Below are positions 1 to 64,000 of a stretch of 64,000 nt of DNA, one piece after another. Position 1 is the stretch's first letter; every line of letters begins with the position of its first letter. Source of the DNA: Octopus sinensis (Eukaryota); contig NC_043013.1 in the NCBI RefSeq assembly GCF_006345805.1, positions 52,204,001-52,268,000 of the forward strand. Reading direction: 5' to 3'. The translations under genes and the position numbers were made by a program. The notes under the pieces are model-generated. The model was not told the DNA's origin. It did no database searches and saw nothing but the letters and a program-made list of their open reading frames with translations.

Positions 1-227
1 TTGTTTTTACACATTGAAACTGCTTTCTCTGATAAATGTCATATCATATTCTTGCTTTTACTGATTCCATTCTTCATCCCCATCTTCTCATTCCTCTCTC
101 TCCCTCTCTTTCTCCTTACTGATGTCTTATTTCCCCCCTATTGTCATATCTGTCTACTTACGTCCATTAACGCCCCCTTATTCCCTCTGTTAATGTCTTC
201 TGTTCCCTTCTAATCTCTTCTTTCCAG

Positions 228-309
228 AGAACCCAATGAAGAGACCTTCAAGATTGATCGGCAATTTTTATGGGGCAGTGATCTGATGATCAGTCCAGTC
301 TTGAAACCA
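228..309 (+). CDS. GAA: Lysosomal alpha-glucosidase-like (GH31), internal coding exon; gene begins upstream of the window
   Basis: Pyrimidine tract + CAG at 225-227, donor GTAAGT at 310. Translates (x)EPNEETFKIDRQFLWGSDLMISPVLKP, matching the GH31 motif D-x-Q-F/L-L-W-G-x-x-L-x-I-x-P-V-L. Phase 2 in, phase 0 out. Confidence 0.92.
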
Positions 310-811
310 GTAAGTCATTTTGTTTTTATTGAGGGTGGATGATGGAATATTTTTATTGAGGCCATAATATCTTTATTCAGGGTGAGTAGTGAAATGCCAG
401 CAAAGCATGAAACAAAATTTTTTGTGTTATTTTGTTCACCCCTCTACAATCTGAGTTCAAATTCCACCCCAAATCCTATTTTCCTTTTGTTTTTCAGAAG
501 TCAATAAGTACTCAGGTAGTCATTTTTACTGTATATCTCATCATCACTTTTTTTTTAGCTGGTGCCATGTAAAATGCACCCTGTTCGCTCTGTAAAATGG
601 TTGGGTTAGGAAGGGCATTGAGCTGTAGAAATCCTGCCAGAACAGACAATTGGAACCTGCTGCAGCGCTTCTAGTGTGCCAGCTCCTGTTAAACTGTCCA
701 GTCCATGCCACCATGGAAAGTGAATGTTAAATGATAATAATGATCTTCCATGCTGGCATGGGTTGCATGCTATGATAGGATCCAGTGTGCCCAAGGACTA
801 TATCTTACTCC

Positions 812-1043
812 AAAGCGGCGACCTGGCAGAAACGTTAGCATGCCAGGCGAAATGCTTAGCAGTATTTCGTCTGCCAATACGCTCTGAGTTCAAATTCCGC
901 CGAGATCGACTTTGCCTTTCATCCTTTCGGGGTCGATAAATTAAGTACCAGTTACGCACTGGGGTCGATATAATCGACTTAATCCATTTGTCTGTCCTTG
1001 TTTGTCCTCTCTGTGTTTAGCCCCTTGTGGGTAGTAAAGAAAT
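812..1043 (+). mobile_element. tRNA-derived SINE family A (intronic copy)
   Basis: Box A-like TGGCAGAAACGTT, box B GAGTTCAAATTCC, conserved body GACTTTGCCTTTCATCCTTTCGGGGTCGATAAATTAAGTACCAG. Many related copies across the window. Confidence 0.85.
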
Positions 1044-1898
1044 AGGACTACATCTTACTCCAATGTCTTGTTATGGCATTGCTTTTATGGCTGCATGGCT
1101 TTCTTAATGCCAACCATTTTCGAGTGTGGACTGGGTGTTCTTTCGTTCCACCTGCATCATTGAGTCCTCAGCTTGCAGGACTACAAGCCCTGGGGCTTCG
1201 TTCTGGGGATATGATGGAGTTGAACTATGAGAAGATGGGGTCAGTGCAGGTTCTTGTAGCGGGTCTGCATGGCTACTCACATCCAGCAGGGGAAGGGGGC
1301 AGAAAGAGAAAAGAAACAGTAGCAGCTACAGGGGATAGACAATGGCGATGAGGTGCCCAGACGGCCCCACGAGGCACAAGGTGGGCTGAAGAATTGGTTT
1401 GCAATCTGTGTATATTTGTATTCACAATGTTTGTATACATTTATACGTTTGTATATACACGTATAAATGTACACATGTATATGTTCGTGCACACCTGTGT
1501 GTGTGTACATCATTACCATCATCATTTAATTCTGTTTTCTATGCTAGCATGGGTTAGACTGTTTGATAGGGGCTGGCAAGGCTGGAAGCTGCACAAGGCA
1601 CCAGTGTCTGTTTTGGTATAGTGTTTACAGTTGGGTGCCATTCCTAATGCCAACCACTTTACAGAGTGTACTGGGTGCTTTTTACATGGCGCCAGCACCA
1701 GTGCTTTTCATGTGGTACCAGCATCAACAGGGTCACCAAGTACATTGCAAGACAAAAACCCCTAAACTGGGAAGGGGGTTGGGCAGTATTGAAGGTGTGG
1801 GGTTTTGTGGCAGTTGAGAGTTTAAAGGTGTAGAGGGACATTTACATGTGTGTGTATGTATGTACATAATTCTAATATGTTTGAATTTCTTCTCGCAG

Positions 1899-2080
1899 AA
1901 AACATTCAGTACCAAAGCCTACTTTCCCAAAGGTTTATGGTATGACTTCTACACTGGCAACATGATTAGTTCAGCTGGCCTCTACATGTTTCTTGATGCT
2001 CCATGGGACAAGATTAACCTACATGTTCGTGGAGGTGCAATCATACCAACCATTGAACCTGATGTCACTACTACAGCATC
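1899..2080 (+). CDS. GAA: GAA-like coding exon
   Basis: CAG at 1896-1898, GTGAGT at 2081. KTFSTKAYFPKGLWYDFYTG...LDAPWDKINLHVRGGAIIPTIEPDVTTTAS carries the GH31 YFP-WYD and INLHVRGG motifs. Phase 0 in, 2 out. Confidence 0.95.
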
Positions 2081-2256
2081 GTGAGTTGCTTTACTTTTTT
2101 TCCTTTCCTCTAATTGAGAATTTCAGGAGTTTAGTTCAGCCAGGAATTGGTAGATAATATATATGTATACATACACGTATATGTTAGTGTGGGTATGTGT
2201 CTATATATATATATACATGTCTGTAAAATAATATGTGACAATTATTCAGTAGCCAA

Positions 2257-2317
2257 GATAAAACTCTGAGTTTCGGTTGCTGAGGTGGAAATCCACACCA
2301 CCATCTCTTTGGTTATC
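2257..2317 (-). ncRNA. Degenerate hammerhead motif
   Basis: Reverse strand: gataa-CCAAAGA-gatg...caacc-GAAA-ctcagag-TT-ttatc. Stem I perfect and stem III palindromic, but the core is mutated. Confidence 0.45.
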
Positions 2318-2431
2318 TGGCCAGATAACTGGCTATTGAATAATTGTCACATATTATTTTACAGATAAATTCCTCTATTTACATAATACTGAGGTCTCTT
2401 TCATTCTTTTGTTATCTTACCGTTTTTACCA

Positions 2432-2462
<31 letters not shown>

Positions 2463-2612
2463 ATATATAGGTAAACAATTAAAAATGCTTCATAATCTCT
2501 ATGACAACCATAGCAATATATTTTAATGAATCTAGAATTAATTAGTTTGTTTCTCCAATTGTTAAAATTGTTGTCTGTTTGGAATGTTATTTTCTGTTTT
2601 ACTGTTTTACAG

Positions 2613-2701
2613 GAGAAAGAAGAAATTTAGTTTATTTGTTGCTGCTGACAGTAACGGCACGTCGAGAGGGGAACTTTTCTGGGACGATGGAGAAAGTTTC
2701 G
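2613..2701 (+). CDS. GAA: GAA-like coding exon
   Basis: AG at 2611-2612, GTAGGA at 2702. (S)RKKKFSLFVAADSNGTSRGELFWDDGESF contains the GELFWDDGES motif. Phase 2 in, 1 out. Confidence 0.95.
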
Positions 2702-2769
2702 GTAGGAGACTTATTTTGCATATATATATTGAGAGTTGAAATAAGATGGTCATTATTATTATTATTATT

Positions 2770-3283
2770 GAGTGAGAGAGCAGTTCATGCCATCAAAGTG
2801 ACACTAGGGTAAAATATACAAAGCCGATTATACCCATCATGACTACCCGATTGATAAGGGTACACCAGGCACATGCATCACAACCATATGTGCGCGACAT
2901 GGTGATCTCATATCAAGATAAACAGCACATGACCTTGCAGGTGGGGTCCAGTTAGAATTTTCTTCGGGTTGAGTAGCCCATCCCGCTCAAACGGTCCCTG
3001 AATAAGGGTTGTTTAAGGATGTTGAAAGAACCACCCATGTTTCCAGAGGTGAATTATTCAAACCCCAAAGAATCCCTCACAACACATGGCTATGATGCTC
3101 CCCCACTACTTCTGCTCGTGATCAGAGATGCACATATCGTCAGCCACTAAGGGACATGCTCAACTGGTTAAGGTCAAACGACTGACAAGCAAATCTATTG
3201 TATTGAGCAGAATATTTGCTGTAGCCCATCTTTTATACCAAGACAAAACAATGTACATGATAACACTTCCAATTAGTTAAGCC
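2770..3283 (-). mobile_element. (TAA)n-associated interspersed repeat, copy 1
   Basis: Near-identical to 29707-30170 and 34411-34961. Shared fixed end GAGTGAG abuts (TTA)n; the other end is variable. Confidence 0.85.
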
Positions 3284-3307
3284 CTTATTATCAGTGTTGT
3301 TGTTATT

Positions 3308-3338
<31 letters not shown>

Positions 3339-4025
3339 TTATTATTATTATTACTTTTAATCTGCATGAGTGTTACAATCATTTGCTGAGATACACCCTG
3401 CGTCCTAGGGTGAGTGAAGGAAAAGAGATGTTATAATATGACTGAAAGCTTGGGGAGGGGAAGTAGCAGGGCTTCATGTAATACAACATGTACATTTAAA
3501 TTGATATTATTATTATTATTATTATTTCTCCTTTAAGTGGTGCAACTTTGATGCATTTTGCAATTTTGTGCCAGGAGCCATCCTCATCATTGTTTAATGT
3601 TCTTTTTCCAAGCTGGTGTGGGTCAGATGATTTGACAGGACCCAGCAAGCCAGGGGACCGTGTCAAGCTCCGATTACTGCTCTGACCTGGTTCCTATGGC
3701 TTGATGCCCTCCAGAATGCCAACCGTTTTACAGAGTGTACTGGTTAATTTTTACATGGCACCGGCACTAGTGAGGTCATCAGGTAATTCACAAGACAAGG
3801 CCCCTCGACTGAGTGGGGTGTAGTATAAGGGAGGTGGCTTTGTGCCAGGCGATGAGAGGTTAAAGTGTGAATAGAGGGATAGAAACAAGTGACCCCTGTT
3901 CGATAAGGCGAGAAAATGGTGAAGATATGACAGGTGTGGTTGTATGGTAAGATGTTCACTTCCTAAACTCGTGGTTTTGGGTTCAGTTCCAGTTTTTGGC
4001 ATCTTAAGCATGTATCTTTCGCATA

Positions 4026-4445
4026 GGCGTAGGAGTGGCTGTGTGGTAAGTAGCTTGCTTACCAACCACATGGTTCTGGGTTCAGTCCCACTGCGTGGCA
4101 CCTTGGGCAAGTGTCTTCTACTATAGCCTTGGGCCGACCAAAGCCTTGTGAGTGGATTTGGTAGACAGAAACTGAAAGAAGCCTGTCGTATATATGTATA
4201 TATATATATATATGTATGTATATGTGTATATGTTTGTGTGTCTGTGTTTGTCCCCCCAACATCGCTTGACAACCGATGCTGGTGTGTTTACGTCCCTGTA
4301 ACTTAGCGGTTCGGCAAAAGAGACCGATAGAATAAGTACTAGGCTTGCAAAGAATAAGTCCTGGGGTCGATTTGCTCAACTAAAAGCAGTGCTCCAGCAT
4401 GGCCACAGTCAAATGACTGAAACAAGTAAAAGAGTAAAAGAGTAT
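4026..4445 (+). mobile_element. tRNA-derived CORE-type SINE family B (full length, intronic)
   Basis: tRNA-like head GGAGTGGCTGTGTGGTAAG...GGTTCAGTCCC, CORE-like ACCTTGGGCAAGTGTCTT, internal (TA)/(TG) tract, 3' (AGAGTAA)n tail. Confidence 0.85.
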
Positions 4446-4924
4446 AGCCTCATGCCAGCCAAAACCTGTAAGTGGATTTGGTTGATAGAAACTAAAAGAT
4501 GTGTGTGTATGTGCACGCGTGCACACGAGTGTCTGTTTGTCTCCTCGAGTGTCTGTTTGTTCCCCCCCCCCTTCAAACTGCTTGATAGCTGGTGTTGGTT
4601 TGTTTACATTCTTGTAACTTAGCAGTTTGGCAAATGGCATTGACAGAATAAATACCAGGTTTAATAAATAAGTGCAGGAGTTGATATGTTTGACTAAACC
4701 CGTTTAAGGTGGTACTCCAGCATGGTCACAGTCCAATGTCTGAAACAAATAAAAAAAATGAGGATCCTACAGAGGTGATGGTCACTGCACTCTTCCCCGT
4801 CTCGGTTAATTAATCGTAAATAAAGCAATATATTTATACTGTATATCTGTATCTTTTGCCATCATTACTTTTCCTGTTTTTTTTGCACTCTGACCAATCC
4901 TTCTTCCCCATCTCTCTCTTGCAG

Positions 4925-4974
4925 ATACAGTGAAGACTGGAAAATACACACATTTAGTGTTCACGGGAGCACAA
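4925..4974 (+). CDS. GAA: GAA-like 50-nt coding exon
   Basis: Long pyrimidine tract + CAG at 4922-4924, GTGAGT at 4975. (D)TVKTGKYTHLVFTGAQ. Phase 1 in, 0 out, which exactly bridges the neighbouring exons. Confidence 0.88.
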
Positions 4975-5235
4975 GTGAGTTTGAATTTCTTTTTTTTCTA
5001 TCTTGTCCTGTCCCTCCTCTAAACATACACACATATATATGTAGTGTGTGGGGCTAAAATCTACAAATTTCTTCTGTAGTATTGAAAGTAAACACTATTA
5101 ACAAACCTGCAATTTATTTAATCAAATTATCTGTTAAGCATGTGTTACATATGCAGATCAATCTAAGTTATTTTCACAAACCTCCAGTAATAATGGGTAT
5201 ATAAGTGGAGTTTTGTAGATAGTTAAAAAGGGTGC

Positions 5236-5283
5236 TCAACTGCTGATGAAATCTCAGTATGGGATTGAAACTAGTCCAGGTGA
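5236..5283 (+). ncRNA. Minimal type I hammerhead ribozyme motif
   Basis: tcaactg-CTGATGA-aatctc(agtat)gggatt-GAAA-ctag-TC-caggtga. Intact core, 6-bp stem II, palindromic CTAG stem III, GUC site, stem I 6/7 paired. Confidence 0.75.
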
Positions 5284-5637
5284 TTCCTCTTTCTCTGTCT
5301 ACAGAAAGATTGTATATAACGACAAAGTATTTACATGTGTCTATACCATAGAGTGTTGACTAAAACCTACAGATATACTCTGATGGGTCTGGTTCAGAAG
5401 AGGTGGTCAGTAGGGAAAGTAGAATGTCATTTAGACTCAGGTCTATGCTTCGTCAATGGAGGTTAGGTTGCCAGGATGAAGATGTAGGTTGTAAGACCCA
5501 AGTAGCGTGTGATGCCAGGAGACACAACATTGACGATGTGTACTAGTATTGCATCCATAGATGTATGATGAGCTACAAATACTTTGTGTGTTAGTGTATG
5601 CATGCATAAGTATATATATGTGTGTGTATAATATATG

Positions 5638-5673
<36 letters not shown>

Positions 5674-5714
5674 CTCTCTCTCTTTCGGAGAGGCACTGAG
5701 CAGCTATACGCACA

Positions 5715-5865
5715 CATACACACACGGCAGTAACTTCCGCCTACCGAATTCAATCACAAAGCTCCGGTCGGCTCGGGGCTATAGTGGAAGACACCTGCCC
5801 AATGTACCACGCAGTGGGACTGAACCCGAAACCATGTAGTTAGGAAGCAAGCTCCCTAACCACAT
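5715..5865 (-). mobile_element. SINE family B 5' part, reverse orientation (intronic)
   Basis: Reverse complement of family B head and core. Confidence 0.75.
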
Positions 5866-6121
5866 TTTGGAATGGTCATTTTACCAGTTTATATATATAT
5901 AAACTTACTTGGAAGAAGAATATATATATATATATTATTATATATCCATACTTAGTTATCATGTTAGTATAATCCCTAGCAGGGTTTCTGTACTGTATAG
6001 GAGATAATAGCTTTGGTCTCTTGGACACTTTTGTCAACTACTCGATAATTCTTTCAGTAATATTATAAAAGCAACTATTTCCTTGATATTCTTCTATCAT
6101 GAAAATTTCCCACCATCTCAT

Positions 6122-6178
<57 letters not shown>

Positions 6179-6464
6179 CACACACACACCATATGTATGT
6201 ATATATACATATGTGTGTGTGTGTGTATGTGTATATACATGTAGATATATATATATATACATACATGTGTGTGTATGTCTATTATATACGAAATATGTGG
6301 AGGCAGCACAGGTCTGGAGGGCATAATTGAAACATGCACCAAAACTTATATAAATATATATTTCGATAAAATAGAAATAAAATTACAAATACACAAATAT
6401 TAATGCTCCGTCCAACCCATGCTAGCATGGAAAACGGACGCTACGATGATGATGATGATGATGA

Positions 6465-6507
<43 letters not shown>

Positions 6508-6674
6508 ATATATATGAAATTGGTGATTCACTCTGTCATGTCTCAAAATTCCTCATTCACGCATGAGAACAACCAGATTCAGGTAAATAAATATACTTTA
6601 CAGCAAGTACTGAGTGCACTTCCCATTTGTTAAATCAAATACACACACATGTAGACATACATACATGTATGTAT

Positions 6675-6726
<52 letters not shown>

Positions 6727-6892
6727 CACATTTATGTATATGTATACAAACACACACACATACATACAGATATATATACACACACTCATACATACACACA
6801 TAGATACATACACAGATATGTACACACACACACATGCTCTGTTGTCTCCACCAGTTGTTTTACTGTGTCTCCTGAATGTTATTTACTTTCAG

Positions 6893-7045
6893 AACAATGT
6901 CACCAGTGAAGTGCTGGCGTCTGGTTACTCTCCACCTACTGAACTCTATCTTGGACATGTTTTGGTCTGTGGTGTTGCCAAGGGGCCACACCAAGTTCTT
7001 GCAAACTCTAAGCCAGCAAAATTCATGTGGTTTCCTAATTCACAG
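6893..7045 (+). CDS. GAA: GAA-like coding exon (153 nt)
   Basis: TTTCAG acceptor, CAG|GTAAGT donor at 7046. NNVTSEVLASGYSPPTELYLGHVLVCGVAKGPHQVLANSKPAKFMWFPNSQ resembles the distal beta-sheet domain (vertebrate VLGVATAPQQVLSN). Phase 0/0. Confidence 0.9.
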
Positions 7046-8315
7046 GTAAGTTGATTATAGCCTCCTCATCCCCTTCATCCTCATCATCATCATCACCATT
7101 AATGACCTGACAAGAGAAACCTCTCTGTCGTTGCTTGACTTTATAGAAATAGCAGCCAGATGTTCCTAAAATTGAAGGACATATCAGATAATGTAATCTT
7201 ACTTGTACTTTAAAGGATGGGATGGTCACATTTGGAATGCTTTTGGTGAAAGTATAAATAAAGGTCTGCTCAATAATAGCTGACCTAGAGTTAAAGAACA
7301 ACAACGTCATCATCATCACAGTAATTATTATCATCTCCTAATTTAATTACTTTGATTAGTTTCATATCTTTAATGAACTCATTAACCTCTTTATACGATT
7401 CTATCACCTTGCTGCCTCTTGACTCTTGAGAGGATGTGCTGTGGACGTTTTGGACAAAAGTCTTTTATTGACCAATGCCATGTGAGTGAAATTAGGACAG
7501 AGGGAAACTGTAATGAAGCCTGTCAGTTGGATTGTACACACAATTCAGAGGTGCAGCATTGTCACACACACTGTCAGATGCATTCGAGCTGAGCATTGCA
7601 TTAAGGGTACCCATGTCTGTGAAATACCCAGCCAGTTATATCTGGTTAGAAGATTAAGTTTTTTTGTTCTTAGAGCCTTAACTTAAAGTATAAATTTCTT
7701 AAGTAGGAAACTTCTCTATTTTTGGCTGAGGAAATTCCAGAGAGATGACATTCTGGGATGAATGACTAGGCGTTATGGTTAGTAGAGGTGAGAGGTGGTT
7801 TGGACATACTAAGGATGCCAAGAGGTGGCAGATAAAATTTGGCCTGCTTTTGGTAAAAGACTTGAGCAGTGAGTTCCAATAGAGTGAAAGGAGGAGGAGA
7901 TAGATATGGTTAGATCATTGGATCTCAACCATTCTTTTAATCTATGGACGCCATTGATTTCTATTCTGTTATGGTAAACCTCTAGAACCACTTGAAGTTT
8001 AAAAACTAATTTTATATTTAATTCTTTCTAAATTCCTATTTTGTAAATAAAATGGTTGTCATTAGGAAGGGTCTCCAGCTGTGAAAACCATGCCGAAACA
8101 TACCTCACTGGTGCAGGTGCCATGTAAAAAGCACTCAGTCCCCTCTATTAGAAAGAGCATCCAGCTGTAGAAACCTGCCAAAACAGACAGGAAGCCACCT
8201 GGTGTAGCTCCTGTCAAACCATCGAATTCATGGAAAATGGACGTAAACTGATGATGATGATAATTTGTGTAGTTTGAACTATGTAGAATGTTAGAGAAAA
8301 AAAATCTTGACACAA

Positions 8316-8685
8316 GAGTGGCTGTGTGGTAAGTAGCTTGCTTCCCAACCACCAGGTTCAGTTCCACTGCGTGGCACCTTGGGCAAGTGTCTTCTACTAT
8401 AGCCTCGGGCCGACCAATGCCTTGTGAGTGGATTTGGTAGACGAAAACTGAAAGAAGCCCGTCGTATATATGTATATATATATATGTGTATATGTTTGTG
8501 TGTCTGTTTTTGTTCCCCCAACATTGCTTGACAACTGATGCTAGTGTGTTTATGTCCCCGTAACTTAGTGGTTTGGCAAAAGAGACCGATAGAATAAGTC
8601 TTTGGGTCGATTTGCTCGACTAAAGGCGGTGCTCCAGCATGGCCACAATCAAATGAATGAAGCAAAGAAAAGAGTAAAAGAAAGA
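8316..8685 (+). mobile_element. SINE family B (intronic)
   Basis: Same as 4026-4445. Confidence 0.85.
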
Positions 8686-8971
8686 ATAATAGAATTTTAT
8701 GCAATAAATACATTTAGATCAAAATGCTTTCTTGGACCCTTAAAATACTTCTGTGGGTCTCCAGTTTGCTGTTTTGTTTTTTTGCGGACCCTTAGAAATC
8801 TTATATGGAGCCCAGTTGGGAACCACTTGATTAGATAGATAGAAACATAGTTGGAAAGATATAGACAGATACAGAGATGCATAGAGAGAAAGAGAGAGAG
8901 AACGTCGCTTGTATATTATTGCAAGAACTTTGTAAACTTCCAATATATTTTTATATTTTGTTTCCTTGCAG

Positions 8972-9034
8972 GTTTTAAACATCACCAACATGGCCCTCAG
9001 CCTCACTCATCCATTCACTATTACCTGGAGCTGA
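8972..9034 (+). CDS. GAA: GAA-like terminal coding exon with stop codon
   Basis: TTGCAG acceptor. VLNITNMALSLTHPFTITWS* resembles the GH31 C-terminus (F-x-I/V-x-W). TGA at 9032-9034. Confidence 0.88.
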   Translation, partial: VLNITNMALSLTHPFTITWS

Positions 9035-9095
9035 TTCCTACAACACAAAAATGTATTATAAGAAGAATGAACCGAAATTAAATCTAAAAAAAAAA

Positions 9096-9105
9096 AATAA
9101 ATAAA
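9096..9105 (+). terminator. Candidate polyadenylation signals (overlapping AATAAA) for GAA-like gene
   Basis: AATAAATAAA about 60 nt after the stop. It lies in an A-rich tract, so it may be chance. Confidence 0.35.
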
Positions 9106-9483
9106 GAGAACGAGAGAGAAGGATTCTTAAGTAGAGGAGGGTAAAAGAACGTAAAAAAAAAAAGTATTCGTTAAAGGGAAACAATCGAGAATTTTATTTC
9201 TAGTTTGGAAGTGATCTCCCTTTAAATGTCTTCGTATCTAGCTATTCGAGACCTATATATATATATATATGTATATATGTATACGTACACGTTTTTTTGT
9301 CTACTGGACGCTTTTACTTTTCTAATTTTTTGTTAGCCATTTTTTCTCCGGAAACGTCAATACAGAAACATGTTGGAAATTAAAATTTGATTTTGAAATA
9401 ATTTCATGATTTGGAAAGTATTAAAATTGAAAGGGTTTTAATGGAAAAAAAATGTTTTATACCACTATTATCACACACACACA

Positions 9484-9514
<31 letters not shown>

Positions 9515-10110
9515 CATTCCTGCTGACATCAATATACACGTTTGAACATAGATATATAAATAAACATATACACATACATCAGTAAATGCCCACATGCACA
9601 CTTTCAAATTGTGTTCTACTACTACTACTACTACTACTACTACTAATTGGTTCTCATTTTTGAAAGCTGATGCTAGAAATAATAATAATAATAATAATAA
9701 TAGTAATAGTAATAATAAGGATTAGTGTTATATTTTTATTAGTGAGTTTAAATTCCACCAAGGCCAACTTTTGCATTTTCTTTCAGAGTAGATCAGATAA
9801 ATTAAGTACCAGTAATGTACCGGGGTTCTTACAGAGATATAAATAAACTACCCTGCTCCCCTCTCCCACCACAAAATGTGAGGCCTGAGCTCTTCTTAGA
9901 AACTATTATTATTGGTATTAGTATTGAGGTGATGAGCTGGCAGAATCGTTAGCTTTTTGTTTCTCTTTCTATTCTCAGTTCAAATTCCACTGAGGTTGAC
10001 TTTGCCTTTCATCCTTCTAGGGTTGATAGAATATGTACCAGTTGAATACTGGGGTCCATGTAATTGACTAGCACCTTCCCTCAGTTTCAGGCCTTGTACC
10101 TTTAGTAGAA

Positions 10111-10141
<31 letters not shown>

Positions 10142-10718
10142 ATACCTATAAGGCTGCAAGCTATTAGAATTGTTTGAGTATCAGGTAAAATGCCTTGCAG
10201 TGTTTGTTCTGGCCATTCCAATTCTGAGTTCTAATCCTGTCAAGGCCAGTTTTTCCTTTCATTATTTGAGGATCAATGAAATAAAGTACCAGTTAAGAAC
10301 TGGGGTTGACTGTATCAACTTAGGCTTCCCACTAAAATTGTTGCTCTTCTACTTAAATTGGAAACAATTTTCATTGTCATAAACCTAAAGTAAGATATTC
10401 ATATACTTAAACTTTATTTTGTTGTATCAAAGAATATGGAAAAATTTCCAAAAGGCATCCATCCACCACAAGCTAACTAACTTAACATTCATGAGTAGCA
10501 AACGTGCTTCTACAGAATTCTTACATTCTTTAATTCTATACACAAACTGACTTGGAGTAAAGATTTTTGCCAACATAATGTGGCAGTCCTGCTTTAGGAC
10601 GAATGTTGCTGTAATTTAGCCCCTGGAGACATTGTCTCCAGCTGGCTATATGACACGATCTGTGTCCTTATATTTTCGAAGAAGTGAATCTAGCACCCCA
10701 ACTCAGCTCAAAACACTA

Positions 10719-10763
10719 TCTGTGTATCACGATTTCTGGTTTATTTTCCTTCATCAGCACAGA
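10719..10763 (-). ncRNA. Minimal type I hammerhead ribozyme motif
   Basis: Reverse strand: tctgtg-CTGATGA-agg(aaaataaa)cca-GAAA-tcgtga-TA-cacaga. Perfect 6-bp stem I, near-palindromic stem III, weak 2-bp stem II. Confidence 0.6.
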
Positions 10764-11328
10764 ATAATTGTTCAGGTAGAGGTGGCGCTGCTAAATTCCC
10801 ATTAGAAATATATAGTTTTCAAAGTGACAACTAGTCACTGATCTATAAATTAGAAAATCACTATTTTTAAATCTCACAACAAGAGGTATTCAGCAACAGT
10901 ACTTTGGAGTAAACTGACTTATTGCTATTTCCCTACAACAGTTCAATGGTTATACTTAGAGGTGACATGTCTATACTTTTATACAAACATCAATGGTTAT
11001 CTATCTTTGTTAGTTAAGTTTGTAAGCTATGGACCAAACCTATTGCTAAGACAGTATTCTCATAAATTCTCGAATCTAGGTTCTCCATTGTTTTATAATA
11101 ATTGCTCAGCATTGGCTTGTTTATTACTCAGCTTCTACGTAGTCCTAGTAGGATAAAATGTAAGGCCATATATTACTAGTTAACCTATGAATTAGTACCT
11201 TGCCAACATGTGTCTGCATATTTCTCCTTCCTTTGCTTTGCTGCCTCTTAAGATAATACTGTGTGTGAGTGTGTCATTGTTTTTATGTATGTATGTTTGT
11301 GTGTATGTTTATGTATGTGTGTGTACGC

Positions 11329-11388
<60 letters not shown>

Positions 11389-12023
11389 GTGTATATTCAT
11401 TTATTCTTTTACTTGTTTCACTCATTTGTCTGTGACCATGCTGGAGCACCACCTTATATATATATATATATAATTATATTATTAAAGAGGAAGGATAGAT
11501 AAGCATTTATAGATGTAAGGAATCGTACAATTATAAATGTGAAGAGAAGTTGCATATATTTTATAGAATGTAAATTTGTCTTTACAGCTGTTTCAAAAAT
11601 TCAGTGAATGTTCGCTATTACACCATATATTATTCACTCAAAGTTTGTGTTTGTTCTTGCCAACTCTTATACTGCTGGACTACCTTACCCTGATAAATAA
11701 GTTGGAGTTTAAGAATTTCATTAGTCCAAGCACGGATTTCATGTTTATTTAGTCTGTGCTAGCACTAACATCTCCTCACCTACTATATATATATATATAT
11801 ACTCAGTTAAATATCAATGTTATTTACTAGTGCTTATATTCAGAATTTCCACTGGTCAATGACTTCATTATTCCACTACTAAGAAACTTTATTGTAACCC
11901 CTGAAGGGTTGGAGGTGGGGGTAATGAAAGTGGGTGATCTCTCTCTTCATATAATTATTATTAGACAAAAAAGGAAAGAAAAATGGCAGTTCTTATGTAG
12001 AGATGTGTATGTGATTGCATGTT

Positions 12024-12072
<49 letters not shown>

Positions 12073-12197
12073 TCGCATAAATACACAAACTCAGACATGT
12101 ATACATTCATACATTAGCATATTCATATATATATAAATATATAGTCAACCCATGCCAGCATGGAAAGTGAACGTTAAACGATGATATATATATATGT

Positions 12198-12245
<48 letters not shown>

Positions 12246-12492
12246 TATATATCACCCACACAGTTTGTGTGTGGATATTACACACACACATATATATTCG
12301 CACATATATACAACCTCTGATCCAAGATTTCAAAATCACTGCCCCCCAAAAAGCTTAGCAAATTAACAAATAAATAAAATAAATTAAATGTTTTCTGTCA
12401 AGTTTTTGTTTGTTTGTTTGTTTTATAATACTTTATCTGAACCTAGAATTTAAGACGTAGCTGTACCACAAAAGACTTTCATACTGAATATA

Positions 12493-12547
<55 letters not shown>

Positions 12548-12792
12548 TGATTATTCTTTAACAAGAATATATATTTACATACGTATAAACACATTAACTT
12601 CTAGTCTATTATTATTTTGTAGTAGTAGTACTAGTAGTAATAATAATAACTGTAATAATGACAATAATAATAATAATAATAATAACAATATCGTGTATTA
12701 TTAGATATCACCATGTTTTGTCTTACATCAATAATGTGTAATGTGTCTATATACAAAAGACAATGTCTGTATTTTATAGATATCTATTATCA

Positions 12793-12830
<38 letters not shown>

Positions 12831-14233
12831 ATATGCCTGTCATAAAACATTGATGATATTAATCATTTGATGTCCTGTGCCTCAGCTTGTAGCTTTGATA
12901 TTCTTTATATTTTTGGTATCATTACAAGACATGTTGATATTCTCATTAAGTATCCAAACTACAATTGCTAAATTCTGACCGAACTGATAATATTTCTTTT
13001 TAATCTTTCAATATTTTGTTTATGTCTTGATATCCCATCACCACAGACCCGTCATCACATCATACACAAGGTTTGTTTCAGGTGCAGAAAGGGGATATAT
13101 ATATATATATATATATATATCTTATATTACACTGATGGTCACTCAGGTATCTGTGTGAATCGATGGTATGGGTTTAATCACATAGTTAGCTACATAAACA
13201 CACAAGTCATTCTCACAGACGAATATGTATTTATACATTTATAAATATATATATATATATACATACATATTTAAATATACACACATGTATACACACACAT
13301 ATAAACATATATATATATAGATACACACACACACACATACGTCTTACTACAAAACAAGCTAGGGCTAGTGACAGGAAGAATATCCAGTTATAGAATTTCT
13401 GCTACAAAAAACCAATTCCCATCCAAACCATGCTAGCAAAGAACAATGGATATTCCATGCATGAAGAAATAGACAAACGAAGCAAAACAAACACACACAC
13501 ACACACATAACATTTGGGTAGGGTGTATGTGTGTTTTAGCTGAAGTAAAGGTGATTTGGAAATGATGAAATTATTATAATCTTTGGAATAAACTTCATCC
13601 AAAACTGGTCTTCTGCACTCACTACAAGTTTTACTATCTTTATATTCTCTTTCTGTTGTTATTCTGGCTCTGGGGGTTGGGTCAGTGGCCCCCACCCTCT
13701 AATAGACCTTTATGTAGTTGTAAGGATAATACAGTTGATGGCCAACTTGTACTTTTGTAAATTGATATCCGTTACGATAACCTTATCCAAGATGGTTGTT
13801 TCAGGAAGGAACTGCAAATTTTTTCTCTTGTGTTCACTTATTGGTCAGTAATCTTAGATTTTATTCTGCTGGTATCACATAAAAAGCACATAGTGCACTT
13901 GGGAAAGTCAGCATTAGGAAGGACATCCATCTGTAGATGCCATACCAAGGCAGACAGCAGAGCTTGGTATAGACTTCTCACTTGCCAGTACATAGGTAGA
14001 ATCATCCAACCCATGCCAGCATGGAAAACAGACATTAGGTGATGATGACGATGATGATTTATAATTTATATTTAATAATTTAACATACAGAACTGGCAGA
14101 GTTGTTAGCACATGGGGCAAAATATTTAGCAGCATATTATTAAACGATAACATTTGATTAAAAATTCTTTAAAGAAAATGGAATAAGTTCTAGGGTTTAA
14201 AACGTTTGTGATTCAATATTAATGTAAATTCCA

Positions 14234-14672
14234 AGGCGGCAAGCTGGCAGAAACGGTAGCACGCTGGGCAAAATGCTTAGCAGTATTTCATCTGTCTTTA
14301 TGTTCTGAGTTCAAATTCCGCTGAGGTTGACTTTGCCTTTCATCATTTCAGAGTCAATAAATTAAGTTCCAGTTGCGTACTGGGGTAGATCTTATCAACT
14401 GGCCCCCTCCCCAAAAATTTTGGGCCTTGTGCCTAGAGTAGAAAAGAATATGATAAAGGTTATGAGCTGGCAGAAATGTTAGCATGCCAGGCGAAATGCT
14501 TAGCAGCATTTCGTCTGTCTTTACATTCTGAGTTCAAATTCCACTGAAGTCAACTTTGCCTTTCATCCTTTCGGGGTCGATAAATTAGGAAGCAGTTGCA
14601 TACTGGGGTAGATCGTATTGACTGGTCCCCTCCCCCAAAATTTCAGGCCTCGTGCCTAGAGTAGAAAAGAAT
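14234..14672 (+). mobile_element. Two tandem SINE family A copies
   Basis: Same head and body as 812-1043, CpG-decayed. Confidence 0.85.
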
Positions 14673-16294
14673 ATTAATGTAAATTCCATTTTGAGGTTTT
14701 TTTTTCTCATTTAATGTACTTGGGGAAAGGCACCAGGCTCAATCTAATCTGGCAGAGTTTCTACAGCTGGATGCTCTTCCTAATGCCAACCACTCCGAGA
14801 GTGTAGTGGTTGCTTTTTATGTGCCACTATGTCATACTGATGATTTCAAATAAGGATGAAATGGCTACGTACATCTGCAATTTTAAGATCTTTGTAATGA
14901 GTTGGAAAGAGTAATATTAAGTTTATATATTTTGTGCACCTTCTTCATCACTATTTGATTTCAAATTCAAACTTCCAATCCTGCCTAAACTTGATCTAGA
15001 AGTGTTTGTCTCCCTTACAATAGCTGACCACCAGGGTATGCCATGTGCATGAATTTAAATACAGTTATGCTTATAATTGTTTTATTACAGAAATCAGGAG
15101 CTGAGGTTCTGTGTATAACCTAAATATATTCCTCTGAGGGTTTACATTACAAGATCAATACCCAATAGAAGTAGTAGTTGTTGTTGTTATTTTTCTTTAA
15201 TCCCAGGTCATCCTTGAGTAAATCTTTAATCAAAAGCACTCCTTCCATGACTACACCATCATTCTTAGGTTTATTGAAGACCTACATTATTCAACATGTC
15301 CTTCCTTGTGTGAAATACCACGGAGATTTGCCTGCTTTTTCTTTTCTTGACTACACAGTGGTATTCCTTGTTGGCCTGTAGTAGTAGTTGTAATAGTAGT
15401 AATAATAATAATAATAATAATAATAGTGGTAACAGTGGTTGTGGAGTGTGAAAGGGTCGTTGTTATATGTCAACAAACAGGGTTTATAGTTAGAACCATC
15501 ACACATGGCTGTGTCCCCAGCAGCTGTTGCACTTTAAAAGGAGGGGTTAATAATCACAACCGCTGATATTAAAAGGGTTTACAAGGGGAAAAAGAAAATA
15601 ATATTCAAATATTCATTGTTTTTTTCCCCCTTCCTATGAGTTTATTTCAAAAAACAAAAATACAAAACAAATCAACAATAGAATGAAAATTTAAAAAATT
15701 TCCTTTTAAATTGTGATAAAAATAACTTTTGCTTTTTTTGCTGAAATTTTCAAAAATATTTTTAAATTTTTGTAAAATTTATTACTTTGGCTTATTTTTT
15801 GCTTTGGTGTTTTTTTTTCTAAGAAAAACTTGGATAAAAAATAATCTAAAAAAAAAATTAAGATAAAATATAGAATATATTTTTTTCAATCAATGCATTT
15901 TTCTTTCAATTTTTTTTATAAATCTTTTATTTGTATATTTTTTGTTCATTATTATCATTGTTATACTATTATTATTATTATTATTATTATTTGGAAAAAT
16001 GTTGGAAATGTTACAGTTGATTGACGCCATGTGTGTATAGACATGAATATTGATATATAGATACACATACACATTCAGATATATACACACACATACACAT
16101 ACATACAGATATATGCATGCACACATTTATATATATACACACACACATACATTCAGTACTTATACACAAACTGTAATACCACATATTCAGTTACTTTCAC
16201 ACACACACACACACACACATACGTATATATATATATATATATATATATACTAACACACACACACCCACACACATATATATATAACACACACATA

Positions 16295-16336
<42 letters not shown>

Positions 16337-18379
16337 TAACACACATACAGAAGTACATTTAGTATCCTATATATACACTCACAAACACATACATGCAGAC
16401 CTAAATACATATATACACACACTATATATATATGTATATATATACAATTATTTTTTTTAATGCAAAATACCTTTGCCTGTTTTAATTGCACTAATTATAT
16501 TAATATTGTTAATTAGCCATTTATGATGAAACCATGTAATTAATATTAATAATAATAATATGTTCTTAAATAGAATCTTCTTTCACTCCGGACATACTAA
16601 CTTCTGTATTACTATTGTTTATATCTGGAAACCTATGTAAAAATATTGAAGAGAGAGGATTATAGCTTCTGCTCATACTTGCATGCTGTGAACGATTCCA
16701 GTTCTTTTTTTTTTCTTTTTTCCTTTTTTCTTGTTCTTCAGTTCCAGCTCTGATTGAACCTGTGATCTAGCATTCTACCAGGGTCCACAGTGTCCAACGT
16801 GTCTTTCTTTTCTAAGACAGCAGGATGTGATCTGAGGGAGATATGGCTGCTAATTCTAGCTATGTGGAGTGACCACATAGAAGCCGCCCCATCGGCTTCC
16901 TACCTCCCCACCATAATGTTTTTCTCTCCTTGTTTTGCCATTTGAGTAACCTAGGCAAATTCGAACCATTTCGGTCGGAAGTCAACATCCAGAACTCTTC
17001 CTGTCTTTATATCTTCATCAAAGTTTTCAAGATTTTTTTCTTAGTTCCTCAAATATATTCAAGAGATTTTGTATTCTTCAACTTTTCAAGTGGTTCCTTT
17101 TGTAATCATTTTTTAATATTTTTCTTCATATAAATGACTAAGATAGAATTTTAGTAGTCGTAGTACAAGTAGTGGTAGTAGTGTAACTAGTGGTAGTAGT
17201 GGTGGTGGTGGTAGTGGCTCGTTAGTAATAGTAGTGATGGAGGTAGGGTGGGGGATGTTTGGAAGTTTACCAATTGTGAATTTAAATCATGAACAAAGTG
17301 GTTTAGCTATCCAGAACTTTTGACCGAAATCTTGCAAGACAAAAAGAGACAGCTCTTGGATTCCAGGGGTTGGTAGCTAGGTGGTTGGGTGGCAATGGGG
17401 TTGGTTTATTTCAGGTTTCAAAGAGTTCTGTGAGGATTTCATTTCTTTCGTTCTTTCTTTTTTGAGGTAGAGGCTCTTCAGATATTCAAGGTCCCATGGT
17501 CCCCTCCATGCCCTACACTGGTGATAGAGCCACTGATACATGTTATCATATAGGCCTTGCCAATATTACAGATTGCAGTTAGACAGTGATTGGTGGTGGG
17601 GGTCTCTGGTGAGTTTGGTTGGCTCTATGCAGGGGATGCCTCTGGGACCCCTAACCTAAGGTGACCCCAGCCCCATTGACAAAGAGCATAGAGAGACAGA
17701 GAGAGAGACTGAAATTTAAAATAAGAATTGAAACCCCTTGGGTAGGGTTTTGTTTTTTTAATTTTGGACCCTCTTTCTACCAAATACCAGTACTGGGTGG
17801 CACTGTGTCGATGTTACCAACATGAGACAGTAGTCAAGATGTGAATTTTAACTAAGCAAGAATTAAATATATCTGGAAATTATTAAAAGACCTGTTTAAT
17901 TATTTACAATGATTGAACAATGAATTGACCCCTGGATGAAGCCTTGAAAGGGGTTTCATATTGGTCAGCTTCACTTAAGCCTAAGGGTCAGATTCTGGCA
18001 CCCAGTTGTTCCTTACAGCTTTCTGAACACAACTGAAGTAAACTGCCTTAATATACAAGAGTACCAGTAATATCCTGAGGTTGATTTAGTCAGTCAATTA
18101 GCTTTACAAAACAATTTAGCACCCTTCCTCCTAATAATAATGTCAGCCTAAATGACCTTACAGGACTTTTGTTCTTCTGGGGTCAGAGTTCAAACCCATA
18201 CTCTGATTTGACCTCTGTCTCTTTTAAGATGCTGGTGTGTGGGTGTCATTGTGTTGGATGGGGTAGGTAATAAAATCAGTACCAGTAATTCACTTGGGTT
18301 GATCTAATCCTGTATCAGTGGTGGTGGAGGTGGTTGCACTGAAGATTTAAAAAAACACATTCCCCCCCACCTAGTTTTG

Positions 18380-18770
18380 GGTCCTTCTACACTGCTCAGT
18401 TCCTTGGATGGCTTTAGTTTCTTGGCACGTAGTTTTGCACAATAATGGTCATTGTATGCCATTCTTGGAATCTCACCATGAAGCTTTCTTTATTCATTGG
18501 TTTCTAGTCAATTAGCTCTCTGGTGCTTCTTCGGTAAGCACCATGCCCACAACATAGATGTGTTAGTCTTTATGACTGGAGTGGACGAAGGTCCTACCAC
18601 CATCATCACTGTCAATCTTTCTGCTCTTTGTCCAACTCACTTCACTTAAGCCTAAGATGTCCAGCTAGTATCTATCAAACTCTCTCAACAATTGGGTTAG
18701 TCTTCCAGTTTAGTACAGTTTTTGTACATTCTAAGTTCCAGTCTTAGCTGTGGCTTTGGTCCTCAGAATC
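18380..18770 (-). mobile_element. Decayed RTE-type LINE apurinic endonuclease fragment
   Basis: Reverse strand reads KTGT*NVQKLY*TGRLTQLLREFDRY*LDILGLSEVSWT...MTIIVQNYVP (GTWNV / LDILGLSE / IIQxYAP motifs) with stop codons. Confidence 0.8.
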
Positions 18771-19489
18771 AGGTTCTTTGATTAAAACAGAGGTCACATG
18801 ATTTACCATATTTAATAAGATTAGGCTGGTTTCCAGCTTGTTAAATTTGTCCTTTGCTATGGTGAAGTATTCTGTGGTCACAGACTCTGAAGATATCTTC
18901 TTTCCACCTATCTTCTGTCAGATTTTGGAGGCCCTGTTAAGGGCCACAGACTTGCCCTTTCCCATTCAAATAAAACCATTAAAAAAATAACAATAAAATT
19001 TTTTTTAAATAACAAATTTCAGAAGTTTAACTTTTTTAATTAAATTTCTGGTTTTCTAACTTTTAATTTTTTTTTTTTGTTAAATAAAAAATATTCTCAA
19101 TATCTCCCCCAGAAAAAACTCCCACCCCAAAAGATTACCCCCTACCAAAACAAAAAAAAAGCCATCCCATGAAATTTTTATGTTTTGTTTTTTATTTTTT
19201 TTGCATTTAATTTTGATTTTGTTTTTTAGAGTGTTTTCTTTTTTGTTTATTTTAGTTTGCTTTTTTGTTTTGTTTTCAATTTTATCCCCTCCTACCAAAA
19301 AAATATTTTTAATAAATAAACAAATAAATAAATAATTTTGCCTTTTTTATTGTTTTATTTTATTGTTTTTGTTTTCATTTTAATTTTCATTCTAATATTT
19401 AATGTTGCCTGTTTTTTTTTTTCTCCCCCTTTGATTTATCTTTCCCCAGTGTATCACTGGTTGTAATTTCTCCATAACAAACTAATTTC

Positions 19490-19690
19490 ATGGTGATGTG
19501 ACTGAAGTATCAATGTGTGACTTATAGTGTATGGCAGTGTGACATGACGTAGGATGATGTGACTGAAAATTATGGTGACATGAGCTGAGATGTAAGATGG
19601 TGTGACAGAAGATGAATGGTGGTGTGACAGGAAATGTAGGGTGGTGTGACAGTAGGTGTATGGTAGTGTGACAGAAGGTGTGTGGTGGTG
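19490..19690. repeat. Degenerate ~22-bp minisatellite
   Basis: Recurrent GTGTGAC motif at roughly 20-23 bp spacing. Confidence 0.6.
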
Positions 19691-22622
19691 CAACAAAAGA
19701 TGAAAGGATGAAATAGAAATGGTTTTTATACCCATTCCTTACCTTTAGAGACCATCATCACTAGGTTACCAATTCTAGCAACTACTGTTATGGTTTATTG
19801 AATAACTAAGAAATAATGAAGTTACTTGGAATAATATATAGGAATATATATGTTCTAAGAATTACAGAAGAACCAGAAATAAATGAATATGAAAATAAAA
19901 TGAAGTTTTAAATATTTAACCCCATGAAGATAGTGTCCCAGCATGGCCACAGTCCAATGACTGAAAGGAATAAAAGAAAATATGGAAAAATGAATATCAG
20001 CTAGTTTTATTTTATTTATTTTTTTCTTAGTGTTTCCTCCAATTTCAGACAATAGCATACTAGGTATGTTCTTTCCCAGTCCATTTCATATATCTGGTTC
20101 CATGTTTGACTGGTTGTATAGAGTATAGAGAGGCAGTCAGAGTTTGGCATTTATTCCATGTTGCTGTTTGGTTTAATATCTATGTATGGCTAAAGGTCAA
20201 TGATGTCTTAGAGGTGGAATGGACTATTGAGTCTGTGGTCTTCATTTGTTTGTTTCTTTGGATTTATTAACAGTGGTGGGCACCTCAGTACAAAAGTTGG
20301 TTGCATTTTGGTAATTTTTGACACAACATCAATTTTGCTGTAGGATGTATTTTTGGTATTTTGGTGCCAATATTGAATACTGTTGTTTGAATCTCTTTGA
20401 GCAAATCTTTCAAACGAGCTGAAGAACCATCTGTAAGTTTCATGTGTCTGAAAATGATGAATATTGTTCTTCAAGACCATGTTGTATACTCTGTGGCATG
20501 GAGAGGTAGATGTCCGTGCTATCAATGTCTTCTTGATGCAGTTAGAACCAAGATGCTTCACGGAAAGATGGACCAAGAATTACCGTCCCACAACTTTGGT
20601 AAATTTTTGGTGTCATGTTGTGTGTTTCTGCCAATAATTGTAGCTGAATTGTCTTTGGGGTGCTGGAGTCTCCAAAATATACCATCTGATGTGACCTGGT
20701 GTTCAACACAATAATAGTAACTAGCAAAGCGTCCCTACCCTGAGTTGAGCAACAATAACAGATTTGTGGAAACATGGTATGTTTCCACAAATCTCATTGG
20801 GTCTTGAACTCATGTTTTGTGTCCGTGGAGCTCATTCTTCATAATCCAGGATTCAGCTCGACAAATGGTCTCTCTTTTATGACTTGATTTTCCCAATATA
20901 GCAGCTAAATCTTCAGCGATCTATTTCCCTGCTGTCTCTTATATAAGAATTCCCTGCAACAAAACCTAAATCCAATCCCAGAATCTGTTCCTCACTGCAA
21001 TATTGACTGGAATCATTATCAAATTTGCTTTGGAATTATTTAAATATTTGGAATTTCTTAAACAAATGGAATTCATTCTTGAAGGAAGAATTTTAACTTT
21101 TTTTCTCTCTTTTATACACAAGGCGTTACTATTTTCATATTCCGTCTGAATAATTTGGCTTGGTTCTTATTGTCTTTGATACTAGTTACCTTTGTGGTTG
21201 GTATCGTGTTTAATGTTGCAGTTATTGTCGTAGTAGTCCTATTTCTAGACGGAATAACAAAGAAAGCATTAAATTGTGTTTAACTTTATTTTCTTATTTC
21301 AATATCTTAAGCTATTCTCTTGATATCTCTTTTTACATTCAATATCTTGTACAAAATTTAATATCTTCTACATTTGATATTTCTTAATTCAATTCCTTCT
21401 ATATCCAAAGCAATATTTTCTTTCTTATTTGATACAACATTTAATTCTCTCTATATTCTTCATCTTGTTCTCAATGCATCTATTTCTCTCCCTCCATCCT
21501 CTTTATCTCCCTCCTCTCTCTCTCATATATATATATACATATAAAATTTATCTCTCTATCCATGCTGGTTGTCCAAGAGATGTTACCAACAAGACAAATA
21601 CATAAACCAAATTTTTATTCCCATATAAAACAAATTCCAATTATTTGTGCTTTTAATGTTCTGTGGGGAAGCATGAACACAACTACTTCACCGTTCCCCC
21701 ACCTTTGAATGTAGTCAATAGCAATTTACATTTTATTACTTTGCTAAATCAAGCAACGATTCTTCACAAGTATTTGGTATTTTTTGTTATGAATGTACAA
21801 ACATACTTGCAAAATTGCTATAGTCATAAACATGTGGTTAAGAAGCACATGTCTTCAACAAAATGGTTCTGGGTTCAGTCCCACCGCACGCTTAAAGCCT
21901 TGGCTTAATGAATATTTTATGAATGGAATTTGGTAGATGAAATAGTACAAAAGTTCAGTGTGTGTCTGTGCAACCATAGATGAATGTACATGTATATATA
22001 TGTGTGTGTGTATGTGTGTGTGTGCACATATATTCATACCCACTTGTATGTATCTTATATTGTGGCACCAAGCTAACCAATCCCTTGTGAGGAAATCTGG
22101 TATATGGAGACTATATGAACCCTGTAATATCTATTTATCTGGGAATGCTTACATCCTGTGCTTTGCATGAAAATGTGCTGAACTAAAAACGGTGATGGTT
22201 TGTTGTCATTTCTCCTGTAAACAAATTGTATGTTAGTTCTGCTTTTTTGAAAATGTGCAGAAAAATCAAAAGACCTCCTACTGGAAAAAGAGGTAATGTT
22301 AATGACAGGAAGGGCATCCAGATGTAAAGTTAAGCCACAATAACAAGTATTCATCTATCCCCAACCTAGAATAGGAAAAGCAATTTAAATTAAATGAATA
22401 TGATAGGACGATTGGGATGGAATCAGTGTCAGGGGTTTCATATCATTAGCATTTGTGTTGATCATGGCTATATAACTTAGCTCTTGGTAGCCCTGTTCAC
22501 TTGGCTGTAAATAGGTACCACAGCATAGCATAATGTGTAAGTAGCAGGAGCGCTGTATATTTAATGTGCTTCCAGTTGTCTTGATTGCACCATTCTTTTC
22601 CATCTTAAGCCAAATTGCTTAA

Positions 22623-22832
22623 CCCTTTCGTTACTGTATTTATTTTGAAATACTCTCTGTTTCTTTCAGTTACTTCAAATATAACAAAGAATTTAGTAAA
22701 ATAACTTAGTTATTATTAAGCTAGTGTTAGGAACATAAATTGTGACTAAGGTTCGATGGAAGATTTTAATTCAAAACTCATGAAAACAAGACATTTGTAC
22801 TCAGAGCCAGAGCCGGGTTGGTAACGAAAGGG
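22623..22832. mobile_element. piggyBac-type MITE (210 bp)
   Basis: TTAA|CCCTTTCGTTAC ... GTAACGAAAGGG|TTAA: perfect 12-bp TIRs with TTAA target duplication. Confidence 0.9.
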
Positions 22833-24269
22833 TTAACCATGTTGTCGTCTCATCATCATAGAGGTTTTCCAAGTGGCCTTTTCCCATCTTTTGGATATCA
22901 CTCAGCAACTGCACAGGTCCACCTGTTGTCTGTGAACCTTGTGGCATGTCTGGCCCAGTGGAATTTGTGCTTTCGATATTCTGCAAACACATTGGTCACT
23001 CTGCTCTGTTCTTGAATGATCTCATTTCAAATGTGCTTTCTTAATATTGGATTCAAATTCTCCAATTGACTGGTATTGGCTACATCCACGTGCCTAAAAG
23101 GCATGACCTTTGACCTTCGTATGAGAGGGTCACATGAAAGAAATTCTTGTTTGGTAATTATATTTCTTTCTTTATTGTTCCATTGGTACTACCATTAAGG
23201 TGGCAGTCAGTTGGCAGAATTCTTCAAATGGCAAATTTTATTAAAGTCACTTTATGTTCTGAGTCATATTTCACCAAATTCAGGTCGTTTTCCAGTCTTC
23301 AGCACCAGACATTTATTGTAGTAAATTTAGAAATTTACTAAATGGAATTCTAATAGAAGATTAAGAAGACTGCTTTAGATAAAACTAATAATATGGCATG
23401 TGGTTTGGAGGTTAGGGTTGTTAGCTTATGATTGTACAGTCGTGAGTTCAATTCCCGGTGATACTTTGTGCCATTGAGCAAGACACTCTATTTCATGTTG
23501 CTCCAGTCCACTCAGCTGGCAAAAATGAATTATACCTGTATTTCAAAGGGGCCAGCCTTGTCACATTGCATGTCATGCTGAATTTCACTCGGAACTACAT
23601 TAAGGGTGAAAAATTATTGCAGCCGTAAATCCTTATTAAGGGTAGAGGGATTATTGCAACTGTAAATCTTTATCAAGGGATTATTGTAGTAGTTAAATAC
23701 AAGAACCAGCAGATACTAGCATTTAATTTCAAGTTCAAACTCAATCAGAACTTTGTCTTTGCTCCCACAAAAGGGGTCAATGAAATGGGTACAGATCAGC
23801 TGACCCCTTCCTCAATCAGTCACCTACATGACCCCTTTCTATGAAAATTATAATCCAACTAGATTATCTTATAACGGATAATCTAGATGGATTTCTTTAG
23901 AAATCCTCATTTAACCAACAGATCCCTGTATAAGGTTCATTACTGTTAATTTATTAAGGCATATACTCTGATTAGAAACACTGGCCCTATACTGTGGAAA
24001 TGGGGTGAAATGCCTTTCTCAAGAGTTTATTGTCTAATGTGAGAGAGGGGTGCTTGCATCAAGCGGGGATTGAAACTGCAAAGCAAATTTTGAATCAGTG
24101 AGTTCTTATCTCTTGTTCAGCAATACTCACTGCATTACAGCTAACATATAATAGCAGTAGTGCTCCAGCATGGCAACAAACCAGAGAGCATAAAGACTAT
24201 AAAGCTGTAAAAAGAGATGCAATTCTATTGAGAATTTCTAGGTGTCTTTGAAAATACACTTGCTGGACA

Positions 24270-24335
<66 letters not shown>

Positions 24336-25237
24336 ATGTATGTATATATATTGTCCAGAATCCCATGAGTTAGACAAAAGCAAGCACTCATTCTGTGTAA
24401 CAGAGGAGAAAATGCTTAGTTTGTTATGTTCTGGGTTCAAACGCTGCTGATGTCAACTTTGCCTTTTATCCTTTCAGGGTCAAGAAAATAAGTACCAGTC
24501 ATGTACTGGGATCAATGTCATCAACTTACCCTGCTACTGAAAATAACTGTTTTTTGCTAAAATTGGGAAGGATTATATATGTAATATCATAGTCTCATGG
24601 TAGCCAAATTGCCAAATGGTTTCATGCCAGAAATAGGGAGGCAAATCCAGCAATCATCAGATATGCATGAATGGCAGAGCATGGTCTGAGCTCTTTGCCA
24701 CTGGAAGCCTGAAAGGGTCATATGGGATTTATAGGGTTTTGAGATTCCATTAAAAGCAGAAAGAAATTCATGGATGCAATATATCCAAGAGGAGAAAGAG
24801 AGTGTGTGTGTGTGTGTGTGTGTGTGTGACTTTATATGGAAATGGTTCTTGGTCTAAAACACGAGGGTTTATTAATTGTATAGCTGTAGTGTGTCTGTTG
24901 GCACAGATGGTTGAGAGCTATCTTAGTTTCTTGACAATAATATTTAGTTCAGTGCCTCATATCTCTGAGTTCAATTCCTGCCAGAGCCGAATTTATTAGT
25001 CATGCCAGGAATAAACTGGAATTAATATATTTAAATTATTAAATCTCTATTAGTATTCAAACTGGAGTTGAATTAGCACAAACAAATGGTCTTACTTTTT
25101 TGTTGTCTGTTGTAGCAGTGGTTGTAGTAGTATTAGTGGTAGTTAGTTGCAAATATAATCTACCCTTACTCGTTTATACTTTTATAATTACAGGGTTTAA
25201 TCTCATAGAATATTTTTTATTATCATTATTATTATTA

Positions 25238-26700
25238 AGGTGGCGAGCTGGCTAAATCGTTAGCATGTTGGGCGAAATGCTTAGCAGTATTGCATCTGCC
25301 TTTACGTTCTGAGTTCAAATTCAAGCATGGCTTATCCTTTGTTTTTCATTTTTTCGGGGTCAATTAAATTAAGTACCAGTTGAGTACTGAGGGTCGATGT
25401 AATCAACTTAACCCCTCCCCACAAATTTCAGGCCTTGTACCTATGGTAGAAAAGATTATCATTATTATTATTAAGGCGATGAGCTGGCAGAATTGTTAGC
25501 ATGCCGAGTGACGTGCGGTTTTGTCTGCCGCTATGTTCTGAGTTCAAATTCCACTGAGGTCGACTTTGCCTTTCATCCTTTCGGGGTCAATGTAATTGGC
25601 TTATCTCCTCCCCCTAAATTTCAGGCCTTGTACCTTTACTAGAAAGGGTTATTAAGGGGATCAGCTGGCAGAATCCTTAGCATGCCAAGCAAAAATTCTT
25701 TGTGGCATTTCTCCTGGTTTTACATTCTAGGTTCAAATTCCACCGGAGTGACTTTGCCTTTCGTCCTGTTGGGATTCATAAAATAAGTACCAGTTGAATA
25801 CTGGGGTTCAATGTAATTGATCAACCACTTCGCCAGAAATTGCTGGCCTTGAGCCAAAATTTGAAACTATTATTATTATTACTATTATTCGTCTGTCTTT
25901 ACATTCTGAGTTCAAACTCTGCCAAGGTTGACTTTGCCTTTCATCCTTTCAGGGTCAATGAAATAAGTACCAGTTATGCACTGGGGTTGATGTAATTGAT
26001 AACCTTCCTCCCCCAAAGTCTCAGACCTTGTGCCTATTACTAAGGCAGTGAGCTGGCAGAATTGTTAGCACGCTGGGCAAAATGCTTAGCAGTATTTCGT
26101 TTGCTGCTATGTTCTGAGTTCAAATTCTGCTGAGGTCGACTTTGCCTTTCATCCTTTCGGGGTCGATAATTTAAGTACCAGTTACGCACTGGGGTCGATG
26201 TAATCGACTAGCCCCCTAACCCAAAATTTCAGGCCTTGTGCCCTTAGTAGAAATTATTATTATTATTATTATTATTAGTAGTAGTAGTAGTAGTAGTAAA
26301 GAGCAGTGGATTAGCGGAATTGTTTGAGTAGCAGAAAAAAAATGCCTTTTGGTATTTGTTTCAGCCCTTTGCATTCTGAGTTCAAATCCTGCTGAGGTCA
26401 ACCTTGCCTTTCATGCTTTCAGGCTTAATTAAATAAATATGAGTTGAACACTGGAAGGGTTGATGTAATTGACTTCCCCCTCCCCTCAAAATTACTGGTA
26501 CTGTGCCTAATTTTGAAACAGTTATTCAAGATAGCAGTATTTTGTCCATCTGTATGTTCATCAGTTTGAATTCCACCAAGGTGGACTTGGACCTTCATCC
26601 TTTTGGGGTTGATAAAATAAGAACCAGTGGGGGTGGGGGTGGGTGTCAATGTAATCAATTAGTCCCTTTCCCCAAAATTTCAGGCCTTGTAGAAGAAAGG
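25238..26700 (+). mobile_element. Head-to-tail cluster of about 7 SINE family A copies separated by (TTA)n
   Basis: Repeated GAGCTGGCAGAAT...GAGTTCAAATTC...CTTTGCCTTTCATCC...GGCCTTGT units. Confidence 0.85.
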
Positions 26701-27037
26701 ATTGTTATTGAGATTGAAGAATATCAGAATCGGTAACTCTCAGGAGAAAATGGTTATAATTTAGTTATGTCACCTCAAAATCTTGCTAGAGACACCTTTT
26801 GCTTTCAAATTTTTGTATATGTGTGCGTATGTATATGTATGTAGATGTATGCATGTGTGCATGTATGTATATATATGCATATAATATGCGCAGGAGTGGC
26901 TGTGTAGTAGGTAACTTGCTTACCAGCCACATAATCTCACTGCTTGACACTTTGGGCAAGTACTACTTTCGCCTCAGGCTGACCAAACCCTTGTGAGTGG
27001 ATTTGGTAGATGGAAACTGAAAGAAGCCCATCAGTGC

Positions 27038-27195
27038 CCACTACACTCGCGGAGTGGTTGGCGTTAGGAAGGGCATCCAGCCATAGAAACATTGCCAGAT
27101 CAGACTGGGCCTGGTGCAGGCTTCTGGCCTCCCAGACCCCAGTTGAACTGTCCAACCCATGCTAGCATGGAAAGCGGACGCTAAATGATGATGAT
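27038..27195 (+). mobile_element. Short RTE 3'-end copy (same tail as the 37598-39955 LINE)
   Basis: Near-identical to 39781-39955. More decayed copies at about 565-745, 1520-1700(-), 6405, 8060, 13895 and 14730(-). Confidence 0.85.
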
Positions 27196-27214
27196 ATATA
27201 CACACATATATATG

Positions 27215-27287
<73 letters not shown>

Positions 27288-27720
27288 ATAATAATTAATA
27301 TTAATATTCGGGAAGTTATTTCTGAGTCCACAGGGGAGAGAAGTTCAATTTAGTGGTACTAAAATGAATTACTGTATTATATACATATATATATATAGGT
27401 TTAAGAGACAGAATCACCTTCAAGCAACTCAATCATCATTGAATGACATGTTTTTTAAATGTTAATAAGAATTATCTCCCCTACAAAGTAGCTCTCAAAG
27501 TTGGATTATACAATTGCTTGTAGCCATGTTTAATTCATGGAGAGAAAATTACCATACAGATAAGTTAACATTTCCTTTTACTAATATTTCTTCTACTTTT
27601 ATTCCACATTTCTGTTCTTTATTTACTGAAGTAAAATTATTCCAACAACTTCTAGTTATATAATTTTAGTTTGTCATGTCTTAATATAGGATGTAAATAG
27701 CAAAATAAGTTCATAGAAGA

Positions 27721-27827
27721 TAGACCTGAAGATTGGCAATATAATCGTTTTAATATGGTATTGTATTTAGAGACATTCTATTTCAGCAATATCAAGTAAT
27801 ATGTTGCCATGAAACGCGCGTAGTCTA
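27721..27827 (+). ncRNA. Type I hammerhead ribozyme motif with long loop 2
   Basis: tagac-CTGAAGA-t-tggcaatat(58 nt)atgttgcca-t-GAAA-cgcgcg-TA-gtcta. Perfect stem I, 9-bp stem II, palindromic CGCGCG stem III, GUA site. Confidence 0.75.
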
Positions 27828-28016
27828 GATGATGTAAAGTATATTATTTGTAGTAAGAATTGAAGGTATTAATTTGATAATTTGGAATAAGAATTGTAGG
27901 TATTAATTTTGATAATTTTAATATTTAGTCCTATAAGTACCTATTGTGGATAATGTCATTCAATGATGATTGAGTTGCTTGAGGGTGATTCTGTCTCTTA
28001 AGCCTATCTATATCTA

Positions 28017-28085
<69 letters not shown>

Positions 28086-28130
28086 ATATGTATATCTATA
28101 TATATATATATATATAGTTGTATATGTATA

Positions 28131-28215
<85 letters not shown>

Positions 28216-28426
28216 ATGTTTGTGCGCCTGTGTTTGTCCCCCCCCCCCACCATCGCCTGACAACTGATGTTGGTGTGTTTATGTCCCCCATAAGTTAGCG
28301 CTTCAGTGAAAGAGACCGATAGAATAAGTACTAGGCTTACAAAGAATAAGTCCTGGGGTTGATTTGTTCGACTAAAGGCAGTGCTCCAGCATGGCCACAG
28401 ACAAATGACTGAACAAATAAGTAAAA

Positions 28427-28478
<52 letters not shown>

Positions 28479-28842
28479 TCATATGTATGTGACATGTATG
28501 TATATGCTGTTGAAAATGTTTTTCCCTCTTGATTTTTTATTTTTTACTTATTTTATCCCCATTTTTTCCCTCTCATCCCTATTTGTCAAAGAGCATAGGC
28601 TCAGAACATCAAAGACTTCCCATTCTTCCTGAGCATCAAACTAGTACACCTGTTTGTTGTTCCCTCATCTGTCTTCGTCTATTGTTTTTCTGTAAATTTG
28701 GACTATATATATATATATATATATATATAAACCTTCATCATTCCAGGGTTGATTGACTAAGGAATCAGTAACATAGAAGATGGTGCAGTTGAACTGCAGC
28801 CTCTCTTCCCCATATCCGGAGTGTTGTGCCTATGTCAAATCA

Positions 28843-28898
<56 letters not shown>

Positions 28899-29030
28899 AC
28901 TATACCAGGGTTAACTTTGTATTTCATATTTCTGAGGTAAATAAAATCAATACAAGTAATCTCTCTCTCTCTTTTTCTCTCTTCCACTAATATTGTGATG
29001 CTCTACCAATCTCAGTAATTATTATTATTA

Positions 29031-29063
<33 letters not shown>

Positions 29064-29590
29064 GGTGGCGAGCTGGCAGAATCGTTAGCATCCCAGGTAA
29101 AATGCTTAGTGGCGTTTTGTTCATTGCTATGTTCTGAGTTCAAATTCCACTGAGGTTGACATTGCTTTTCATCCTTCTGGGGTCAATAAAATAAGTACTA
29201 GTTTCATACTGGGGTCAAAGAATCGGCTCATCACCTCTCCACAAAAATTGCTGCACAAAATTTGAAATCATCATTATTATTTTATTATTGTTATTATTAT
29301 TATTATTATTGTTGTTGTTGTTATTAATTTTATCATCATCAGCATCATCATCATTTGGGCGGCAAGCTAGCAGAATTGTTGACACGCTGGAAAATATGCT
29401 GAGTGGTGTTTTGTTCATCTTCATGTTCTGAGTTCAAATTCCACTGAGGTCGACTTTGCCACTCATCCTTTCAGGGTCAATAAAATAAGTACCAGTTACG
29501 CACTGGGTTGATGTAATCGACTAGCCCCCTCACCCAAAATTTCAGGCCTTGTGCCCTTAGCAGAAAGGATCATCATCATCATCATCATTG

Positions 29591-29661
<71 letters not shown>

Positions 29662-29674
29662 GTTATTATTATCA

Positions 29675-29706
<32 letters not shown>

Positions 29707-30170
29707 GAGTGAGCGAGCAGAGCATGCCATCAAAGTGACACTGGGGTAAAATATACGAAGCCCAGTATACCCATCATGACTACCCGTCTGATAAGGGTAC
29801 ACCAGGCACATGCATCACAACCATATGTGCGCGACATGGTGATCTCATATCAAGATAAGCAGCACATGACCTTGCAGGTGGAGCCCAGTTAGAATTTTCT
29901 TCAGATCGAGTAACCCATCCCGCTCAAAAGGTCCTGAATAAGGGTTGTTTAAGGACGTTGAACGAAACACCCATGTTTCCAGAGGTGAATTATTCAAACC
30001 CCAAAGAATCCTTCTCAACACATGGCTATGATGCTCCCCACTACTTCTGCTCGTGATCAGAGATGCACATATCGTCAGCCACTAAGGGACATGCTCAACT
30101 GGTTAAGATCAAACAACTGACAAGCAAATCTGTGGTATTGAGCAGAATATTTGCTGTAGCCCATCTTTTT
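29707..30170 (-). mobile_element. (TAA)n-associated interspersed repeat, copy 2
   Basis: Same sequence as 2770-3283, embedded in (TTA)n. Confidence 0.85.
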
Positions 30171-30188
30171 ATTATTATTATTATTATC

Positions 30189-30229
<41 letters not shown>

Positions 30230-31872
30230 GGCGGTGTGCTGGCAGAATTGTTAGCATTCTGAGTGAAAATCTTAATGGCATTTCGTCTGTCCTTATGTTC
30301 TGAGTTCAAATTCTGCCAAGGTCAACTTTGCTTTTCATCCTTTCGGGGTCGATAAATTAAGTACCAGTTGTGTACTGGGGTCGATGTAATCGACTATCCC
30401 CCACCCCCAAATTTCAGGCCTTGTGTCTATAGTAGAAAGGATTATTATTGTTATTGTTGTTGTTAATGTTATTATCAAGAAGGTGGTATCAAAGAAGAAA
30501 AAAAAAAGGATGAGTAAAAGAAAGAAAATGAAAAGAAAATAGTTGAAATTAATTATTATTATTGTCATCTCCATTTACCATCGTAAGCTGCTAATGAATG
30601 CCGCTAGGTTTTTGTCTTCTTTCTCCAACTAAGATGAAACATCTTAATTTATTAAGAACGTTTTGCATTTGTCATTCAGTTTTATCGACATCTGCCTGAG
30701 TTATCGTCTCAAGCTGTGTCATTGGCCGATTACAGTTACTTCCCTTTGCTCAGTATTGTTGTGTGGTAGATGCAAGCGTGGCTATGAGGTTAAGAAATTC
30801 ACTTGGAATCTACATGGTTTCAGGTTCAATTCCACTGTGTGGCTTCTTGGGCAAGTGTCTTCTGTTATAACCCTGGACTGACTAATGCCTTGTGAATGAA
30901 TTTGGTCAATGGAAACTGTGTGGAAGCCCATTATATATTTGTGCGTAAAGTGATGAGCTGGTAGAAACCTTAGCACACTGGACGAAACGATTAACAGTAT
31001 TTCGCCTGTCTTTATGTTCTGAGTTCAAATTCCACCGAGGTCGACTTTGCCTTTCATCCTTTCGGGGTTGATAAATTAAGCACCAGCTGTGTACTGGGGT
31101 CGATCTAATTGACTGGCTCCCCTCCCCCAAAATTTCAGGCCTTGTGCCTAGAGTAGAAAAGATTGTGTGTGTGTGAATGTGTGTGAGTGTGTGTGCATGT
31201 ACTTGTGTCTTTATGTTTCCATTTGTCCTTCTCACTAAATAACAACCAGTGTTGGTTTGTTTATATCCCTGCAACTAGCAGTTTGGCAAAAGACATCAAC
31301 AGAATGAGTTTAAGACTTAAAAGAATAACTACTGGTGTTTGCTGTTGATTTGTTTGACTAAATCCTTCAAGGCAATGCTCCAGCATGGCCTTAGTCTAAC
31401 GGCTGAAACATGTAAAATACAAAAGACTGAAATTAATTGCTTAAATTCCCTCAAAATCTTTCAAACACTTCATTTTACCTTTTTTTAGTGAGTTTATTTT
31501 TGACTTTCTCTATAAAATTATTTCCAAAGCTTTCTAATCAAAAGCTGCAAGGACAAAACTTTCATTTTAACTTCAAGAATTTTGTGTTAATTACCTAACT
31601 TCTATCTGGCTTTGCACCAAAATATTTGAAGGACTCTTTTGCCTGCCAACTCAGAATCACAGAATCTCGAGTCTGATTCAATTATGGCTTTTTTCTAAAC
31701 CTTCAACAAAATGTCATTAAGTGAAACTTTTGCATGTGTCACCTTAAGCTTTTGGAATTCATTACTAACCAATCCAAGAATGGTATTTGATTACATCACA
31801 GCAAACCAAAACCACATCTTTTTCCCAAATAGCTTAAGACAAATACATACATACATACATACACACATACAT

Positions 31873-31968
<96 letters not shown>

Positions 31969-31969
31969 G

Positions 31970-32312
31970 GGGAGGCTGTGTGGTAAGTAGCTTGTTTACC
32001 AACCACATGGTTCCAGGTTCAGTCCCACTGTGTGGCATCTTGGGCAAGTGTCTTCTACTATAGCCTAGGGCCCGTCGCATATATGTATATATATGTGTGT
32101 GTGTGTATATGTTTGTGCGTCTGTGTTAGTCCCCCCAACATTGCTTGGCAACCGATGCTGGTTTATGTCTCCGTAACTTAGCGGTTCGGCAAAAGAGACC
32201 GATAGAATAAGTACTAGGTTTACAAAGAATAAGTCTTGGGGTCGATTTGCTCGACTAAAGGTGGTGCTCCAGCATGGCCGCAGTCAAATGACTGAAACAA
32301 GTAAAAGAGTAG
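31970..32312 (+). mobile_element. SINE family B with internal deletion
   Basis: Same as 4026-4445. Confidence 0.85.
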
Positions 32313-32670
32313 CCTCATTTTAAAAAGCCCTTATCTAGGTCTTCTCTGAAAAACCCTTGCATAAACTCACTGTAAGAGATCCTTACCCAGGCCCTCCCTG
32401 AAAAATTGTTACCTGGGCTGTCTCCGAAAAAGCTTCCTATAGATTCCCACTACAGTAATGTTTCCTTTTCCAAAGAATTATCACAAAACACAGGTGCAAC
32501 ATTATCCCTCTGTCTCCCTTATATATGTTCCACCTTATTATCTATATCCTTTGCAAAAAGAATTTTGATAATAAAACTCCGGATTATTCCAAATCGGAAA
32601 GTTTATAAATATATTTCCCTCTGTTTGTATATGGTTTTTAGTATTATGAGATGTTTTAAATCGGGGTTTG

Positions 32671-32730
<60 letters not shown>

Positions 32731-32733
<3 letters not shown>

Positions 32734-33210
32734 TAGCCTTATTTTTATCATGTGCTTCCACTGCACTACCAAGCGCAGCTCTGTGTGCCTTGGGTATGTG
32801 TTGTGATTTGTTGTGATGCTCTTATTTTTACTGTATTGAAAGTGTTTTTACATAGGATGTGCACAGTGCTTAGTAGTGCTATTTTCTGTATGTTATATAT
32901 ACTTGTTAACATTGGTGTTTTTGTTATGTATTTCTCTGAATGTCTCTTTTTATTATGCCTAATGCACCTACTGTGATAGGAATTGCTTCTGTTTTTAGAC
33001 TCCACATTCGAGTTACCTCTATTTCCAGATCTTTATATTTTGAAAGTTTCTCTGTTTCTTTTAGAGAAGCATTGTCTTCTGTTGGTATTGATACATCAAT
33101 TAGAAAGCATTTGTTTTTCTTGGTGATCTCTGATAACTATATCCAGCATATTGGCCTTAATTATTCTATCTGTGTGTATTGGCACATCCCAGAGTATGGT
33201 TGCTTTCTCA
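32731..33210 (-). mobile_element. R4/Dong-type non-LTR element 3' fragment (restriction-like endonuclease) in a (TAA)n tract
   Basis: Reverse strand: CFLIDVSIPTEDNASLKETEKLSKYKDLEIEVTRMWSLKTEAIPITVGALG. Flanked by (TTA)n on both sides. Confidence 0.85.
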
Positions 33211-33514
33211 TTTATTATTATTATCGTTATTATTATTACTATGATTATTATTATTGTTATTAAGGTGATAAGTTGGCAGTATCATTAACATGTCAAACAT
33301 AAGGCTTAGCAGCAGTTTGTCTGCATTTATGTTCTGAGTTCAAATTCCGCTGAAGTCAACTTTACCTTTCATTGTTTCAGGTTCGATAAAATAAAGTACC
33401 AGTTGAATACAAGGACTGATGTAGTTGACTAGATCCCTCTCCACTAAAATTTCTGGCCTTGTGCCTAAAGTAGAAAGTATTACTATTATTGTTATTATTA
33501 TTATTATTATTATT

Positions 33515-33908
33515 TTTTTTTCCTTCTTTCTTCAAATTTCTTTCCGTTTCTTGCCGAGTGTTTTCTGTAGACCTAGGGCAGAGAAGCTCATTGTATGCAT
33601 TCCCAGATTATACACGCAAATTCACAGGTAAAATATGTATTTAAAAAATTTAATAAATAAATAAATTCATGAATGGATGTTGTTTTCACAGCGATAATGC
33701 TCTTCTCAAGTACATGAGTCATTCCAGTTAACACGATTTTTTGCACTTCCTGTAGGGATGTGCAAAAAATCCTGGTATCATTTTCAAATAGGTTTCAGTA
33801 CTTTTTTTTATCATTCCTAGAGATCCTACAATCACTGGTACTGTAGCCGCCTTGAGATGCCACATTTTTTTCAATTTCTATTAGCAAGTCTTTATATTTA
33901 CAGATCTT
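33515..33908 (-). mobile_element. Second R4/Dong-type 3' fragment
   Basis: Reverse strand: KYKDLLIEIEK...LQEVQKIVLTGMTHVL. Flanked by (TTA)n. Confidence 0.7.
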
Positions 33909-34094
33909 TATTATTATTATTATTATTATTATAGATGTCACACAGTATACAATGTCGTGAGGTTGTTGACTGAAGACATTGAAGATATGTGTACTACATG
34001 GTGATCTCATATCAAAATAAACAGCACATGACCTTGCAGGTGGGGCCCAGTTAGAATTTTCTTCAGGTCTTATTGTTATCATTAATATTATTTA

Positions 34095-34385
34095 AGACAT
34101 TGCACAGTATCCAATATCGTGAGGTTGCTGACTGAAGATATTGTGTCCACCGGGGGTTTGTACTGTTTGTCAAGTCACAACAAGGACCTCAGACACACAA
34201 TATTTTATGCAATATGCATGCAGTTCCAAGTAATGCCGACTTTAGCAATACCCCTAGATTTTAGGGTATTTCTAAGGTTTTCTGATGTTTTTTTCAGATT
34301 GGGTGGTATTGAACCCAATGCTCCGATGACAATAGGGATAACCTTTATGGTTGATTCTCGCAGCTGCCATCTTAGTGATCTCAGT
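34095..34385 (-). mobile_element. Third R4/Dong-type 3' fragment
   Basis: Reverse strand: KVIPIVIGALGSIP...KSALLGTACILHKIL (frameshifted). Adjacent to (TTA)n. Confidence 0.7.
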
Positions 34386-34410
34386 TATTATTATTATTAT
34401 TATTATTATT

Positions 34411-34961
34411 GAGTGAGAGAGCAGAGCATGCCATCAAAGTGACACTGGGTAAAATATACAAAGCCCAGTATACCCATCATGACTACCTGTCTGATAAAGG
34501 TACATCAGGAACATGCATCACAACCATATGTGTGCGACATGGTGATCTCATATCAAGATTAACAGCGCATGACCTTGCAGGTGGGGCCCAGTTAAAATTT
34601 TCGTCTGGTCGAATAGCCCATTCCACTCAAGAGCTCCCTGAATAAGGGTTGTTTAAGGATGTTGAATGAATCACCCATGTTTCCAGAGGTGAATTATTCA
34701 AACCCCAAAGAATTCTTCTCAACACACGGCTATGATGCTCCCCCACTACTTCTATTTGTGATCAGAGATGCACATATCGTCAGCCACTAAGGGACATGCT
34801 CAACTGGTTAAGGTCAAACAACTGACAAGCAAATCTGTGGTATTGAGCAGAATATTTGCTGTAGCCCATCTTTTATACCAAGACAAAACAATGTACATGA
34901 TAACACTTCCAATCAGTTAAGATCAGAAGCCATGAGAGCCATTAACTGGTACTGCATCAGT
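34411..34961 (-). mobile_element. (TAA)n-associated interspersed repeat, copy 3 (longest)
   Basis: Same sequence as 2770-3283, embedded in (TTA)n. A small internal piece also occurs at about 33997-34070. Confidence 0.85.
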
Positions 34962-35567
34962 ATATTATTATTATCATTATTATTATCATAAGGTTTGGCA
35001 GACTCATTAAGAGTACCAGATAAAAAGTACCGCAGTATCTATTTCAATGCTTTATATTTTGAATTTGAAACCTGCTGAGGTCAACTTTGCCTTTTATTTG
35101 TCATAACACCCCCATAACAACGGTCATTTCGACCCATCCTACTATTGCCCCTTATGGATTTCAACATGTGATGCATCAATTTTGCAGTCTGGGTCTCAGC
35201 AGGTACATCTATACATAAAGGTTTGTGTCTTGCTAAGAAACCCCAAGTTTTGGCTGTCATCTTGTTATATACCCTTCGGGGCCTATTTGTCTATTTATCT
35301 TGCTAGCTAGGTAGCTATACATGCATATAGATATAGGTGTATAGTATATGTAGTAGCTATGCATCCGTAACTATAGCTATCATTATCATCATTGTTTTAA
35401 TATAATTTTTTTCAATGCTTGCATTGTTCAATATACTTGTACGTGCATACATGTATACATACATACATGCATATAAAGTTAATCCAAACAAGAAAACACA
35501 AAAAAGCACAACAACGCGAGGTCGTGGAACAAATATAGTATTATTGGACGCTCAGGAAAGAAGGAGG

Positions 35568-35602
35568 GTTTAACGTTTCGAGCAGAGCTCTTCGTCGGAA
35601 AC
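35568..35602 (-). ncRNA. Atypical ultra-minimal hammerhead-like motif within a Penelope-type pLTR-like repeat
   Basis: Reverse strand: gttt-CCGACGA-A-gagc(tct)gctc-GAAA-CG-TT-aaac. Confidence 0.45.
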
Positions 35603-36131
35603 ATAGGAGAAGGAAAGATCCAGAGAAGGGAAGACAGAGGAAGAAAAATCGCCAACGGTACACACGAGGTCACATACATACATATGTGTGTGTGCGTGTC
35701 TGTCTGTCTGTCTTGCCTCTCTCTCTCTCTCTCCTTGTCTGTCTCTATACACACACACACACACTCACACACAGATACACACACATATACACAAACTTAT
35801 ATAAAACTGTTTATGCATATATATGTACAGTATATATATATATGTTTATAGATATATAGTCATAAATACACACAATCTATCATATATATACATAAATATG
35901 ACAATATTATTTGAAGCGTACAGCGTTATATACCCATTATGAGTGATCTTACGAATCAGTTTCGCACTTGGGATTCAGTGGAGTGTTAGGTAACAATCCG
36001 ATGATACAACCTTTCACTCATCAGGTCATTACCTAACACCCCATTTTAATCCCTAGCTTGAAACCAATTGGTAAGGTTAGTTGTAATAGATAGATAGGAC
36101 TATATATATATATACATAAATATACACATTG

Positions 36132-36159
<28 letters not shown>

Positions 36160-36172
<13 letters not shown>

Positions 36173-36572
36173 TATATGTATATATATATACATACATACA
36201 TATATATATATATATACACATATTGATACACTCACAAATGCATAGACAGCCATGCACATAGATATAAATATATATATCTATATGTGTGCATAGCCATATA
36301 TTTATATATACATCTTTAACATGAAATAAATATTTCAGGTGGCCACATTTTTATGGCATACATTCAGATCTTCAACTGATTGACTATTGTTGGTGGACCT
36401 ACTCTATTAACAGGAAACAGGGTATCGACTTGGTATTCTGACTGTAACTTATATAATAAACATTAATTTATACTCTAACCTTTGGTATTGAGTACTCTTT
36501 AATTCTTTTTTCACCAGTAACATATTGATAATTTTTGTATATGTGGAGTATATATATGTAGTTTTATATATA

Positions 36573-36613
<41 letters not shown>

Positions 36614-37001
36614 TATATGTATATATATATACATACATACATATATATATATATATACACATATTGATACACTCACAAATGCATAGACAGCCATGCACAT
36701 AGATATAAATATATATATCTATATGTGTGCATAGCCATATATTTATATATACATCTTTAACATGAAATAAATATTTCAGGTGGCCACATTTTTATGGCAT
36801 ACATTCAGATCTTCAACTGATTGACTATTGTTGGTGGACCTACTCTATTAACAGGAAACAGGGTATCGACTTGGTATTCTGACTGTAACTTATATAATAA
36901 ACATTAATTTATACTCTAACCTTTGGTATTGAGTACTCTTTAATTCTTTTTTCACCAGTAACATATTGATAATTTTTGTATATGTGGAGTATATATATGT
37001 A

Positions 37002-37016
<15 letters not shown>
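36160..37016. repeat. Direct tandem duplication, period 441 bp
   Basis: CATATTGATACACTCACAAATG...GTAGTTTTATAT occurs twice, apparently identical, with junctions in (TA)n. Confidence 0.9.
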
Positions 37017-37037
<21 letters not shown>

Positions 37038-37597
37038 TACATATATATACTCCACATATACAAAAATTATCAATATGTTACTATACATATATATATATAG
37101 TACAAAGTAAGATAGGGGTTATGAAAGTAACCCACTATGGGATATCAGTTATCCAATATACTGCTGGTGAAGTACCCAAATACTAAATACATAAATGCTT
37201 ATAATTGCAATGCAATTAATTCATTTATTGTATTGAATGGGTGAAGGTAAAAAATATTTTACCGTAAATTCATAATACAAATAAGAAAATGGAGAAACAA
37301 ATTCATTTCGATCATGAATTTAGGGATATTACAAGTTTACATTATTTATTAATTATACAAATAGGAACATGAAAATCGAACAAAACAATATATATCAATA
37401 TGCAAATTGATAATAAAATAAAAATAATACAAATAAACTGCTCCTTACAGCTGTTTCAGCCTATGGTCAAGAGACAATCCAACTTAAATTGCCTATAGAT
37501 GCCATTGTAATATAGTCCCAGGAAGCCGGGCCCATGAGCTTGAAAATGGCGCATAAATAAATAAATAAATAAATAAATAACTATATATATATACATA

Positions 37598-39955
37598 AAA
37601 GGCAGACTGTATGATGCATGTGTACGTACAGCCATGCTACATGGTAGTGAAACATGGGCCGTGACTGCTGAGGATATGCGTAAGCTCGCAAGAAATGAAG
37701 CCAGTATGCTCCGATGGATGTGTAATGTCAGTGTTCATAATCGTCAGAGTGTAAGTACCTTGAGAAAAAAGTTGAACCTAAGAAGCGTCAGTTGTGGTGT
37801 GCAAGAGAGACGGCTGTGCTGGTATGGTCATGTGACGAGAATGGCTAAAGATAGCTGTGTGCAAAAGTGCTACACCCTAGCAGTTGAGGGAACCTGTGGA
37901 AGAGGTAGACCCAGGAAAACCTGGGACGAGGTGGTGAAGCACGACCTTCGAACTTTAGGTCTCACCAAGGAAATGACTAGAGACCGAGTCCTATGGAAGT
38001 GTGCTGTGCATGAGAGGACCCGGCAGGACTAGTCAGGCCATAACCCGTGGCCCCTACCTGGGACGTAGTCAGTCCACCTGTGCATACCTTCCTTCTTGTG
38101 ACACTTGTGAAGACCTGCTGAGGCAAGTGAAAATCAAAACAAATCAAAATAGATGAACATCAATGGAATTTGTATCTTTGTGGTACCAGTGCCGGTGGCA
38201 CACAGGAAAACCATCCGAACGTGGCTGTAGCCAGTACCGCATCGACTGGCCTCCGTGCTGTGGGCACATGGCAAACACCATCTGATCGTGGCCGTTCGCC
38301 AGCCTCATATGGCACCTGTGTTGGTGGCACATAAAAACACCATCCGAAGACCCGGCAAGACTAGTCAGGCCATAACCCGTGGCCCCTACCTGGGACGTAG
38401 TCAGTCCACCTGTGCATACCTTCCTTCTTGTGACACTTGTGAAGACCTGTTGAGGCAAGTGAAAATCAAAATCAAAATCAAAATCAAAACAAATCAAAAT
38501 AGATGAACATCAATGGAATTTGTATCTTTGTGGTACCAGTGCCGGTGGGACACAAGAAAACCATCCGAACGTGGCCGTAGCCAGTGCCGCATCGACTGGC
38601 CTCCGTGCTGTGGGCACGTAACAAACACCATCCGATCGTGGCCGTTCGCCAGCCTCATCTGGCACCTATGTCGGTGGCACATAAAAACACCATCCGAAGA
38701 CCCGGCAAGACTAGTCAGGCCATAACCTGTGGCCCCTACCTGGGACGTAGTCAGTCCACCTGTGCATACCTTCCTTCTTGTAATACTTGTGAAGACCTGT
38801 TGAGGCAAGTGAAAATCAAAACAAATCAAAATAGATGAACATCAATGGAATTTGTATCTTTGTGGTACCAGTGCCGGTGGCACACAAGAAAACCATCCGA
38901 ACGTGGCCGTAGCCAGTACCGCATCGACTGGCCTCCGTGCTGTGGGCACGTAACAAACACCATCCGATCGTGGCCGTTCGCCAGCCTCATCTGGCACCTA
39001 TGTCGGTGGCACATAAAAACACCATCCGAAGACCCGGCAAGACTAGTCAGGCCATAACCCATGGCCCCTACCTGGGACGTAGTCAGTCCACCTGTGCATA
39101 CCTTCCTTCTTGTGACACTTGTGAAGACCTGTTGAGGCAAGTGAAAATCAAAATCAAAACAAATCAAAATAGATGAACATCAATGGAATCTGTATCTTTG
39201 TGGTACCAGTGCCGGTGGCACACACTTTGTGGTACCAGTGCCGGTGGCACACATGAGAACCATCCGAATGTGGCCGTAGCCAGTTCCGCATCGACCGGCC
39301 TCCGTGCTGTGGGCACGTAACAAACACCATCCGATCGTGGCCGTTCGCCAGCCTCATCTGGCACCTATGTCGGTGGCACATAAAAACACCATCCGAAGAC
39401 CCGGCAAGACTAGTCAGGCCATAACCCATGGCCCCTACCTGGGACGTAGTCAGTCCACCTGTGCATACCTTCCTTCTTGTGACACTTGTGAAGACCTGTT
39501 GAGCAAGTGAAAATCAAAACAATCAAAATAGATGAACATCAATGGAATTTGTATCTTTGTGGTACCAGTGCCGGTGGCACACAAGAAAACCATCCGAACG
39601 TGGCCGTAGCCAGTACCGCATCGACTGGCCTCCGTGCTGTGGCACGTAACAAACACCATCCGATCGTGGCCGTTTGCCAGCCTCATCTGGCACCTGTGTC
39701 GGTGGCACATAAAAAACACCATCCGAGCGTGGCCGTTCGCCAGCCTCGTCTGGCACCTGTGTCAGTGGCACATAAAATCACCCACTACACTCTCGGAGTG
39801 GTTGGCGTTAGGAAGGGCATCCAGCTGTAGAAACACTGCCAGATCTGACTGGCCTGGTGCAGCCTTCAGGCTCCCCAGACCCCAGTTGAACCGTCCAACC
39901 CATGCTATCATGGAAAGCGGACGTTAAATGATGATGATGATGATGATGATGATGA
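37598..39955 (+). mobile_element. 5'-truncated RTE-clade LINE (ORF2 C-terminus, amplified 3' UTR, (GAT)n tail)
   Basis: KGRLYDACVRTAMLHGSETW...MLRWM...RRLCWYGHV...GRGRPRKTW..VV..DL is a typical RTE ORF2 end. 3' end CCAACCCATGC..CATGGAAAGCGGACGTTAAA(TGA)n. Confidence 0.9.
38017..39726 (+). repeat. Tandem array of five ~330-367 bp units inside the RTE 3' UTR
   Basis: Units start at GACCCGGCA(A/G)GACTAG at 38017, 38349, 38699, 39031 and 39398, and are nearly identical. Confidence 0.95.
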
Positions 39956-40423
39956 AACATATGTATATATAAATATATATTTGTATATGCATATGTATGT
40001 GTGTGTGTGTATTTCTACATGCGTCTGTATCAGATGCACACACTGCACACAAAAACTGCATAATGGAACAGCGACCATTGTTCTTGAAGTGATTTCACAT
40101 CTGCTGCTTCTCCAGCGGCCACAACCAGAATCTCCGGGAATACAGAAATGGACAGGACAATAGTGAAAGTGCAGTATGTCTGGCCCCTTTAAAGTGCAAG
40201 CGATTAGATTCATCACTGCAATGCGTTTTAGACAGGCGGAGACATGATACAACAAACTGGGAAGTTGGATTTACCTACGTGCAATATAATAGCCATTAAT
40301 CATTGCATATGTATCATTAAATAAGTTGCTTTTTTGTTTATATCAGCATAATAATAATAATAATGATAATAATAATCATCATCATCATCACCATCACCAC
40401 CACCACCATTATTATTATTATTA

Positions 40424-40482
<59 letters not shown>

Positions 40483-40994
40483 GTTATTATTGTTATTATT
40501 ATTTGGTTGTGTTATTTTGTTTTTATTTCCCATACAATCACCGTTTTACGAATAAAGCCGGGTCGATGATTGTTTGGTAATAAAAAAAAAAAACTAAGCA
40601 AGATTTATTAGTTTGCAGAATCGTTTGCATGGTAATTTTTCCAGACAATGATAGATTCATGAGCGCAAACCAGAAATAGAAAGTTGGCAACAATTAGCAT
40701 CTTTTTTTGCTGAGATTCAGTCACGAAGGCTGTTCTTCTCGTCCACAAGTTAATGACATCACTAAACCATTGAAACCAATCCATTTTATTATCGATATTG
40801 ATATCTCAGCAGGTTCTGAGATTTCGTGCTTAAGATGGCTATAAAGAGATGAACTTATTACATAAGACGTTATGGTGATAACATCATTAACCCATCTCAA
40901 CCCATGTGCTTTATTGTGATGAGTCCAAAGTTTTGCAATATTTTGGTAAATTATATTTGTTTTATTCCTCAAGTGACAACAAAAGCAGCCTAGC

Positions 40995-41975
40995 ATGCCA
41001 AGTAGAGGCCATTGTGTTGCACAGTCTGAAGACGGTTTTCTGCTAGTTCTTTGATCCCATGCTGATACCAGTTCTTGTCCTCCAAAATGAAGAATTCCTT
41101 CACTGAAGCTTCCTCTTGGTTGATGAAGAGTTGCAAGTGAAGCAGGTGAGCCATTGATAGGAACAAGTAATAATTCAAAGGAGATAGGTCTGGACAATAT
41201 GCTGGGTGTGTATGCCTATATATGTGTATGTATAAGGTAGCAAACTGGCAGAATCGTTAGCACGCTGGACGAAATGCTTAGCAGCATTTTGTCTGCCGTT
41301 ACATTCTGAGTTCAAATTTCGTCGAAGTCAACATTGCCTTTCATCTTTTCGGGGTCGATTAAATAAGTACCAGTTACACACTGGGGTTTATGTAATCAAC
41401 TTAATCCCTTTGTCTGTCCTTGTTTGTCCTCTCTGCATTTAGTCCTCTGTGAGCAATAAATAAATACACATATGTGTGTGTACACCTATATGTGTGTGTA
41501 TGCCTATATATGCGTGTGTATGCCTATATATGTATGTATATGCCTATATATACACATTTGATTCACTTGAGTTTCTGGAGTTTATTCCAGGTTGTTTGAA
41601 CAGTGTGAGGTCTTGCATTGTCTTGCTGCAAAAGAGCTCAATTTCTGTTAATCAAAGCTGGGTGGTTTTGTTATACAATAGCATACATCAGTGAAATTCC
41701 AAGCTTGCCTGATACTTTCTGAAACCTACTCAGGGGATTTGCCTTTATAGCTCAGAGCATGGCCTCACAATCCACAGTTTTAAGCCTAACTAACCTTGCC
41801 TGTTCCTTGAGGTTCTTACAACCCAAGTGAAATTCTTTGAATGATCTGGTTACTGTGCTGTGATCAACTGCACCTTCACCTTTTGTACAACAAATATTCT
41901 TGATTGCTTCCATGGCATTATGGCCCAGTTTGAACTCATGAAGCATGAGTCCCAAATTAATCTACTTTGCATGTT
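40995..41975 (-). mobile_element. Fragmented mariner transposase relic interrupted by a SINE
   Basis: Reverse strand: HTH LHEFKLGHNAMEAIKNICCTKGEGAVDHSTVTR (41750-41955), LLQQDNARPH (about 41560-41695), PAYCPDLSPLNYYLF...WYQHGIKEL (40995-41210). Confidence 0.85.
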
Positions 41976-42596
41976 CATCTGTGTGGCTTTTAAACCACAA
42001 ATGGACTGAAGCAATGCCCTTAACATAATTAGGGCATGCCTATTTGTGGTGTACTCAGCCAATTGCATGTTAATTTCATGAGCAAGGCTGTTCTGCAGAT
42101 TGAATCATCTGGAACAGTCGACATTGCAGCCAATGAAGAGCTAGGTCTCATGAAAATAATCCTCTGATGCCAACTGTCTTGAGGACATCAGCAAAATTTT
42201 GTTAAAGATTGATTTTTCGGAGGAAAGGTTTTAGATTAAAAGTTTCTAGAATGCAAGACACAAAAATCACACCTACCCCTGCAAAATAGAGACATGTCTT
42301 ATTTCTGAAGGGATTCATATTGTTGATGAACTATCAGCCCTGCACAACTGACTAAATGTCAGTATTACCAATTAAAAGGGATATTTTGAAGGTGTTTGTC
42401 AATGGAAGAAAAGAGGGTAACCGTAAGAAATATTTAGCAAAATGTTATAATGATTTGTCATAAGAATAAGAATATCGACCAAATTGGTCAATATTGACCC
42501 CTTAGGGGTCAATGGGATTATTCAAGGGGTTGATAAATGTACATCTACTTAATTATTATTATTATTTATTTATTTTCTTGTACGTGCCTGGGGTGG

Positions 42597-42765
42597 GGCG
42601 GTCGGTGAGGGGATCAAGGATTCCATGAAGGGGTCGATGCGGGGTCAAGGGTTCCAAAAAGGGTTTAATGAGGAGATCAAGGATTCCATGAAGGGGTCGG
42701 TGTGGGGTCAAGGATTCCACGAAGGAGTCGATGAGGGGTCAAGGACTTCATGAAGGGATCGATGG
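42597..42765. repeat. ~31-bp minisatellite (about 5 copies)
   Basis: GGGGTCAAGGATTCCATGAAGGGGTCGATG-like unit repeated. Confidence 0.85.
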
Positions 42766-43356
42766 TCTAAAAAGTTTTGGGGACCCCTGATTTGGGCTAA
42801 ACACTTAGGTGGTTAAAGTGCTGCTGAACCCCATCTCCAGATGCAGGAGTTGATATCTCATCTGGTGGCATTTTGGTCCTTTTCATCACACCACCAGAGC
42901 ATCCTGAGGCTACCCACTGGATGCAGACAACAACACTTCCACATAACAGCATGAGTTTTGTTAAGTCAGACATTGTAACTCTGGGCCAGATGTTTCTGTC
43001 CTACTCTTCAGTCAAGTAACACTGAAAAGCTGGGTTTTTTTTTTAATTAAAAAGCCAAAACTTATATCATTAATTGATGAAGGGTTTAATCATATCACAG
43101 AGGCAATTACAGAACTTAAGATTTGAGAACTATTAAAGAACTTGAGATCGATTCTAGAATCATCCAATATTACAATAATGGTACACTGAGAAACAAAAGA
43201 ATTATTCCTTTTAGGAGATGTGACTTAACTTTTCTTAAAAGGGATAAAATAAAGGTTACTGAATCAATTAAACGTGATTTTCCAGGTATTTCAGATTCTG
43301 TTTTGGTTGATGTTGAGGAAGATAAAGTTTTTTAAAAAATGAATGAAAGAGAGAAG

Positions 43357-43429
<73 letters not shown>

Positions 43430-44032
43430 GAATATGCTAATGGTGTAATTGTAAGTTAAGATGATTAATCAATAGTTGTCTTCTCTTGTCCCCTGCCTGG
43501 GAAGAAAATTTGCTTAGGGGTTGCAAAACCAAGTCCAAAAACTTTTACAAACAAGGTCTTACTGTTTTCTTTTTAATTAATTTTTGTTCTTTGTGAAGAA
43601 ACCTAAATTCGAGCCACTTTTTAAGGATCACTTTTTGTTCGTTGCTTTCCAAACCTCATGAAAGTAAGTAGGGGTGCAAGTTTTGATTTTTGCACCCCAC
43701 AAAAATTCTAGGGTGTGCACTTGTACCCCCTGCACCCCCTATTCCCGAGCCCACGCGGCCCCGCCCTACCACCTACTGTCAAATTTATAAATTCGTAATT
43801 CTAGGGGAGAGAAGGAAATATATGACAGGGTGACACCTGTAAACCGTGATGGCTCTTGATGGTTTGGTATCATTGGCATTAAAGACGAGGGAGAGTTGTA
43901 GTGGTGGAGGTGGAATGGGGAGAATTTAGGGGGGAATGGGGCCTTGTCTTCCATCTGAGAAAAAGAAAGATGGATTGATGGATAGATAGATGGGTAGATA
44001 GATAGATAGATAGATAGATTGATCGTTCAATT

Positions 44033-44077
<45 letters not shown>

Positions 44078-44609
44078 AGAGAGATAGATAGATGGGTGAT
44101 CAAGCAAAGAAATAGAGAGATACATAAACAGATCAGTAAATGATGAATTGAATGAAATGAAGAGGTGATGCAGGTGGTGGGGTTAGAGGGAGGGAGATTG
44201 TGAGGGGAGTGAGGTGGGAGTCGGGAGAAATGGAGATAAACTTGATATCTCTGTAGGTGTGTTTGCGTTGCTACCATTGAGGAGAGCACAGAGATGTTCC
44301 ATAGACTGAGACTTACCTACATGGGGTCGTAACATAGCTACACACACACACACACAGACAGACAGACACACGTACGCGCATAAATAGGGCTAATTACAGC
44401 TATATATGTATATAAACGTCAGAGTTACAGACACACACACACACAAACACACACAAACACACATACACACAAACACACACACATATACACTTAACAACAA
44501 CGATGACTCGCCACCACCACCACCACCACCACCACTGTCACCATAAACGACATCGCTTTATCTTTCCACCGTATCATTAACAGCATCACCTCCAGCCTTG
44601 ATATTACAA

Positions 44610-44765
44610 CCTATTTCTTTATTACCCACAAGGGGCTAAACACAGAGGGGACAAACAAGGACAGACATAGGTATTAAGTCGATTACATCGACCCCAGTGC
44701 GTAACTGGTACTTAATTTATCGACCCCGAAAGGATGAAAGGCAAAGTCGACCTCGGCGGAATTTA
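44610..44765 (-). mobile_element. SINE family A, partial, reverse orientation
   Basis: Reverse complement of family A body and 3' end; CpGs intact. Confidence 0.85.
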
Positions 44766-45238
44766 ACCACCATCACAACCACCATCATCACCACTGCAAG
44801 CAGACCATTACTGCTATTGTCACCGCTGTCGACGCCACCAGCAGAGCATAGCGGCCGACACCACCACCACCATCATCACCACAACATAAATGCTCCGCTA
44901 CACCACCAACAACTTCCTGTGCCACCATTCATTACCACTACCGCCGCCGCTGCCGCCGTCATCAGCGCCCACTCGGTCACTATAACTACCACTAACGCTA
45001 GGTAATTAAGTGTTGGTCACGTGATATCAATAACTGTATTTCATTGGTCAAATGTTAGCAACAGAGTTGGTGTTGATGGTTGCTAGGAATGTGGGAGTTG
45101 TGTCGAAAAATATTTCAGCGTAACTCTTCGTGTGTGTGTGTGTGTGTGTGTTTTAGTTTGTGCGCATGTGTTTCAGTGTGTGTACACGTGTGTGTATGTG
45201 TGCACGTGTCTCTATCTATCTATCTACCTATCTATCTA

Positions 45239-45300
<62 letters not shown>

Positions 45301-45342
45301 CTCTCTCTCTCTCTCTCTTTCTCTTTCTCTCTCTCTCTCTCT

Positions 45343-45388
<46 letters not shown>

Positions 45389-45422
45389 CATCTATCAACA
45401 CTCCATATAATGTGTATGTGTA

Positions 45423-45453
<31 letters not shown>

Positions 45454-46795
45454 TTATGCACGCACGCATACACACATGCATTACAGTGACGGGAAGGGGT
45501 TTCCACAAAAGAACTTACCCATAGTTTTCATACAATTATAATTATAATTATTACCCAAACTTAATTCCGTGATATTTTTAAAAACCTTTTGGCAAATTAA
45601 ACTGCTGTATGGCGGATCCGTTTCAATAATCGAAAATCTCCGCTAACCCCCCCCCCCATTCCCGATGAATGATGGTTGCTCCCATTACAAGTGCGTGTCG
45701 GATGAAGCGATTAAGAAGTGTTGGTGACAGGAAAGGCATCAATTTGTAGAACACTGAGATAACTGCTCTAACTCATGCCGGCATGAAAACCGAACGTAAA
45801 TCAATTATAATTAGGGCATAAAATGTAGTTGTTTGTGTGTGTGTGTGTACAGAGAGAGAGAGAGAGGGAGGACATACAATTACATAAATATGTGTATTCG
45901 TTCAAACGTATGTATGTGTGTTGTTACATTTGTGTATGTGTGAGTGTAACTATGTATACAAGTTTTTCTGTGTGTGTATATGCGTTTATGTGTGCATGTG
46001 TGTGTATATGCGTGTGTATGTGTGTGTATACGTGTGTTATTCATCTTTATCAGTTTCTTCTTTCTCTTTTTCTCTCTCTCCCCCTCTCTCTGTTTGACTG
46101 TCTCTATTGTGTGTGTGTCTCTCACAGACTGTGTGTATGTATGTGTGTATGTATATGTGTGTATGTATGTATGTGTGTATATATGCATGTATGTGTGTGT
46201 AAGTGCTTGTGTTGTTTCTGTGTATTAAGATATGTCACCTCTGCTGTTTGCTCTCTCTATTTATATACATATACTGTGTGTATGTGTGTCCGTCTCTCCT
46301 TCCTCTCTGTTTCTTTGTGTGTGTGGCCATTAACTCTCTCTCCTTCTCTCTTTCTCTCACTCTTTCTCTCTCTTTCTTTATCTCTCTCTCCCCGTCTGTC
46401 TGTGTGTCCGTGTGTTATCAAACACCATAACAGAGCTGAATAATCACCAAACAGACCAGCTTCGAATAAAGGTGAGTGCAGGTTTTATAGACATCATCGA
46501 CAAAAGCAACAACAAAACAACAACAACAACAACAACATCAATACAACCATAATAACAACAACAGACACAATAAGACGAATAACAACCGTAAACAAGGACA
46601 AGTAATGACAACAACACTCATAACAACAGGTGCTTTTTAAGCGCAGGTGTGGCCGTGTGGTAACAGGTTTCTTTGACCATATGGTTCCGGGTTCAGTCCC
46701 ACCCACTGTGTGGTACCTTGGGCAAGTGTCTTCTACTATAGCCTCAGGCCGACCAAAGCCTTGCTTGTGGATTTGGTAGACGGAAACTGAAAAAA

Positions 46796-47165
46796 AGTGC
46801 AATAGGTGTACAACAACATGTAGTAAACGAATATCAAAAAAAGAAACAGATGCGCACTGGCGAACGGGGTGGGGAGACGACCCGGAAAATTCACACGATC
46901 AAATCTCACAGGATCCGAAAACTCAACTTTAATACCCGGTCACACAAATGAAGAAAAAAAGGAGTGCATTAGATGTGAAATAATGAATAGTAAACGAATA
47001 GGAAGACAAAAACAATTTCGCGTACGAACGGGGAAGTGGTGAGAGGACTCGGAACATTCCCGATGTGAATTTTCCGAGGCCTCTCCCCTGTTCCCCCCCC
47101 CGTTCGCCAGCGCGCACTTTTTTTTCATATTCGTTTACTACATATTGTTGTACACCTATTGCACT
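46796..47165. mobile_element. Foldback/TIR element of unknown superfamily
   Basis: About 45-bp inverted termini AGTGCAATAGGTGTACAACAA(C/T)ATGTAGTAAACGAATAT, continuing with inverted CTGGCGAACGGGG and CGGAAAATTCACA blocks. No clear TSD. Confidence 0.75.
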
Positions 47166-47228
47166 ACTTGTTTTGTTTTATTTTTGCTCGGGTTAAACGC
47201 TGACAACAAAAGATATTAATTGGACAAT

Positions 47229-47272
<44 letters not shown>

Positions 47273-47313
47273 TGATAATAATAATAATAATGATGATAAT
47301 AATAATAATAATG

Positions 47314-47353
<40 letters not shown>

Positions 47354-47457
47354 TGATAATAATAATAATAACAAAAAATAAAGTTACAATAAAACAGCAA
47401 TAACAAGAAGAAGAATTGGTTGTGTGTTGGGGATAACAAAAAACAAAACAATTAATA

Positions 47458-47614
47458 GGCGCAGGAGTGGTTGTGTGGTAAGTAATTTGCTTACCAACCA
47501 CATGGTTCCGGGTTCAGTCCCACTGCATGGCACCTTGGGCATGTGTCTTCTACAATAGCCTCGGGCCGACCAAACCCGACTGAAAGAAGCCCGGCGTATA
47601 TATGTATGTATGTA

Positions 47615-47658
<44 letters not shown>

Positions 47659-47862
47659 TGCTCCTCTGTGTGTGTCCCCAACATCACTTGACAACCGATG
47701 CTGGTGTGTTTACGTCCCTGTAACTTAGCGGTTCGGCAAAAGAGACCGATAGAATAAGTACTAGGCTTACAAAGAATAAGTCCTGGGGGTCGATTTGTTC
47801 GACTAAAGGCGGTGCTCCAGCATGGCCACAGTCAAATGACTGAAACAAGTAAAAGAGTAAAT
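47458..47862 (+). mobile_element. SINE family B
   Basis: Same as 4026-4445. Confidence 0.85.
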
Positions 47863-48005
47863 AAAAGGATGTTTTCTATACGCCTACAAACCTGTATGTT
47901 CTGAGTTCAAATCTTGCTGAGGTCATCTTGGCTTTTCACTCTTTCCGGGGTCAATGAAATATAGCACTAATCAGGTGGTGGGGTTAGTGTAATATTCATG
48001 TAAAG

Positions 48006-48160
48006 CAGTGGCTCCCGACCTTTTCATTACCAAGGACCCTTTTATTGAAATATGTTTTCTCATGGAAAGGTCCGTCAGCTTGACAGGTATCCACAGACCC
48101 CACCCACCACCACCACCACCACCAGTACTACCTTTACGGACCACAGGTTGGGAACTACTG
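48006..48160. mobile_element. hAT/Charlie-like MITE
   Basis: CAGTGGCTCCCGACCT ... AGGTTGGGAACTACTG termini; imperfect 8-bp TSD ATGTAAAG/GTGTAAGG. Confidence 0.7.
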
Positions 48161-48271
48161 GTGTAAGGAATGCCAAACTGTGTGAGTATATTTTTATAGG
48201 TGGGGGTGACATGTAGTGGGGTGGAGTACTGTGGGGGTTTAGCGAAGGGTCAGATATTGCTCCATAACTAC

Positions 48272-48330
<59 letters not shown>

Positions 48331-48337
48331 ACGCACA

Positions 48338-48712
48338 AGGCGGCAAGCTGGCAGAATCATTACACGCCGGGCGAAATGCTTAGCGGTATTTCGTCTGCCG
48401 TTACGTTCTGAGTTCAAATTCCGCCGAGGTCGACTTTGCTTTTCATCCTTTCGGGGTCGATTAAATAAGTACCAGTTACGCACTGGTGTCGATATAATCG
48501 ACTTAATCCGTTTGTCTGTCCTTGTTTGTCCCCTCTATGTTTAGCCCCTTGTGGTATTTCGTCTGTCTTTAGGTTCAAATTCAGCCGAGGTCGACTTCGC
48601 TTTTCATCTCTTCGGGGTCGATAAATTAAGTACCAGTTGCGTACTGAGGTCGATTTAATCGACTGGCCCCTCTCCCAAAATTTCGGGCATGGTGCCTAGT
48701 GTAGAAAAGAAT
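48338..48712 (+). mobile_element. SINE family A dimer
   Basis: Full copy plus headless second unit joined at GTATTTCGTCTG. Confidence 0.85.
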
Positions 48713-49584
48713 AATAAAAATATACACACGAATTCACATCAGATAATATTTCCATTTTATAAACTCTATTATTTACTAGTGTTTCATTGTATTATATATA
48801 CATATATACATAATATACATACATACATATAATGTATATAATGCATAAATACACACACACATATGTATATATGCATGAATACGCACATGTATATATATAT
48901 ATATATTATATATATATATATATATATAATATATATATATATATATGTATGTATATATATATATATATATATATGCATAAATACGTACATATATATCCAC
49001 ATATGCATAAATAGACACAAGTACACCACACACTCACGCACATGTATATATAGATATACACATATATATTCATATTAATATATAACTATAAACATAAACA
49101 CACACTCACACATATATATATATATATATATACATACATACATACACATGTACATATAGACATATTTATATATACGTACACAAGTGCCGTGTGTGATCTT
49201 AAATGCATGTAAGTCCGTTATATACAAAAGAAGTAGTATTAGATTCAAATATCCAAGTGTGTATTATACTTAATGTATATACATCTTTGGAAGGCAAGTT
49301 CACTGAAGATTTAATCCTGAGATAATATTTCTTATTAACATGTTGTATTAAAAAAAAAATACAATAAGACAATACAGTAAGACGAAAATTGGGTGCTACT
49401 TTGGCGTGTGATCCACGTCAAGGACGATTATTTTAGGTTAGTTTTTAGTTTCTTTATGTTGCAAAACTCGCGGTTGCAAAACTCGCGGTTGCCAAACTTG
49501 TGCGATCTACGCGCTTATTTTAATGATTATATTGTTTATTCTTGGTTCCTTGTTATTATTTACTAAGCCATAAATGAAACATGG

Positions 49585-49790
49585 TTTTATTACCCCCGCC
49601 TTAGCGAAAGCGGAGGTATTGTTTTCGGTCGTGTTTGTTTGTCCGTGGACAAGATATCACAAAAACCGCTGGATGAATTCGGATGAAACTTTCAGGGATG
49701 TTTGGCCTCGTGACTGGCACGAACTGATTAGATTTTGGCATCGATCTGGTACCGGACAAGGATTCTGGATTATTTTTCCTGTTTTGTTTG
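49585..49790 (+). mobile_element. Probable Helentron-associated (HINE/DINE-like) non-autonomous element fragment
   Basis: TTATTACCCCCGCC...GGAGGTATTGTTTTC, then GTTTGTTTGTCCG repeats, then GATATCACAAAAACCGCTGGATGAATTCGGATGAAACTT. Resembles the 5' layout of HINE-type elements from memory. Confidence 0.5.
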
Positions 49791-50429
49791 GCCTCATCTT
49801 CAATACTGTTCTCTCCTGGATCCTTCGAATGCCAAATAAATTATTATAACTCAAGTACCCTCAGAGTCCATTACGACAAAAATAGAGTACATGACACGTG
49901 GTACTTTTATAAGCGGTACTGTCGTCGACAACCCCTTTTATATTTACCAAAGGTTGGGAAATAAACTAGTGAACTCGTGAGACGGGTTTGATAATTGATC
50001 GAGGGACTTTCAGAATAGCATTCACTATCTCATGGAGAAGGGAAAGGACAATGAATCGGGTAGCTGTGACCTTCTGTGAAAGCATTTTTTGGTTCAAAAC
50101 ATTTGAATCTTTTACATTTTTACCCTCAAATTCTGTGTCGTTTTCGTGTAAATTTTTTCTGGTACTTCTCTCCATGCAGTAGTAATAGCTATTCCGAAAG
50201 TCCACTGGTCAACTATTACACTCACCCCACGAGTGTAATAGCTTATTCACTAATCATTTAGTTAGTTAAAAAATTGACTGTCGATAATTGTGAAGTTCCT
50301 GGCAAGTCTTAATTTACTGGGATCACCCCCCCCCCAACCCCCAAAAAAACTTTAATCTTCAATATCATCGGCAGCGCTTCATCATTTCGTGTGGGTAACA
50401 TTCCACCACCCATTACCCAAATGATATTA

Positions 50430-50935
50430 AGGCGGCGAGCTGGCAGAAACGTTAGCGCGCCGGGCGAAATGCTTAGCGGTATTTCGTCTGCCGCTACTTT
50501 CTGAGTTCAAATTCCGCCGAGGTCGACTTTGCCTTTCATCCTTTCGGGGTCGATAAATTAAGCACCAGTTACGCACTGGGGTCGATGTAATAGACTTAAT
50601 CCATTTGTCAGTCCTTGTTTGTCCCCTCTATGTTTAGCCCCTTGTGGATAATAAAGAAATATATATTTCGTCTGCCATTACGTTCTGAGTTCAAATTCCG
50701 CCGAGGTCAACTTTGCCTTTCATCCTTTCGGGGTCGATAAATTAAGTACCAGTTATGCACTGGGGTCGATATAATCGACTTAATCCGTTTGTCAGTCCTT
50801 GTTTGTCCTCTCTGTGTTCAGCCCCTTGTGGGTAGTAAAGAAATGAGTATTTCGCCTGTCTTCGCGTTCTGAGTTCAAATGCGACTGGCCCCCTCCCCCA
50901 AAATATTGGGCCTTGTGCCTAGAGTAGAAAAGATT
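50430..50935 (+). mobile_element. SINE family A trimer-like array
   Basis: Full copy followed by headless units restarting at TATTTCG(T/C)CTG; CpGs intact. Confidence 0.85.
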
Positions 50936-51286
50936 ACCAAATGATGGCTTGAAGTTTAAGAATCACATAAAGCCAGGTCCCTGTGCTATATATCCACCAC
51001 AAATAATGAATTCACATCATTTAAAGACCAACGCGGCTCAAATTCTTTGCCACAACTGATCCGACTTTACTTAACACTGTGGTCTTTTCCTTCTTTGCTT
51101 TGTTTTCTGATGGAAAACAATCCAAAGACGAAAAAGACTTCATAGTCTTCAGGTGGTACCTGATACCTGGATTCATTTTGGTCATCCACACTCCACTTAT
51201 TTGTGTGGGCCACTCTGTCTCAAAAGATAACAATATTCTGGATGGCCTGGGTCTAGACTGGTCGGAAACTAAATTATTGAGATCAA

Positions 51287-51323
<37 letters not shown>

Positions 51324-51546
51324 TGGACATACTCATATCTGTGCGTATGTGTGTGAGTGTGTGAGTATGTATGTATGTAGTATGTATGTATGTATGTATG
51401 TATGTATGTATGTATCTATCTATCTATCTATATATATATATATATATATATAAGTGTAAAGCTATAAATACTTATACAAGTTCATATATATATATATATT
51501 TATAGATACATACATACATACATACATACATACATACATACATACA

Positions 51547-51577
<31 letters not shown>

Positions 51578-51942
51578 GTATACACACACACACACACACA
51601 CACACAATATACATAGAGAGACAGACGAGCGAGTTTAGCTTCTGTGCAGGTCACGACTTTTACTGTCTCTCGCTGTTGACACAGGATAGATTAACAAACC
51701 AATTGTTACGTGATTGACAGTTTGTACATAACACCGGATCACCCACGCTGCGTGTGTGGTTCAGTCCAGGCTTCCGTAGTTTATTTGGTTTACTAAAAAT
51801 AATTTTTAATCGAATGAAATCATAATTATATTAACAATTCGAAATATTTCTAACACCCTAGTCGCATTTAGTCATACTTGTAATTATCCTTTTTGGTGAA
51901 ACATTGCATACTGCCATACATATTAATTTTATATATACATAT

Positions 51943-52363
51943 AGGTGCAGTAGTGGCTGTGTTGTAAGTAGCTTGCTTACGAACCACATGGTTCCGGGTT
52001 CAGTCCCACTGCGTGGTACCTTGGGCAAGTGTCGTCTACTATAGCCTATTAAGGCCGACCAAAGCCTTATGAATGGATTTGGTAGACAGAAACTGAAAAG
52101 AAGCCCGTTGTATATATGTATATGTATATATATATGTGTGTGTGTATGTGTTTGTGTGTCTGTGTTTGTCCCCCCAATATCGCTTGACAACCGATGCTGG
52201 TGTGTTTACATCCCCGTAACTTAGCGGTTCGGCAAAAGAGACCGATAGAATAAATACTAGGCTTACAAAGAATAAGTCCTGGGGTCGATTTGCTCGACTA
52301 AAGGTGGTGCTCTAGCATGGCCGCAGTCAAATGACTGAAACAAGTAAAAAATTTAAAAGAGTA
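51943..52363 (+). mobile_element. SINE family B
   Basis: Same as 4026-4445. Confidence 0.85.
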
Positions 52364-52726
52364 ATATAAGTGAATCGCTAAATCATCCAATTATTTGGAT
52401 GACGAAAACATAAATACTAATGGCGAGGCGAGTCCAGAAAGAGCCGAAGTTGAGCGGTCTTTACTGATGAGGCAACGGAAATGCCGAAACTAACGCGTCA
52501 GTATTACGAATTCTCGATCGATTCTTTTGGAACGATTATGATCCTTGTTAGTGTATATGTTTTCATTCACGTGTGTTAACTACAACATTAGAGCGGTTTA
52601 GCTCTTATTTCTTGCAGTGTAAGTATTTTCTTACACCTTAATCGCATTTAGTTGAAATTTATCGAAAAATAAAAGACGAACAACAAACAGATGTATTAGT
52701 TTGACACTCGGTAAAAATGAAAAAGT

Positions 52727-52762
52727 CTTTTACGTTTCGTGCCTACGCTCTTCGGCAGAAAG
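52727..52762 (-). ncRNA. Atypical ultra-minimal hammerhead-like motif
   Basis: Reverse strand: cttt-CTGCCGA-A-gagc(gtag)gcac-GAAA-CG-TA-aaag. Confidence 0.4.
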
Positions 52763-54067
52763 GAATAAGAGAAAATAAACAGAGAAAATGAAAAAAATCT
52801 TGTAGATTTCAGCGGTCCAGCATGGCGAATCTATCTATCTATCTATCAATACGATGGGCTTCTTTTAGTTTCTGTTTAGAAAATCCACCTACAAACACTT
52901 GGTCAACCGTGGGCTAGAGTAGAATACACTTGCCCAAGATTCCACGCAGTGGATTTGAACCCGGAACCATGTGGCTGGGAAGTAAATTTCTAACCACACA
53001 GCCATGCCAGAGTGCAATTTTAATTTACGCTAATTACCCCCCTTCTAATTCATTTCGGTGTCACAATCCACATGTTACCCTTTTGTTTTTATCGTTTATA
53101 GAAGGTAAACAGTAGCCCTAGGCCTTGTCAGACTCACCAGGCCTGGTGGAAAAGAGGGATTGAGGGACAGAGGAAGGTGGTATGCTCAAATTGGAGACCT
53201 AGCCTGATGTTTGCAACACGGTGAACTCCTCCTCTACAGGCACCCAGGTACCGGGTGGCCGGGTGGTTATATTAAATCGGGTGACGGAATAGGCTAAGTA
53301 CCCGTGTATGCCTCGGCAGGATTTGAACTCAGAACGTGAAGAGCTGATGCAAATACGGCAATGGACCCAGTCTGATGCTTTATCGATTTCACCAGTCCAT
53401 TCACCTCAGTAGACTGGTATTTTATTTTATCGGTCTTCGAAGAAAAGAAAAAGAAAAGGCAACGTCAGACCTTCCGTGATTCGAAACCAGATTTCAAAAT
53501 AAAAAAAAATAAAAAAATGCACAAAATCAGAATGCTTATCGCAAGGCATATTTTGTACAGTGCTCTAACCATTCTGCTAATTCGCTGCCTTGACGTTTTT
53601 TTTTCTTCAGAAGGTTCCTCAGGGAGATTTTCTTTCCTTGCCTTTAATATTAAATGATCTAATCAGAAAATTATTTTCACACGGGAACTATATTTCTTCC
53701 TAGTTGTTCTGTGGTTTTGGTAGCTCCTTACTGGCCATGCTTCGCTGATGAAGTTCAGAGATACAATCCACATGAAAGGCTTCAGTACAGTTTCTGCCAA
53801 TCCAAATTCACTGAAGCTATGAAAAAAAAAACCGTTTGCCCACAAATTCCTCGCATGGCCTAGTGGTTGAGGTGTTGTACCCATGATTGCAAGATTGTGG
53901 TTTCGACTCCCAGACTGGGAAGTGCATTATATTCTTGAGCAAAGCACTTCATTTCTCGTTGCTTCAGTTCACACAGTTCTAAATGAGTAAACCCTACGAA
54001 GGATTGGTGCTCCATTCAAGGGGCAATGTTGTGATCCCTGTCACTTACGCGCCATGAAAACTAGGTA

Positions 54068-54483
54068 GGCGGACGTAAAGAATGTGGACCGCACCCCCTT
54101 TGGTTTAATTTTTTCTTTTCTTTACTTTTTTTAAATTTTTTACAGACACCCTCCCCCATTTTCGAGTAGGGAGATTCTGATTCTGTAACAAAAAAAAAAA
54201 GGCATTTTAAAATTTTAATTTCACACCCACCAAATTCTTCAATTTTCACTTTAAAAAAAAAATTTTAATTTTACAGTTTTTTTTTCAGAATCATAATCTC
54301 CGTATTTTTCTACGTATTTCGCAAAAAAAAAAAAAATTCTGAAAAAATGAAAATTGAAGAGTTTTGTGGGGTGTGGTATTTTTTGTAGAATTAGAACCTC
54401 CGTACTAGAAAATGGGGGATTCTGTGAAGAAAAAAACCCCAAAAAACCAAAGGTGGTTGCGGTCCACATTCTTTTCGTACGCC
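54068..54483. mobile_element. Foldback MITE with 9-bp TSD (Mutator/Merlin-like), inserted in a SINE
   Basis: GGCGGACGTAAAGAATGTGGACCGCA... / ...TGCGGTCCACATTCTTTTCGTACGCC termini, internal inverted segments, TSD AACTAGGTA/AACCAGGTA. Confidence 0.8.
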
Positions 54484-55917
54484 AACCAGGTAACCAACCC
54501 TACGAATCCTAGGACTTGAGGCATTAATGACCAAGGGCTGTTGTCCCTCGTCGTGGGATCCTACCTGGACCTCACAGTCACGAAGCGAACTTCTAAACTA
54601 TTCGGCCACAACTAAATATCAGTTTAAATATCTAAAGTATTTACGAGTGACGGCGAGTGGCCTAGTGGTTAGCATTCACGATCGCGAGATAGTTTGTTCG
54701 ATACTCGGAGCAGGCGGTGCGTTGTGCTCTTGAGCAAAACACTACATCTGTTGCTCTGTGGTCACTTCGACATTTGATGTGTAGCAACCTGTACAGGTGT
54801 GAGCAGACGATGTCGATTTGAAGCAGGCAGCGAGGAGACGTACAGCATGCATTATGTACAACAATTGATCGCAAGAAACGATTTATCTGTGCAGTTTGTT
54901 AAGCAAGACATTGCAGGAAAGAGTCTTTCTCTGGCGTTAACGTTTACTAAATACTAAGTTCAAATGAAATGGAATAGTCATGGTTGGAATGCTTTGGTTA
55001 TAAAAAAGGCTTGACCAGATCTAATCTGGAAATAAGGAACAATAACTTCGACAACTTATTTCAGCTTCATCCAGTCTTCCAGCTCCAGTTTCTATGCTTA
55101 TCGTAGTTTCAAGCTACTCCAGGAAAATCATTTGAGGTTGTGAGCCGTACTCGCTGTCGGGCCCTTAGTGTAAGAATAAATAAACTACCCCCCCCCCCCC
55201 GCTTTCCCTCACCTTCATTCTTAACCTCTCACTCTTTCTTTTGCGCTGCTGCTATAACATACATAGTTCTTCTCCATCTTCTGTGACATCCATACTGACT
55301 TCACTCTATATTTATGTAATTAAGTAATATTTTTATAGTTTATTCAAGGAAGAAGGGGCCATGCCTGTAGCCTTTCGTAGGGACTCAATAACCGATAGGA
55401 AAAAGAGAATAAGTTGTACCTAGAACTGTAATTTCACCCGCCCATAATCCTTACAACAGGGTGCATTTCGCTAAAGGCACCCATAATCCAGTTAGGAGTG
55501 TTAAACCGACGAAGGATTAAAGTCCATCATCCCTAAACAGGGATATTTCTGCCCATGACTTTCCACACAGATTCCATCCATTTATCAAATTTCACCCAAA
55601 AGCCATTTGTCAACCCAATGTCACGACAGAAAAGAGAAACTCGTCCAAAGTACCAGACGTTGGGTTTTGAACCCTGCACCCCGTAGTTGCTAGGCAAGCG
55701 TGCTAACCACCCAAACATGCTTCTACCCAGTTATCAGTGACATGTCAGTGGTCAATCGATAGAAAACCTGTGTCTATTGTACCCGGATTATCGTGTTTCT
55801 TACCTATAATCACTGATTCACCTGATTATATCAGCAAATTTCTATTGACCAGTGTGGAGCTGTGGGTTGGTGGAGGGGTGGCTACTTGAAACCCACTGTA
55901 TTGTTGTTCTAAGGACA

Positions 55918-56152
55918 CCCACCACCGCCACCACTGGCATCATCACCACCGTCACCACCGCCGCCACAACAACCGCTTCTACCATCATCACAACTGCCGC
56001 CAACACCATCACCACCACCGCCGCCATCATCACCACCACCACCACTACCATCGTCACCACCGCCGTCGCTGCCACTTCAGTTTCCATCAATACAGCCACC
56101 GCCAACACAGCCACCACCACCACCACCACCACCACCACCACCACCACCACCA
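55918..56152. repeat. (ACC)n-rich trinucleotide repeat
   Basis: Degenerate ACC/ATC/GCC triplets. Confidence 0.9.
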
Positions 56153-56700
56153 GGCGACGCAACACATAACAACGCAATGTTTGCATTAATTAACTCTACT
56201 GATTATAACAAACTATTACTTTGAATGGTATTGCCATGGTGGTATTGAGTTCAAATCCCGCCGGGGATTGACTTTGCATTTCATCCTTCTTGGGATCGAT
56301 TAGGTAAAGTACCAGTCAAGTAACGGATCGATTAAATCGAATATACTCGTCCGCAATGATATAAGGCCTTGGAAAACACAAGGCCATTGTTGTTGGATAA
56401 CTACTGCTGCGTGGTCTGGCGGCTAGGATGAATATAGGCGCTGGCGCGGCTGTGTGGCAAGAAGCTTGCTTCCCAATCATATGGTTCTGGGTTCAGTTCC
56501 ACTGCGTGACATCTTAGGCAAGTATCTTCTACTATAACCTTGGGCCGACCAAAGCCTTGTGAATGGATCTGGTAGATATATATATATATATATTCCCCAA
56601 CTTCTTAGCTCTCCTGTGTGACCCTTCTGTCGGGCATTCGCCATGATAGATCGGTAGCCACTACACACATTTTTTTCTCTCCTTGTTTCTTTCTGTGTTC

Positions 56701-56736
56701 CTTTCTGTGGATGAGCGTAGGCTCGAAACGTTAAAG
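56701..56736 (+). ncRNA. Atypical ultra-minimal hammerhead-like motif
   Basis: cttt-CTGTGGA-T-gagc(gtag)gctc-GAAA-CG-TT-aaag. Same repeat family as 52727 and the decayed copy near 28580. Confidence 0.4.
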
Positions 56737-56839
56737 ACTTTTTCAATTCCCGAGCATTATATTAATACATCTGTTTGTTTTCTACAACATCTGTCTTCGT
56801 CTTTTATTTTAATCGTGAATTCTCCCTATATATACATAT

Positions 56840-57345
56840 AAATTAGAAAAAACCCACCTTTTATCAATTCAATAATGAAAAATTAAATTATACCATCTAG
56901 AAAAATTACATCTTATATAAAGATTAAATATAAAACATTTAACAATGATTAAACGTATATATTTGGTAGATAAGACATGTAAATTTAATAATAATTGTAA
57001 TTTAGACAATGTAGTCTATAAGTGTATGATAACTTTAATAGATGATAAGAATTTGAATTATCATAATTTAAACACTATTTATATAGGGTCCACTTCGAAT
57101 AAAATTAAATCAAGAGTAGCTCAACATATGTATTCTTTTAGGAATAAAAATCTTATAAATTCAACAAGTCTCAGTAAATATATTTGGGACCTTCAATCTA
57201 GATCTATTAAATATAAATTAACTTGGGAGATTATTTGTAGGGCTAAATCATATTGTATAGGGAGTAATTATTGTTCATTGTGTAATAATGAATTCAAAGA
57301 AATATTATTTAATAACAATTATGTGTTGGTAAATTCATTAGAGGA
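56840..57345 (+). mobile_element. Penelope-like retroelement fragment encoding a GIY-YIG endonuclease
   Basis: ORF 56945-57415 contains C-x5-C...NVVYKC...IYIGST...KSRVAQH..SF...STSLSKYIW...W.II....Y.....CSLCNNE..EI, the layout of C-terminal PLE endonucleases. No RT present; starts at a (TA)n tract. Confidence 0.85.
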
Positions 57346-57508
57346 ACGTAAAGAAAGATGGAGTAGTTGTAATGGCAGTGATGGTAGTGTTGGTTCTTGT
57401 TCACTATTGTTATGATGGTATTGATGATCATGCAGACACACATGTATGTATGTATGTGTGTATGTATGTGTGTGTGAGTGTGTGTATGCATGTGTGTGTA
57501 TGTATGTA

Positions 57509-57550
<42 letters not shown>

Positions 57551-57552
57551 AT

Positions 57553-57630
<78 letters not shown>

Positions 57631-57820
57631 AGTGTAGAACGTTGGAATCAGTGCACACTGCATTTGTAAATAAATAATTCCTTTATTTGTGAATTAAGGC
57701 AACCGTTGGTTTCATGTTAAGAAGAGTGGGAAAATATCCTAGTATCTTAACAATTTTTCAAGCCGATCACATGGAGAAAGGTGTTCTCCCCCATTTTGGA
57801 AAACAATATAAATATATATA

Positions 57821-57856
<36 letters not shown>

Positions 57857-58129
57857 TGTATGTATGTATGTATGTAGTATGTATGTATGTATGTATATGT
57901 ATGTATGTATGTATGATTGTATGTATGTATATATGTATTTATGTGGACAGCGTGCTGAGTCGCTGATTAAAATTACGTCTTAAGATTAAAACTCGTTCGG
58001 CTGGACTCTCATATTTTTATCAACGACGTTATTGTGCGTTTGTGTGTGCGTGCGTGTGTAGGCAAGCTGTTTAAATTTATTTATATACAATTTTAGCTAA
58101 AATAGGTCTCCCTTTCTCTCTCTCTTGCT

Positions 58130-58171
<42 letters not shown>

Positions 58172-58444
58172 GCACATATAAGAAAGTAAATATATGAAGT
58201 ATTATTACCGTTAAAAACAGTAATAATGAGGTGGCTAGCAAGACTTCTACCTGTACAGGTATAATATAAAATATTTGGAGAAAAGAAGGGTAAAGATACC
58301 GCTTGTTAAAAATCAAAGCGAAAGCTTCAAAAACCAACCAGTTCTACAATAAATACACACACGAGCAATGTAATGAATATTTAAAAAATAGGCCTATCTT
58401 CATGATGGAATATGAAGGCAGCTAATGTATTGTGTGTGTGTGAA

Positions 58445-58790
58445 GGCGCATGGCTCAGTGGTTAGAGCGTCGAGCCTACGATCGCGAGGTTGTGAGTTCG
58501 AATCCCGGACCGGGCTGCGTGTTGTGTTCTCGAGCGAGACTCTTTATTCCACATGACTCCTGTTCACTCAGCTGTAGAAATGAGTTGTGACGTCACTGGT
58601 GCCGAGCTGTATCGGCCCCTTTGCCTTTGGGAGTTTTGTATGCATGGGCGACTGCTGGTCTTCCATAAAAACAACCCTAGGCTGTGCGTGCGCCGGTGAG
58701 GCGACTTTCCGCCCAGACATGTACCCCGAGGGGAACCTCTTAGGTGCACCCATAGTCATTCGTGACCGATGGAATCGAGTTTCAGGAGAG
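58445..58790 (+). mobile_element. tRNA-derived SINE family C
   Basis: GGCGCATGGCTCAGTGGTTAGAGCG...GAGTTCGAATCCC head with good A and B boxes, then a TTGTGTTCT(C/T)GAGC..GAC.CTTTATT core. Relatives at about 23395, 53855, 54645 and 60850-61145 (-). Confidence 0.75.
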
Positions 58791-59883
58791 TTTCTATATA
58801 TATGTATATACCTCATTGGCTCATATACGTGTACATACAACGTGGTACGATTTGAAAGGAATATTGATGCTGTTTCTTGCTTAAAGACGTATTTCTCGTT
58901 ATCTTAAAATGCCTTATTCTTTATGAAAGTTCCTTTTAGTTTAATCTTATAATTCCCTTGGCTGCTTTGAGTTTGCAATTTATCCTTCTGTTTACCTGTC
59001 AAATGGGTCGGATTTATAAACAATCGATACAATGAATTTACCTGTTTGTTTCCTTCTCAAGCAGCCAGGTAGATCCATTAGATCTGTCACGTGTAGAAAC
59101 GTTGGAGCTCTCCCGTCCCCCATCTGTGTTTCCCCTCATCATAATCTCTTTGCCGTTCTCAACTTCGATAAATACAAGCAAAAACACGTACACGATTGTA
59201 CATGGTTAAAAAAAATTAATCCTTCTCCACTATCTCCCACCACCACTCACCTGCATCTCTTCCTCATACCAACCGAACCTCGGACTCAGCTACAAGCTAA
59301 TATTTTTTATATTGTGGTAGCCTTTTGTGATTCCAAATCAAGGGTCATAATTCTTTTGTACGAAATTCTTCCACGAATTTTGTTCTTATTTCTCACAACA
59401 GCCGTAAGACATGCCAACAGAATGTGACACTTTCAGGTCTCCAGTGGCGAAGAGTCCAAGCCATAACATTCTTTTCAGCCATTTCTGATGACTTCTGGGT
59501 TTGGCTCTCAACTTCTGGTGTGAAACCAGTCGGCAATTTGGCGCTGATGAGGCTATAATATTGCGTCGATTATATTAAAGTGCAAACGATGGATTCCTGT
59601 GGTGTAAAAAATATATCTGTTTGTCTGTCTGTTTAGCATGTATGTATGTATGTATGTATGTATGTATGTATGTATGTATGTATTTATGTATGTATGTATG
59701 TATGTATGTATGTATGTATGTGTGTGTGTGTATGTGTGTATGTATGTATGTATGTATGTATGTATGTATGTATGTATTTATGTATGTATGTATGTGTGTG
59801 TGTGTGTGTATGTGTGTATGTGTGTATGTATGTATGTATGTATGTATGTATGTATGTATGTATGTATGTATATTGGCTTGGCT

Positions 59884-60480
59884 TCACGAGCGAAGGTTCA
59901 CAGAACGGTATGTTTTGTCTGTTGCAGGCTTGCTAATGCCTGACATGTCCGATTCGAGACAACAAGGCAGAGACACGATCGCAGAGGATACATGGGAAGG
60001 TGATCTTGACTGCAAGCATGGCGCTACGAGTGTCTTGAAAGGTAGCCGATGTCCGAACGCCATTGAGACGCCTGGCCTCATAGTCAGCAACAAGAACAGA
60101 CCACTGGTAATCAATGTGGCTGGCATCGAGCAATTTCTTTGAGGAGTTCTTGCACTTCTTCTTTGGTGCTCCTCTATCACAAAGATTAGCAGAGTCATCT
60201 TGGAACGTCGATGATCCCCTATCCTAGAGATGTGTCCTGCCCAGCATTGTTGTGTCTTCAGCAGATTTGCTTCGATGCCGGTGACGTTCGCTTGTCAAGA
60301 AAATCGATGTCAGTGATAAGGTCATTCCAGTGGATGCCGAGGATGATGCGAAGGCAGCGCTGATTGAATCGCTCAAGGAATGTAGGTGATGCCAACAGAT
60401 GACGTACGACTCTGAACCGTACCAGAGAGTGGTCAGAACGACGGCTCTGTGAATACTGACCTTGGTTCCTTTATGCAGTT
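59884..60480 (-). mobile_element. Decayed RTE/BovB-like LINE ORF2 C-terminal fragment
   Basis: Reverse strand: TKVSIHRAVVLTTLWYGSES...ERFNQRCLRIILGIHWND...CWAGHISR...RGAPKK, with frameshifts. Confidence 0.8.
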
Positions 60481-61979
60481 GCTTATCATTCCAGACTCTA
60501 CATATGTGAGCATCACCACTACCTCACGGTTAGGTGCCTTTAATAAAGACTGTTTTGTTGTTACTAATATTCAGGAGAGGATTTCATCCAGCCCGAAGAA
60601 TACTCTGTTTTCCTCCCTATATCCCAACAATTATAAAGATCTTGTTGGGTTAACTTCATGGTTGTTGATTAATTATTGTGAAGTTTAGACTGCCAGCTTT
60701 CCTACATTAAAACCAACTCCGAACAGTGTTTGATAAGCATCTATTTATACATGTGTACATCACACTATTTATATAATTATTCAGATGCTTGCCAGAGATG
60801 TATTGCTGTCTGCCAATAGTAAATGGACTTCGTAGTTGAATTAATTGTTTGTTCTTTCTCGAGCCATGCCTGGTTTCCCCGTTTCCTTGGCGTATAGGTT
60901 CCCCACCTGGACGGGACGCCGGTCCGTCGCAGGTGAGCTGCAAGAGGCAGGAGGAAAGAGTGGGAGAAAGTTGTGGCGAAAGAGTCAGGCAGAAGTTCGC
61001 CATTACCTTCTGCCGGAGCCGCGTGGAACTCAGGTGTTTCGCTCATAAACACACACACACGCACACATCGCTCGCTCTGAGATTCGAACCCGCGATCCCT
61101 CAACCGCGAGTCCGCTGCTCTAACCACTAGGCCATGCGCCTCCACATAGTTGAATTCATAGTGGATAAGAATCGCTTCGTGTGAGTGACAGTAAAATACT
61201 CTGATCTTCATAGTCGACCATTTCTTTAACTTAGGAATCGAGTAGCATCCAAGAAATGGACTTACAGTCTGTGTCACTAACGTGCTCTTCTCTTCTTTTC
61301 TCTCTCTCTAGTGTGCACGACTGCGGTTTCGCTTTTATAGCCCCCATTTCGCGGGAACATTTGTAATTTTCGATAATATGGGGTGATATTGCTGTAAGAC
61401 GATTGGTTAGCATTCAGGGTAGTCGTCTGATCTGGCATGGCTTGAACCGAGTTAGTAAACCTGACTTGTTTCGAATCTAGGCCTCGCTACAATCTTGCAA
61501 ATGCCGTACCTACAGCTGCCTTTAGTTTTCCTGATTAATCTTCAAAATAAATAAATAAAAATAAGAAACCCAACAAAAATAAATTATTCTGTTGTGTCTG
61601 GGGAGAGTCATCTTCTATTTGTGCCTTATAATGTAACACACTCACCGGTAAAATTACATTATAAGGCACAAAAAGAAAATGACCCTCCCCAGACACAACA
61701 GAATATGCTTCAACACACCAACTCACATAAAGAATCTTGCAAACCAAATCCAAAAGGAAAAAAAAAAATTTTTCTTTATTTAAATACATTTTTATTTTTA
61801 AAAACGACTTTTTACTTTTCAATTTCAGACTTGTTGGAGATATTATGGAAAACAAATTTGCATGCGGTATCTCACAGTTTCGGAGGTATCTCACATGGAA
61901 AAGATATCTAATACTTTAATTTAAAAATACGAAAATTAAAAATATAATAAAAACAATTTGTTGCTTTATAGGTGGCGCA

Positions 61980-62379
61980 ATGCCCATAGTTGCGCCAGTT
62001 TCACAACAGCTTGGTGATGTGGATATTTCAGAGAACAAGTACTCTGGTGTCAATACCGATAACCATTATAAGGACCTGAGAAAACCCCGCCGTGTGAAGT
62101 TCTTTGTGAACGGGGACCGTTTTTCCAAAGGGAAAAAAATTTTCATTACACCGAATCGCTATTTCAATTTCCACGACCTTCTTAACGATTTAACTAATAA
62201 GTTACCGAAAAACAACGTCCACCTGCCTTATGGTGTCCGCCAGATCTTCACAGCCGGACTTGGAGAACTTATTAAAGACATAGAACAATTGCAAGATGGT
62301 AAATCTTACGTTTGTGCTGGATTCGAAGGTTACAAGACCATTAAATATGGAAATTACGAAATGGAACCTTGGTCGTTCG
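61980..62379 (+). CDS. Doublecortin (DCX) domain-containing protein, coding exon; gene continues beyond the window
   Basis: RRVKFFVNGDRFSKGKKIFITPNRYFNFHDLLNDLTNKLPKNNVHLPYGVRQIFT...IKDIEQLQDGKSYVCAGFEGYKTIKY is a complete DCX repeat (NGD, LPxGVRxI, LxDGxxYVC). Acceptor TTTATAG ends at 61971, donor G|GTGAGA at 62380. The ATG may be the start or internal, since the frame is open to the acceptor. Subfamily (DCLK, DCDC2, RP1 or DCX-EML) not resolvable. Confidence 0.92.
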
Positions 62380-63320
62380 GTGAGACAGTTTTATTATTAC
62401 CATGAGCTTTTCTTTTCTTTTTTATTTGTGTCACTTCTTAGACTGTGACCATGCTGGGGCACCACCTTGAAGGGTTTTAGTCGAAGATATCGACTCCAGT
62501 ACTTATTTTTTATGTCTGTTACTTATTCTATTGGTCGCTTTGTTTGTTCGCTTACGAAAACGTGAATAAACCAACATCGGTTGTGAAGCGGTATTGATAC
62601 AAACTGATGCGTGTTTCTCAATTCTCTGCCCTTTCCTTTCCCCGCGAGGTAGTGATGGCTATTCCTATATATATATATATGTATAAAAATGAAGTCTCAC
62701 TGAGAAGAATTCAATCAAATTCAAGTCGATCTTTCGATCTTTGTACATATAAGCTGTAAGACAAAATGAACAAAGACTGCATCGGGAAAAAAGAAAGAAA
62801 AATTTATATGTTCGAAACATTGCCTACGATTGTCCCGGACTGTATTCGTACTGTAAATTCTTGGTCTAACAATTCGTAATGCGAGGGGCTGGCTTGTTTC
62901 AGGGATTGCTTGAGGAAAATATCAACCATGAATTATAAATTAATATCAATTATAATAAACAAACAACAACAACAAAAAAATGAAAAAGGGAGAGGGTAAG
63001 TGACTTGAGATTTCACATTTGTTGAGATAGGTTTGGCTATTATTTCTAACAACAGAGGTTGCATGACAATTCTAGGCGAACGTAAAGTGAAAATACGAAG
63101 CGGAAGTGGAAAAAGAAAGGGCGGAAGTTGTTAAATGTCAAACGAAAATCGAAACTGAATGCAATGTGAAAGGGGACCGTTTATTTAGTTTTCTTTTTTA
63201 TCGGATTTATAAGGTCGGTTGCCTAGTTTTCATGGTCTGTAAATGACCGGGGTCACAACATGCTTCCTGAACAAGATGTCGGTCCATTGCAGAGTTGAAA
63301 GGTAACAATTTTTTTTTTTT

Positions 63321-63421
63321 GCGGGGGTAAAGAATACGCAAACCACCCGTTTTCGGTGTAACCCAAACCCTTAACCTAACCCTAAACCCTAAACACAGGT
63401 GTGCGCATTCTTTACCTTCGC
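63321..63421. mobile_element. Small MITE with internal telomere-like (CCCTAA) repeats
   Basis: 20-bp inverted termini (3 mismatches) GCGGGGGTAAAGAATACGCA / TGCGCATTCTTTACCTTCGC around AACCCAAACCCTTAACCTAACCCTAAACCCTAA. Confidence 0.65.
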
Positions 63422-64000
63422 CCAATTTTAAAAATATTTTTAATGGAAGAGGTCAGTCGATTATATCAACCCCAGTACTTGACTGGTACGTTATTTTATT
63501 GACCCTGAAGGGATGAAAAGCAAAGTCAACCTCAGCGGGATTTGAACTCGAAACGTAAAGAGCCATTAGAAGATTGCACTAGCAACATTTCTTATCCCTT
63601 TTCTGTTTTTTTTTTGTGTTTTTTTCTCCTGTAATTTATTTTCTGTCCCCCACTCCATGACATCCTTGTATCGATCCACGGAAATGAAATCAAATATATT
63701 GATTACCCACAATTTATTTTTGTCTCGTCTGCTGTAAGCTCACAAGTGGTCGATATCGATCTGTTTTGACAAGTCACACACAGCTGATTTCCCATGGGGG
63801 GATCTTCTAATCGAATAATCGAACGTAAGAACATGTGCCAGTATTATTGATCTTTTATCCTGCATATGGATAGGTAGATGGGTTTGTCATGGCTGGCATG
63901 TCTTTGGACATAGATCTACTTGGTCAAAGTTGACTCGGAATTAAATAGCAAAGTAACAACAACAACAGCATCACCAGTATTTCCAAAGGACAGTATCCCC

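Follow-up and report, generated by a model that had tools for sequence, protein, structure and literature searches.

Minimal type I hammerhead ribozymes occur in the pseudo-LTRs (pLTRs) of metazoan Penelope-like elements (PLEs), where each genome holds many sequence families; most of these hammerheads are solo, probably from truncated PLEs, and few lie in full elements (PMC4209133, whose supplement gives limpet and oyster examples). Two further sources describe 350-390 bp retrozymes in mussel (PMC7229834), treat retrozymes as PLE derivatives and match 24 of 57 Xenopus retrozyme families to Repbase (both bioRxiv 10.64898/2026.07.22.740005). In Poseidon, a PLE of Anolis carolinensis, two internal reverse transcription start sites define the PLE tail; hammerhead mutants of a reconstituted PLE inserted normally, and no RNA-seq reads begin at the cut (PMC11167929). 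Hydra-1_Obim of Octopus bimaculoides is a Hydra PLE with a hammerhead (PMC8557442, File S2). Published precedents exist for hammerheads in PLEs, one of them from an octopus, and for retrozymes in molluscs; our literature searches found no retrozyme from a cephalopod.

Here we analyse a 64,000-nt stretch of Octopus sinensis (the window; GCF_006345805.1, NC_043013.1, 52,204,001-52,268,000, forward strand). Its hammerhead motifs fall into families A to G, whose loci are best matches (the best 30 per search of hundreds to thousands of candidates), and family searches place every window motif in a multi-copy family. We consider it probable that the window holds the debris of at least four ORF-coding PLE families with a 3' hammerhead, plus two ORF-less tandem repeats that are likely retrozymes copied by Penelope machinery.

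Hammerhead motifs in the window

An earlier note on this DNA had listed seven hammerheads of type I with a palindromic stem III. We located all seven, its coordinates marking the stem I edges, and the description was accurate (palindromes CTCAGAG, CTAG, TCGTGA, CGCGCG and, three times, CG). Type I topology with core and stems I and II holds at the family level for these and for the motif at 52464, with mismatches in several window copies. Two motifs had been missed (Table 1): that at 52458-52509 (+) has a canonical core, and the other, at about 28548-28703 (+), is a decayed copy. Contrary to what had been proposed, the elements are not all unrelated: 56701 and 52727 belong to one family (up to 83% identity between copies of the 56701 element and 52727), to which 35568 is related at ~75%. 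Nor do most lie next to (TA)n; a (TA)4 run stands within 15 nt of three of the seven, and 161-512 nt from the others.

Table 1. Hammerhead-bearing elements and related features of the window
Feature	Positions	Strand	Remarks
Family F palindromic stump	2217..2430	-	Hydra-type PLE 3' end; between (TA)n runs, GH31 intron
Family F hammerhead	2318-2256	-	core at 2312 CCAAAGA (family CCGAAGA); predicted site after 2262
Family C old repeat	5178..5382	+	69-82% to other copies; family search
Family C hammerhead	5240-5279	+	intact canonical; core 5243, 7-bp stem II, palindrome ACTAGT; predicted site after 5276
Family D unit	10554..10913	-	one 352-nt unit of 353-nt non-coding tandem repeat + 8-10 nt redundancy; retrozyme-like
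Family D hammerhead	10763-10719	-	canonical core 10757; predicted site after 10725
Family E 3' UTR stump	27401..28001	+	AT-rich Hydra-type PLE; ~50-nt inverted 5' arm; family loci
Family E hammerhead	27721-27827	+	canonical core 27726, 78-nt stem II region; predicted site after 27822
Family A decayed copy	28548..28703	+	hammerhead core no longer intact
Family B 3' stump	35476..35670	-	Neptune-type PLE, long CA-rich 3' UTR; family loci
Family B hammerhead	35602-35568	-	core CCGACGA, U4C = family state; predicted site after 35572
Family G unit	52365..52645	+	5'-truncated copy of 355-nt non-coding tandem unit; retrozyme-like
Family G hammerhead	52458-52509	+	canonical core 52464; predicted site after 52503
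Family A stump, second subfamily	52646..52830	-	abuts 3' end of G copy; family comparison
Family A second-subfamily hammerhead	52762-52727	-	core CUGCCGA (A6C), stem II mismatch
Family A 3' stump	56595..56828	+	Neptune-type PLE, between (TA)n runs; family loci with coding sequence
Family A hammerhead	56701-56736	+	core CUGUGGA (A6U); predicted site after 56732
GIY-YIG endonuclease fragment	56921..57352	+	separate AT-rich Hydra-type PLE family; cut off at both ends

Only three of the seven motifs have the canonical CUGANGA core (5243+, 10757-, 27726+); the variants are at 56705+, 52758-, 35598- and 2312-, the last adding to the family's U4C a second core change, at G5, and a disrupted stem II. 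This 2312- copy is likely dead. By family, the canonical core is found in C, D, E and G, A6U or A6C in A, and U4C in B and F; in other hammerheads, cores with such changes retain a low level of activity (PMC3088659). Of eight palindromes folded computationally, seven give no hairpin by themselves but a self-duplex at -1.7 to -13.3 kcal/mol, and the common G form can do both. With a stem III too short to fold alone, the single motif of a stump would have almost no activity except where the palindrome lets two copies pair, which would occur in tandem transcripts. The motifs resemble those of PMC4209133 in type, collapsed palindromic stem III, short stem I, the number of sequence families in one genome, the predominance of solo motifs over those in full PLEs and, in several families, an extra base after A9; they differ in their family-fixed A6U and U4C cores, a stem II of up to ~80 nt and palindromes of up to 14 nt.

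Tandem repeats without coding sequence

Family D was examined in 49 non-redundant loci, no two with common flanks next to the array; the window copy is flanked by the direct repeat AAGTCAGTTT. Two or more sense hammerhead regions are present in 7/49 loci and an inverted arm in 33/49. In 38/49 loci the 3' end belongs to one of two clusters ~55 nt apart, at unit positions 4-14 and 62-70, which lie ~174 and 229 nt beyond the predicted cut (unit position 189), and 27/34 inverted arms end at unit positions 57-74. The unit (GC 38-40%, longest ATG frame 31 codons) has a circular fold z of -4.2 to -5.9. D2, with a dimer in L419, is a sister family of the same 353-nt length (225/330 identical, 68%; longest ATG frame 38 codons; monomer fold z -5.3). 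Covariation appears between these sisters, with 10/13 ribozyme pairs changed on both sides. A third of the positions distinguish D from D2, yet length, core and all three stems are kept by compensatory change, which implies selection on the fold. A third variant exists beside them, and in one insertion a D2 arm and a Neptune arm meet head-to-head.

Family G has a GC content of 37%, a longest ATG frame of 62 codons and a 14-nt stem III palindrome with one change in the window copy. More than one unit is present in 14/28 loci (a dimer in L239), 8 are inverted, and the 3' ends lie mostly in two clusters. Within G, covariation was absent (score 0.090 vs. 0.089 in shuffles), and the one copy folded did no better than shuffles (z -1.1). 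Units of both D and G wrap onto themselves head-to-tail, up to three full units in L247. No contiguous PLE ORF was present in the best-match D and G loci, the hammerhead does not sit in an end repeat of an element with reverse transcriptase (RT) and GIY-YIG, and no pLTR kin of either was found among the ORF-bearing and random loci fetched.

Like animal non-LTR retrozymes (PMC7229834 and the bioRxiv preprint), D, D2 and G are head-to-tail units of 353-355 nt, within the range of about 170-400 nt set for retrozymes, with GC below 45% and one type I hammerhead each; they lack an ORF, are mostly dispersed monomers, occur beside autonomous PLEs and, in D and D2, are strongly self-paired. They differ in being known here from genomic sequence, in the absence of a homologous pLTR among the loci fetched (vs. 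a Repbase match for the 24 Xenopus families), and in a PLE tail and inverted arms, of which we found no retrozyme account in the sections consulted. Another parallel is Poseidon, where two RT starts downstream of the hammerhead yield two 3' ends and a tail, as in D, G and F; Poseidon, however, is autonomous, and its tail is 30-40 bp in the ORF start, vs. ~55 nt in a non-coding unit for D. D, which bears Penelope insertion marks (two fixed 3' ends, inverted 5' arms), and its sister D2 are likely retrozyme families, and G is likely a retrozyme too.

Under this reading, a PLE RT-endonuclease would nick AT-rich DNA and reverse transcription would start at one of two internal RNA sites downstream of the hammerhead, usually stopping early; the stumps of 200-600 bp left behind would often carry a second arm in inverted orientation. 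For D and G, paired hammerheads would cut the transcripts of head-to-tail copies into unit-length RNAs; these RNAs, possibly circularised, would then be copied back by the same internal start. It is possible, if unlikely, that D and G are instead internally deleted PLEs or local duplications of pLTR DNA, propagated through linear tandem transcripts with no need of cleavage or circles: both carry every PLE insertion mark, hammerhead cleavage is dispensable for insertion in vitro (PMC11167929), the head-to-tail joint is present in genomic DNA so that tandem transcripts suffice, and L126/L250 holds 165-bp sub-arrays without a hammerhead. Against this stand the compensatory changes by which D and D2 keep unit length, core and stems, implying that the fold of a lineage without coding capacity is under selection, and the failure to find a parent pLTR among the loci fetched. 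Returning to the retrozyme reading, we see an even chance that the octopus carries a long-lived 353-nt retrozyme lineage (D, D2 and the third variant) with nearly all stems rewritten, the fold kept and no coding parent left.

Stumps of coding Penelope-like elements

Five of the seven motifs (56701, 52727, 35568, 27721, 2257) are in PLE 3' stumps whose longer copies continue upstream into coding sequence for GIY-YIG, RT or both. In each of the families A, B, E and F the 3' end is fixed and the 5' end ragged, and as their long copies run into coding sequence none is a short ORF-less tandem unit. In family A, same-strand endonuclease coding sequence lies upstream in 5/30 loci, with RT as well in L003/L245. 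Its young subfamily (113 scored matches, 85-100% protein identity) has open frames up to 1009 codons, flanked on both sides by identical hammerheads in L261, L262 and L264. The ORF matches Pfam RVT_1 (E=1.3e-7) and has a DKG motif, a CX4CxxC linker and, at its C terminus, a GIY-YIG carrying two cysteines and two histidines; the Neptune features (CX2-5CxxC linker, C-terminal GIY-YIG with CCHH) are present in the L261 and L262 translations. Family A thus resembles Neptune-clade PLEs (PMC8557442) in ORF motifs, a hammerhead in both flanking repeats and (TA)n targets, and differs in its A6U core, found in all 9 long-ORF loci examined. Since it shares only 72-78% identity with the young subfamily, the window copy has its parent in an older subfamily with broken frames. 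Family B extends >300 nt upstream in 5/30 second-sample loci, and in one locus (L330/L417) a linker/endonuclease match to L261 lies 1.7 kb upstream (E=2e-11); the Neptune traits of its parent consist of that match. The Neptune assignment of both parents is read from motifs.

Family E (palindrome ACGCGCGT) has same-strand GIY-YIG coding sequence upstream in 2/30 loci (L159/L420, L171), and family F has RT-endonuclease directly upstream in L360/L418 and L361/L419 (2/30 second-sample loci, 0/30 in the first sample). The window copy of F consists of an inverted arm with a ~65-nt tail plus a sense arm. The ORF link comes from one locus for B and two each for E and F. Translations of L241-L243, L419 and L420 have a CxCX5C linker, CxxC and CxH flanking the end of the endonuclease and no CCHH, with DKT seen only in L241. 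By these motifs we assign to the Hydra type the parents of E and F as well as the GIY-YIG fragment in the window, whose match to Pfam PF01541 (E=0.003) falls short of the curated cut-off. All three share the CxCX5C linker, (TA)n targets and a 3'-near hammerhead with Hydra-clade PLEs (PMC8557442). The window families carry other hammerhead sequences than Hydra-1_Obim, whose protein resemblance to the F parent was judged by eye. The GIY-YIG fragment reported by the earlier note is real, but we rejected it as parent of the adjacent family A hammerhead, since it belongs to a different PLE family.

The earlier note had placed all seven motifs in short, non-autonomous, (TA)n-inserting retrozyme families, and had suggested looking for linkage to PLE RT-endonuclease ORFs. 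Most copies are indeed short and ORF-less, a (TA)4 run stands at the end of 25 loci in A, 25 in B, 19 in E and 26 in F (30 loci each), and D and G do fit; yet linkage was found for A, B, E and F, whose long copies and ragged 5' ends, together with (TA)n at only 2/49 D loci (which avoid it), make the proposal very improbable for the set as a whole. What survives of it is the PLE-type minimal hammerheads, the Penelope link, the non-autonomous status of D, D2 and G, and (TA)n insertion for the stumps. Given the normal insertion of hammerhead mutants and the lack of reads from the cut (PMC11167929), cleavage may not matter for the autonomous families.

Frequency, host introns and implications

Hammerhead-shaped motifs are real and common in the octopus genome. 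Strict motifs occur at 1 per 16 kb in the window and, over 60 samples of 10 kb spaced evenly, at ~1 per 30 kb (20 in 600 kb), the same order as the 1 per 10 kb proposed earlier; the window is thus typical, and the genome total would be roughly 55,000-140,000 (~10^5), vs. 2,000-9,000 per genome, with another descriptor, in PMC4209133. A descriptor with palindromic stem III matched 3 times (mean 0.05, max 1, in 20 local dinucleotide shuffles), and one allowing long stem II and core variants 4 times (0.04, max 1, in 50 window shuffles), an excess over shuffled sequence.

Exons of a glycosyl hydrolase 31 (GH31) gene lie around two of the motifs, so the claim that some are in host introns holds for 2257 and probably for 5236. 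The latter (core 5243) keeps its full core and stems on the sense strand, while only 5/29 family C loci pass the intact-motif pattern, which could suggest that this or other copies are domesticated host regulators. We regard this as very improbable, as a solo minimal hammerhead showed no in vitro cleavage (PMC4209133), ~10^5 motifs per genome lead one to expect some intact old copies, and the 5243 copy used as the query was itself picked for intactness. That the motifs are chance matches or microsatellite artefacts can be dismissed, for although Rfam gave no window match at gathering thresholds (nor any hammerhead family among 150 listed of 248 weak matches) and several copies have mismatched stems or variant cores, strict motifs number 4 vs. 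0.04 in window shuffles and 20 vs. 0 in five 600-kb shuffles, every motif belongs to a multi-copy family, and sister families covary.

Hammerhead-bearing PLE stumps are known across animals, and the window is mostly ordinary; at ~1 motif per 30 kb, motifs in octopus introns should by default be read as transposon debris. Mobilisation of retrozymes by PLEs has been inferred in the literature, and D, D2 and G add insertion-level evidence for PLE machinery and could go straight into the in vitro PLE assay that is already established. Whether PLE hammerheads must cut can be tested on the families that combine a fixed variant core with an almost intact ORF. If the reading of a long-lived 353-nt lineage is true, that lineage would be direct genomic evidence that Penelope enzymes copy animal retrozymes through internal initiation, naming a testable helper; the genome's hammerhead density would also rank with the highest known, and A6U and U4C would be fixed core states of recently active families.

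Hammerhead motifs in the window and across the genome

All seven hammerhead motifs reported in the earlier note (at 2257, 5236, 10719, 27721, 35568, 52727 and 56701) were found in the window as described, and two had been overlooked: one at 52464, with a canonical core, and one near 28585, which is decayed. The core CUGANGA is canonical in three of the seven; the rest carry A6U, A6C, U4C alone, or U4C combined with another change, at G5. An Rfam search of the window gave no hammerhead at gathering thresholds, and none at E-value thresholds among the matches listed. A descriptor of the core, stems I and II, a palindromic stem III and the UH site gave three palindromic matches in the window, where 20 shuffles gave 0.05 on average, and its wider form gave four, against 0.04 in 50 shuffles of the window; the motifs exceed chance. 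The strict scan did not pass 2257, 10719 and 52727 (three of the seven), because the window copies carry mismatches.

In a sample of 60 stretches of 10 kb, spaced evenly over the genome, the strict descriptor found 20 motifs in 600 kb, and none in any of five shuffles of the same 600 kb; two of the 20, both at L286 (L numbers denote loci retrieved from the genome), rely on a weak AATT palindrome and are possibly false. The four matches in the window are ordinary for this genome (2.1 expected, P=0.17), for which extrapolation gives a total of ~91,000 hammerhead motifs (55,000–140,000). At L286, L067 and L071, the descriptor accepted a repeated CTGCCGA...GAAATTT motif, which is an A6C family or else a false match. 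At least ten more hammerhead families, absent from the window, occur among L267–L326, several of them with stem II regions of 45–80 nt or palindromes of 10–12 nt.

Every motif was searched across its genome, and the best 30 loci were retrieved per search. The first-look candidates, which are not copy numbers, were 6214 for family A (56701 and 52727), 1586 for B (35568), 65 for C (5236), 3058 for D (10719), 455 for E (27721), 2872 for F (2257) and 860 for G (52464). Most families have a common 3' end and ragged 5' ends in these best-30 samples. A (TA)n link was seen in A, B, E and F and in half of the G loci, and not in D: the 3' end is followed by (TA)4 in 25/30 loci of A, 25/30 of B, 19/30 of E, 26/30 of F and 14/28 of G, but in only 2/49 of D. 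Of the window as a whole, 12% is no more than 50 nt away from a (TA)4 run.

Contig C17, which carries the window, is part of a 2.72-Gb genome with about 30 contigs of chromosome size. The window is rich in microsatellites (137 rows). The hairpin it contains (see table) is probably a small inverted-repeat element, and scans found no hammerhead in the five 332-bp tandem copies.

Coordinates of features in the window and at loci outside it
Feature	Location	Strand	Evidence or setting
Glycosyl hydrolase 31 (alpha-glucosidase-like) exons	window 228-309, 1899-2066, 4928-4975; also L421	+	Pfam E=2.3e-10; just upstream 1.9e-20
GC-rich 332-bp unit, five tandem copies	window 38017-39726		directly after LINE-like coding fragment 37577-38032
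Near-perfect hairpin, ~117 nt	window 61587-61703		weak microRNA-model matches
Doublecortin-domain exon	window 61920-62405		Pfam DCX E=3.5e-16
D2, second 353-nt retrozyme-like family	L419:3557-4710 (dimer + inverted arm); also L019/L422, L032, L318		sequence comparison with D
Head-to-head chimera, truncated Neptune A arm + truncated D2 arm	L422:5359-6967 (L019/L422)		between (TA)n runs

Families linked to Penelope-like coding sequence

The seven motifs had been read as one system of non-autonomous, Penelope-derived retrozymes. This was upheld only in part: families A, B, E and F, which derive from Penelope-like elements (PLEs), stand beside the retrozyme-like D. The retrozyme interpretation fits D and G (and likewise D2, the sister family of D), which are self-wrapping units without an ORF, and does not fit A, B, E and F, which are linked to PLE coding sequence.

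For family A, GIY-YIG coding sequence lies upstream on the same strand in 5/30 best loci, joined at one (L003/L245) by reverse transcriptase (RT) coding sequence. A related RT-endonuclease stretch, used as query, gave 113 scored matches at 85–100% identity with open frames of up to 1009 codons. The frame exceeds 700 codons in nine of ten such loci examined; an identical A6U hammerhead lies downstream of the ORF in all nine, and on both sides of it, 4.3–4.5 kb apart, in three. The ORF matches Pfam RVT_1 (E=1.3e-7) and, weakly, GIY-YIG, and its sequence motifs appear to agree with the Neptune clade. L261, L262 and L264 are near-intact Neptune-type copies with two identical A6U hammerheads each; their close relatives number more than 100, which marks the family as young and possibly still active. 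The window A copy is 72–78% identical to this young subfamily and 91% identical to L003.

We had considered B a fixed-length element, as no first-sample copy reached far upstream. Another search, made with the 5' part of B, led us to reject this: 5/30 best loci run more than 300 nt upstream into CA-rich sequence, and at one locus a linker and endonuclease of Neptune type lie 1.7 kb upstream (E=2e-11). Among A, B and relatives, covariation was positive in five of nine pairs, a result that is partly circular because five of the nine rows were our own descriptor matches. Hydra-type endonuclease sequence lies upstream of E in 2/30 best loci. For F, PLE coding sequence was found upstream in 0/30 loci of the first sample and 2/30 of the second; one locus has a 434-codon open RT-endonuclease frame whose stop is just ahead of the hammerhead. 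The window F copy is a palindrome with an additional 65-nt tail on its inverted arm.

The GIY-YIG fragment in the window was rejected as parent of the 56701 hammerhead, since a short TA run lies between them and they belong to different families. It comes from a separate AT-rich family of Hydra type; the relatives of that family have frames reaching 748 codons, with a different hammerhead located upstream of the ORF. The Hydra-type ORFs were not recognised by Pfam; one PLE protein of this genome, compared by eye, is like a published Octopus bimaculoides element. Hydra-type pseudo-LTR hammerheads at L241:6291-7800, L244, L242, L243 and L315 have CAATTG or CGATCG as their palindrome; the two differ by a double change under which palindromy is preserved.

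Retrozyme-like families D, D2 and G, and the old family C

Two samples gave 60 D loci, of which 49 were kept after removal of 11 duplicates of the same places. Followed upstream from its 3' end, D runs into the end of its own unit at a distance of 353 nt, with no ORF, and the flanks next to the array differ in all 49 loci. An inverted arm is present in 33/49 and at least two sense hammerheads in 7/49. The 3' ends fall at unit positions 4–14 (25 loci) or 62–70 (13 loci). Inverted arms terminate at positions 57–74 in 27 of 34 cases; the predicted cut, at position 189, coincides with neither 3'-end cluster. Folded as circles, four copies of the unit are far more stable than shuffled sequence (z −4.2 to −5.9), and the hammerhead is predicted at the tip of a long stem. 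A PLE ORF 100–300 nt downstream of D at L134 was rejected as D-linked; a (TA)n run separates the two, and the ORF is an insertion of its own. At L250:4628-5906 (L126), eight ~165-bp D sub-units without the hammerhead sit beside a full unit; this array is a satellite forming from a fragment of the retrozyme-like unit.

D2 is identical to D at 225/330 positions (68%; alignment score 238 vs. 99 ± 11 shuffled), with a hammerhead rewritten relative to D. Its tandem units are 99% identical, its fold reaches z −5.3 and, unlike D, it is inserted in (TA)n. Covariation across copies, whose absence was named as a refutation in the earlier note, was found in the D set, where 10 of 13 ribozyme pairs changed on both sides (score 0.666 vs. 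0.316 shuffled and at most 0.245 slid); its rows (seven D, three D2 and one further copy) stand for two or three lineages and do not count as eleven separate events. The same check was negative within G.

The window D copy is one unit plus 8–10 nt, with a 10-nt direct repeat. Contigs of four sequencing runs, whose types were guessed, were examined over 10140–11270 and cover the D unit in all four, with no pile-up of contig starts or ends listed there; no RNA record is listed for this genome. The head-to-tail joint is present both in guessed-RNA runs and in a large DNA-like run, and is therefore uninformative on circles. Contigs of two guessed-RNA runs span both unique flanks of the window copy and reach into it. 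A run labelled as a second organism spans the left flank, with 8 nt deleted; the insertion may thus be shared.

The G unit is 355 nt, and 14/28 loci exceed one unit (two near-duplicate loci removed). Inverted arms occur in 8/28, and 22/28 3' ends fall in two clusters ~45 nt apart. Two locus pairs have 29–43 nt upstream in common, probably unit sequence, and the unit fold is unremarkable against shuffles. Family C is old (69–82% identity between copies). In 2/29 loci another sense copy follows at 247 or 293 nt, a clear inverted copy is present in 2/29, and no PLE ORF was found in the 29 loci; C may be a fossil retrozyme.

Possible mechanism and relation to known elements

Anatomy, ORF links, end positions and sister-family covariation are established here, and a mechanism can be proposed by analogy. 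AT-rich DNA would be nicked by PLE machinery, and reverse transcription would start internally at two sites, which would define the tail (PMC11167929). The minimal hammerheads would cleave weakly and depend on dimers (PMC4209133), and retrozyme RNA would self-process to linear and circular monomers (PMC7229834). We infer that D, D2 and G use PLE machinery. The A–D2 chimera may be a single insertion primed on two different RNAs, and no further A sequence was found in 9.9 kb. Cross-family joints number only two of ~120 head-to-head joints (overlapping loci counted), the other being B with E in L158; the chimera is therefore a lead, not proof of a helper.

Dimer cleavage of PLE hammerhead variants has reportedly been described by Lunse et al. 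(RNA Biol). PLE hammerheads occur for the most part as solo motifs, limpet and oyster being among the examples (PMC4209133), Hydra-1_Obim has a hammerhead and a (TA)n preference (PMC8557442), and U4C and A6C cores show low activity in other hammerheads (PMC3088659). Vertebrate retrozymes are described as PLE derivatives, and only one of nine dimers cleaved (bioRxiv 10.64898/2026.07.22.740005). The 2026 octopus repeat annotation has 31 recently active PLE families and, in the text available, never mentions ribozymes (PMC13282606). Literature searches, at the level of listings, gave no description of cephalopod retrozymes; Lunse et al. and the supplements of PMC7229834 and PMC4209133 may contain motifs from octopus or these core variants. 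The 353- and 355-nt units of D and G compare with the 350–390 bp given for mussel retrozymes, found alongside PLEs, in PMC7229834. What merits attention here is the group of retrozyme-like families D, D2 and G, together with the variant cores, and not the seven motifs as one system.
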